Source: an uncultured Chloroflexia bacterium
GTDB lineage: Bacteria; Chloroflexota; Anaerolineae; Anaerolineales; Anaerolineaceae
Direction: 5' to 3'
Length of the DNA: 32,000 nucleotides
Assembly (NCBI GenBank): GCA_963704755.1
Contig: OY969938.1
Coordinates: 240,001-272,000 of the forward strand
Below the pieces are notes generated by a model. The model did no database searches. It was not told the origin of the DNA and saw only the letters and a program-made list of their open reading frames with translations. This document shows, one piece after another, positions 1 through 32,000 of the stretch. Within the stretch, counting starts at the first letter, position 1; the number at the start of each line of letters is the position of its first letter. The position numbers and the translations under genes are program-made.

Positions 1-384
1 CACAAATTGTGGAATGAAGATCCACGCCGGATGAGTGCCGTGGACGTGGCCAAAATAGCGGTTTACAATAACCAGGAATTGACCCGCTTGCAGTTTGGCG
101 GGGCACCGTTGGGTGTACTGGCGGTAGGGGCAGCAGCCGATTTGATTTTCGTCGATTATCACCCATTTACGGAATTAACCATCGATAACCTGCCCTGGCA
201 CATCGTCTTTGGCTTTCACGAATCAATGATCACCACGACTATTGTCGATGGCAAGATCCTGATGAAAGACCGCGAGATCCTCAGCCTGGATGTGGAAAAG
301 ATTTCGGCAGAGGCCAGAAAATTGTCCGCAAAGACCTGGCAAAGGTTTCAAGAATTAGCCGTTACTATTCGACCTAATGGGTAA
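1..384 (+). CDS. ssnA: Amidohydrolase-family protein, SsnA-like (putative aminohydrolase), C-terminal fragment; 5' end lies left of the window
   Basis: Frame 1 is open from base 1 (HKLWNED...) to TAA 382-384, so the listed M at 7 is not the true start. The tail ...AADLIFVDYHPFTELTIDNLPWHIVFGFHESMITTTIVDGKILMKDREI... has the layout of the C-terminal beta-sandwich of chlorohydrolase/SsnA-type metal-dependent amidohydrolases. The downstream context (ygfM/xdhD-like, yqeB, yqeC) matches the E. coli ssnA neighbourhood. The subfamily call is from recall, not a search. Confidence 0.55.
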   Translation, partial: HKLWNEDPRRMSAVDVAKIAVYNNQELTRLQFGGAPLGVLAVGAAADLIFVDYHPFTELTIDNLPWHIVFGFHESMITTTIVDGKILMKDREILSLDVEKISAEARKLSAKTWQRFQELAVTIRPNG

Positions 385-388
385 ATAT

Positions 389-441
389 CCCCAATTGGAT
401 AGGTTTGCGGGGCGTTTCCCCGCAAGCCTATCCAATTGGGG
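389..441 (+). terminator. Long near-perfect hairpin (24-bp stem, 5-nt loop) just after the ssnA-like stop; probable terminator/insulator
   Basis: Arms ccccaattggataggtttgcgggg (389-412) and ccccgcaagcctatccaattgggg (418-441) flank the loop cgttt. The arms are reverse complements except for one G:U position. No clear T-tract follows (cactcttt), so intrinsic termination is plausible but not certain. Confidence 0.5.
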
Positions 442-507
442 CACTCTTTAACCTGGGCTTGAGTGGTTACAATTATTTGTCTTTTAACTATAAGGAGAAG
501 AAATAGC

Positions 508-1185
508 ATGACCAATTTATCGACCCCAGTGATTGGAATAATTGGAGGTACCGGTAAAGAGGGGAAGGGTTTGGCTTACCGGTGGGCCAAAGCAGGTTTG
601 ACCGTGCTGATTGGCTCACGACAGCGCGAAAAAGCAGAGGCTGCGGCAAGCGAAGTGCGAGCCCTGGCACCTGGTGCGGGCTCGGTTAGCGGTATCACCA
701 ACGAGGAAGCCGCTGAAAAAGCTGAGATTGTGGTGATCACCGTGCCGTTCGCAGCGCATGTGCCCACATGCGAGGTGATCAAGCCTTTCGTCCAGGGCAA
801 GATCGTCATCGACGTCGTGGTACCGCTGGTGCCTCCGAAAGTTGCCAAAGTGCAAATGCCCGCCGAGGGCAGTGCGACCCGCCAGGCGCAGTTGATCCTG
901 GGGGAAGACGTGCAGGTAGTGGCGGCCTTCCAAAATATTTCCTACGATAACTTGCTGACCGGCGAAGAAGTGGATTGCGACGTGCTGGTCTGTGGCGGAA
1001 ACCGCGAGGCCCGCGAAAAGGTGGTCGAACTGGTCAACCTGGTTGGGCTGGTGGGCTGGAATGCCGGCCCGGTCGAGAACGCGGTGGTGGTCGAGGGGAT
1101 GACCTCGGTGCTGATAGGCTTAAATAAGCAATATGGGGTCAAAGCCAGCGGGATACGTATTACCGGGATAAATCGGGCAAAGTAA
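508..1185 (+). CDS. npdG: NADPH-dependent F420 reductase (F420H2:NADP+ oxidoreductase, Fno/NpdG family)
   Basis: ATG 508 has AGGAG at 493-497, whereas the ORF-track GTG at 463 has no RBS. The N-terminal Rossmann motif IGIIGGTGKEGKGLAYRWAKAGLTVLIGSRQREKAE and the overall ~225-aa length match Fno/NpdG as I recall it. cofE starts 5 bp downstream. Confidence 0.85.
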   Translation: MTNLSTPVIGIIGGTGKEGKGLAYRWAKAGLTVLIGSRQREKAEAAASEVRALAPGAGSVSGITNEEAAEKAEIVVITVPFAAHVPTCEVIKPFVQGKIVIDVVVPLVPPKVAKVQMPAEGSATRQAQLILGEDVQVVAAFQNISYDNLLTGEEVDCDVLVCGGNREAREKVVELVNLVGLVGWNAGPVENAVVVEGMTSVLIGLNKQYGVKASGIRITGINRAK

Positions 1186-1190
1186 ATGTT

Positions 1191-1961
1191 ATGGAACCGT
1201 TATTATTAACACCCATTCGTGACATTCCTTTGATCCAGCCAGGTGACAACCTGGCTGAGATCATTGGAGAAGCTCTTGACCGGGGTAGAATCGAAGTCAT
1301 GGATGGGGATATTCTGGTCCTGGCCCAGAAAATCGTTTCCAAGGCGGAGAACCGGTTGGTGAACCTGGATGAAGTCGAACCAGGAATTGAGGCAAAGCGC
1401 CTGGCAGAGATCACTGAAAAGGATCCACGTTTCATCGAGTTGGTCTTGCGGGAAAGCAAAACGGTGCTGCGGACCCGGCTGGGTACGATCATTGTCGAAC
1501 ACCGGCATGGTTTTGTCTGCGCCAACGCAGGTATCGACCACTCGAATGTACGCGGCCCGTACGGCGATCCCGAAAATTGGGTCTTGCTGCTCCCCGAAGA
1601 CCCCGACCGGTCGGCAGAGAATATTCGGCGGGGGATCGAGGCCAAAACCGGTGCCCGTATCGGGGTCGCGATCATCGATTCGCACGGGCGGGCCTGGCGA
1701 ATGGGAACGGTAGGCGTGACGATTGGCCTGTCCGGGATGCCCGGTCTGGTGGATCTGCGTGGGGTGGATGACCTGTTCGGCTACCAGCTCAGGATAACTC
1801 AAGTTGGGGCTGCCGATGAACTGGCTGCGGCCGCCTCGTTGGTGATGGGACAGGCCAGTGAACAGGTCCCGGTAGTCCATGTGCGCGGCTTCCCATACGC
1901 GTTACGGGAAGGCAGTTTCGCCGAATTACACAGGCCAGAAGAAATGGACATGTTCAGGTAA
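1191..1961 (+). CDS. cofE: Coenzyme F420-0:L-glutamate ligase (CofE type, stand-alone, no FbiB-like nitroreductase domain)
   Basis: The 256-aa ORF has CofE-like sequence (PGDNLAEII..., DGDILVLAQKIVSKAENRLV, FVCANAGIDHSN, IIDSHGRAWRMG). It is tightly linked to npdG (5-bp gap) and lies in a cluster with cofC. Confidence 0.85.
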   Translation: MEPLLLTPIRDIPLIQPGDNLAEIIGEALDRGRIEVMDGDILVLAQKIVSKAENRLVNLDEVEPGIEAKRLAEITEKDPRFIELVLRESKTVLRTRLGTIIVEHRHGFVCANAGIDHSNVRGPYGDPENWVLLLPEDPDRSAENIRRGIEAKTGARIGVAIIDSHGRAWRMGTVGVTIGLSGMPGLVDLRGVDDLFGYQLRITQVGAADELAAAASLVMGQASEQVPVVHVRGFPYALREGSFAELHRPEEMDMFR

Positions 1962-1967
1962 GGAATT

Positions 1968-2513
1968 ATGTATTCGATCATCTGCGACTTTGATCTGAAC
2001 TCGCAAGAACGCATCGTTGAAATTCGCGATGGTATTCGAGACCGTTGTCCGGGCGGCGCGTTCAAGACCGGGCTGGAGCCGCATATTTCTTTGCAAGGCG
2101 CAGATGATTACCCAATCGATATTGTCGAATCGGCTTTACGGGACGTCACCCGGAAATTTGCACCGGTCAAAGTATACGTGGGCGGCCTGGGGATTTTCAC
2201 CGGTGACGCCCCGGTGGTTTATCTGGCAATTGCTAAATCGCGAGCGTTGTACGAAGTCCACCGCACGGTTTGGGAAGCCTTGTCCGATCTGGGTCAGAAA
2301 GTCAACCCACTGTTTGGTCCGGCTACCTGGATTCCGCATATTTCCCTGTTCTATGGCAAAAAAAACGACTTACCCCAATTGTCATGCGTAATCGGGGCAT
2401 TGATGGAGCAAAATCTGAATTTCGAGATCATGATCGTTCAGTTATCCATCGTTTTCGATCGGGAAGGAAAACTGGGAATCAAATCCTCGTTTTCCTTTCA
2501 CGAAGAGGAGTGA
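1968..2513 (+). CDS. 2H phosphoesterase superfamily protein (LigT / 2'-5' RNA ligase-like cyclic phosphodiesterase fold)
   Basis: The 181-aa ORF carries two H-x-S-x motifs, both as PHISL (His39 and His124). That spacing is typical of LigT-like 2H enzymes. The gene starts 6 bp after the cofE stop. Confidence 0.65.
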   Translation: MYSIICDFDLNSQERIVEIRDGIRDRCPGGAFKTGLEPHISLQGADDYPIDIVESALRDVTRKFAPVKVYVGGLGIFTGDAPVVYLAIAKSRALYEVHRTVWEALSDLGQKVNPLFGPATWIPHISLFYGKKNDLPQLSCVIGALMEQNLNFEIMIVQLSIVFDREGKLGIKSSFSFHEEE

Positions 2514-2667
2514 CCATACGACACTGGCAGATTCTTGGATAGCTCTAAAAACCAGGAAGATTTGCGTAGAGTATAATTTTAGTAACGCCGAATTCAGAAA
2601 ACAGGAATGCCTCTAATGAGAAGAAGCGAGAGAAGTAGAAATTGATATTGGAGGTAAAAACAAACTC

Positions 2668-3285
2668 ATGGGACTTTGGGCAATCGTTCCAGTCAAACCA
2701 TTGAGAAGGGGCAGGTCGAGACTCTCTGCGGTCTTGTCCGAAGATGAACGTACCTTGTTGAACTTTACCATGCTAGGAAATACACTCAAGACCCTCTCCG
2801 AGGTTCCTGGGATTGAGCAGGTTTTGGTCGTAAGCCGGGATCCATCTGCGCTGGCGCTGGCCAGGGAATACCAGGCGCGAACAGTCCAGGAGGATGGCCA
2901 ACCGGATATCAACACGGCCCTGCAGCGGGCTACTGTGGTTGCTCAGCTTTACTCAGCACAGGAAATCTTGATCGTCCCGGCTGATTTGCCTTTGCTATCC
3001 AAAAAGGACATCGAAGAGATCATCAAAGCCGGGCAAGATAACCCTCCTGTGGTGGTGATTGCACCTGACCGCAGGAATAACAGCACAAACGCGTTGTATA
3101 TGAACCCGGCCGGCATCATCGATTACTGCTTCGGCCCCGATTCATTTCAGCAGCACCTTCAGAAGGCCCAGGAAAAAAATATCAACATAAAGATATGCCA
3201 GCTTTCCACCCTGGGGTTGGACCTGGACCTGCCGGAGGATCTCGAGTTACTCAAACAAGTGGAAGCGTTTCAATTAGAACCCTGA
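2668..3285 (+). CDS. cofC: 2-phospho-L-lactate / phosphoenolpyruvate guanylyltransferase (CofC/FbiD)
   Basis: The 205-aa ORF has GGAGG 8-12 nt upstream of its ATG. The N-terminus WAIVPVKPLRRGRSRLSAVLSEDERTLLNFTML and the ...LIVPADLPLL... motif are characteristic of CofC. Confidence 0.8.
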   Translation: MGLWAIVPVKPLRRGRSRLSAVLSEDERTLLNFTMLGNTLKTLSEVPGIEQVLVVSRDPSALALAREYQARTVQEDGQPDINTALQRATVVAQLYSAQEILIVPADLPLLSKKDIEEIIKAGQDNPPVVVIAPDRRNNSTNALYMNPAGIIDYCFGPDSFQQHLQKAQEKNINIKICQLSTLGLDLDLPEDLELLKQVEAFQLEP

Positions 3286-3378
3286 CCGTACCCGAATGGG
3301 TCTTCCAGATCGAAAACCTTTCTGGAAGAATTCCAAACCGTTACCACAGACCTATTATTACGCAATCCGGAGGACAAA

Positions 3379-4377
3379 ATGCCTGAAAGAGTCGCCTTAT
3401 ATTTACAAGATGCACACGATTTGAGAGATGGCCTGGATTATGTCCGCTATGCCGAGAAAAAGGGCTTCGAAGCCGTCTGGCAAGCCGAATCCCGGCTGGT
3501 CAGAGACGCGATCGTGCCGATGGCAGCTTACGCCGCAGTGACGGATAAGATTAAGGTTGGCTCGGGGGTAATCAACAACTGGACAAGAAATATTGGTTTG
3601 CTGGCATCCACCTTTTTGACCCTGGACGATCTGGCGCCGGGACGGATCATTTGCGGTATTGGCGCCTGGTGGGACCCGTTAGCGCGAAATGTGGGGATCG
3701 AACGGCGCAAACCGCTGCTGGCCATGAAAGAAACTATCACGGTCATGAAAAGGCTGTTGGCAATGGAGCGGGTCAGTTTCGACGGCGAATTCATCCACGT
3801 GAATGGCATCGAACTGGATGTGGTGCATGGAAGACGTGAGCCTCGGAACGTGCCCGTAATGATTGGGGCAACCGGCGACCAGATGATGGAAATGGCCGGT
3901 GAGATCGCCGATGGGGTCGTGATGAATTATTGCGTTCCACCCGAATATAATATCAAGGCGTTGGAACTGCTCGAAAAAGGGACGAAAAAAGCCGGTCGCA
4001 AATTCGATGACTTCGACCGTCCGCAACTGGTGGTCTGCTCAGTAGATGAGGATCACGACAAAGCGATTGATACGACACGGGAACTGCTGACGCAATACCT
4101 GGCCCAACAACCGCACATCGCCAAAGCTTCAGGTGTATCGATGGACATTGTGGCTCAGATCCAGTCTATCCTGGGCTGGCCGGCTACCCACGAGCAAATT
4201 CAGAAAGCCAAGTACCTGGTTCCGGACGACCTGGTTGACCGGATCACCGCATCGGGAACCCCCGCCGAAGCGCGCAAGAAAGTCGCCGAATATCGTAAAT
4301 ATGGCTGCACCTGCCCGATCCTTTATCCGGTCGGCGGCGATGTCAAACTGTTAATCGATACCTTCGCTCAGAATTGA
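3379..4377 (+). CDS. Luciferase-like monooxygenase (LLM) family oxidoreductase, Mer-like, probably F420-dependent
   Basis: The 332-aa ORF has a TIM-barrel LLM pattern ([12 protein letters not shown]..., [40 protein letters not shown]-terminal [21 protein letters not shown]). F420 dependence is inferred from similarity to the Mer/Adf/Fgd branch and from the adjacent F420 genes. Confidence 0.7.
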
Positions 4378-4415
4378 GCTTTTATACAGGAAAGTTGAAG
4401 CAGGAGGATAACGAA

Positions 4416-5195
4416 ATGATCAGTGCCTATTATCGGCCGAAATCCATCGACGAAGCCCTGGGCTTGCTTTCCGATCCTCAAAAACGTAACGTGCCGTTGG
4501 GTGGCGGAAGCGTCCTGGCCCGCCAGAAAGGCGAACAGATCGGGGTAGTGGATTTGCAGGCTTTGCCTTTGAATGAAATCAAACCGGCCGGTAATTTTAT
4601 GGAAGTCGGGGCAACCGCTACTTTACAAGACCTGTACGAATCCCTCGGGCTCCAGGACGATTTAAAAAGGGCAATTTACCACGAGACCAGTTTCAATACA
4701 CGCCAGAAGGCGACTGTCGCGGGAGCACTGGTCACGGCGGACGGGCGTTCGTCTCTTGCCAGTGCATTACTGGCATTGGATGCGGACCTGACCTGGCTGC
4801 CCGGGCCTAAATCGGTGACCTTAGGGAGTTATTACGGCCTGGGTGAAGGCGAAGGGGCTCTGATTACATCGGTACGCATTCCGCTTAATGTCAAATTGCG
4901 GGTGGACGGGGTCGGCAGGACTCCACTGGACCGGCCAGTGATCCTGGTGGCGGTGGCCCAATGGCCCGCCGGCCGGACTCGGATCGTCTTGGGCGGCTGG
5001 GGGAAACGTCCCACCCTGGCCCTGGATGGACCCGAGAGCAGCGGAATCGCGGAAGCGGTTCATAACGCTGCTTCTTCAGCCAGCGATGGGTTTGCCAGTA
5101 GTGAGTACCGGCTGAAGGCAGCCGAGAAAATCCTTCAACGCCTGATGAAAGACCTGGCTGAATCGGATGGTCGACCGGATGGAGAGGCGGTGTGA
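4416..5195 (+). CDS. Molybdenum hydroxylase FAD-binding (medium) subunit, YgfM/CoxM-like
   Basis: ATG 4416 is preceded by gcAGGAGGat. The ORF-track start at 4374 overlaps the LLM stop and adds 14 unlikely residues. The N-terminus ISAYYRPKSIDEALGLL...PLGGGSVL is the FAD_binding_5 signature of xanthine dehydrogenase/CO dehydrogenase medium subunits. At 259 aa it is about the length of E. coli YgfM. Confidence 0.8.
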   Translation: MISAYYRPKSIDEALGLLSDPQKRNVPLGGGSVLARQKGEQIGVVDLQALPLNEIKPAGNFMEVGATATLQDLYESLGLQDDLKRAIYHETSFNTRQKATVAGALVTADGRSSLASALLALDADLTWLPGPKSVTLGSYYGLGEGEGALITSVRIPLNVKLRVDGVGRTPLDRPVILVAVAQWPAGRTRIVLGGWGKRPTLALDGPESSGIAEAVHNAASSASDGFASSEYRLKAAEKILQRLMKDLAESDGRPDGEAV

Positions 5196-8100
5196 TGAAA
5201 ATCAATCTCAGCTTGAACCATGCTGAAGTCGAATGGGAAGTTGCGCCCGCAGACACCTTACTGGATGTATTACGGCAAAACGGGTATTTTGGGGTGAAGT
5301 TCGGCGGCTGTGAGAAAGGGGAATGCGGCGCCTGTACGGTATTGTTGGATGGCAGGCCGGTCAATTCCTGCTCGATGCTGGCTGCCCAGGCGGACGGGCA
5401 CGAGGTGGAAACGGTGGAGGCCATGGGCGAGCACCCTGACCAGGGCTGGAAAAAGACCGAAGGACTGCATGCGATCCAGCTTGCGCTGGTCGATAGTGGC
5501 GCGATCCAATGCGGGTACTGTACCCCGGCCTTCGCTCTAGCGGCAAAATCGCTGCTGGATGCCAACCCTGACCCGACCGAACCAGAGGTTCGCGAAGCGA
5601 TTTCGGGTGTTCTTTGCCGCTGCACCGGCTATTTAAAACCAGTGCAGGCGATTTTGCGCGCCGCCGCGATGTTACGCGGTGAAAATGTCGATGGATTTAA
5701 CGAGCCACGACCGGATATGCCGCCGATGGAGGGCTGGCCGGCCGGCAGCGTGAATGAAGAGAACCTGGGCGAACCCCTGGCACCTGCCGGAACGAACACG
5801 AGTGTGATGCCAAGGGTGACTGTTCCGATCAATATGGAACATCACTCGACCTCGCAGATTGGAAAGCCGGCCATCAAAGTGGATGCAGTCAAGCTGGTGC
5901 AAGGGAAACCAGCTTTTACGGCAGACATCGAGAAGCGCGGAATGTTGGTAGCCAAGGTGTTACACAGCCCGGTTGCACATGCCCACATCAAGAACATCGA
6001 TTTGAGCAAAGCGCGGGCCTTGCCTGGTGTGGCGGCGGTTCTTTGCTATCGCGACATCCCGCGGGTAGTTTATTCCACCGCCGGGCAGTCCGATCCCATT
6101 CCGGGCCCGTTGGATACCTTCTCGCTGGACGAAAAAATCCGCTTTGTCGGCGACCGGGTTGCCTTTGTAGCCGCGGAGACGGCGGAAATTGCCGAACAGG
6201 CCCTGAAACTCATCGATGTGGAATACGAAGAACTTCCGGCGATTATCGACCCGGCCGATGCGATGAAACCCGGTGCGATTATCATTCATGATGAACCCGA
6301 GTATGTAAATTTTGGTGATTCGGAGCCGGCCCAAAACGTGGCTGCGCGGATCAGAATCGATATCGGCGATGTAGAAAAAGGGTTTGCCGAAGCAGACCGT
6401 ATTTTCGAGGCGGATTACGAAGTGCCTAAGGTCCAGCAATCCTCGATTGAGCCGCACGTGGTGGTCACCTATTGGGATGAGGACGACCGCCTGGTCATCC
6501 GTACGAGCACCCAGGTGCCGTTCCATGCCCGGCGCATCCTGGCGCCGGTCCTGGGCTTACCCATCAAGCGCATCCGGGTGATCAAGCCGCGTATCGGCGG
6601 CGGATTTGGCGGCAAGCAAGAAGTCTTGATCGAGGACGTGGCGGCTCATTTGACGATCGCAACCGGGCGGCCGGTCATGTTCGAATATTCACGCGAAGAA
6701 GAATTCACGGCGGCCCGTTCGCGCCATCCCATGCGCCTGCACATGAAAACCGGCGTCAAACTGGATGGAACGATTACGGCCAATGAAATGTATGCCCTCT
6801 CGGACACCGGCGCTTATGGCTGCCACGGATTGACCGTCACCGGCAATACCGGGCACAAGGCGATGGCGCTGTACGTGGGTGATGGACCCTATCGCAAATC
6901 ACCAAACATCCGTTTTTATTCGGATATCGTGTACACCAACACGCCGCCGGCGGGGGCATATCGCGGCTACGGTGTTCCGCAGGGCTTCTGGCCGGTCGAG
7001 CGCCACATGGAAATGATCTGCCGCGAACTCGGCCTGGATGCGATTGATTTCCGGCTCAAGAACACCGTGCGAGCCGGCGAATTGCATCCTTTCAGCACTG
7101 CCTGGAGCGAAGGGCGCGAGCCGGTACCGGAAATCATTCAGACGGTTGGCCTGGAAGAATGCGTACGCCAGGGTAAAGCCGTTATCGGCTGGGACCAGAA
7201 ATACAAGAACCCGGATTGGCAAGTCGTTCCGGGAAAGCCCTACTTGCGTAAGGGAATTGGTATCGCGATGGTGATGCAGGGAACGGCTATCCCTTACCTG
7301 GATATGGGCGGTGCCAGTATCAAGATGAACGATGACGGCTCGTTCAATTTGCTGATCGGTGCGACCGACCTGGGCACCGGCTCGGACACAGTCCTGGCCC
7401 AGATGGCCGGGGAAGTGCTGGGTGTCCCGGTCGAAGATATCCTGGTGTATTCATCGGATACGGATTTCACTCCGTTCGACAAAGGTGCCTATGCCTCATC
7501 GACGACGTATATCTCCGGTGCAGCGGTAGTCCGGGCTGCCGAACAGGCCGCCGAGCGGATCAAGGCCCGGGCGGTCAAGATGTTCAACGCCCAGGATACG
7601 GGCACAGAGGTCCAGAGCGAGGACATTTTGCTGGAGGACCGGCACGCCATTGCGCCGGACCATCGCACGCTTAGCCTGGCAGAAATTGCGCTGAATTCGC
7701 TGCACCATACCGAACAGGAACAGATTATGGGGATCGGGTCGTTCTACTCGCCGGTATCACCACCGCCATTCGCGGCTCAATTCGCCGAAGTAACGGTGGA
7801 TGTCGAAACCGGCAAAGTGACGGTCGATCACCTGGTCATGGCGGTAGATTCCGGAATTATCGTCAATCCGCTGACGGCTTCTGGCCAAATCGAGGGCGGT
7901 ATGACCCAGGCGCTGGGTTATGCGGTCTGCGAAGAAATGGTGTATGATGAAAAAGGCCGGGCTCGTGAAAAAGATCTTGAGGATTACCACATTTTCCGGG
8001 CAGACGAAATGCCGGCTTTGGATACCATTTTCGTGCAGACCTTTGAGCCTTCTCATCCTTTTGGCGTCAAAGCCGTAGCCGAAATACCGATGGACGGTGT

Positions 8101-8200
8101 CGCTCCGGCGGTCGGGAACGCAATCCTGGATGCTTGCGGTGCGAGTGTTTACCACAACCCAACCACACCCGAAAGGGTTTGGCGCGCCTTACAGAAATAA
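5195..8200 (+). CDS. Molybdenum hydroxylase fused [2Fe-2S] + molybdopterin-binding subunit (XdhD-like architecture)
   Basis: Both Fe-S motifs are present in the N-terminus: CEKGECGACTVLLDGRPVNSC and IQCGYCTPAF...LCRCTGY. A ~60-aa Pro/Gly-rich linker follows, then the a/b-hammerhead (KVLHSPVAHAHIKNIDLSKARALPGVAAV), the Moco motif RIGGGFGGKQE and the active-site region AVAEIPMDG. The start is ATG 5195 (1-nt overlap with the upstream TGA) or GTG 5192. Confidence 0.9.
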   Translation: MKINLSLNHAEVEWEVAPADTLLDVLRQNGYFGVKFGGCEKGECGACTVLLDGRPVNSCSMLAAQADGHEVETVEAMGEHPDQGWKKTEGLHAIQLALVDSGAIQCGYCTPAFALAAKSLLDANPDPTEPEVREAISGVLCRCTGYLKPVQAILRAAAMLRGENVDGFNEPRPDMPPMEGWPAGSVNEENLGEPLAPAGTNTSVMPRVTVPINMEHHSTSQIGKPAIKVDAVKLVQGKPAFTADIEKRGMLVAKVLHSPVAHAHIKNIDLSKARALPGVAAVLCYRDIPRVVYSTAGQSDPIPGPLDTFSLDEKIRFVGDRVAFVAAETAEIAEQALKLIDVEYEELPAIIDPADAMKPGAIIIHDEPEYVNFGDSEPAQNVAARIRIDIGDVEKGFAEADRIFEADYEVPKVQQSSIEPHVVVTYWDEDDRLVIRTSTQVPFHARRILAPVLGLPIKRIRVIKPRIGGGFGGKQEVLIEDVAAHLTIATGRPVMFEYSREEEFTAARSRHPMRLHMKTGVKLDGTITANEMYALSDTGAYGCHGLTVTGNTGHKAMALYVGDGPYRKSPNIRFYSDIVYTNTPPAGAYRGYGVPQGFWPVERHMEMICRELGLDAIDFRLKNTVRAGELHPFSTAWSEGREPVPEIIQTVGLEECVRQGKAVIGWDQKYKNPDWQVVPGKPYLRKGIGIAMVMQGTAIPYLDMGGASIKMNDDGSFNLLIGATDLGTGSDTVLAQMAGEVLGVPVEDILVYSSDTDFTPFDKGAYASSTTYISGAAVVRAAEQAAERIKARAVKMFNAQDTGTEVQSEDILLEDRHAIAPDHRTLSLAEIALNSLHHTEQEQIMGIGSFYSPVSPPPFAAQFAEVTVDVETGKVTVDHLVMAVDSGIIVNPLTASGQIEGGMTQALGYAVCEEMVYDEKGRAREKDLEDYHIFRADEMPALDTIFVQTFEPSHPFGVKAVAEIPMDGVAPAVGNAILDACGASVYHNPTTPERVWRALQK

Positions 8201-8243
8201 CTAAAATATTGGTAACCTCATTGGAATGAGTTGAAAGGAAGAC

Positions 8244-9038
8244 ATGAATATTTATCGTGCCCTCAATGAACTGATCGACAACGAAAACACCGGCGCACTG
8301 TGCACGATTATTAGCACCAAAGGATCGACGCCCAGGCACGAGGGCAGCAAAATCCTGGTTAACGAAGATGGCAGCTTTATCGGCTCGGTCGGCGGAGGGG
8401 AAGTCGAACAGCGGGTGTTGAAAGAAGCCCTTGATTCAATGGTCGATGGCAGAACCCGCCGGCTGAGCTATAGCCTGGTGGACCCAGCCCGAGGCGATGC
8501 AGGTGTTTGCGGCGGGACCGTGGAGGTTTACGTGGAGCCAATTTTACCCAAGCCGACCCTGGTCGTGATCGGCGGTGGCCATGTGGGGAAGGCGGTTGTC
8601 CACCTGGCTAAATGGTTGGGTTTTTATACCGTGGTCAGTGACGACCGGGAGGAATTTTGCACCGTGGAGCAAAACCCTGACGCGGATGCACTGTACCCGG
8701 TGAAAATGGAAGAGTTGATCCATCAACTCAAGTTCAACGTCACCACATATGTGGTTTTAACCACCCGAGGAAGTAACGTGGATGTAGACGGCCTGGAGCC
8801 GATTCTTCACAGTCGGGCCGGATATATCGGTGTCATTGGCTCACGTCGCAGATGGTTGGCGACGAAGGAAGGGCTGATCAACAAGGGTGTACCCGAAGAG
8901 CTGATCAAGAAAGTCCATTCTCCCATTGGGCTGGAATTGAATGCTGAAACACCCGAAGAAATAGCGGTCAGTATATTGTCAGAGATAATAATGTTGAGAA
9001 ACGGCGGTAATGGCGCCCAGATGAAACTTGAGGGATAA
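8244..9038 (+). CDS. xdhC: XdhC/CoxI-family molybdenum cofactor insertion/maturation protein
   Basis: The 264-aa ORF has an N-terminal XdhC_CoxI pattern (ALCTIISTKGSTPRHEGSKILVNEDGSFIGSVGGGEVE). It also has the C-terminal Rossmann-like domain (LVVIGGGHVGKAVVHLAKWLGFYTVVSDDR). Confidence 0.85.
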   Translation: MNIYRALNELIDNENTGALCTIISTKGSTPRHEGSKILVNEDGSFIGSVGGGEVEQRVLKEALDSMVDGRTRRLSYSLVDPARGDAGVCGGTVEVYVEPILPKPTLVVIGGGHVGKAVVHLAKWLGFYTVVSDDREEFCTVEQNPDADALYPVKMEELIHQLKFNVTTYVVLTTRGSNVDVDGLEPILHSRAGYIGVIGSRRRWLATKEGLINKGVPEELIKKVHSPIGLELNAETPEEIAVSILSEIIMLRNGGNGAQMKLEG

Positions 9039-9043
9039 ACGCA

Positions 9044-10465
9044 ATGTGGAATGAAGTTGTCAGTGCAGCAAATATCCCGGATGTTTTATCCGTCCTTGAC
9101 CAAAAGCAGGAAAAGGCGCGGATTGTAGCCGGGGCTACGGATTTGATCCTGGAAATCGAACGAGGCGTTCGCAAAGGGATCGAGACAGTGGTGGATGTTT
9201 CGCGAATTGCCGGGTTGGACTTGATCCATCTGGACGAGGATGGCTGGATCCACCTTGGGCCATTGGTGACCCACAATCACTGTGTAGGATCGAAAATGAT
9301 CCGCGAAATGGCTTTCCCGCTGGCGCAGGCCTGCTGGGAAGTTGGTTCGCCCCAAATCCGCAATCGGGGTACGATCGCCGGTAATTTGGTCACAGGGTCG
9401 CCGGCCAACGATACCATCACGCCATTGATGGCAATAGGCGCGGTTTTGACCCTGGCGAGCGTCCATGGGGAGCGGCGTATTCCGCTGGCCGAATTCTACA
9501 AGGGTGTTCGTAAAGTGGATCTGAGGCCGGATGAGATGGTGGTGGATATCGCTTTCCCGGCTCTGCAAGCGGATCAAAAAGGTACATTTACCAAGTTTGC
9601 CCTGCGGCGTGCCCAGGCGATTTCTCTGGTCAATACCACCATCATACTGAAAATTGAAAAGGGCGTCATTCAACAAGCTGCCATCACCATGGGCGCCGTT
9701 TCGCCAACGATTATCCATGCTACTGAAGCTGAAAATTACATAGTGGGGAAGACCTTGACCGATGAAGTCGTGGCCAGGGCAGGAGATCTGGCGATGGAAG
9801 CGGCCAGGCCGATCAGCGACGTACGCGCCTCGGATGTTTACCGAAAACGGATCGTACGCGTTATCGTGAAGCGAGCGCTTGAATCGTTAAGGTCTGGCAG
9901 CGAAAGGGCCACTTTCCCGGAGGATCCGGTTTTGCTGTGGGGCAGCAATGGGTATCGGGTCAGTCGTGTCGAGAAAACATATTCGCATAGCCAAAAAGAG
10001 ACAATCGTAACCCGGATCAATGGGAAGGAATATACCTTCGAAACCGGCCAGGATAAAACCTTGCTGCGGCTGCTGCGCGAAGAAGGGCAGTTGACCGGAA
10101 CGAAAGAGGGCTGCGCGGAAGGGGAGTGCGGGGCCTGTACGGTGTTCCTGGATGGGATCGCCGTTATGAGCTGTATGGTCCCGGCGGTCCGTGCCCATGG
10201 GGCCGAAATCACCACGGTTGAAGGATTGGCCGACGCAGAGAAACTCCATCCAGTTCAAGAGGCCTTTGTTCAGGATGGCGGCGTCCAATGTGGCTATTGC
10301 ACACCCGGGTTTTTGATGTCGGCGACCAAGCTTCTCGAAGAAAAACCTACCCCATCCCAAGAGGAAATAAAACAGGCAATTACCGGCAATTTGTGCCGAT
10401 GCACCGGTTATTACAAAATCATTGAAGCAATCGAGGATGCCGCAGAATTAGCCAAGGGGAGATAA
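9044..10465 (+). CDS. Molybdenum hydroxylase fused FAD-binding + [2Fe-2S] subunit
   Basis: The N-terminal ~300 aa form the FAD_binding_5/CO_deh_flav_C part (ARIVAGATDLILEIERG..., IRNRGTIAGNL). The C-terminal part, from roughly nt 10007, is the 2Fe-2S part (CAEGECGACTVFLDGIAVMSC, VQCGYCTPGF, LCRCTGYYKI). The gene starts 5 bp after xdhC. Confidence 0.9.
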   Translation: MWNEVVSAANIPDVLSVLDQKQEKARIVAGATDLILEIERGVRKGIETVVDVSRIAGLDLIHLDEDGWIHLGPLVTHNHCVGSKMIREMAFPLAQACWEVGSPQIRNRGTIAGNLVTGSPANDTITPLMAIGAVLTLASVHGERRIPLAEFYKGVRKVDLRPDEMVVDIAFPALQADQKGTFTKFALRRAQAISLVNTTIILKIEKGVIQQAAITMGAVSPTIIHATEAENYIVGKTLTDEVVARAGDLAMEAARPISDVRASDVYRKRIVRVIVKRALESLRSGSERATFPEDPVLLWGSNGYRVSRVEKTYSHSQKETIVTRINGKEYTFETGQDKTLLRLLREEGQLTGTKEGCAEGECGACTVFLDGIAVMSCMVPAVRAHGAEITTVEGLADAEKLHPVQEAFVQDGGVQCGYCTPGFLMSATKLLEEKPTPSQEEIKQAITGNLCRCTGYYKIIEAIEDAAELAKGR

Positions 10466-10468
10466 TCT

Positions 10469-10843
10469 ATGCCAAAGTACAGCTCATTCGGAGCCGAAGA
10501 CCAGGAACAAATTCGTAAAGCAAGAAACGAAGTTCATCCAATCTGGAGGGGGGTTGGCGTTATCCTGATCGTCCTGACCCCGGTTTTGGGCTATTTTGCT
10601 GCACTGGTTGTATTGGATGAAAATACAAAAAATAAGTGGTTTGCAATTCCCCAGGATTTTTTGTATAAAGGGGCAGACCCATTGCTCCTTATGAAAATTG
10701 GGCTAACCATTATCCTGGGATTGTTAATCTACTTCGTCTTGCAGTTTTTGACGTTTCTTTTGTACAGTCTGTTTGGGCCTTCGCGTTACGGCCCGTATGA
10801 TGTTCCTCCCGTTGCCTATAAGGGTAAAAAACATACGCGCTAA
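10469..10843 (+). CDS. Small predicted membrane protein (2 hydrophobic helices), unknown function
   Basis: The 124-aa ORF starts 3 bp after the upstream stop, with a GGGAGA RBS. Its hydrophobic segments are GVGVILIVLTPVLGYFAALVVL and IGLTIILGLLIYFVLQFLTFLLYSLF. I recognise no family. Its coding status rests on operon position and clean TM-like sequence. Confidence 0.55.
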   Translation: MPKYSSFGAEDQEQIRKARNEVHPIWRGVGVILIVLTPVLGYFAALVVLDENTKNKWFAIPQDFLYKGADPLLLMKIGLTIILGLLIYFVLQFLTFLLYSLFGPSRYGPYDVPPVAYKGKKHTR

Positions 10844-10881
10844 GATTTCATTGAAATCTTATTATTAGGAGAGTAATTTTT

Positions 10882-13102
10882 ATGGTGGCTATAGGACAAT
10901 CCGTAACCCGGATTGATGCAGTTGGAAAAGTCATGGGTGAAACCCGCTATCCGGGTGATTTTAATATGCCGGGACAGGTATTCATGAAAGTAGTGTTTTC
11001 CGGGAGAGCCCATGCCATCATCCGGAGTATTGATAAATCACGTGCAATGGAATTGCCAGGTGTCCTGGCGGTCTTGACCGCAGAGGATGTACCAGTCAAC
11101 GAATATGGCCTGGGCACTCCGGACCAACCGGTGTTGTGCGGACCGGGAAGTATCAAACCATACGCAGATCGCGTCCGGTTTGCCGGAGATCAGGTTGCTT
11201 TGATTCTGGCCGAAAATGAGAAAATCGCGAGAGAGGCAGAAAAATTACTGGACATCCAATATGAGGATATCCCGGCAATTTACAACCCGCTCGAGGCCCT
11301 CGAAGAGGGCAGCCTAAAGGTTCACCCGGATTATGGCTCGAACGTTTTTTGCCATTATCGTATCCGCCGGGGTGATGTCGATGAGGCATTCAAGTCGGCG
11401 GATGTGGTGATCGAAGGGGTATACGAGACGCCGGCCCAGGAGCATGCCTATTTGCAGCCAGAAGCAGGCATCAGCCATATCGACGAGGAAGGCCGCATTA
11501 CGGTGGTGGTTGCCGGGCAGTGGACCCACGAGGACCGCGAGCAAATCGCCCATGCGATGAACATGCCGGAAGAGAAGATCCGGGTGATTTACCCGGCTAT
11601 TGGCGGCGCTTTTGGCGGGCGCGAGGACATGTCCGTGCAGATCGTCCTGGCGCTCTCAACCTGGAAACTGCACGAAATGGGCGTCGACCGGCCGGTCAAA
11701 ACTGTCTGGAGCCGAGAAGAATCAATCGTGGGGCATCACAAACGCCATCCATTTCATATTCATACACGCTGGGCGGCCACGAAAGAAGGAAAACTCCTGG
11801 CTGCCGAAGTGGACATGGTAGAAGACGGCGGGGCATACGTTTATACTTCGCCCAAAGTGCTTGGAAATGCTACATTAATGTGCACCGGGCCGTATAACAT
11901 TCCCAACGTGAAAGTCGATGCCCGCGCGGTATATACCAACAATTTACCCAACGGCGCTTTCCGTGGTTTCGGTGGGCCGCAAGCAGCATTTTCAGCAGAA
12001 ATGCAAATGGATAAACTGGCCGAAGCCCTGGGTATGGACCCGGTGGAAATCCGCATGCGCAACCTTTTCCAGGACGGCGATATCCTCTCGATGGGCAGTC
12101 CACTGCCCAAAGGAGTGACGATCAAGCAGGTGGTTGAAAAGGCGGCCTTAGCCGGCGGATGGGTCAAAGGCGAGAAAGGCTGGACGCGCCCGCAGGGATA
12201 TCGCTCTGATGTACCCGGGAAACCGCATCTCAAACGCGGTGTCGGGTTTGCCTGCTCCTACAAAAATGTTGGTTTTTCCTTTGGCGCGCCAGAACGATCG
12301 TGGGCACGAGTTCGAGGTGTACGGCAGCGCCGAGATCGAGAAGGCTGTACTCTACCATGCCGGTGCGGATGTTGGGCAAGGCGCCCATACGGTTTTTGCC
12401 CAAATGGCCGCCGAAGCGTTAGGAATACCGGTCCAGAAGGTCGCAGTGAATGCGTCTGATACAGCTTCGTCCCAAACATCGGGCAGTGCTTCCGCTTCGA
12501 GGATGACGTTTATGGCGGGCAACTCGATCAAAGGAGCCGCCGAGATGGCTTTGGCCAAGTGGAAGAATGAAGAACGCCCAGCCATTGCTGAATTTATGTA
12601 TCGGCCGCCGGCGACAACACCGATGGATCCCGAAACAGGAAAATCGGAACCGAATTTTTCGTATGGATACGTTGCCGAGGCGATTGAAGTTGAGGTGGAT
12701 ACCGAAACGGGTGTGATCCGCCTGGCCAACGTAATCTGTGCAAACGATGTCGGCAAAGCGATCAACCCGCAACTGGTCCAGGGCCAAATCGAAGGCGCAG
12801 TGGTCCAGGTGGCCGGTTATGCTTCCCTGGAGAATTTTGTCCAGCGGGATGGGCGTGTATTCACCAATACTCTCTCGACCTACCTCATTCCCACAGTTTT
12901 GGATATTCCCGATAAGGTGGAAAGCCTTATTCTAGAATACCCGGATCCACGTGGCCCCTGGGGCGCGCGGGGTATGGGTGAAATGCCATTCCTGCCCTTT
13001 GTTCCGGCAGTAGCCAGTGGGCTGCACGAGGCCACGGGAGTTTGGTTCAACCAGTTCCCCTTTACCCCCGAAAGAGTCCTTTTTGGTTTGGATCCAAAAT
13101 AG
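10882..13102 (+). pseudogene. Xanthine dehydrogenase-family molybdopterin-binding large subunit, interrupted by a +1 frame change near 12304-12310 (ORF pieces 10882..12459 and 12209..13102)
   Basis: Frame 1 carries the hammerhead (AHAIIRSIDKSRAMELPGVLAV), GGAFGGRED and ...KNVGFSFGAPERSWA, then Arg/Cys-rich nonsense to TGA 12457-12459. Frame 2 resumes with EFEVYGSAEIEKAVLYHAGADVGQGAHT from 12308 and continues through GARGMGEMP to the stop at 13102. Together the pieces make about 740 aa of continuous homology. This could be a sequencing error, a true pseudogene or a split subunit. Confidence 0.7.
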
Positions 13103-13114
13103 CCGGGAGATAAG

Positions 13115-13942
13115 ATGAGTGTTCCCGGGCTGAGAGTAGTTGTCCGCGGTGGAGGCGACCTAGGCAGCGGCGTAGTATTACGGTTGCATCGCATCGGGGT
13201 CAAGGTCATGGTGGCGGAATTAGATCACCCCCTGGTGGTTCGTCGCAAAGTGGCCTTTGCCGAAGCGATCTATTCGAAAGAAATTGCCATCGAAGATGCC
13301 ATTGGTGTGTTAGCCGAGACGGCAGATGAAGCCAGCGATTTGTTCGCAGAACGAAAGATACCGGTGATGATCGATCCGGATCTTGCGGTTTTGGAATGGT
13401 TCCGGCCGCAAGTGATTGTGGATGCACGGTTATTGAAGCGCCAGCTCGAACCCACCAGCGTCATTGCCCGGATGGTCATTGGCCTGGGACCCGGATTTAC
13501 CGCCGGCAAGGATTGCGATGCCGTGGTCGAAACCAAACGAGGGCCTACCCTGGGGCGGGTCATCTGGCAGGGACAGGCGGAGCCGGATTCGCGCATGCCT
13601 GAAATGGTGCTGGGGCACGTCGAGGACCGGGTCTTACGCGCGCCGGCTGATGGCCTGGTTTGCAACCATTGCGAGATCGGGCAAAAGGTGCGCAACGGCC
13701 AGCTTTTGTCCGATGTCAACGGCCTGGGTATCTACGCCAAATTCGATGGGGTGATCCGTGGAATTGTACATGATGGCCTGGAAGTACAAAAGGGCACCAA
13801 GATTGGCGACGTAGACCCGCGCAACGATCCCCAATTGTGTTACCAAGTTTCCGATAAAGCCCTGGCTATCGGCGGAGGCGTGACCGAAGCTATCCTTAGC
13901 CAGCAAATTTTTCGTGAAGTGTTAGGCGAAACACCCAAATGA
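13115..13942 (+). CDS. yqeB: Selenium-dependent molybdenum hydroxylase system protein, YqeB/EF2563 family
   Basis: The 275-aa ORF begins VVVRGGGDLGSGVVLRLHRIGVKVMVAELDHPLVVRRKVAFAEAIY. This matches my recollection of the YqeB-family (TIGR03309) signature. It sits directly after a hydroxylase large subunit and is translationally coupled (ATGA) to yqeC. Confidence 0.7.
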   Translation: MSVPGLRVVVRGGGDLGSGVVLRLHRIGVKVMVAELDHPLVVRRKVAFAEAIYSKEIAIEDAIGVLAETADEASDLFAERKIPVMIDPDLAVLEWFRPQVIVDARLLKRQLEPTSVIARMVIGLGPGFTAGKDCDAVVETKRGPTLGRVIWQGQAEPDSRMPEMVLGHVEDRVLRAPADGLVCNHCEIGQKVRNGQLLSDVNGLGIYAKFDGVIRGIVHDGLEVQKGTKIGDVDPRNDPQLCYQVSDKALAIGGGVTEAILSQQIFREVLGETPK

Positions 13943-15288
13943 ATATCAGCGAAGCTCTGCGAGCGGACCGTCGTTTGCGACTGGCCATTGTCGGCGGCGG
14001 TGGGAAGACGGCCGCCATGTTTGGCCTGGCCCGTGAATACAACGGGCCGGTTATATTGACCGCCAGTGCACACCTGGCCGCCGAGCAAGCCCGTCTTGCC
14101 GACCGGCATTTCATTGTCGAAAAACCAGAAGAGATCGAGGCGATCGCTTCCAAAGGAATCAGGGATATTACTTTGTTTACCGGGCCGGTCGATCAAAAGA
14201 GCCGGTCGAAGGGATTGGATCCGGCTTGTTTAGAAACGCTGCACCAGATCGCGGACCGGCTGGACCTGCCCATTATCGTCGAGGCGGATGGTTCGCGCTG
14301 CCGGCCGCTCAAAGCGCCTTATGATCACGAACCGCCAATACCGGCCTGGGCAGAACAGGTATTGGTGGTGTGTGGCCTCTCAGCGCTTGGCCGGTTCTTG
14401 AACGAAGATACGGTATATAACGCAGAAACCTTTGCAAAGATCGCCCATGCCGAATGCGATACCCCGATCCGGATTGAGCACATCCTGGCCGTGCTGAAAG
14501 ACCCGGCGGGCGGGTTGAAGAATATCCCGGCGGGAGCCGAGAAGATCGCCCTTTTGAACCAGTTGGACCGGGTTGAGGATGAGGCCTTACTCTGCGAATC
14601 TCTCAAGGAATTGGCGCAGACCTATGATTGTGTCCTGGCGGGATCTATGCAATTGCCTGGCACCGGGGAGGTACGCGTCGACCGGCGCATCGAGCCGGTT
14701 GCCGGGGTTATCCTGGCGGCCGGAAATGCAGAACGCTATGGGAAGCCTAAACAGCTTCTAAAATGGAACGAGAAGGTTTTTATCCGTCATGTAGCAGAAA
14801 ACGCGCTGGAGGCCGGTTTACGGCCTGTAGCGGTGGTTGTAGGTGCATATGCCGACGAAGTGGCAGCGGCGGTTGCGGATCTGCCGGTAATAATTTGCCC
14901 CAATCCGGATTGGCAGACAGGCCAATCGACTTCGCTCAAAACTGGGGTGGAGGCGTTGGATTCGTATTGCGGCGGGGCAATCTTTTTGATGAGCGATATG
15001 CCCCAGGTTCCTGTTTCGCTGCTGCGTACGTTGATAGATAAGGCCCAGTCTGACCCCGCCGACATTCTATCGACGAGGGTCAATGGTCACCGGGTAAATC
15101 CGGTGTTCTTTAGCCGGAAATCATTTCCCAACTTGAAAACAGTGCACGGGGATAAAGGCGGCCGAGATTTATTTGGCCAATTTAAGGTTCAATGGCAGGA
15201 TTGGGATGATCCCTTGCTGGAGCTGGACATCGACACGCCGGCTGATTACGAAAAATTTTTGGAACTGAGTCGTGTCCGTGAACGGTGA
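13939..15288 (+). CDS. yqeC: Fusion protein: YqeC-family selenium-dependent hydroxylase accessory protein (N-terminal part) + MocA/YgfJ-like nucleotidyltransferase (C-terminal part, from about nt 14695)
   Basis: The N-terminal part has a P-loop-like LAIVGGGGKTAAMFGLA and IIVEADGSR, as in YqeC (TIGR03172, from recall). The C-terminal ~195 aa are NTP_transf_3-like (GVILAAGNAERYGKPKQLLKW, NPDWQTGQSTSLKTG, LMSDMPQV). The ATG overlaps the yqeB stop (ATGA at 13939-13942). Confidence 0.7.
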   Translation: MNISEALRADRRLRLAIVGGGGKTAAMFGLAREYNGPVILTASAHLAAEQARLADRHFIVEKPEEIEAIASKGIRDITLFTGPVDQKSRSKGLDPACLETLHQIADRLDLPIIVEADGSRCRPLKAPYDHEPPIPAWAEQVLVVCGLSALGRFLNEDTVYNAETFAKIAHAECDTPIRIEHILAVLKDPAGGLKNIPAGAEKIALLNQLDRVEDEALLCESLKELAQTYDCVLAGSMQLPGTGEVRVDRRIEPVAGVILAAGNAERYGKPKQLLKWNEKVFIRHVAENALEAGLRPVAVVVGAYADEVAAAVADLPVIICPNPDWQTGQSTSLKTGVEALDSYCGGAIFLMSDMPQVPVSLLRTLIDKAQSDPADILSTRVNGHRVNPVFFSRKSFPNLKTVHGDKGGRDLFGQFKVQWQDWDDPLLELDIDTPADYEKFLELSRVRER

Positions 15289-15892
15289 AAGCAATCAGAA
15301 CCGCATCGGTGCAGTGGTATTGGCTGCGGGCCTTTCCACCCGCATGGGAGTGCCGAAAATGGCCCTGCCGTGGAAGGATGCGACGGTGTTGGGCAGCGTA
15401 CTCCAGGAGCTGGCAAAGGCGCACCTGGCCAGGACGGTGGTTGTCACTGGCGGAGCCAGGCAGATTGTCGAAGGTATTTGCGCGGACTATCCGGTGCGAA
15501 CCGTTTTCAACCCTGATTTTGGTAATGGAGAAATGACGGACTCGATCCGGGTGGGGATGGAGGCGCTGCCAAAAGAACTGGATGCTGTATTGATCGTCCT
15601 GGGGGATCAACCGCAAATCCGGGCGGAGACGATCTCGGGTTTGATCGATTTTTACAAAGCGACGGGCAGTTCCATCGTGGTGCCGTCCTACAACATGCAT
15701 CGCGGGCATCCCTGGTTGATTGCTCCGGGCCTATGGGATGAGCTAAAACAACTCAGCCCGGAGGATACCATGCGAGATTTTTTGAAACGGCACAGCGAAG
15801 AGATTGCCTATTTTGTGGTGGATTCGGCCGAAATTATGGCAGATTTAGATACTTTTGCCGACTATATCCGGGCAAAAAGCGAAAATTCGTGA
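15272..15892 (+). CDS. mocA: Molybdenum cofactor cytidylyltransferase (MocA/YgfJ family), second copy
   Basis: The 206-aa ORF has the canonical motifs VVLAAGLSTRMGVPKMALPW, NPDFGNGEMTDSI and VLGDQPQI. A GTG start at 15272 overlaps the upstream gene by 17 nt, and no alternative in-frame ATG precedes the LAAG motif. Confidence 0.8.
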   Translation: MSVNGESNQNRIGAVVLAAGLSTRMGVPKMALPWKDATVLGSVLQELAKAHLARTVVVTGGARQIVEGICADYPVRTVFNPDFGNGEMTDSIRVGMEALPKELDAVLIVLGDQPQIRAETISGLIDFYKATGSSIVVPSYNMHRGHPWLIAPGLWDELKQLSPEDTMRDFLKRHSEEIAYFVVDSAEIMADLDTFADYIRAKSENS

Positions 15893-15926
15893 GTTCCACG
15901 GCTAAACCATGCGTGTAGCCAATACG

Positions 15927-17105
15927 TTATTTGCTAATTGCTGTAACCAACGCATTAATATATCGTGTATTCAGTGTGCCCGCCGGATCATTGGCTATGT
16001 TTACGTCCGGTTGGATACCGTTGCCAGAGATAGGGGGATTCAACCCGGGAACCCACCATTTTGCCGAAGTAACGTGCAAGGATGCACCATCGCTCAGGTC
16101 ATAGACAAGCTGGATCGAATCCTTTCCGTAAGTGGGCTGGCCAATTACCAGAGCGCGGGAATTTACCTGCAGCGCGCCGGTGATAATTTCGGCGGCGCTG
16201 GCGGTGTTGTGGTTGACGAACACGAATAAAGGCAGCCCGGCGAATGGCCCATCATCGGTGGTTGAAAAGCTATCCACCGGCTTGTCTTTATATTGCTGGT
16301 CCATGATTGGAACGCCGGACTTCAAAAAGAGCTTTGCTATCTTGATCCCGGCATCCACCAAACCGCCGCCATTGTCGCGCAGGTCCAAAACGAAATCGAC
16401 GGCGCCCTGTGATTGCAGGTCGGAAATAGCTTTTTGAATCTCGTCGGGCGTGGTCGCGGCGATCACATTGACCTGGACCAGGCCGACTTGCTTGTCTTCG
16501 GCGAGCAGATTCCAGGTCACGCTGGGCAAAGGAATTTCCTGACGCTTAACCGAGACGGTCAATTGTTCGCCGGTGACATCGCGGCGAATGAGCAATTTAA
16601 CGCTGCTGCCCACTTTCCCACGTAAAGCAGCCTGGACCTGGTCCGAAGTGGTATCGGTATTGACTTGTAATTGGTCGATTTGTAGCAGGATATCACCATC
16701 TTGCAAGCCGGCCTCTGCAGCGGGCGAACCATCGTAAGGGTAAATACGGAACAAGCCGGAAGAATCCTGCTCGACCCGAGCCCCAATGCCGCCATATTGG
16801 CCGGCAAGCTGATCCGATTGAAGTTCGTGCTGGGGAGGCTCGACCAGAACTGTATATGGGTCGTTGAGCTTCTGCAGCACCCCTTCGATCATGTCGTATT
16901 GCAAGTCGGTGCTGGATGGCAGTTGCCCCAGGAACGACTTTTCGAGGATGCCGTATGCCTCGCCAAAAAGGGAGTATTTATTAAACTGCGTATAGCCATT
17001 GCCTACATAAAAACCAATCATAAATACACCACAACACAAAATCAAAACCAACCCAATCACAATAGCTAAATTCAATTTTGTGGTTTTGACTTCGATTTCT
17101 CTCAT
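15927..17105 (-). CDS. ctpA: S41 family C-terminal processing peptidase with N-terminal membrane anchor and PDZ domain
   Basis: The 392-aa ORF has a TM helix (LAIVIGLVLILCCGVFMIGFYV) and a PDZ-like region (GGIGARVEQD...GSPAAEAGLQDGDILLQID). Catalytic Ser/Lys contexts are present (VNHNTASAAEII; TYGKDSIQ). Confidence 0.85.
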   Translation of the reverse strand: MREIEVKTTKLNLAIVIGLVLILCCGVFMIGFYVGNGYTQFNKYSLFGEAYGILEKSFLGQLPSSTDLQYDMIEGVLQKLNDPYTVLVEPPQHELQSDQLAGQYGGIGARVEQDSSGLFRIYPYDGSPAAEAGLQDGDILLQIDQLQVNTDTTSDQVQAALRGKVGSSVKLLIRRDVTGEQLTVSVKRQEIPLPSVTWNLLAEDKQVGLVQVNVIAATTPDEIQKAISDLQSQGAVDFVLDLRDNGGGLVDAGIKIAKLFLKSGVPIMDQQYKDKPVDSFSTTDDGPFAGLPLFVFVNHNTASAAEIITGALQVNSRALVIGQPTYGKDSIQLVYDLSDGASLHVTSAKWWVPGLNPPISGNGIQPDVNIANDPAGTLNTRYINALVTAISK

Positions 17106-17179
17106 TCGTTATTCTCCACCCAAAAGCCGAGCGGCTTGATGGGGTATAATCCAGGATATTAAGGACCGACAAAGCAGCC

Positions 17180-18058
17180 ATGCAAGTATTTTATTACCAT
17201 TCAAGTCAAAAAAGCCTGGACCTCAAACCTGTCCAACTGGCAAAAACCGCTCATACCCTGGATGACAGCAGTTTGCAGTTACCGGCAGGGGTATATACTA
17301 CAATCCGGACCTACCCGAGTTTGAGGGTTTTATTTTTCGAACTGCATATCCAACGCCTTGAACGCTCGGCTTATCTGACCGGGCAAAGCATCCAGATCGA
17401 TCGAGACAGGCTGCGCCAGGCAATCTACACCGTATTGCTGGGCCTCAACCGGGGTGAACAAAAAATCCGCATTACCGTAATACCGGAAAAAGATGCTTCG
17501 TTTGGGGTCTACCTGGCTTTTTCTGATCTCTCGACGCCGAGCGCGCAGGACCGCCAGCAGGGGGTAACCGTAAACACTTCCCGGATGAAACGGGAAAATT
17601 CCGAGGCAAAAGTCACCGCCTTCATCAAAGCTACCGCAGATACCCGCCAGATGCTTCCCAAAGGGATCAATGAACTGCTGATGGTCGAAGATCGGGGCGT
17701 TTTACTGGAAGGTCTGACCAGTAATATTTTCTGTGTCGAGAAGGGCACTCTCTGGACGGCCGAAAAAGATGTGCTGCCGGGCATCACCCGCCAGGTTGTG
17801 ATCGACTTGATCCACAAACAATGGTATGCGCTGGTCTTTTCAGGTTACCCGTACGATAAAATCCGGCAGGTGGACGAAGTTTTCATCACCAGCACCTCTC
17901 GAGCCGTACTGCCGGTGACCTGTATCGATGGGAGCCCGGTCGGTAATGGAAAGCCGGGGCCGATCACCCAAAAGCTAGCCGGCGCATACAATCTGTATAT
18001 CGAGTCACAACTCGAACCACTTTATAGCGATGTGGTATCCTCGTCAGAACCCTCTTGA
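17180..18058 (+). CDS. Aminotransferase class IV (branched-chain/D-amino acid aminotransferase or aminodeoxychorismate lyase-like)
   Basis: The 292-aa ORF carries the class IV core LLEGLTSNIFCVEKGTLWTAEKDVLPGITRQVVIDL and ...EVFITSTSRAVLPV. The exact substrate class cannot be determined from the sequence alone. Confidence 0.75.
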   Translation: MQVFYYHSSQKSLDLKPVQLAKTAHTLDDSSLQLPAGVYTTIRTYPSLRVLFFELHIQRLERSAYLTGQSIQIDRDRLRQAIYTVLLGLNRGEQKIRITVIPEKDASFGVYLAFSDLSTPSAQDRQQGVTVNTSRMKRENSEAKVTAFIKATADTRQMLPKGINELLMVEDRGVLLEGLTSNIFCVEKGTLWTAEKDVLPGITRQVVIDLIHKQWYALVFSGYPYDKIRQVDEVFITSTSRAVLPVTCIDGSPVGNGKPGPITQKLAGAYNLYIESQLEPLYSDVVSSSEPS

Positions 18059-18315
18059 TCCTCGGATTCAGGTTCCTCGTCCAGATTGCGCTCCAGGTCC
18101 CCACGATCCATGGCTTCGATCAGGCTTTTGGCCTGGGCGACCTGGTTCTCGGGTACCAACAGGTTGACTTCACCTAATGGCCCCATCGTCAAGCCGTATA
18201 CCGCACCGGCGCTTTCACCACGCATCAAAACTTTAACGCCGGATGCTTCCAGCATCAAGCGGACCATGTCAGCTTCCAACTGGCCATTGGCAATGTACAC
18301 GACTTCATAATCCAT
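18022..18315 (-). CDS. DUF2007-like small protein (putative signal-transducing beta-alpha-beta fold) with acidic C-terminal tail
   Basis: ATG at 18315 is preceded by AAGGAG; the ORF-track GTG at 18333 would add 6 residues. The sequence VVYIANGQLEADMVRLMLEASGVKVLMRGE...VNLLVPENQVAQAKSLIEAM fits the DUF2007 pattern. The tail DEEPESEDQEGSDEDTT is strongly acidic. Confidence 0.6.
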   Translation of the reverse strand: MDYEVVYIANGQLEADMVRLMLEASGVKVLMRGESAGAVYGLTMGPLGEVNLLVPENQVAQAKSLIEAMDRGDLERNLDEEPESEDQEGSDEDTTSL

Positions 18316-18329
18316 GAGAAGCTCCTTTA

Positions 18330-18671
18330 TCACCCCTGGGTGTTATCTTGCATAACCTGGGTAGCTAATTGTAGCATCTCATCCAGTTTCGCGTGATAGC
18401 GCACATATTGCCGGAGAGCCCGCTCTACCAGAGGGTCGGAAAATGACTGGCTGATAGAAAGCGCGTCATCCAATTCAGCCTGGGCCGGAAATTCAACGGG
18501 AACCTGCTGACCCTGCAACGCAGCGAAAACCACCTGGGTTACAAATTCGTCCAATTGGTGTAACAAGTCGTACAACGGAACAAGTTTAGGGTCATCCGGC
18601 TCGGCTAACGAGGCCGATTTTTGAGCGATGACCGACTTACGCAGGCGTGAAATTGCCGGTTCGTCATTCAT
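18330..18671 (-). CDS. Hypothetical protein, 113 aa, acidic, predicted helical, no recognised family
   Basis: Its ATG overlaps the stop of the upstream exonuclease gene (ATGAATGA, 8-nt overlap 18664-18671), indicating translational coupling. The composition is protein-like. Confidence 0.55.
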   Translation of the reverse strand: MNDEPAISRLRKSVIAQKSASLAEPDDPKLVPLYDLLHQLDEFVTQVVFAALQGQQVPVEFPAQAELDDALSISQSFSDPLVERALRQYVRYHAKLDEMLQLATQVMQDNTQG

Positions 18672-19926
18672 TGATTTCTCCTAAATCGAGATGGACACGG
18701 TTCAATTTTTGTTCCAACCGCTCGCGGCGATGAAGGATTTCGATGACCTTTTCTTTACGCAAATAAAGTGGGTAAGGCATTTGCTCCAACAAAGTCAAGG
18801 CCCGGTTGGTCCATTCCAGGGCGGGTTCGTATTCACGCGAGCGATGTTCATAGTATTTCGCAATATCGATGGCTGCCTCAAATTCGCCATAATCGGCCGC
18901 CTTTTCCCACAAGGTTAATGCGGCAGCCCAATTTTCTTTCCTGCGAGAGAGGTCGGCGTAACGATATAGGGTCTGGATGAAAAACGGCCTGGGCAAACCA
19001 TTGGACAGGCTGTTTTCATAAAATAAGGCCGCCTCCTCAACTTTACCCAGGTCTTCGAAAATTCTGGCTATCGAGGCCAGGTCGATAGATTGGGCGGCAC
19101 AATAATTGAGCGGCTCGGCTAACAGCCGGCCCGAGTAGATAAATAAGGCTGCCAGCGATAGGATATCGATCTGGTTATGGTAGAAAACCCCGCCCAGTGG
19201 AGCCGCATTCCCGCTGCGCAAAAATTCGTAATACATGTCCGGAATCATCCAGCCCGGGATCTCCTCCTGGCTGCGTTGAACCTGCAGGATTTCCTGTTCG
19301 ATGTTCCCCAGGGAGCGGTCGTTTAGCCGGTTGCGCCAGATACGCCTGGAAAGGCTCAACAAATCGATGTGGTTGAACGAGCGAAAGGGGGAAGGGTTAG
19401 CATTGAGCGTGTAGCGCGTATTCAGCAAGGGGATATCGAAGGATTTACCGTTATAGGTGACCACGGTATCGAACGGGCTGGCAATTTCCTCCAATGCGGC
19501 CAGAAAGGCATTTTCTTCCCCTGGAGAATTGAGGAAAAGCTGTTTCAGCGTAAAACCTGATGTATCAAAATAACCCAGGCCGACCATAAAAGCGAACGTC
19601 CCGGTCCCTCCGGCCAGGCCGGAGGTTTCGGTATCCAAAAAGAGGATCCGTTTCAGGTCGAAATCTGCGAGCCGCGGAATTTTCGCCCATTCGAGCAGCA
19701 GAGAATAATCCACAACTTCAGCAAAATCAACGCTGCCATGACGATATTGTGGTTCGTACGTCCGGGCACAAACAAAGGTATCTCCAAGGCGGTTTGAATG
19801 GTAATAGCCCTCGACCACCTGGTCTATTGGATGGGTTGCGTGTTCCGCGGGTTCCGGCGCGCGAATATCACGGGCGTTGAACTGTACCCCTAAACGACGT
19901 AATTTATCGTAAAGTGTCTCGTCCAT
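18664..19926 (-). CDS. RNase H-like (DEDDh) 3'-5' exonuclease, YprB/MrfB-like, fused to C-terminal TPR-like repeats
   Basis: The Exo motifs are ILFLDTETSGL (DxE), VVTYNGKSFDIPLL and HIDLLSLSRRIW (H-x4-D). The C-terminal third is helical-repeat-like (EEAALFYENSL, AAALTLWEKAADYGEFEAAIDIAKYYEH). The gene lies 21 bp downstream of a YprA/MrfA-like helicase gene, the same pairing as B. subtilis yprA-yprB. Confidence 0.8.
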   Translation of the reverse strand: MDETLYDKLRRLGVQFNARDIRAPEPAEHATHPIDQVVEGYYHSNRLGDTFVCARTYEPQYRHGSVDFAEVVDYSLLLEWAKIPRLADFDLKRILFLDTETSGLAGGTGTFAFMVGLGYFDTSGFTLKQLFLNSPGEENAFLAALEEIASPFDTVVTYNGKSFDIPLLNTRYTLNANPSPFRSFNHIDLLSLSRRIWRNRLNDRSLGNIEQEILQVQRSQEEIPGWMIPDMYYEFLRSGNAAPLGGVFYHNQIDILSLAALFIYSGRLLAEPLNYCAAQSIDLASIARIFEDLGKVEEAALFYENSLSNGLPRPFFIQTLYRYADLSRRKENWAAALTLWEKAADYGEFEAAIDIAKYYEHRSREYEPALEWTNRALTLLEQMPYPLYLRKEKVIEILHRRERLEQKLNRVHLDLGEINE

Positions 19927-19947
19927 CGAAAAATACCACTCAAACGA

Positions 19948-22497
19948 TTATACTCGAACACTTTTTCCATTCAAGAGATTCAGCAAGGCTAACGTCTCTT
20001 TTTTACCGCCCGAACCGAATTCACCACCCACCCCGACACAGGAGGGACAGCCATCCTGGCAGGGGCAGGCGGAGACCAGGTCGAGCGCTGCCGCCATCAA
20101 CTGGCCATGAATACGATATATTTCTTCACATAACCCTATCCCGGCCGGAACGCGATCGAATAAAACCACGGCCGGGTTACCGTCCACCAGCGGCGACTGA
20201 GGATCGGCATGCGTGCCCAGGTCATTGGGGTCGCACATGATAAAAAGGGGAGCCAACTGGCCCAGAGCAAAACTCAACCCGGCCAGCCCGCTGCGCATAC
20301 GCACCTGGCCTTCAGCCTTCTTGTGACAGGCCGGGCACAATGTGACCAGGTTTTCCAGGCGGTTGGCTTGTTCATAACTGGGCCATTGACGGAAAGGGAT
20401 CTTATGATGGACGTGGTGCTGTAACCCGTTTTCGCGCCTGCCGCAATTCTGACAGGTGTAATGGTCCCGCTCGCGGGCCAGGTCCCGTTGGCGGTTCCAG
20501 TTCGGGCCATAGTTGATCGGTGTCCCACTCCAGAGATTGAGTTCTTCCAGAACGTCCACTGCCTTAGGATCGACCGCGAGCCAATAAGCGATCGTCCTCA
20601 GAACATCCGGCGGCATGGAAAGCTCTTCGCCACCCAGGTTCTCGTTGCTGAACCAGCGTACTTTGCGGAACCCAACCACCTGGGTCGTTACTTCGATCTC
20701 GCCCAGCGATCGGGTACCCATGGTGGCGTTTTCGGAATAAAACTCACTGATTTTCTCGATCGTCTCTTCGTTATGAGGTTCGGTAAAATAATCCGTGTTG
20801 GTTTGGGTCAGGCTGGCAACCCCTTTTTCCAGGTCGAGACCTTCGACGAAATAGGACTGAGCCTGGTGCAGATAAATCGCGTGCGGATGGACCATCCACT
20901 TGGCGCTGCTCGCATCGACCTCGCCGATGGTAGTCACTTTGCCATCCTGGGACGTCTGCAGCAGAATAGTGGATGGTGAAGTGGTCCGCAGTGAGACGGA
21001 TTGGGAGACATATTGATCGGCTACCCAAAAGTATTTGTCGTTTGAAAAATGAACCTCACGAGTTTGGATAAAGAGGGCCATGTACTCTGCGACCGTCTCC
21101 CAGGGCAAGCCGCCAAAATTACTGCCTTCACTGAACGGCAGCTCGAACAAGGCGCAGCGCAAATGTTGCATGAGGATTACCGGGTTATCCGGGTTGATCA
21201 AGGCCTGTTCGGTAGGTTTTTCCAGTAAAAAATCCGGGTGGCGGACCAGATATTGATCCAAAGGGGCAGCCGAGGCAATAAAGACCGAAAGCGCCGGTAA
21301 CAGTTTGCGGCCCGCCCGCCCGGCCTGCTGGCGGGTGGCGGCGATGGTGCCCGGATAGCCCACGATAACGACCGCATCCATCGATCCAATATCCACGCCC
21401 AATTCCAGGGCGTTGGTCGCTGCAACGGCCCGGGCAGTCCCTGATTTCAATTCATTTTCGATCTCACGCCGGTCCGCAGCCAGGTAACCACTGCGGTAGC
21501 CCACGATTTCTTTGGCCTTGGCAGGCTGGTTCTCGCGCAGGTAGCGTACACCCAACTCGACCGAACGGCGGGTACGAGCGAACATCAAGGTCTGAACGTC
21601 GTAATCCAGCAGTTTGCCGGTGATCCAGACCCCTTCGGACAGAGAACTACGGCGGATCCCCAGGTCTTCGTTAACCAGGGGGGGATTATAGAGCAAGAAA
21701 TTGCGTTCGCCGCCGGGTGCCCCGTTGCGATAGATATCGACTGTCGGCAGCTCGATGAGATGGCGAGCATGGTCGGCCGGGTTAGAAATCGTCGCTGATG
21801 TCAAGACATACTGGGGCGAGGCGCCATAGAAAGAATAAATTCGTTTGAGCCGGCGGATCACATTGGCCACATGGCTGCCGAAAACCCCGCGATAGACATG
21901 AATTTCATCCAGGACCACGTGCTGGAGATGGGCCAAATATTCTTCCCACAAGGTGTGGTGCGGCAGAATGGCCATGTGAAGCATATCCGGGTTGGTCAAA
22001 ATAACCCGGGCATTCTTGCGGATCTGCCCGCGCAGATGTTGGGCCGTATCCCCATCATATACAAAGATCTTCGTGATAAGGCCTGGTGGGGCCAGCTCGC
22101 GAAATTGCTCGTACTGGTCGTAGGCCAGGGCTTTGGTGGGGTATACCAGCAAGGCAGTCGCCTGGGGGTCTTTGAGCAAGGTATTCAAGATGGGAAGCTG
22201 GTAACACAAGGATTTCCCGCTGGCCGTACCGGTAGAAATGACCGGGTTTTGCCCTTCCTCCAGGGCGGATAAAGCTTCTGCCTGGTGTGAATAAACCCGT
22301 GTAATTCCCTTTACCCGCATGCGTTCCAGGAGTCCAGGCGCCAGGCTGGCAGGCAGGTCCTGCCAGATGGCTTCGCGGCGAGCAGCTACTTCCCAGGCGC
22401 TGATGTTGGTCATTATGTTAGGATCTTCGCGCCAAAGGTCCATCATACGGCTCAATGCCGAGGTTCGCTCTACAGGACTATTTACCTCGTTCATCAT
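19948..22497 (-). CDS. DEAD/DEAH-box (SF2) helicase with C-terminal DUF1998 domain, MrfA/YprA-like, carrying an HNH nuclease insertion
   Basis: Helicase motifs are present: Walker A STGTASGKS, DEIH (VLDEIHVY), TSAT and QQAGRAGR. The C-terminal Cys cluster ACPCQDGCPSC (nt 20038-20070) is the DUF1998 signature. An HNH motif, CQNCG...HHVHHKIP...NLVTLCPACHKK, lies at nt 20311-20460. Confidence 0.85.
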   Translation of the reverse strand: MMNEVNSPVERTSALSRMMDLWREDPNIMTNISAWEVAARREAIWQDLPASLAPGLLERMRVKGITRVYSHQAEALSALEEGQNPVISTGTASGKSLCYQLPILNTLLKDPQATALLVYPTKALAYDQYEQFRELAPPGLITKIFVYDGDTAQHLRGQIRKNARVILTNPDMLHMAILPHHTLWEEYLAHLQHVVLDEIHVYRGVFGSHVANVIRRLKRIYSFYGASPQYVLTSATISNPADHARHLIELPTVDIYRNGAPGGERNFLLYNPPLVNEDLGIRRSSLSEGVWITGKLLDYDVQTLMFARTRRSVELGVRYLRENQPAKAKEIVGYRSGYLAADRREIENELKSGTARAVAATNALELGVDIGSMDAVVIVGYPGTIAATRQQAGRAGRKLLPALSVFIASAAPLDQYLVRHPDFLLEKPTEQALINPDNPVILMQHLRCALFELPFSEGSNFGGLPWETVAEYMALFIQTREVHFSNDKYFWVADQYVSQSVSLRTTSPSTILLQTSQDGKVTTIGEVDASSAKWMVHPHAIYLHQAQSYFVEGLDLEKGVASLTQTNTDYFTEPHNEETIEKISEFYSENATMGTRSLGEIEVTTQVVGFRKVRWFSNENLGGEELSMPPDVLRTIAYWLAVDPKAVDVLEELNLWSGTPINYGPNWNRQRDLARERDHYTCQNCGRRENGLQHHVHHKIPFRQWPSYEQANRLENLVTLCPACHKKAEGQVRMRSGLAGLSFALGQLAPLFIMCDPNDLGTHADPQSPLVDGNPAVVLFDRVPAGIGLCEEIYRIHGQLMAAALDLVSACPCQDGCPSCVGVGGEFGSGGKKETLALLNLLNGKSVRV

Positions 22498-22644
22498 GAG
22501 GATGTTTTACCCCAGATTAGCCATTGAGGCAAGTTCAAGTTCTTTTTTTAGGCAACATTTTAGTAATCTCGGCTATACTGAAACCCGGAACCCGTGCAAA
22601 AAAGGATTTCCGCCCAGACCTACCAGCGAAAGAGGAACCTATAA

Positions 22645-23394
22645 ATGAATGGATTGGCAATTCTTGCCGCCACTATCTGCGGATGGCTTTGTGGCTCCGG
22701 CTTGAATTTCTGGATCGATTGGCTGCTGGCTTCACGAACCAAAACCGGGGTTATTTGTGTGAACTGCGGCCAAAAACGAAACTGGATCGATTATTTATGG
22801 GTGCGGCCCTGTTCGCAATGTGGCCAGGCACGCTCGAGCCGGGATTGGGCTCTCCAGATCGGCTTAACGATACTGCTGCCGGTATTGTGGGCCTTCCCGC
22901 CCCGGTTTTTCGGTTTCTGGATCGCACTACCTTATATGCTCTACTTTGCCCTGGTGCTGACCATGGATATCGAGCACCGGGTGATTTTACATGAGGTCAG
23001 TATCCTGGGGGCAGTGCTGGCCATCCCCCTGGGGCTGTATTGGAACGGCTGGCTGAAGACGCTGCTGGGCGGCGCGTCCGGGTTTGGAATCATGCTGGCG
23101 CTGTATGGCTTCGGGCTGCTGTTCAATAAAGCTCTCTCTCGACGGCGAGGTGAGCCGATCGAGGAAGTCGCCCTGGGGTTTGGGGACGTCAACTTGAGCG
23201 GTGTGTTGGGGATCCTCCTGGGTTGGCCCAAGATCGGCCTGAGCCTGTTCTTTTCGGTCATGGCGGGCGGAGTTTTCAGCGGGTTATACTTGCTCATCAC
23301 CGCGTTAATCCGCAAGTACCGGGCCTTCAGCGCTTTCCCATACGCACCGTTTCTGGTCTTATCGGCTGTGGTTTTGATGTATCTGGCAAAATAG
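22645..23394 (+). CDS. Prepilin peptidase (A24 family aspartic peptidase)
   Basis: The 249-aa polytopic membrane ORF has an N-terminal CxxC...CxxC (CVNCGQ...CSQCG). The two catalytic Asp contexts are LTMDIEHRVI and LGFGDVNLSG (GxGDxx motif). Confidence 0.8.
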   Translation: MNGLAILAATICGWLCGSGLNFWIDWLLASRTKTGVICVNCGQKRNWIDYLWVRPCSQCGQARSSRDWALQIGLTILLPVLWAFPPRFFGFWIALPYMLYFALVLTMDIEHRVILHEVSILGAVLAIPLGLYWNGWLKTLLGGASGFGIMLALYGFGLLFNKALSRRRGEPIEEVALGFGDVNLSGVLGILLGWPKIGLSLFFSVMAGGVFSGLYLLITALIRKYRAFSAFPYAPFLVLSAVVLMYLAK

Positions 23395-23414
23395 TCATTG
23401 TAGGGAGTAAGGAT

Positions 23415-23470
23415 CCCGAATCTAAGGCGTTTGCGCTCGAAGGTTCGAGCGCAAACGCCTTAGATTCGGG
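23415..23470 (+). terminator. Very long perfect hairpin (27-nt arms) after the prepilin peptidase gene; intrinsic terminator candidate
   Basis: The arms cccgaatctaaggcgtttgcgctcgaa (23415-23441) and ttcgagcgcaaacgccttagattcggg (23444-23470) are exact reverse complements. The hairpin is followed by aacatttt. Confidence 0.65.
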
Positions 23471-23509
23471 AACATTTTAACTGGAGCTTGAGAAGTAAAA
23501 AAGCTTAAT

Positions 23510-23544
23510 CCAAAATCTCCAGGGCGAGGCCCTGGAGATTTTGG
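23510..23544 (-). terminator. Intrinsic terminator of the minus-strand lipoprotein gene
   Basis: There is a 16-bp perfect stem, ccaaaatctccagggc (23510-23525) / gccctggagattttgg (23529-23544), with a 3-nt loop. On the minus strand it is followed by attaagctttttt (T6 run). It lies 22 bp past the stop at 23566. Confidence 0.75.
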
Positions 23545-23565
23545 TATCTTTAACAAATAGAGGGG

Positions 23566-26052
23566 TTATTTTCCCAATAGCTTCGGGAACCAGTAGCCAA
23601 CCACGTCAGCGGCGGGTTTGCCGTAAATGGAGGGGGAGGCATCCTGGATGGCGACCGGGTTATAGAAGCCACGGGATACAAATCCGGCCAGCCAGTCACG
23701 CGTACCAACCGCCTGGAAGAAGGCGTTGTAAATATTTACCTGGGCTTGCAGGACAACTTGCAAAGTCTGGGTCACCGGCTGAGAACTGCTCAAGGCCTCA
23801 AAAGAAATACAGGCATCGCCGGTGGGCACGCAGCCGGCATACGCCCCGTTGGTAGAGGGGTAATCCACCCCCAGGAGGACCGGCTTATTGATCTGCTGGT
23901 AGAGGCTGTTGATGTCGCCATCCAGCGCCGTGCCAATCGTGCCAACCAGTTCGTCTTGAGTGGGCGAAGACGAGGGACTCAATTCCGGCGAAAACAGCAC
24001 GTAGACCTCATCCACTGAGGATAACAGGTCCTGCGGGAGTGAATCGACCGGCCAGGGGTAAGGCAGCGCCCAAATAATCTTGCCCTGGTAGCGCTGGCGT
24101 ATGGTCGCAATAATATCGGCCCACTTATCGGCCGCATCAGCCGGGACACCTGAAGGAGACCCATCGGCCAATTTACCACCCGGTAAAGCCGGTGAGACCT
24201 CCGGCCCGCCCAGGATAATGGCGGAAACGTTGGTTTGGGCAGCCACGTCGGCAAAATTGACCGCGAACACCTTGTAGCGCTCGAACCAGTTATCCCACCA
24301 GCCAGGTGTCTGGCCGGCGCTGGCCCAGATATCGGCACTATCTTCGCTTTCGGATAGGCGCGGGAACAGGATTGGATTCAGGTTATTCTGGCGGGCCGTC
24401 TGGATGGATTGGGTGATATCGAACCACAACTCGTCTTTACCAGGCACCGGCTCGATCACGGGCGGGGCAGCATGGGTGTAGCTCCAGGTGGGCGAAAGGA
24501 TGGCCGTGTTGGCGCCCAGCATTTCCATCTTGTTGAAGCCCCAGAACATGTATGGCTGCCAGACTGGCGAATACGATGGAGCAATCTCAACTCCGGTGAC
24601 GAAGTCTGCGCTGCGCGGGGTGATCGTTTCGTCTGTGACCGTTGTGGGTGTCTGCGAAACGCTCCAGCCTACCCAACTTTGAATCTCATCATTGAGGGTC
24701 TGGCCTTCCTGAGTAACCGTCAGGGCACGGCCAGCCGCATCCGCGCCGGCGGTCGCGGTGTCATCCGCCACACCACATTGGTCGTTGCGGCAGTATCGAT
24801 AGCCCAGGTTGTTGACCATATTCAAGGGGCTATAGAGCACGAAAAGCCACTGATTATTGCCCAACGGCCACATCGGGATGGGATTGGTCCAGCCAAAAGG
24901 ATTGAACTGGATCGAAACTGTATCTTCCGGGCGGGTATCGGCGGGAACCTTGACGATGAACGTGATTGGGCTTGAATCGTTGGAAGCCCAGGCAGTGACC
25001 GAATTGGTGATGGTCGTATCTTCGCTCGGGACGATCAACTGGCGGGTGGCAAATAGCCCGTCTGTGGTATGCTCGGCGTTCCAGAAACCGTCTCCAAGGG
25101 TGTATTTATAGCGCAAATCAAAACCGACCGGCAGTTGCAGGGTCAGCGAATAACTACCGTCCGCAGCGATCGCCATCAAGGGTGCCCGGGCAGCGATCAC
25201 ACTCATGCCGCCCTCAGCGTCTGCGTATGTGTTTCCCAGGGAATACAGGTTGCCTACAATCCGGATCGGCAGGCCCTTGACATTGCCGGCCGGTGGGGTC
25301 ACCTGGAAGGTAACATTCACGTACTGCGCGGCGGACGTTTTAATCACCGCCGGCGTGGTGGCGTTTTCCGCAACCATAGCGCCCTGTTGGAAGGTTTTAA
25401 ACGTACCGTCCAGGCTATATATCACCAGGTTATGAACGCCTGGCGGAAGTCCTTCCAGGAGGAACGAGCCATCCGAAGCGGTCAGGGTCTGCATCCCACC
25501 CGCCAGGACCAGCGCATCCGGATAGGGGGCGTTGGTATCGGGGTTGAACACCTGGCCGGTGATGCGTCCGGTAGGTCCCTGGTATTGGAAATCTGTCCAG
25601 GCAGAGATGATATCGTTGACTACCTGCGGGCCGGTCACATCGACCATGCGATAGCGGACCTGCTTCCCGCTGGCAGTATATTCTACGTAGTAGGGCGAAC
25701 TTCCGCGTAAATAGCGGTATTTAACGACTGTACCGATAGGAAAATTGACATTGGCTTCATACTGGCCGGAGCCAATATCTTTAAGCGGAATCCGCTGGGG
25801 ATTCAACGCCAGGCCGGTCACTTCATCCAAAATTTCGACGGTGATGTCCCCGGCCGGCATACCCGACTGTTCTGTTGCCCGGAAAGTTACTGTCGCCAGG
25901 GGAATATTCTGATCGGTATGAGAGACCACCGCGGCCTGGGTGGGCTGGAGCAGCCCCAAGAAGTTCGGTTGGAAGGAGCACCCAACCAGTAACCCGGCTG
26001 CTACAAGTATAGAGAGACAAGAGAAAACTTGCCGTTTGACTGAATGAAGCAT
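23566..26052 (-). CDS. Large secreted lipoprotein with carboxypeptidase-regulatory-like/CBM-like beta-sandwich modules and a possible glycoside-hydrolase-like C-terminal domain
   Basis: The signal peptide carries a lipobox (LVAAGLLVGC|S). A CarboxypepD_reg-like segment is present (GRITGQVFNPDTNAPYPDALVLAGG...TASDGSFLLEGLPPGVHNLVIY). There are repeated ...KYRY/YKYT/YRYC beta-sandwich-like stretches. The functional call for the C-terminal ~350 aa is weak. Confidence 0.6.
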   Translation of the reverse strand: MLHSVKRQVFSCLSILVAAGLLVGCSFQPNFLGLLQPTQAAVVSHTDQNIPLATVTFRATEQSGMPAGDITVEILDEVTGLALNPQRIPLKDIGSGQYEANVNFPIGTVVKYRYLRGSSPYYVEYTASGKQVRYRMVDVTGPQVVNDIISAWTDFQYQGPTGRITGQVFNPDTNAPYPDALVLAGGMQTLTASDGSFLLEGLPPGVHNLVIYSLDGTFKTFQQGAMVAENATTPAVIKTSAAQYVNVTFQVTPPAGNVKGLPIRIVGNLYSLGNTYADAEGGMSVIAARAPLMAIAADGSYSLTLQLPVGFDLRYKYTLGDGFWNAEHTTDGLFATRQLIVPSEDTTITNSVTAWASNDSSPITFIVKVPADTRPEDTVSIQFNPFGWTNPIPMWPLGNNQWLFVLYSPLNMVNNLGYRYCRNDQCGVADDTATAGADAAGRALTVTQEGQTLNDEIQSWVGWSVSQTPTTVTDETITPRSADFVTGVEIAPSYSPVWQPYMFWGFNKMEMLGANTAILSPTWSYTHAAPPVIEPVPGKDELWFDITQSIQTARQNNLNPILFPRLSESEDSADIWASAGQTPGWWDNWFERYKVFAVNFADVAAQTNVSAIILGGPEVSPALPGGKLADGSPSGVPADAADKWADIIATIRQRYQGKIIWALPYPWPVDSLPQDLLSSVDEVYVLFSPELSPSSSPTQDELVGTIGTALDGDINSLYQQINKPVLLGVDYPSTNGAYAGCVPTGDACISFEALSSSQPVTQTLQVVLQAQVNIYNAFFQAVGTRDWLAGFVSRGFYNPVAIQDASPSIYGKPAADVVGYWFPKLLGK

Positions 26053-26107
26053 GATGGTCTCCCGTTTGATGGAAGTTGGTTATTCCCCTTACCGACGCAT
26101 TTCCTGG

Positions 26108-26575
26108 CTAATTCGTTTCGGGTAGAGTTCCGGTGCCTTCCTTGCCGGTTTTCTTGAACCTGTGCCTGATTTCCTGCTGGCGATTGGCAAGGCTGCCCAG
26201 TACACCGTTCACAAAGCGGGGAGTACTATCCGCTCCGTACAATTTGGCCAGCTCGATCGCTTCGTTGATGGCCACTTTCACCGGGGTGCACCCTTCGACG
26301 GCAAATTCCCACAAGGCGATGCGCAAGATATTGCGATCGATCACCGCTACCTGGTCGAGGGGCCATTCCGGTGCGTGCTGAGCGATAAGGTCATCAAGCT
26401 GGCTGGTGATAGGCCAAATGCCAGTTACTATGGACCTGGTAAATTCAATCAAATTTTCGTCCATAGCATCTTCCGCAAGTCGATCTTGAAGTGCGATGGC
26501 CGGCTGGTGCGAGGTCATGTCACACTCATATAAGACTTGCAAGGCAATGCTTCTGGCCCTGGTACGCGGTTTCAT
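26108..26575 (-). CDS. nusB: Transcription antitermination factor NusB
   Basis: The 155-aa ORF shows RARSIALQVLYECDM..., DRNILRIALWEF...TPVKVAINEAIELAKLYG...FVNGVLG, the typical NusB sequence. It follows an asp23-like gene, as in many Gram-positive-type genomes. Confidence 0.9.
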   Translation of the reverse strand: MKPRTRARSIALQVLYECDMTSHQPAIALQDRLAEDAMDENLIEFTRSIVTGIWPITSQLDDLIAQHAPEWPLDQVAVIDRNILRIALWEFAVEGCTPVKVAINEAIELAKLYGADSTPRFVNGVLGSLANRQQEIRHRFKKTGKEGTGTLPETN

Positions 26576-26621
26576 AAGTTTACGAATTGTTAATCTTCAA
26601 TATTAGGGTTAATGGCTTGGA

Positions 26622-26978
26622 TCAATGAGCTTCAGGTTCCGAGTAATCAATATCCTCAATGTGGATGTTGACTTTTCCAACCTCCATGCCCACCATTTCA
26701 GAAATCGCACGGGATACCTGATTCTGAATTGCGTGGCTTACTTCTCTCACGTTCATATCCTTTTTCAGGATAACGTACAGATCGACGTAAACCCGATCGT
26801 TTTCGACGGTTATTTTGATGCCTTCACTTACACTGCGATTGAAAAATCGCTCCACCTCAGATGGGATGGTCGCCAGCCGGCTGACACCCTGGACGCTCAA
26901 TGCGGTCAACCGTGCGATTGTGACCAGCACTTCAGGCGCGATGGTTGTTTTTCCAGGGGGACGAATTGTATCGGTCAT
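26622..26978 (-). CDS. Asp23/Gls24 family envelope stress response protein
   Basis: The 118-aa ORF shows GKTTIAPEVLVTIARLTALSVQGVSRL... and ...VYVDLYVILKKDMNVREVSHAIQNQVSRAISEMVGMEVGKVNIHIEDI, the characteristic Asp23 pattern. Confidence 0.85.
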   Translation of the reverse strand: MTDTIRPPGKTTIAPEVLVTIARLTALSVQGVSRLATIPSEVERFFNRSVSEGIKITVENDRVYVDLYVILKKDMNVREVSHAIQNQVSRAISEMVGMEVGKVNIHIEDIDYSEPEAH

Positions 26979-27147
26979 TTATCCTCCAATAAATTGGCGT
27001 TGACGAACCTGTTATAGCCCGGATGGGCTAAAAACGCCTTTGGTCTGGCAATTGTTGTTGATTTTGGCCGTTTCTTATTATAACCTCAATCAACTCCCGG
27101 CGACCAAACGGTTTTTTTTAGGTCAAATACCGGCAGAGTCTGACCGG

Positions 27148-27918
27148 CTACGAGTTTATCCTATGCAAAAAGTGTGCCGTTTTTTCCTCAACAAAAGCCA
27201 ATTCTCGGTCCAAAAGGATGCAGTGGCCGGATTGCTCCAGGCGAATGTATTCTTTGTCTGTTGAGCCGGTCGTTTCGTATACCAATTTTGAGCTGAGCGG
27301 GTCGATGGTGTGGTCGTGATCGCCTTGAAACACCATCAGTGGCTGTTTGACGTCGGGCAGGATGCGCCGTACCTTAGCCTGTAAAATTCCCAACTGGTAT
27401 ACAGCGGGCAGGGGCAGCACGTTATAGCCCTGCCAGGGTAAAACCTGGGGGTCCTGATCTTCTTCGTCATCCACGTAACCCTTCGGTACAATTTTTACAA
27501 AGGGTGAGAGCAGCCCGGACTTCCACAATCCTGGAATTCTCAAGGCCGGCGCGTACACCATCAGGCCGGCGATATCCGTATGCTTCCAGGCCAGGTAAAG
27601 TGCGAGCAGCCCGCCCATCGATTCGCCGGCCACAAACAACCGGCCGGTCCTTAAGGCCAGGCTTTGATAGGCCTGTTCGGCGCAATCGACCCAATCCCGC
27701 CAGGAAACGGAAAGCATATCTTCCGGTTTTGTGCCATGTCCGGGCAAGAGGGGTGCAGCGATGCTATAGCCGAGCTGGTGGAGGTGCGTGGCCATCGGCC
27801 GTACCTCCACCGTTGTGGCAGTGAAGCCATGCAGTAAAAGGACACCTGTCCGCGAGCCATCCATTGAAAAGGACGCGCCGTCCAACTGGGGATTTGCATA
27901 AACCGGCCTTTTACCCAT
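27148..27918 (-). CDS. Alpha/beta hydrolase (carboxylesterase/monoacylglycerol lipase-like)
   Basis: The 256-aa ORF has the oxyanion region LLLHGFT and the nucleophile elbow GESMGG. A C-terminal His context is present (SGHCILLD). It starts 24 bp downstream of larA on the same strand. Confidence 0.8.
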   Translation of the reverse strand: MGKRPVYANPQLDGASFSMDGSRTGVLLLHGFTATTVEVRPMATHLHQLGYSIAAPLLPGHGTKPEDMLSVSWRDWVDCAEQAYQSLALRTGRLFVAGESMGGLLALYLAWKHTDIAGLMVYAPALRIPGLWKSGLLSPFVKIVPKGYVDDEEDQDPQVLPWQGYNVLPLPAVYQLGILQAKVRRILPDVKQPLMVFQGDHDHTIDPLSSKLVYETTGSTDKEYIRLEQSGHCILLDRELAFVEEKTAHFLHRINS

Positions 27919-27942
27919 TTTGCATTTCCATTTCGAACCAAC

Positions 27943-29211
27943 TTACCCAATTCGGGATCGATCGACGATCAGGTGGGTTGCGTAGGGCAGGACTGCGACG
28001 CGCTGGATCGCGGGTTGGGCGTTCGCTGCCAGTTTTAGCGCTTCCTGGACGGAAGCAGCCGGGGTGAACATGAGCCGGCGTACCTTTTCATCCGGCATAG
28101 CCGAAACCATATAAAGATCAAATTGGCTGGCTTGCCGGCCAATTTGAAAAGCCTTGTGCGGACCGATTTCGAAGCCAGTCTGCTCGAATTTTTCCAGTGC
28201 CTGTTGAGGCGTGGACACGTCCTGCATGAACTGCTCAAAAGGCAAACTGCCGCTGCCATCCACACACTCAGCCGCCAGGATGATGGCACCACCAGGGCGG
28301 GTAAATGCGGCGGCATGAGATACTGCCTTCTGAGCCTGGTACAGATTGATATCTTTGGGGTATCCGCCGGGGGAGGTGATGACCAGGTCATAGGGCCGGT
28401 CAATTTTCACCCCACAGATTTCCCGAGAAAGGCGCACACCGGCGGCTAACACCGCCTGGGGACTGCCGGCAAAAGCGCGGATAATCTGGCGATCGTCGGT
28501 CAGCACCGTATTCAGGGCATAATCGATTTTGGCCAGGCGGCCCATCTCTTCCAGGTCCTGGCGCATGGGGTTTTCTTCCAGGGAGCCAATCACGGCCCGT
28601 GGATCCGCCAGCATGCGGTGGTTGGTGGTGATCGTGGTGCGGCCACCCAGCCCAATGCAGGCTGTTTTGACCCCGCCGGAAAAGCCCATAAAGTGGTGCG
28701 GCTCGATATTCCCGGTGACAATACGCAGGTCGGCCTGGTAGAAGCGCTTGTTGATAGTGACCGGGGTACCCCGTGTAGTTGTGCCCAGGCTTACCAGGTT
28801 TTCGATATCGTCGCAATCGTGGCTGACGACACGCACACGCCCGGTCACTTCGGCCGGTAAGGTGCTCATAATCTCTGCGCGGCCGGCCGGCTTATGGGTC
28901 CCCACAGCTATGATGATGAGGATCTTCTGGTCCGGAATGCCTATCGAATTCAGCCGGTTTATTAGAGGCAGCAACTGCTGTAAATGGGGCACCGGGCGGG
29001 TCTTGTCGTTGACCGCGATCGCCGCGGTATGGGCACGGCCGGCAAACCGCTCGAGTGAAACCCCATCTTCAGGATTACTCAGGGCACGGTTGACCTCCGC
29101 GAGTCCATCTGGCGCCGGCAAGGTCTCGTGCGGCAAGAAGATATCCACCTGATAACCCCTCAGATCAACAGCTTGTTTGTTCTTACCATAAGGCAGTTCG
29201 ATGGGTTCCAT
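27943..29211 (-). CDS. larA: LarA-family nickel-pincer (NPN) cofactor-dependent 2-hydroxyacid racemase/epimerase homologue (DUF2088)
   Basis: The 422-aa ORF has conserved LarA blocks: NDKTRPVP, AVGTHKP and GNIEPHHFMGFSGGVKT (catalytic His and NPN-tethering Lys context). ITTNH is also present. The substrate is unknown. Confidence 0.8.
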   Translation of the reverse strand: MEPIELPYGKNKQAVDLRGYQVDIFLPHETLPAPDGLAEVNRALSNPEDGVSLERFAGRAHTAAIAVNDKTRPVPHLQQLLPLINRLNSIGIPDQKILIIIAVGTHKPAGRAEIMSTLPAEVTGRVRVVSHDCDDIENLVSLGTTTRGTPVTINKRFYQADLRIVTGNIEPHHFMGFSGGVKTACIGLGGRTTITTNHRMLADPRAVIGSLEENPMRQDLEEMGRLAKIDYALNTVLTDDRQIIRAFAGSPQAVLAAGVRLSREICGVKIDRPYDLVITSPGGYPKDINLYQAQKAVSHAAAFTRPGGAIILAAECVDGSGSLPFEQFMQDVSTPQQALEKFEQTGFEIGPHKAFQIGRQASQFDLYMVSAMPDEKVRRLMFTPAASVQEALKLAANAQPAIQRVAVLPYATHLIVDRSRIG

Positions 29212-29220
29212 AATGCACTA

Positions 29221-30270
29221 TTAGAATATCTCGGCCGGCGTACCGGTGGTCAAGGCAGCGACCTCGTCTCCGCGCAAGCCCATACAAAACACACCCTGAA
29301 TCGTGCCTTCGGTTGTAGGAACCTCGTCAGCCAGGAAGCGAATGATCTTACCCAGGCGGGTGATGATAAACAAATCGTCAGTGGGTGCAATTTTGGTCGC
29401 GCTGATGACCTCGTCCGATTTGATTAAAATCTTGCCCGAGCCTCCTGGTGATTTGTTCGGCGCAAAGCCGCTCATCAGGCGGATCGTTCCTTTGCCATCA
29501 GCGCCGGCCACGAATACCTGTGAATCTGGCTCTACCCAGGTGACTGAGACGACCTGGTCGTCCGCGGAGAGGTTAATCCCTCTCGCGCCTTGGGGCGGCA
29601 AGGATTTTTCACTAAACCGAATGGCGATACCATTGCGCGAAACCAGCAACAGCTCCTGGTTTCCGGGTGTCCAGCAGACAGAGGCCAGCGGACCGTAATC
29701 GGCGGCGTTATACATGGCCGTCCCGGGGCGCATATGCTCCCCGAACAGGTGGTGACGCAGGCAGCGGATGAATCCATTGCGGCTGGCCAGTGCGACATAC
29801 CCCGATGCTCTTTCCGGTAGTGCCGCGACGATGTACTCATCCGAATCGAGTTGCAGGCGCTCAAAAGCGGCGCCCTTGGCCCGGATAGGGCTTTCTTCGA
29901 TCTTTTCTGCCGAATAACGAAAGACCTTGGCTTTATTGGAAAACAAAAGGATGGTCTCGGACATATCCGCGCATAAAAGGAACTGCGGTTGGTCATCGGG
30001 CGGCACATCCAGGTCAAAAACGCCAATACCGCCGCGATGCTGCCGGCCGTACATGTGGCGAGGTGTTCGCTTTATCAGGCCCTTTCGACTGCATGTAAAA
30101 ATATTGACCGTTGTAGGAGGTTCGGTAAAAATTGTCTCTTCAGAAACCGGGACAGGAATTTCTCTTTCGATAGTCTTCGGTCGGGTTCGATGCTGTTCCA
30201 GTTGATGTTCCAAGAAATTGATGTAAGTTATGATAGCCGGGTCGAGACCACTTAAGTCGGGTCGTTCCAT
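29221..30270 (-). CDS. Stand-alone DNA gyrase/topo IV subunit A C-terminal-domain-like beta-pinwheel protein
   Basis: The 349-aa ORF has repeated blades of the GyrA-CTD type. One is CSRKGLIKRTPRHMYGRQHRGGIGVFDLD...ILLFSNKAKVFRYSAEKIEESPIRAKG, where QHRGGIG resembles a GyrA box. Others include ASRNGFIRC...LLVSRNGIAIRFSEKSLPPQGARGINL and IITRLGKIIRFLADEVP...GTIQGV. There is no topoisomerase catalytic domain. Confidence 0.7.
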   Translation of the reverse strand: MERPDLSGLDPAIITYINFLEHQLEQHRTRPKTIEREIPVPVSEETIFTEPPTTVNIFTCSRKGLIKRTPRHMYGRQHRGGIGVFDLDVPPDDQPQFLLCADMSETILLFSNKAKVFRYSAEKIEESPIRAKGAAFERLQLDSDEYIVAALPERASGYVALASRNGFIRCLRHHLFGEHMRPGTAMYNAADYGPLASVCWTPGNQELLLVSRNGIAIRFSEKSLPPQGARGINLSADDQVVSVTWVEPDSQVFVAGADGKGTIRLMSGFAPNKSPGGSGKILIKSDEVISATKIAPTDDLFIITRLGKIIRFLADEVPTTEGTIQGVFCMGLRGDEVAALTTGTPAEIF

Positions 30271-30743
30271 ACATACTCCGTTTGATATCTTTAAATCAAA
30301 TTATACCGGATAATAAAGCCATCCTGATTTTTGAGTTGTAGAACGTATTATCTACAACAAAAATAAGAGCAGGGGCGTTGGACTGAACGCCATAAACTTC
30401 TACGAGAAGATTAACACCAATTCGTATTCATTCGATAGCAAACAGAATAATACAAAGAAGAAGTGGCGATTTATCACACGAAAAATGGGGCAGGTGAGGG
30501 GAAATTTTGCGATTCGTCTTTATGCTTTCGATAAGTATCATTATCATAAGCATAAACTGAGCGTAATCAGGTCTGCCTTCCTACTACCTGCGCCTTTTCA
30601 GTTTTTCGGTGCTTCTTTGCAATAAAACTGAAATTAAAAATGTCTATGACTATGTTAAAAGTAATTTTCCCGAGTTGCACCTTGTCATCCAGAAATCCTG
30701 CTTTTAGGACTCAGGAGGCCTTCAAATCGGATGGCTTGCAGAA

Positions 30744-30795
30744 AACCTGTGTAATTCTTCGCCTTGCCAGGTTTCAGCTCGGAATTACACAGGTT
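30744..30795. repeat. Perfect 14-bp inverted repeat with 24-nt spacer in the AT-rich intergenic region
   Basis: The arms aacctgtgtaattc (30744-30757) and gaattacacaggtt (30782-30795) are exact reverse complements. The repeat lies ~115-165 nt downstream of the VIT-like gene stop on the minus strand. It could be a distal terminator, an RNA structure or a protein-binding palindrome. Confidence 0.45.
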
Positions 30796-30911
30796 AGGAC
30801 TGCACCCGCAAAATGTTGGAAATTCCATGAATTGAGTCCCGCTAAGGCGAAGTCTGTGAATTCCGTTTTCGCTGCAGGATCATTTCTGGCTCATCTATAC
30901 GCAGTTTTACC

Positions 30912-32000
30912 TCAGCCGCCCACACTTACACCGATAATTCTGCCGATTCCATAGGTGATTGCGGCGGCTAACAAGCCAAATATAACCATTCGCAAACCCG
31001 AATAAACCACCGTCCGCCCGGTGAACAAGGTGATCGCGGCCCCCAACCCGAACAGGCCTATGGCGCTCAAGCCGACGCTGACCGCGACCGCAGTTAATCC
31101 GTTGAGGAAGGTGAAAGCAATCACCGGGATGATCGCCCCGATGGCGAACAAGAAAAAGGAGGTAATCGCTGCCTCCCAGGCGGACCCGCCCAGTTCTTCA
31201 GGATCGATCCCCAGCTCTTCGCGCGCCAGCGTATCCAGAGCATGATTCTTGTCAGAAAGGATCTGATTCGCCAGGGTTCGGGACTGTTCGGGATCTAACC
31301 CGCGCGCTTCATAAATCAAAGCCAGCTCTTCGGCTTCTTCCTCAGGCGCTTGCTCTATTTCTTTTTCTTCGATCCGGATCTGGTTCCCATACAGTTCACG
31401 GGAAGATTGGACTGAGAGCCATTCCCCCAGGGCCATTGAGAAGGCGCCTGCCAGCAATCCGGCCAGTCCGGCGATTAGAATGGCCTTGTTGTTCATTGAG
31501 GCGCCTGCAACGCCCATGACCAGGCTTAGATTGGAAACCAACCCGTCGTTCGCGCCAAGCACCGCCGCCCGCAATGCATTTCCGCCCGTCGAGCGATGGC
31601 GGCCCTCGAGTTGCGCAACCAGGCTTCCCTGTAACCCGCCTCCCGCTCCCTTGCTGAGCTGGTTCAAAATCACAGAATGGGATTGTTCCTGAGCGGCAAA
31701 AGCCAGCCCGTTGGCCTGGACGGCATATGCCTTCGCCCCATCTTTTTCCATGGCCTGTAGCCCCGGCAAGATCAGCTCGGCCCCAAAGCGCTTCCCCAGC
31801 CAGATCAGTATCTTCGTACGTAATGTTGGCCGAAAGGCAGATACCTCGACATCGTTTTCTTTTAGCAATTCTTCCCACCGGGTAGCGTGCTTCAATTCTA
31901 CGGCTGCCATGCGCTTGTAGACTTCCTGGATTTTCTCATCCTTCTCCGCCTCGGCCAGGGAAGCATAAATCAATGCGCTGTTTTGTTCGTCTTTCCAAAA
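30912..32000 (-). CDS. VIT1/CCC1-family iron/manganese transporter with N-terminal ferritin-like (rubrerythrin-like) domain; 5' end lies right of the window
   Basis: The listed M at 31973 is a TTG codon, and the frame stays open to base 32000 (FWKDEQNSALIYASLAEAEKDE...). So the true start is outside the window. A ferritin-like helix (AAVELKHATRWEELL) is followed by the VIT1 pattern (LRAAVLGANDGLVSNLSLVMGVAG) and C-terminal TM helices. Confidence 0.8.
   Translation of the reverse strand, partial: FWKDEQNSALIYASLAEAEKDEKIQEVYKRMAAVELKHATRWEELLKENDVEVSAFRPTLRTKILIWLGKRFGAELILPGLQAMEKDGAKAYAVQANGLAFAAQEQSHSVILNQLSKGAGGGLQGSLVAQLEGRHRSTGGNALRAAVLGANDGLVSNLSLVMGVAGASMNNKAILIAGLAGLLAGAFSMALGEWLSVQSSRELYGNQIRIEEKEIEQAPEEEAEELALIYEARGLDPEQSRTLANQILSDKNHALDTLAREELGIDPEELGGSAWEAAITSFFLFAIGAIIPVIAFTFLNGLTAVAVSVGLSAIGLFGLGAAITLFTGRTVVYSGLRMVIFGLLAAAITYGIGRIIGVSVGG

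Follow-up and report, generated by a model that had tools for sequence, protein, structure and literature searches.

A conserved ssnA-F420 gene cluster in Anaerolineae as a possible form of the upper reductive urate pathway

In Escherichia coli, ygfK-ssnA-ygfM-xdhD encode a reductive urate pathway (PMC12507026; bioRxiv 10.1101/2025.04.24.650524). XdhD-YgfM converts urate to 2,8-dioxopurine with NADH (PMC12507026; commentary PMC12990295; bioRxiv 10.1101/2025.04.24.650524), after which ring reduction by YgfK and ring opening by the amidohydrolase SsnA yield ureidomethyl-hydantoin (PMC12507026). The ring reduction was detectable only when coupled to SsnA, and in other phyla a ring reductase gene is also located beside ssnA (PMC12507026). 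The E. coli cluster also has ygeW-ygeX-ygeY-hyuA-yqeA, yqeB, yqeC and mocA. The urate clusters of Clostridioides difficile and Clostridium sporogenes contain XdhAC/DOPDH with UacX or YgfK and are selD- and yqeB-dependent. In Rhodococcus, the Npd system combines NpdG, an NADPH:F420 reductase, with F420H2-dependent hydride transferases of the luciferase-family (LLM) type for the reduction of picrate. These picrate-reducing hydride transferases are listed as Fht in an F420 review (PMC8498797). In their account of SsnA neighbourhoods, Li et al. (2025) reported that those of Chloroflexota hold a PF00296 "putative F420-dependent reductase", and a ring-reductase role was predicted for it in passing from the neighbourhood network (PMC12507026).

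Here, a 32,000-nucleotide stretch of DNA from an uncultured Chloroflexia bacterium (the window) was analysed.

Gene content of the window cluster

The genes are listed in Table 1. ORFs together with Pfam/NCBIfam profile searches confirmed the gene content, the + strand and the coordinates given in the original prediction, and the order ssnA-ygfM-xdhD was confirmed in E. coli MG1655.

Table 1. Features of the cluster in the window.
Feature	Position	Strand	Evidence
ssnA 3' end	1..384	+	top models NF005540, TIGR03314, model positions 338-443
hairpin, 24-bp stem, ssnA-npdG spacer	389..441		fold energy
npdG/fno, NADPH:F420 oxidoreductase	508..1185	+	TIGR01915, PF03807
cofE, F420-0:gamma-glutamyl ligase, single-domain type	1191..1961	+	TIGR01916, PF01996
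2H phosphoesterase	1968..2513	+	PF13563, 52.5 bits
cofC, guanylyltransferase of F420 tail synthesis	2668..3285	+	TIGR03552, PF01983
Mer-like luciferase-family (LLM) oxidoreductase	3379..4377	+	PF00296, 218.8 bits
YgfM-like FAD subunit, 259 aa	4416..5195	+	PF00941, 68.9 bits
XdhD-like 2Fe2S+Moco fusion, 1002 aa	5192..8200	+	Pfam domain order
XdhC-type Moco insertion chaperone	8244..9038	+	PF02625, PF13478
hydroxylase 2 fused FAD and 2Fe2S subunit	9044..10465	+	FAD_binding_5, CO_deh_flav_C, Fer2, Fer2_2
124-aa protein, two predicted membrane-spanning stretches	10469..10843	+	translation by eye
hydroxylase 2 Moco subunit, frameshifted	10882..13102	+	Pfam, tblastn
yqeB	13115..13942	+	TIGR03309
yqeC-mocA fusion	13939..15288	+	TIGR03172, TIGR03310, PF19842, PF12804
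second mocA-like Moco cytidylyltransferase	15272..15892	+	TIGR03310, PF12804

The expected family assignments were upheld by curated cut-offs for NpdG (TIGR01915, 204.2 bits vs 149.8), CofE (TIGR01916, 273.4 vs 180.65), CofC (TIGR03552, 155 vs 105), YqeB (TIGR03309, 305.4 vs 220) and the YqeC part of the fusion (TIGR03172, 147.8 vs 73), but both MocA proteins were below the TIGR03310 cut-off of 186.45 bits (140.9 for the MocA part of the fusion and 160 for the second MocA). YqeB marks the selenium-dependent Moco maturation trait. The window YqeB showed 44% identity to the C-terminal half of its E. coli counterpart, and the window XdhC 33% identity to the N-terminal half of that E. coli protein. 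With the "Se_sel_red" models, the FAD protein scored 45 bits (TIGR03312, cut-off 241) and the Moco protein 680 bits (TIGR03313, cut-off 1102). NpdG/Fno is predicted from its family to regenerate F420H2 with NADPH. The window CofE is without the FbiB C-terminal domain, and cofD is absent from the window cluster; in most relatives, cofD is placed between cofE/2H and cofC. The 2H phosphoesterase contains both H-x-S motifs in its translation (EPHISL and IPHISL), and its gene was found in 22 of 57 related loci.

The SsnA fragment was under the NF005540 and TIGR03314 cut-offs because only 127 aa are present; it shared 51% identity with the C-terminus of A. thermophila SsnA, and full-length syntenic SsnA orthologues cleared both models (512/528 vs 444 and 466/488 vs 455.5). 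The hairpin downstream of ssnA was confirmed (-53 kcal/mol, z = -8.5). It is near-perfect, occurs once in the window and has no T-run. No copies were found in metagenome contigs. In relatives the spacer is short or its sequence is unrelated, and no conserved hairpin was present among the few with longer ssnA-npdG gaps; the hairpin is specific to the genome of the window.

The XdhD-like fusion contains Fer2, Fer2_2, Ald_Xan_dh_C, MoCoBD_1 and MoCoBD_2 in this order and showed 36.6% identity to E. coli XdhD (574 bits, vs 452 bits to XdhA). The loop found only in XdhD is present with a Glu aligned to E606, while Gln and Asn occupy the positions of bovine Glu802 and Arg880, respectively. The YgfM-like subunit is equal in length to E. 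coli YgfM and aligned at the N-terminus, with 26% identity, and the CO_deh_flav_C domain is absent from it. Judged by sequence, the XdhD-like fusion is a candidate urate to 2,8-dioxopurine reductase (DOPDH).

The second hydroxylase claimed at 9044-13102 is present, but its Moco gene is frameshifted and an extra 124-aa protein is encoded between the subunits. The Moco gene is split by a one-base (+1) frameshift at about 12313, with the Pfam halves in two separate ORFs; in tblastn, residues 1-476 of the 744-aa A. thermophila orthologue aligned up to 12312 and residues 477-735 from 12314 in the next frame, and in relatives the subunit is one gene of 737-744 aa. The 124-aa protein gave no family match in profile searches, and its gene is kept at the same position in 34 related loci.

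Nearly all top NCBIfam models of the LLM protein describe F420-dependent enzymes, and the protein reached the curated cut-off of none of them; the best was Mer (190 bits vs 276), and a second Mer model gave 182 bits vs 349. Among solved structures, Mer was nearest (147 bits, ~300 residues), followed by FGD and Adf, and FMN enzymes reached at most 38 bits. The identity of LLM across Anaerolineae was 82-93%, compared with about 43-73% for neighbouring proteins. Conservation that high is unusual in a peripheral catabolic enzyme.

Neighbourhood comparison across Anaerolineae

LLM-centred loci were taken from 80 species and 57 loci were counted, using 10-kb neighbourhoods, while SsnA-centred loci were taken from metagenomes with 8 kb neighbourhoods. 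All surveyed loci belong to one class (Anaerolineae), and shared ancestry inflates the counts. The recurrent gene order was ssnA-npdG-cofE-(2H)-(cofD)-cofC-LLM. Around LLM, SsnA and NpdG were each found in 55/57 loci and CofE in 56/57; around SsnA in the metagenomes, LLM was found in 30/31 loci and YgfK in 0/31. The linkage of F420 genes with SDMH-type purine genes is thus repeated in related genomes beyond the window's own. The original prediction's description of the F420 block as inserted was not supported, since the arrangement is common to Anaerolineae, the G+C content is unchanged across the block and the bounding hairpin is genome-specific.

The SsnA-F420-LLM core stayed constant while the flanking genes varied between loci. 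Three hydroxylase types accompany it, namely the XdhD-like type, hydroxylase 2 and, located upstream of ssnA, one of the canonical Glu/Arg type. A hydroxylase was found downstream of LLM in 40 of 55 loci and was missing in 15, and the XdhD-like enzyme is absent altogether in Pelolinea. Since the hydroxylases are variable and SsnA is near-constant, F420 is tied first to SsnA and not to the molybdenum enzymes.

In 9 of 80 SsnA-centred loci, ssnA was immediately preceded by a gene for a HyuA-type D-hydantoinase. Two of these proteins were scanned against NCBIfam and scored 524 and 516 with TIGR02033 (cut-off 393), and the remaining seven showed ~38-39% identity to E. coli HyuA in blastp. The HyuA-type hydantoinase is the next enzyme of the pathway. 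HyuA was absent from the 10-kb loci, no YgeW, YqeA or YgeY homologues were found within 10 kb (8 kb for metagenome loci), and YgeX was matched once and weakly (27%). An upstream M20 gene was rejected as YgeY, being of the dipeptidase type. No UacX-type (PF01180) domain was seen in the Pfam-annotated loci. Nudix and PLP-enzyme genes were present upstream of ssnA in some loci.

Proposed pathway and alternative readings

We consider it slightly better than an even chance that this cluster encodes an Anaerolineae version of the upper reductive pathway for anaerobic urate breakdown via 2,8-dioxopurine, with a self-contained F420 unit replacing the ring reductase. This unit appears to take the role filled by the flavin/FeS reductase YgfK in E. 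coli or by UacX in Clostridioides. By homology, the XdhD-like/YgfM-like enzyme would strip the 6-oxo group off urate to give 2,8-dioxopurine, and NpdG/Fno, with its model above cut-off, would reduce F420 with NADPH. LLM is proposed as a candidate F420H2-dependent dioxopurine ring reductase, its substrate being deduced from its neighbours only; it would transfer hydride from F420H2 onto the electron-poor purine ring, as suggested by the gene context and because Mer likewise reduces an iminium carbon. The unstable dihydro product would be hydrolysed at once by SsnA, in keeping with homology and the coupling found in E. coli. F420 would be made from the FO head group by CofC, CofE and CofD (the last presumably encoded elsewhere in the genome), and XdhC, YqeB, YqeC-MocA and MocA would mature a cytosine-dinucleotide Moco that is probably selenium-bearing. 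The second hydroxylase probably channels other purines into the pathway. Since a hydroxylase is absent from some loci and Pelolinea is without the XdhD-like enzyme, the substrate of SsnA and LLM need not derive from urate. The weaker alternative in the original prediction, with F420 acting as a cofactor further down an N-heterocycle pathway, fits the evidence and the published prediction (PMC12507026).

The main idea of the original prediction was that F420 may serve as direct redox partner of a molybdenum hydroxylase (XdhD-like/YgfM-like or hydroxylase 2) at the FAD site. The LLM and FAD subunit genes are co-directional and 38 bp apart, the YgfM-like/XdhD-like genes follow straight after the F420 block in 28/55 loci, and the physiological donor of clostridial XdhAC is not established (PMC12990295; bioRxiv 10.1101/2025.04.24.650524); furthermore, the YgfM-like subunit shares just 26% identity with E. 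coli YgfM, which uses NADH, and may therefore have another donor. However, the F420 genes remain in the 15 loci without a hydroxylase downstream of LLM, and their constant partner is SsnA, which is almost always there. A domain search found the FrhB/FdhB-type F420-binding domain in no cluster protein and F420-related domains confined to NpdG, CofC, CofE and LLM, the last of which already provides a consumer of the cofactor, and E. coli XdhD-YgfM runs on NADH (PMC12507026). We therefore regard direct coupling as improbable. As far as found, the statement still stands that the xanthine dehydrogenase family has no described F420-linked member, and the terms xanthine, purine and molybd- do not occur in a 2021 F420 review.

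It is unlikely, in our estimate, that SsnA and LLM reduce and then hydrolyse some other N-heterocycle (oxopurine, pterin-like or pyrimidine-like), with the hydroxylases as optional, genome-variable feeders. Such a role would be consistent with the 11/55 loci in which no XDH-family gene lies within 10 kb, with the three hydroxylase types, with the mere 33% identity between Anaerolineae and E. coli SsnA, and with the Nudix and PLP-enzyme genes; but SsnA orthologues clear the SsnA-specific models, the XdhD-like enzyme has XdhD-specific features, 9 loci carry a linked HyuA-like hydantoinase, and the missing hydroxylase genes may sit elsewhere in those genomes. Little credence is given to a third reading without functional link, where the F420 operon and Mer-like enzyme serve an unrelated, perhaps housekeeping role in an order inherited within one class. 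The single class surveyed, the central role suggested by the unusually high LLM conservation and the strong ssnA-npdG hairpin here, which could split transcripts, all agree with it. Nevertheless, the flanks were reshuffled many times while the ssnA-npdG gap is 0-75 bp in most loci, a reductase gene lies beside ssnA in other phyla too (PMC12507026), and LLM is the sole candidate consumer in the block of NpdG-supplied F420H2. The pathway also requires a ring reductase, and neither a YgfK homologue in the surveyed loci nor a UacX-type domain in the Pfam-annotated ones was found.

Comparison with known systems

Like the E. coli one, the cluster encodes SsnA, the accessory proteins YqeB, YqeC and MocA and, in unchanged order, a 259-aa FAD subunit and then a 2Fe2S+Moco fusion with the XdhD-specific loop and residues. 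Unlike E. coli, it is without YgfK and carries the unrelated TIM-barrel LLM with npdG and cofC/E between ssnA and ygfM; YgeW, YgeX, YgeY, HyuA and YqeA are absent from the window, the two halves of the single E. coli YqeB are separate genes, a second hydroxylase is embedded, and protein identities are only 26-45%. In common with the clostridial clusters are the anaerobic setting, SDMH markers beside a urate-reducing Moco enzyme and SsnA, and a ring reductase that behaves as an interchangeable part, whereas the clostridial enzymes have no FAD subunit, probably use ferredoxin, and work with a PydA-like reductase (UacX) and no F420.

The top solved-structure match of the XdhD-like protein was 4-hydroxybenzoyl-CoA reductase alpha (PDB 1RM6, 350 bits), a xanthine dehydrogenase family member working in the reductive, dehydroxylating direction; the likeness is in sequence only, as that enzyme has an aromatic CoA thioester substrate and another subunit organisation. 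The closest characterised homologue of LLM is Mer, the F420-dependent methylene-tetrahydromethanopterin reductase of methanogens (PDB 8QQ8, 1Z69). For both, hydride transfer to a C=N carbon is predicted, with F420H2 as donor, but LLM is below both Mer model cut-offs and lies in a purine-catabolism context, while Mer belongs to C1 metabolism. As in Rhodococcus Npd, an Fno-type reductase would feed an LLM-fold enzyme that begins breakdown by placing hydride onto an electron-poor aromatic ring; the Npd system differs in its nitroaromatic substrate and actinomycete host and has no coupled amidohydrolase or molybdenum enzyme.

The window is one example of the Chloroflexota variant of Li et al. (2025), with the same arrangement. 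Beyond their account of these neighbourhoods, which concerns the LLM only, our analysis adds that npdG and cofC/D/E are encoded alongside it, that the SsnA-F420-LLM core is near-constant while the hydroxylases vary, that the XdhD-like enzyme has XdhD signature residues and that a hydantoinase is linked.

Gene content of the cluster

Between 1 and 15892 the genes of the window follow one another on the + strand without interruption and at short spacing (see table). Every gene assignment of the original prediction in this run was confirmed by Pfam and NCBIfam scans, and the neighbourhood of ssnA, ygfM and xdhD that it had cited as the E. coli precedent is present in strain MG1655 in the order ygfK-ssnA-ygfM-xdhD.

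Genes of the cluster, with their positions in the window and the basis of each assignment
Gene or product	Position	Strand	Basis
SsnA C-terminus	1-384	+	last 127 aa; SsnA models top its matches
npdG	508-1185	+	Pfam/NCBIfam; above curated cut-off
cofE	1191-1961	+	Pfam/NCBIfam; above curated cut-off
2H phosphoesterase	1968-2513	+	Pfam scan; both H-x-S motifs intact
cofC	2668-3285	+	Pfam/NCBIfam; above curated cut-off
LLM, luciferase-like oxidoreductase	3379-4377	+	PF00296, 219 bits
FAD subunit, 259 aa (YgfM-like)	4416-5195	+	Pfam/NCBIfam; below curated cut-off
2Fe2S+Moco fusion, 1002 aa (XdhD-like)	5192-8200	+	Pfam/NCBIfam; below curated cut-off
xdhC	8244-9038	+	Pfam/NCBIfam
second hydroxylase (hydroxylase 2)	9044-13102	+	Pfam/NCBIfam; Moco gene 10882-13102 frameshifted
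124-aa protein	10469-10843	+	two predicted membrane-spanning stretches (by eye); no family match
yqeB	13115-13942	+	TIGR03309, above cut-off
yqeC-mocA fusion	13939-15288	+	YqeC part above TIGR03172 cut-off
mocA	15272-15892	+	TIGR03310, below cut-off

The original prediction had named the marker models of F420 synthesis and of selenium-dependent molybdenum hydroxylases (SDMH) as a check; NpdG, CofE, CofC, YqeB and YqeC score above their curated cut-offs, the MocA proteins below. On its primary TIGR model each of CofC, CofE and NpdG/Fno exceeded the equivalog cut-off, and CofE scored 261 on the alternative model NF009809, under its cut-off of 274. YqeB scored 305 on TIGR03309 (cut-off 220) and YqeC 148 on TIGR03172 (cut-off 73). 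The two MocA copies reached 141 and 160 bits on TIGR03310 (cut-off 186.45), which was still the best match for the stand-alone MocA and for the C-terminal half of the fusion. The window holds only 127 aa of SsnA; its full-length syntenic orthologues in A. thermophila and Bellilinea pass TIGR03314 and NF005540.

Conservation of the ssnA-F420-LLM unit in Anaerolineae

Eighty species-representative loci centred on the Mer-like luciferase-family oxidoreductase (LLM) were collected, and their ORFs were classed by blastp against proteins of the window, A. thermophila and E. coli. Counted, here and in the reverse test, over loci of one class that were picked by similarity to the query proteins, and not as independent events, the loci with at least 5.5 kb upstream contained SsnA in 55/57, NpdG in 55/57, CofE in 56/57, CofD in 47/57 and the 2H phosphoesterase in 22/57 cases. 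Where at least 9 kb was available downstream, the XdhD-like gene was present in 28/55 loci, hydroxylase 2 in 38/55 and at least one of them in 40/55; a hydroxylase downstream of LLM was lacking in 15/55, with unrelated genes there instead. In four of these 15, an FAD and FeS/Moco pair of another type lay upstream of ssnA, and 11/55 loci had no xanthine-dehydrogenase-family gene within 10 kb. The reverse test was performed with 80 metagenome loci centred on Bellilinea SsnA, and those with at least 5 kb downstream contained LLM (30/31), CofE (31/31), CofC (29/31) and CofD (25/31), with no YgfK (0/31). From the two sets of counts, the constant unit is therefore ssnA, the F420 genes and LLM, and the hydroxylases are frequent but exchangeable neighbours of it. 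A. thermophila and Bellilinea caldifistulae have the gene order of the window plus cofD; in Pelolinea submarina only hydroxylase 2 comes after the ssnA-F420-LLM block, and the XdhD-like gene is absent.

The F420 genes had been proposed to be a module inserted into an SDMH neighbourhood and bounded on the left by a hairpin. A 24-bp hairpin does exist at 389-441 (-53 kcal/mol). The insertion was not borne out, the arrangement being common to the class and the G+C content uniform across 508-4377. In most relatives ssnA and npdG are only 0-75 bp apart, and none of them shares the hairpin of the window at that position. An insertion scar or repeated element was rejected as an explanation of the hairpin, which occurs as a single copy in the window and in none of the metagenome contigs, and so was its reading as the boundary of a mobile insertion, the relatives having no conserved hairpin there. 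The ssnA-F420-LLM block is thus ancestral in the class and not a recent insertion. Scans for promoter-like sites (14 against 12.2 expected) and terminator-like sites (30 against 19.7 ± 4.9) gave counts close to chance, which are therefore uninformative on operon structure. No Rfam riboswitch was matched in the window and five relatives, and the tRNA search found no tRNA gene.

Several genes adjoin the unit. A Nudix hydrolase with a Nudix_N domain lies directly 5' of ssnA in some Anaerolineae-type loci (L150 5881-7974; L031 3825-4454; L130 7209-7907), and in L150 a HyuA-type D-hydantoinase is located 5' of it. PLP-dependent enzymes are encoded farther upstream of ssnA in L150 and L100, and a class-III aminotransferase in L130. 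On the - strand of the window, 18664-22497 encodes a DEAD-box helicase resembling MrfA, which has an MZB zinc domain and into which an HNH nuclease domain is inserted; the next gene, of the RNase H-fold/TPR kind, resembles MrfB. This pair also adjoins the cluster in Pelolinea (L006 16899-20697).

F420 genes, LLM and molybdenum enzymes

The cluster of the window lacks cofD, and no cofD-like ORF was found in the 154-bp spacer 2514-2667. The spacer contains a TATAAT at 2572-2577. Clusters without cofD also occur in roughly a dozen other Anaerolineae loci; where the gene is present, the A. thermophila copy passes TIGR01819. In the genome of the window cofD is presumably encoded elsewhere. Neither the window nor the annotated flanks of the examined relatives contained an FO synthase gene (CofG/CofH or FbiC), and our literature search found no report of FO uptake from methanogens by Anaerolineae without FO synthase. 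None of the examined clusters showed a DH-F420 reductase, either as an FbiB C-terminal domain or as FbiE. The 2H phosphoesterase gene lies inside the F420 tail-biosynthesis block, and a role of its product in making the phospho-acid precursor of the tail is conceivable. A family II (DHH-CBS) inorganic pyrophosphatase gene (e.g. L006 11031-12377) is part of the cluster in no fewer than 27 of the 80 loci centred on LLM; it is located 3' of LLM or 3' of the XdhD-like gene and is absent from the window. The enzyme could favour the forward course of the CofC or MocA reactions, which release pyrophosphate.

When LLM was searched against NCBIfam, F420 classes made up 15 of the best 16 matches (E 1e-56 to 1e-10), and FMN classes started at about 1e-10. 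Against solved structures it scored 147 bits with Mer, 55 with FGD and 40 with Adf, compared with 38 for the FMN-dependent SsuD. No subfamily cut-off was reached, though the best-scoring models were almost all of F420-dependent classes. By these scores LLM, which has the luciferase-like fold, is more similar to the F420-dependent than to the FMN-dependent members. Its counterparts in Anaerolinea, Bellilinea, Pelolinea and many Chloroflexota MAGs are 82-93% identical to it, which places the source of the window in the Anaerolineae. This identity compares with about 43-73% for its neighbours in the same loci (L008-L087; YgfM-like 43%, CofC 56%, NpdG 60%, XdhD-like 73%), a difference that stems in part from choosing loci by LLM similarity.

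The top E. coli match of the XdhD-like protein is XdhD (36.6%, 574 bits; XdhA, 452 bits), with which it shares the fused architecture and a 259-aa FAD partner. It scored 680 on TIGR03313 (cut-off 1102), and the FAD subunit 45 on TIGR03312 (cut-off 241). An insertion loop is common to the XdhD-like protein and XdhD and is not found in XdhA; a Glu in this loop aligns to E606 of XdhD, which has been proposed to orient urate (PMC12507026). Where bovine Glu802 and Arg880 align, the XdhD-like protein carries Gln and Asn, the same as XdhD. The best solved-structure match was 4-hydroxybenzoyl-CoA reductase, which is also a reductive dehydroxylase.

Hydroxylase 2 is without the XdhD loop and has Glu and Asn at the Glu802 and Arg880 positions. 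Its assignment as a canonical xanthine dehydrogenase was not established, since the Glu802 equivalent is present but Asn replaces Arg880. A third hydroxylase type, consisting of a 300-aa FAD subunit and a 951-1020-aa FeS/Moco fusion, lies 5' of ssnA in several genomes (L031 65-3835; L036 909-3971), and it carries the Glu and Arg typical of canonical xanthine dehydrogenases. The Moco gene of hydroxylase 2 contains one extra base near 12313 (context agttCgagg, no homopolymer), which splits it into two overlapping ORFs; relatives have a single gene of 737-744 aa. A natural two-subunit enzyme of the nicotinate dehydrogenase kind was considered and rejected: a one-base frameshift is preferred because the homologous halves abut exactly and the relatives have one ORF. 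Either the gene has recently become a pseudogene or the assembly is wrong at this base. Copies of this Moco gene are also fragmented in some long-read MAGs among the relatives. In 34 related loci the 124-aa protein is likewise encoded between the FAD/FeS gene and the Moco gene of hydroxylase 2, and it might serve as a membrane anchor of that enzyme.

Unlike in E. coli, where YqeB is one protein of 541 aa, its two halves are encoded here by separate genes. The XdhC-like product of xdhC is 33% identical to the N-terminal half and the product of yqeB 44% identical to the C-terminal half. Hydroxylase 2 sits between the two genes. No selD was found within the 32-kb window.

Proposed route and comparison with known pathways

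The E. coli and clostridial gene set was shown in two studies of 2025 to encode a reductive urate pathway (PMC12507026; bioRxiv 10.1101/2025.04.24.650524; commentary PMC12990295). Urate is converted into 2,8-dioxopurine by XdhD-YgfM or the clostridial XdhAC (PMC12507026; bioRxiv 10.1101/2025.04.24.650524), the ring is then reduced by YgfK or UacX in a step detectable only when coupled to SsnA, and SsnA opens the ring (PMC12507026). The molybdenum enzymes of this pathway depend on selD and yqeB (bioRxiv 10.1101/2025.04.24.650524), which explains the neighbourhood of SDMH markers. The SsnA similarity network and genome neighbourhoods of Li et al. 2025 also placed Chloroflexota among the bacteria without YgfK or UacX (PMC12507026). 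Neither the window nor a single one of the 160 related loci contained a YgfK homologue (E<1e-8), and no PF01180 domain (UacX, PydA-like) was found in the cluster, including Pfam-annotated relatives. LLM appears to occupy the functional slot of YgfK/UacX next to ssnA.

Lower-pathway genes were absent from the window and mostly not near the related loci. The M20 peptidase upstream in relatives was rejected as YgeY, since it passes a dipeptidase model and is only a weak match to YgeY. A HyuA-type D-hydantoinase with 38-39% identity to E. coli HyuA is located just upstream of ssnA in 9/80 SsnA-centred loci, and the two of these nine that were scanned both pass TIGR02033; this linkage connects the module with the step that follows in the pathway.

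In the route that we propose, FO would be converted into F420 by CofC, CofE and CofD, and F420 would be reduced by NADPH via NpdG. The Mer-like LLM would transfer the hydride of F420H2 to a C=N of 2,8-dioxopurine, and hydrolysis by SsnA would draw this reaction forward. The XdhD-like/YgfM-like enzyme would supply 2,8-dioxopurine from urate, its cofactor being matured by XdhC, YqeB, YqeC-MocA and MocA, probably in a selenium-dependent manner. Gene identities, the conserved linkage, the lack of YgfK and the signature residues are observed, and from them we infer the substrate of LLM, the direction of electron flow and the dependence on selenium. Since the core also occurs without a nearby hydroxylase, and in Pelolinea without the XdhD-like gene, the substrate may exceed urate-derived 2,8-dioxopurine.

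F420 had originally been linked to this pathway as a possible electron partner of the hydroxylase or a downstream cofactor. This was borne out in part: F420 is linked to the pathway, most likely by way of LLM and SsnA and not of the molybdenum hydroxylase. No F420-binding Pfam domain of the FrhB/FdhB family was found in the 16 cluster proteins (E<=1e-3). That F420H2, besides its proposed role with LLM, is also the physiological electron donor of the XdhD-like/YgfM-like putative urate reductase, so that the whole four-electron urate conversion is run by F420, seems to us improbable; an enzyme driven in this way would be the first F420-coupled member of the xanthine dehydrogenase family.

If correct, the route through LLM and SsnA would contain the first F420-dependent step described for purine catabolism and would give F420 its first defined physiological job in Anaerolineae, a class that ranks with the most abundant bacteria of anaerobic digesters and sediments. 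We found no paper on F420 in Anaerolineae, and the terms xanthine, purine and molybd- occur nowhere in a 2021 F420 review (PMC8498797). The cluster represents a variant of a known pathway, flagged as a prediction in the recent paper of Li et al. 2025; the core idea was given there in one sentence (PMC12507026), which limits the novelty. The claim is directly testable, since A. thermophila and B. caldifistulae, both cultured, have the same cluster, and the module, if it works as proposed, would offer a compact NADPH-to-F420-to-purine reductase for engineering urate-degrading strains. LLM with F420 would then be a third, unrelated solution to ring reduction in the urate pathway, beside YgfK and UacX, and the proposed NpdG-LLM chain follows the same logic as the NpdG and LLM hydride-transferase system that acts on picrate in actinomycetes.

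Follow-up and report, generated by a model that had tools for sequence, protein, structure and literature searches.

The question raised by this locus is what an LLM-class enzyme resembling Mer is doing between genes for the supply of cofactor F420 and genes for Moco hydroxylases. The window analysed here is a stretch of 32,000 nucleotides from an uncultured Chloroflexia bacterium of the Anaerolineaceae, and the gene concerned lies at 3379..4377 on the + strand. An earlier note on this DNA had placed it at the head of a hydroxylase operon, and had proposed that its product, probably F420-dependent, either reduces the hydroxylated heterocycle, with NpdG regenerating F420H2, or exchanges reducing equivalents with the hydroxylase through the F420 pool. 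A role as an F420-dependent 2,8-dioxopurine reductase has also been predicted for this gene, in one sentence, from neighbourhood analysis (Li et al. 2025, PMC12507026). We examined the protein, its neighbours and a comparison set of 83 species-level Anaerolineales loci or genomes, in which the denominators (75, 63 or 60) vary with the feature counted.

Family, fold and cofactor site of the LLM protein

The open reading frame, read from an ATG at 3379 to a TGA at 4375-4377, encodes 332 amino acids and matches PF00296 with 218.8 bits. When it was placed among the NCBIfam profiles, the top 16 matches were all F420-dependent LLM families, from Mer (E = 7.5e-56) down to 2e-14, whereas the best FMN-dependent LLM family reached only 7.7e-10. 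The protein scores under the family cut-off for each of these 16 and, judged by its sequence, fits none of the curated F420-LLM subfamilies. Mer, FGD1 and Adf were its top sequence matches in the PDB. The AlphaFold (AF2) model of the protein (pLDDT 93.6) superimposed in Foldseek on F420-bound Mer (8qpl) with a TM score of 0.89, and the top 30 fold matches were exclusively F420-dependent LLMs, with FGD and Adf at about 0.78 and FMN enzymes at 0.76 at most. Using the residue roles described for jMer, namely F420 backstop, catalytic and pterin-contacting (PMC11094777), we found that the non-prolyl cis-peptide site Gly61-Val62 corresponds to G63-V64 in the LLM protein, so that the F420 backstop is retained, and that N183 matches the Mer carboxamide at the end of beta6. 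Sequence and model together show a (beta/alpha)8-barrel luciferase-like enzyme of the F420 class, which almost certainly depends on F420. The F420 dependence proposed earlier is supported by the profile matches, the fold and the conserved Gly-Val site, as well as by the presence of npdG, cofE and cofC in the same gene string.

Mer (PDB 8QPL, 1Z69) is the closest relative, with about 30% identity, and both enzymes would put a hydride on a carbon bonded to a ring nitrogen, which for the LLM protein is a prediction. The two differ, however, at positions that matter for Mer catalysis. The catalytic Glu6 of Mer, whose E6Q variant keeps 0.4% of kcat (PMC11094777), corresponds to Tyr8, a residue shared by 83 of 83 orthologues, and the pterin-contacting Asp96 to Trp98, equally invariant and located within an invariant GAWWDP motif. 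FGD1, Adf, FGD2 and the mycobacterial LLM families share the superfamily and the predicted cofactor site but are much more distant, with TM scores of about 0.78 and 33-128 bits, all below cut-off; with the FGD and Adf family models the protein reaches 65 bits, where the cut-off is 420. The 83 orthologues have a median identity of 81.6% and 126 invariant positions; no other protein of the cluster is conserved as well (42-68% for its neighbours). For a catabolic enzyme such a median, about 82% across an order, is unusually high and may hint at a more central role.

Genes and transcripts around the LLM gene

All genes from the left edge of the window to position 15892 are encoded on the + strand. 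The window opens in the last ~125 codons of ssnA (1..384), whose start lies upstream of it; this fragment matches NF005540 (1.5e-28) and TIGR03314 (1.1e-26) over SsnA profile positions 339-443, with other amidohydrolase families in NCBIfam at 1e-12 or weaker, and the full-length A. thermophila SsnA encoded at the same position scores above both SsnA cut-offs (511.7 > 444; 466.3 > 455.5). Three genes of F420 metabolism follow: npdG, for an NADPH-dependent F420 reductase (508..1185; TIGR01915, 203.8 bits against a cut-off of 149.8; PF03807), whose reading frame opens at GTG 463 and whose likely start is ATG 508; cofE, for a stand-alone F420-0:gamma-glutamyl ligase without the FbiB C-terminal domain (1191..1961; TIGR01916, 273.4 against 180.65; PF01996); and cofC, of the 2-phospho-L-lactate guanylyltransferase family (2668..3285; TIGR03552, 155 against 105; PF01983). 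A LigT-like 2H phosphoesterase gene (1968..2513; PF13563, 52.5 bits) lies inside this cof string, as it does between cofE and cofD/cofC in 12 of 60 related loci, and cofD is absent from the window.

Downstream lies first a YgfM-like FAD-binding subunit (4416..5195; PF00941, 68.9 bits), which is 26% identical to E. coli YgfM end to end (both 259 aa, E = 3e-13) and reaches only 45 bits with TIGR03312 (cut-off 241.5). Its partner (5195..8200) is an XdhD-like fused 2x[2Fe-2S] and molybdopterin subunit with a complete Pfam domain set, a candidate urate/2,8-dioxopurine oxidoreductase. Over 989 aa it shares 37% identity with EcXdhD (562 bits; EcXdhA gives 453 bits), and it carries the EcXdhD-specific loop with Glu606 (Glu639 in the window), while remaining under the NCBIfam cut-off of the E. 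coli family (680 < 1101.9). The string continues with an XdhC-family factor for Moco insertion and maturation (8244..9038; PF02625, PF13478; NF045664, E = 1.7e-69) and the FAD plus 2x[2Fe-2S] subunit of a second, XDH-type hydroxylase (9044..10465; PF00941, PF03450, PF01799; TIGR02963, E = 5.2e-95). A small predicted membrane protein with no family match (10469..10843), which 12 related loci have in the equivalent place, separates the latter from the molybdopterin subunit (10882..13102). A 1-nt frameshift near 12313 breaks this last gene in two, and both halves give pucD/XdhA-type matches. The A. thermophila orthologue aligns in frame 1 with its residues 1-476, as far as 12312, and from 12314 onwards in frame 2 with residues 477-735. 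The frameshift and the missing cofD may mean that the cluster is not fully functional here, or may reflect an assembly error. Maturation genes close the string, with yqeB for selenium-dependent Moco maturation (13115..13942; TIGR03309, 305.4 bits against 220), yqeC (13939..15288; TIGR03172, 147.8 against 73.05, residues 15-227) fused to a MocA-like cytidylyltransferase (TIGR03310, 140.9 bits, residues 256-439), and a second MocA/YgfJ-like cytidylyltransferase (15272..15892; TIGR03310, 160 bits, just under the cut-off of 186.45). The next gene, for a CtpA-type protease (15927-17105), is on the - strand.

With respect to transcription, the gene boundaries and spacings given in the earlier note all match the sequence. 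The ygfM-like gene starts at ATG 4416, 38 bp after the LLM stop, preceded by a ribosome-binding site (GGAGG, 4403-4407), and its product is collinear with E. coli YgfM from residue 1 in the alignment; its stop overlaps the ATG at 5195 of the FeS-Moco gene in TGATG (5193-5197), for which GTG 5192 is an alternative start. The spacers before cofC and before the LLM gene measure 154 bp (2514-2667) and 93 bp (3286-3378), respectively. The statement that the 38-bp gap holds no hairpin needs amending, as a weak 5-bp stem (GCTCA-gaat-TGAGC, 4366-4379, then TTTTAT) overlaps the LLM stop, although such short stems occur near chance (30 found against 19.2 +/- 4.7 expected). In the minimum-energy fold of 4355-4420 the YgfM ribosome-binding site is instead paired with the 3'-terminal part of the LLM gene (z = -2.3; an equally good fold arose in 3 of 200 shuffles). 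Because the gap is only 38 bp and lacks a convincing terminator, co-transcription of the LLM gene with the YgfM/XdhD-like genes appears plausible. The 93-bp spacer contains a 9-bp hairpin (3301-3309 / 3321-3329) without a U tract (spacer fold z = -0.9). Relatives with long cofC-LLM spacers have a hairpin at the equivalent place, followed in six of them by a U run; four of these are strong, with compensatory stem changes. Given this minority with terminator-like hairpins, the LLM gene may also be on its own transcript in this window. Gap length had been taken earlier to indicate promoters, which is a weak argument because the genome has wide gaps throughout the gene string, and no sigma-70-like promoter was found in either the 154-bp or the 93-bp gap, the total for the region being that of chance (12 found, 11.2 expected).

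Conservation of the neighbourhood and alternative readings

Among the related loci, cofC is the direct upstream neighbour of the LLM gene in 66 of 75 and ssnA in 7 of 75. The cofC-LLM gap has a median of 21 bp and is 30 bp or less in 44 of the 66, with 10 overlaps, including one of 4 bp in A. thermophila. A copy of ssnA lies within 7.5 kb upstream in 52 of 60 loci, and six loci have the order cofC, GltD-like gene, ssnA, LLM; a nearby ssnA is missing from about 13% of the well-flanked loci, and 12 of 47 loci have ssnA but lack a Moco hydroxylase within 10 kb. Only in 26 of 63 loci does the YgfM/XdhD pair come after the LLM gene; Pelolinea lacks the pair altogether, and in many loci an unrelated or opposite-strand gene comes next. 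Distant LLM relatives (44-48% identity) also adjoin amidohydrolases of N-heterocycles: an SsnA-superfamily hydrolase whose gene overlaps the LLM stop (L089), a hydantoinase/allantoinase-like enzyme (L091) and an 8-oxoguanine deaminase (L093). The adjacency to cofC recurs in L093 (44% identical) and in L088 (48%). In related genomes, then, the LLM gene closes a conserved ssnA-npdG-cofE-(cofD)-cofC-LLM module, and its linkage to cofC and ssnA is very tight whereas that to the hydroxylase is looser. The cof linkage is tighter than the ssnA linkage, as a housekeeping F420 enzyme would also show.

These data allow the alternatives to be weighed. That the gene is promoter-proximal in a dedicated hydroxylase transcript, its product reducing a freshly hydroxylated heterocycle or merely sharing the F420 pool, fits the short gap, good ribosome-binding site and overlapping stop and start downstream, the wider, hairpin-bearing gap upstream, and the six relatives whose spacers are compatible with a separate LLM transcript. 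We nevertheless consider it quite unlikely, owing to the loose downstream linkage, the short or overlapping cofC-LLM spacers, the lack of a promoter-like site in the 93-bp gap, and the fact that the characterised XdhD homologue dehydroxylates urate and performs no hydroxylation. The adjacency of LLM and hydroxylase genes stressed in the earlier note is real in the window but only partly conserved, and across the related genomes the LLM gene ends a module without specifically heading the hydroxylase operon. A housekeeping F420 enzyme, either an F420-reducing dehydrogenase or a step of cofactor biosynthesis, with incidental purine neighbours, is unlikely too, even though cofC adjacency is the most conserved feature, the LLM protein is the best conserved of the cluster and some loci lack ssnA or a hydroxylase nearby. 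NpdG is already there to supply F420H2, matches to the FGD and Adf models are poor, and ssnA or related ring-opening amidohydrolases recur beside the gene in several independent gene orders. Moreover, the cof string of L093 holds an FbiB-C-terminal-like nitroreductase, the known kind of dehydro-F420-0 reductase, together with the LLM gene, and the LLM protein is therefore not that reductase.

The two readings that concern the enzyme class are far less probable. An FMN-dependent two-component monooxygenase needing a separate flavin reductase would be in keeping with PF00296, a family dominated by such enzymes, but is very improbable: F420 families match at about 1e-56 to 1e-14, FMN enzymes give clearly poorer fold matches, no flavin reductase gene is nearby, and the named hosts are anaerobic fermenters. 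As for a genuine methylene-tetrahydromethanopterin (or methylene-H4F) reductase, Mer is the top match in NCBIfam, PDB and fold, and JGI and NCBI name the orthologues accordingly. We rejected this identity as extremely improbable, since the protein is far under both Mer equivalog cut-offs (189.8 < 276; 182.2 < 348.7) and has lost Glu6 and Asp96; its host is bacterial, and the neighbourhood of the gene contains no C1-pathway genes.

A predicted reductase for 2,8-dioxopurine

The window encodes the upper steps of the reductive urate (2,8-dioxopurine) pathway, with SsnA, the YgfM/XdhD-like enzyme, the XDH-type hydroxylase and XdhC/YqeB/YqeC/MocA. In this pathway XdhD-YgfM reduces urate to 2,8-dioxopurine and the next step needs YgfK and SsnA together (Li et al. 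2025, PMC12507026). Rather than hydroxylating, the XdhD homologue acts there as a dehydroxylase (Li et al. 2025; Liu et al. 2025), and YgfK functions as an NADPH:2,8-dioxopurine oxidoreductase (Liu et al. 2025 preprint). The earlier note had overlooked SsnA at the left edge, the link to this pathway and the dehydroxylase role. As in the E. coli ygfK-ssnA-ygfM-xdhD region and the 2,8-dioxopurine clusters of gut anaerobes, homologues of ssnA, ygfM, xdhD, XDH, yqeB, yqeC and mocA are clustered here, in the order ssnA ... ygfM-xdhD. In place of ygfK, however, npdG-cofE-(cofD)-cofC-LLM stands between ssnA and ygfM; the lower-pathway genes hyuA, ygeW, ygeX, ygeY and yqeA are not in the neighbourhood, and the XdhD-like protein retains all the Fe-S domain cysteines that E. 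coli XdhD has largely lost. YgfK was not found in the window (tblastn, E <= 1e-6), nor is UacX present there; in related loci YgfK matches were only partial, from GltD-like genes in six loci to the YgfK middle domain.

We propose, giving it about an even chance, that the LLM protein reduces 2,8-dioxopurine with F420H2 in a step coupled to SsnA, and that NpdG and CofC/E provide the reduced cofactor. The ~16-kb single-strand cluster would break down purines and urate anaerobically by the reductive 2,8-dioxopurine route, every step of which we infer, including the use of F420, the substrate, the coupling to SsnA and the direction of the XdhD-like reaction. The XDH-type enzyme (9044-13102) would convert hypoxanthine and xanthine to urate, and the YgfM/XdhD-like enzyme (4416-8200) would make 2,8-dioxopurine from urate by removal of the 6-oxo group. 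The LLM enzyme would then deliver a hydride to the electron-poor C6 of 2,8-dioxopurine with F420H2 as donor, breaking aromaticity, and SsnA would hydrolyse the reduced ring at once, pulling the unfavourable reduction forward. NpdG would recharge F420 from NADPH, in agreement with the earlier suggestion of a heterocycle reductase served by NpdG, and CofC and CofE would build the cofactor tail, with CofD presumably encoded elsewhere in the genome.

Such an enzyme would share with YgfK/DOPOR (E. coli, C. sporogenes) and UacX (C. difficile) the predicted reaction, a reductive dearomatisation of 2,8-dioxopurine, the position beside ssnA and an XdhD-type enzyme, and the expected coupling to SsnA. 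It has no kinship with them in sequence or fold, being a 332-aa TIM barrel whereas YgfK is an Fe-S/FAD/FMN protein of ~1030 aa and UacX a PydA-like FMN enzyme, and its predicted hydride donor is F420H2 instead of NAD(P)H or ferredoxin. In this anaerobic purine/urate-degradation cluster, the LLM enzyme probably replaces the flavoenzyme YgfK.

Family, fold and cofactor site of the LLM protein

The luciferase-like LLM gene (3379-4377, + strand) encodes a protein of 332 amino acids that matches PF00296 over residues 10-311, with 218.8 bits against a gathering score of 27.9. Placement of this protein among the F420- and FMN-dependent LLM families, the check suggested in the earlier note, fell on the F420 side by the NCBIfam ranking and the fold ranking alike. 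The top 16 NCBIfam matches were all F420-LLM families, ranging from 7.5e-56 (Mer, NF002619) to 2e-14, and the best FMN-dependent family, SsuD, gave only 7.7e-10; no family cut-off in NCBIfam was reached, so that the protein fits no curated subfamily. The closest PDB structures by sequence were Mer (E = 6e-42) and then FGD1 and Adf. When an AlphaFold2 model built from an alignment of 65 sequences (mean pLDDT 93.6) was compared with the PDB using Foldseek, the first rank was taken by 8qpl, the F420-bound Mer of M. jannaschii (jMer; TM 0.89, rmsd 2.4 Å), ranks 1-30 were F420 enzymes throughout, and FMN monooxygenases came only after them (TM <= 0.76). An identity as FMN-dependent monooxygenase was rejected on these rankings of families and folds.

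In jMer, F420 is backed by a non-prolyl cis-peptide, Gly61-Val62, located after beta3 (Gehl et al., PMC11094777). These residues correspond in the profile alignment to G63-V64 of the LLM protein, V64 being invariant across 83 orthologues and G63 being retained in 75 of the 83. Given the scores against F420 families, the matches to F420-bound folds and the kept Gly-Val site, the F420 dependence claimed in the earlier note is well founded, and both sequence and structural model lead us to predict that the enzyme very probably uses F420.

The pterin site of jMer is formed by Glu6, Asp96, the carboxamide ending beta6 and Phe233, and Glu6, at the end of beta1, is essential, the E6Q variant retaining 0.4% of kcat (Gehl et al., PMC11094777). 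The profile alignment placed Tyr8 of the LLM protein at Glu6, Trp98 (within the motif GAWWDP) at Asp96 and N183 at the carboxamide. Tyr8, Val64, Trp97, Trp98 and Asn183 are invariant in the 83 orthologues, as are 126 of the 332 positions overall. Residues of the F420 site have been kept, Glu6 and Asp96 of Mer have been replaced, and therefore the cofactor scaffold appears to have been retained while the substrate site was rebuilt. The protein also falls below both Mer equivalog cut-offs (NF002619, 189.8 against 276; TIGR03555, 182.2 against 348.7), and on these scores, together with the loss of Glu6 and Asp96, a true Mer was rejected. Judged by its sequence, the protein is an F420-type LLM enzyme distinct from Mer, whatever its orthologues are called in databases.

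Position of the LLM gene in the window and in related loci

The genes that occupy the window up to position 15892 are all on the + strand. The string opens with the 3' end of ssnA (1-384), which encodes only the C-terminal 125 amino acids (SsnA model E = 1.5e-28; the full-length Anaerolinea thermophila orthologue scores above both SsnA cut-offs). It continues with npdG (508-1185), cofE (1191-1961), a gene for a LigT-like 2H phosphoesterase (1968-2513) and cofC (2668-3285), npdG, cofE and cofC all passing their curated cut-offs. The LLM gene is followed by the genes for a YgfM-like FAD subunit (4416-5195) and an XdhD-like FeS-Moco fusion (5195-8200), by xdhC (8244-9038), and by those for the FAD + FeS subunit (9044-10465) and the Mo subunit (10882-13102) of a second, XDH-type hydroxylase. 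Between these last two genes stands one for a predicted membrane protein of 124 amino acids without family match (10469-10843), as it does in 12 loci. There follow yqeB (13115-13942; 305.4 bits against a cut-off of 220), a yqeC-mocA fusion (13939-15288; YqeC 147.8 against 73.05) and mocA (15272-15892), and both selenium-cofactor maturation genes, yqeB and yqeC, are hence present above their cut-offs. We found cofD neither at 2514-2667 of the cof string nor in the rest of the 32-kb window; it lies between cofE/ligT and cofC in 53 of 60 relatives, and seven related loci share the cofD-less order. The LigT-like gene stands within the cof string in 12 of 60 loci, and an FbiB-C-terminal-like nitroreductase occupies the same slot in the distant relative L093 (7807-8406); what fills this slot may indicate an F420 tail chemistry specific to the lineage.

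The comparative set consisted of 83 non-redundant loci from Anaerolineales, counts being given over subsets of 75, 60 or 63 loci or over the 66 with cofC directly upstream. Orthologues of the LLM protein, with identities of 77-93%, were found in Anaerolineales, among them A. thermophila, Bellilinea caldifistulae and Pelolinea submarina. These three isolates share one order, ssnA-npdG-cofE-(ligT)-cofD-cofC-LLM; in the 14-gene string of A. thermophila, where all junctions are tiny, cofC runs 4 bp into the LLM gene. The direct upstream neighbour of the LLM gene is cofC in 66 of 75 loci and ssnA in 7 of 75. The gap between cofC and the LLM gene is at most 30 bp in 44 of 66 loci (median 21 bp), the two genes overlap in 10 of the 66, and 13 of the 66, a type that includes the window, have a gap of at least 90 bp. 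Within 7.5 kb upstream of the LLM gene ssnA is present in 52 of 60 loci, and a YgfM-like gene is found within 1.8 kb downstream in 26 of 63. No recognisable cluster gene lies downstream in 31 of the 63 loci, where opposite-strand cinA or other unrelated genes often come after the LLM gene; in Pelolinea the YgfM/XdhD/XdhC trio is absent and a CBS-pyrophosphatase and an XDH-type enzyme come next. Because the linkage with cofC and ssnA is tight and that with YgfM/XdhD is loose, the LLM gene is best described as the last gene of a module for SsnA and F420 supply, and the hydroxylase genes are a downstream module, frequent but optional. This synteny contradicts, as a general design, the earlier view that the LLM gene heads the hydroxylase operon. 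Median identity is 81.6% for the LLM protein, far above the 42-68% of the other proteins of the cluster, and an obligate partnership with SsnA could explain such extreme conservation, which shows also in the number of invariant residues.

A second gene order, cofC, GltD-like gene, ssnA, LLM, was found in six loci (L041, L042, L044, L066, L075 and L080), in which the gene directly 5' of ssnA-LLM encodes a GltD/YgfT-like pyridine-nucleotide oxidoreductase whose match to E. coli YgfK is confined to the middle domain (residues 455-851). Three of these loci (L042, L044 and L075) carry a second ssnA copy. LLM relatives of 44-48% identity adjoin ring-opening amidohydrolases, which are of the SsnA superfamily (overlapping the LLM stop), hydantoinase/allantoinase-like or 8-oxoguanine deaminase. 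In two distant relatives a gene of 818-821 codons lies 3' of the LLM gene; its product was rejected as a diverged Mo enzyme because it matches no family, seems to begin with a hydrophobic stretch and does not resemble the XdhD-like protein. A gene for a 165-residue hotdog-fold protein (4HBT thioesterase superfamily) lies between the LLM gene and ygfM in one related locus (L007, 10990-11487) and 15 others, and it frequently overlaps the LLM stop codon. A CBS-domain family II pyrophosphatase, missing from the window, is a frequent cluster member (in many loci, for example L006, 11031-12377), either 3' of the LLM gene or between xdhD and xdhC, and may remove the PPi released by the nucleotidyl transfers of CofC and MocA.

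Examination of the LLM gene junctions in the sequence bore out much of their earlier description: the reading frame at 3379-4377, the 38-bp gap before the next ATG at 4416 (with a GGAGG ribosome-binding site at 4403-4407), the TGATG at 5193-5197 in which the FAD-subunit stop overlaps the FeS-Moco start, and the gaps of 154 bp upstream of cofC and 93 bp upstream of the LLM gene. The statement that there was no hairpin did not hold, as small hairpins do exist at these junctions; none of them is a convincing terminator. A weak 5-bp stem followed by TTTTAT overlaps the LLM stop codon, and in the minimum-energy fold of 4355-4420 (z = -2.3) the ribosome-binding site of YgfM is paired with the last LLM codons, so that ribosomes would have to complete the LLM gene for YgfM to be translated. 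The 93-bp gap contains a 9-bp hairpin (3301-3329) without a U tract. In relatives with long cofC-LLM spacers a hairpin occurs at a conserved position, and in six of them it is followed by a U run, which the window lacks while keeping the hairpin. Four of the six hairpins are strong, with compensatory stem changes (L053, L038, L034 and L067), their GCCAC...GUGGC stem and U run resembling a terminator or attenuator, and therefore some lineages may terminate or attenuate transcription upstream of the LLM gene. A scan for sigma-70-like promoters found none in the 154-bp or 93-bp gap (12 in total against 11.2 expected by chance), a result that is uninformative because Chloroflexota promoters may differ. 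The 154-bp gap (2514-2667) holds a perfect TATAAT with no matching -35 element. No Rfam family reached its gathering threshold anywhere in the window, whether riboswitch or other known RNA.

Molybdenum hydroxylases and the reductive urate pathway

In the reductive urate pathway XdhD-YgfM (DOPDH in Liu et al.) turns urate into 2,8-dioxopurine (Li et al. 2025; Liu et al. 2025), which is reduced by YgfK (DOPOR) or, in C. difficile, by UacX (2025 studies). Assays with the E. coli enzymes gave product only with the ring-opening SsnA present (Li et al. 2025), and both Mo enzymes of the pathway need the YqeB/YqeC/SelD selenium trait (Li et al. 2025; Liu et al. 2025). Compared with the E. coli order ygfK-ssnA-ygfM-xdhD, the window has an npdG-cofE-cofC-LLM block between ssnA and ygfM and lacks YgfK: a tblastn search with E. 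coli YgfK gave no match in the window, and among 86 loci only a GltD-like partial match in six. Chloroflexota have been described as being without YgfK and UacX (Li et al. 2025).

The XdhD-like protein is 37% identical to E. coli XdhD over 989 amino acids (562 bits, against 453 bits for XdhA), and it carries the XdhD-specific loop with Glu606 (Glu639 in the window), a residue singled out by Li et al. (2025); neither XdhA nor the second Mo subunit has this loop. It scores 680 against TIGR03313 (cut-off 1101.9), and the YgfM-like protein, which aligns with E. coli YgfM over the full length of both (259 amino acids each, 26% identity), scores 45 against TIGR03312 (cut-off 241.5). In the N-terminal 2x[2Fe-2S] domain of the XdhD-like protein (5195-5680; compared with 25317-25800 of locus L087) every cluster cysteine is kept, whereas most are missing from E. 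coli XdhD. A one-base frameshift near 12313 splits the gene for the Mo subunit of the XDH-type enzyme, residues 1-476 of the A. thermophila orthologue aligning in frame 1 and 477-735 in frame 2; it reflects either an error in the sequencing or a gene that has recently become a pseudogene.

At E <= 1e-6, tblastn found no gene of the lower pathway (hyuA, ygeW/uacY, ygeY, ygeX and yqeA) in the window, nor in the 10 kb flanking any locus on either side. An upstream M20 peptidase, considered as a substitute for YgeY, scored above the cut-off of NF006053 and only 47.7 bits against the YgeY model; since it is of the dipeptidase type, we did not count it as pathway evidence.

A candidate F420-dependent purine reductase

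The proposal that the LLM enzyme reduces a heterocycle is well founded, but not its description of the substrate as a hydroxylated one, since the characterised XdhD-YgfM makes 2,8-dioxopurine from urate. Chloroflexota have been reported to carry a PF00296 'putative F420-dependent' enzyme as putative yanthine (2,8-dioxopurine) reductase, on the basis of an SsnA neighbourhood network (Li et al., Life Metab 2025). The gene orders described here agree with that proposal and extend it by the second SsnA-LLM order and by the relatives beside amidohydrolases. F420H2 would deliver a hydride to C6 of 2,8-dioxopurine, resembling the hydride delivery of Mer to an iminium carbon, and the paired invariant tryptophans in place of Asp96 would suit purine stacking. 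The LLM gene product is thus a candidate F420H2-dependent 2,8-dioxopurine reductase, an F420-based variant of the known pathway already predicted in print, for which we judge the chances to be evenly balanced. More tentatively, and with less than even confidence, the LLM clade could represent the first reductase of purine rings to depend on F420H2, replacing YgfK/UacX without being homologous to them, and Anaerolineales would then keep npdG and the F420 tail genes mainly for this one enzyme.

Two other roles within F420 metabolism were weighed. A housekeeping F420 enzyme fits the gene order, in that linkage with cofC is tighter than with ssnA, but F420 is already reduced by NpdG and the FbiB-like nitroreductase of L093 coexists with an LLM gene. 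That coexistence within one cof string, the L093 LLM gene being 44% identical, also makes it unlikely that the protein is the missing dehydro-F420-0 reductase, a role considered because CofE of the window has no FbiB C-terminal domain.

The idea of an F420-dependent reductase is already known from one sentence, drawn from neighbourhood analysis, in Li et al. (Life Metab 2025); searches of the literature on F420 in Anaerolineae and on a dioxopurine reductase dependent on F420 found nothing further. New here are the residue-level case for a kept F420 site and a lost Mer active site, the quantification of synteny, and the transfer of the LLM gene from the hydroxylase operon to the ssnA/F420 module. 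Elucidation of the reductive urate (2,8-dioxopurine) pathway dates only from 2025, and its engineering into probiotics against hyperuricaemia is under way. If 2,8-dioxopurine is reduced as proposed, a small, single-domain reductase free of Fe-S clusters would represent a third, mechanistically distinct solution to the critical dearomatisation step. A direct test of the candidate would need one 332-residue protein, SsnA and a substrate that can be bought. Anaerobic digesters and sediments are rich in Anaerolineae, in which we know of no defined function for coenzyme F420. Reduction of 2,8-dioxopurine would, if true, give the coenzyme a concrete role in Anaerolineae and, among anaerobic, fermentative Chloroflexota, the first physiological function to be defined for it.
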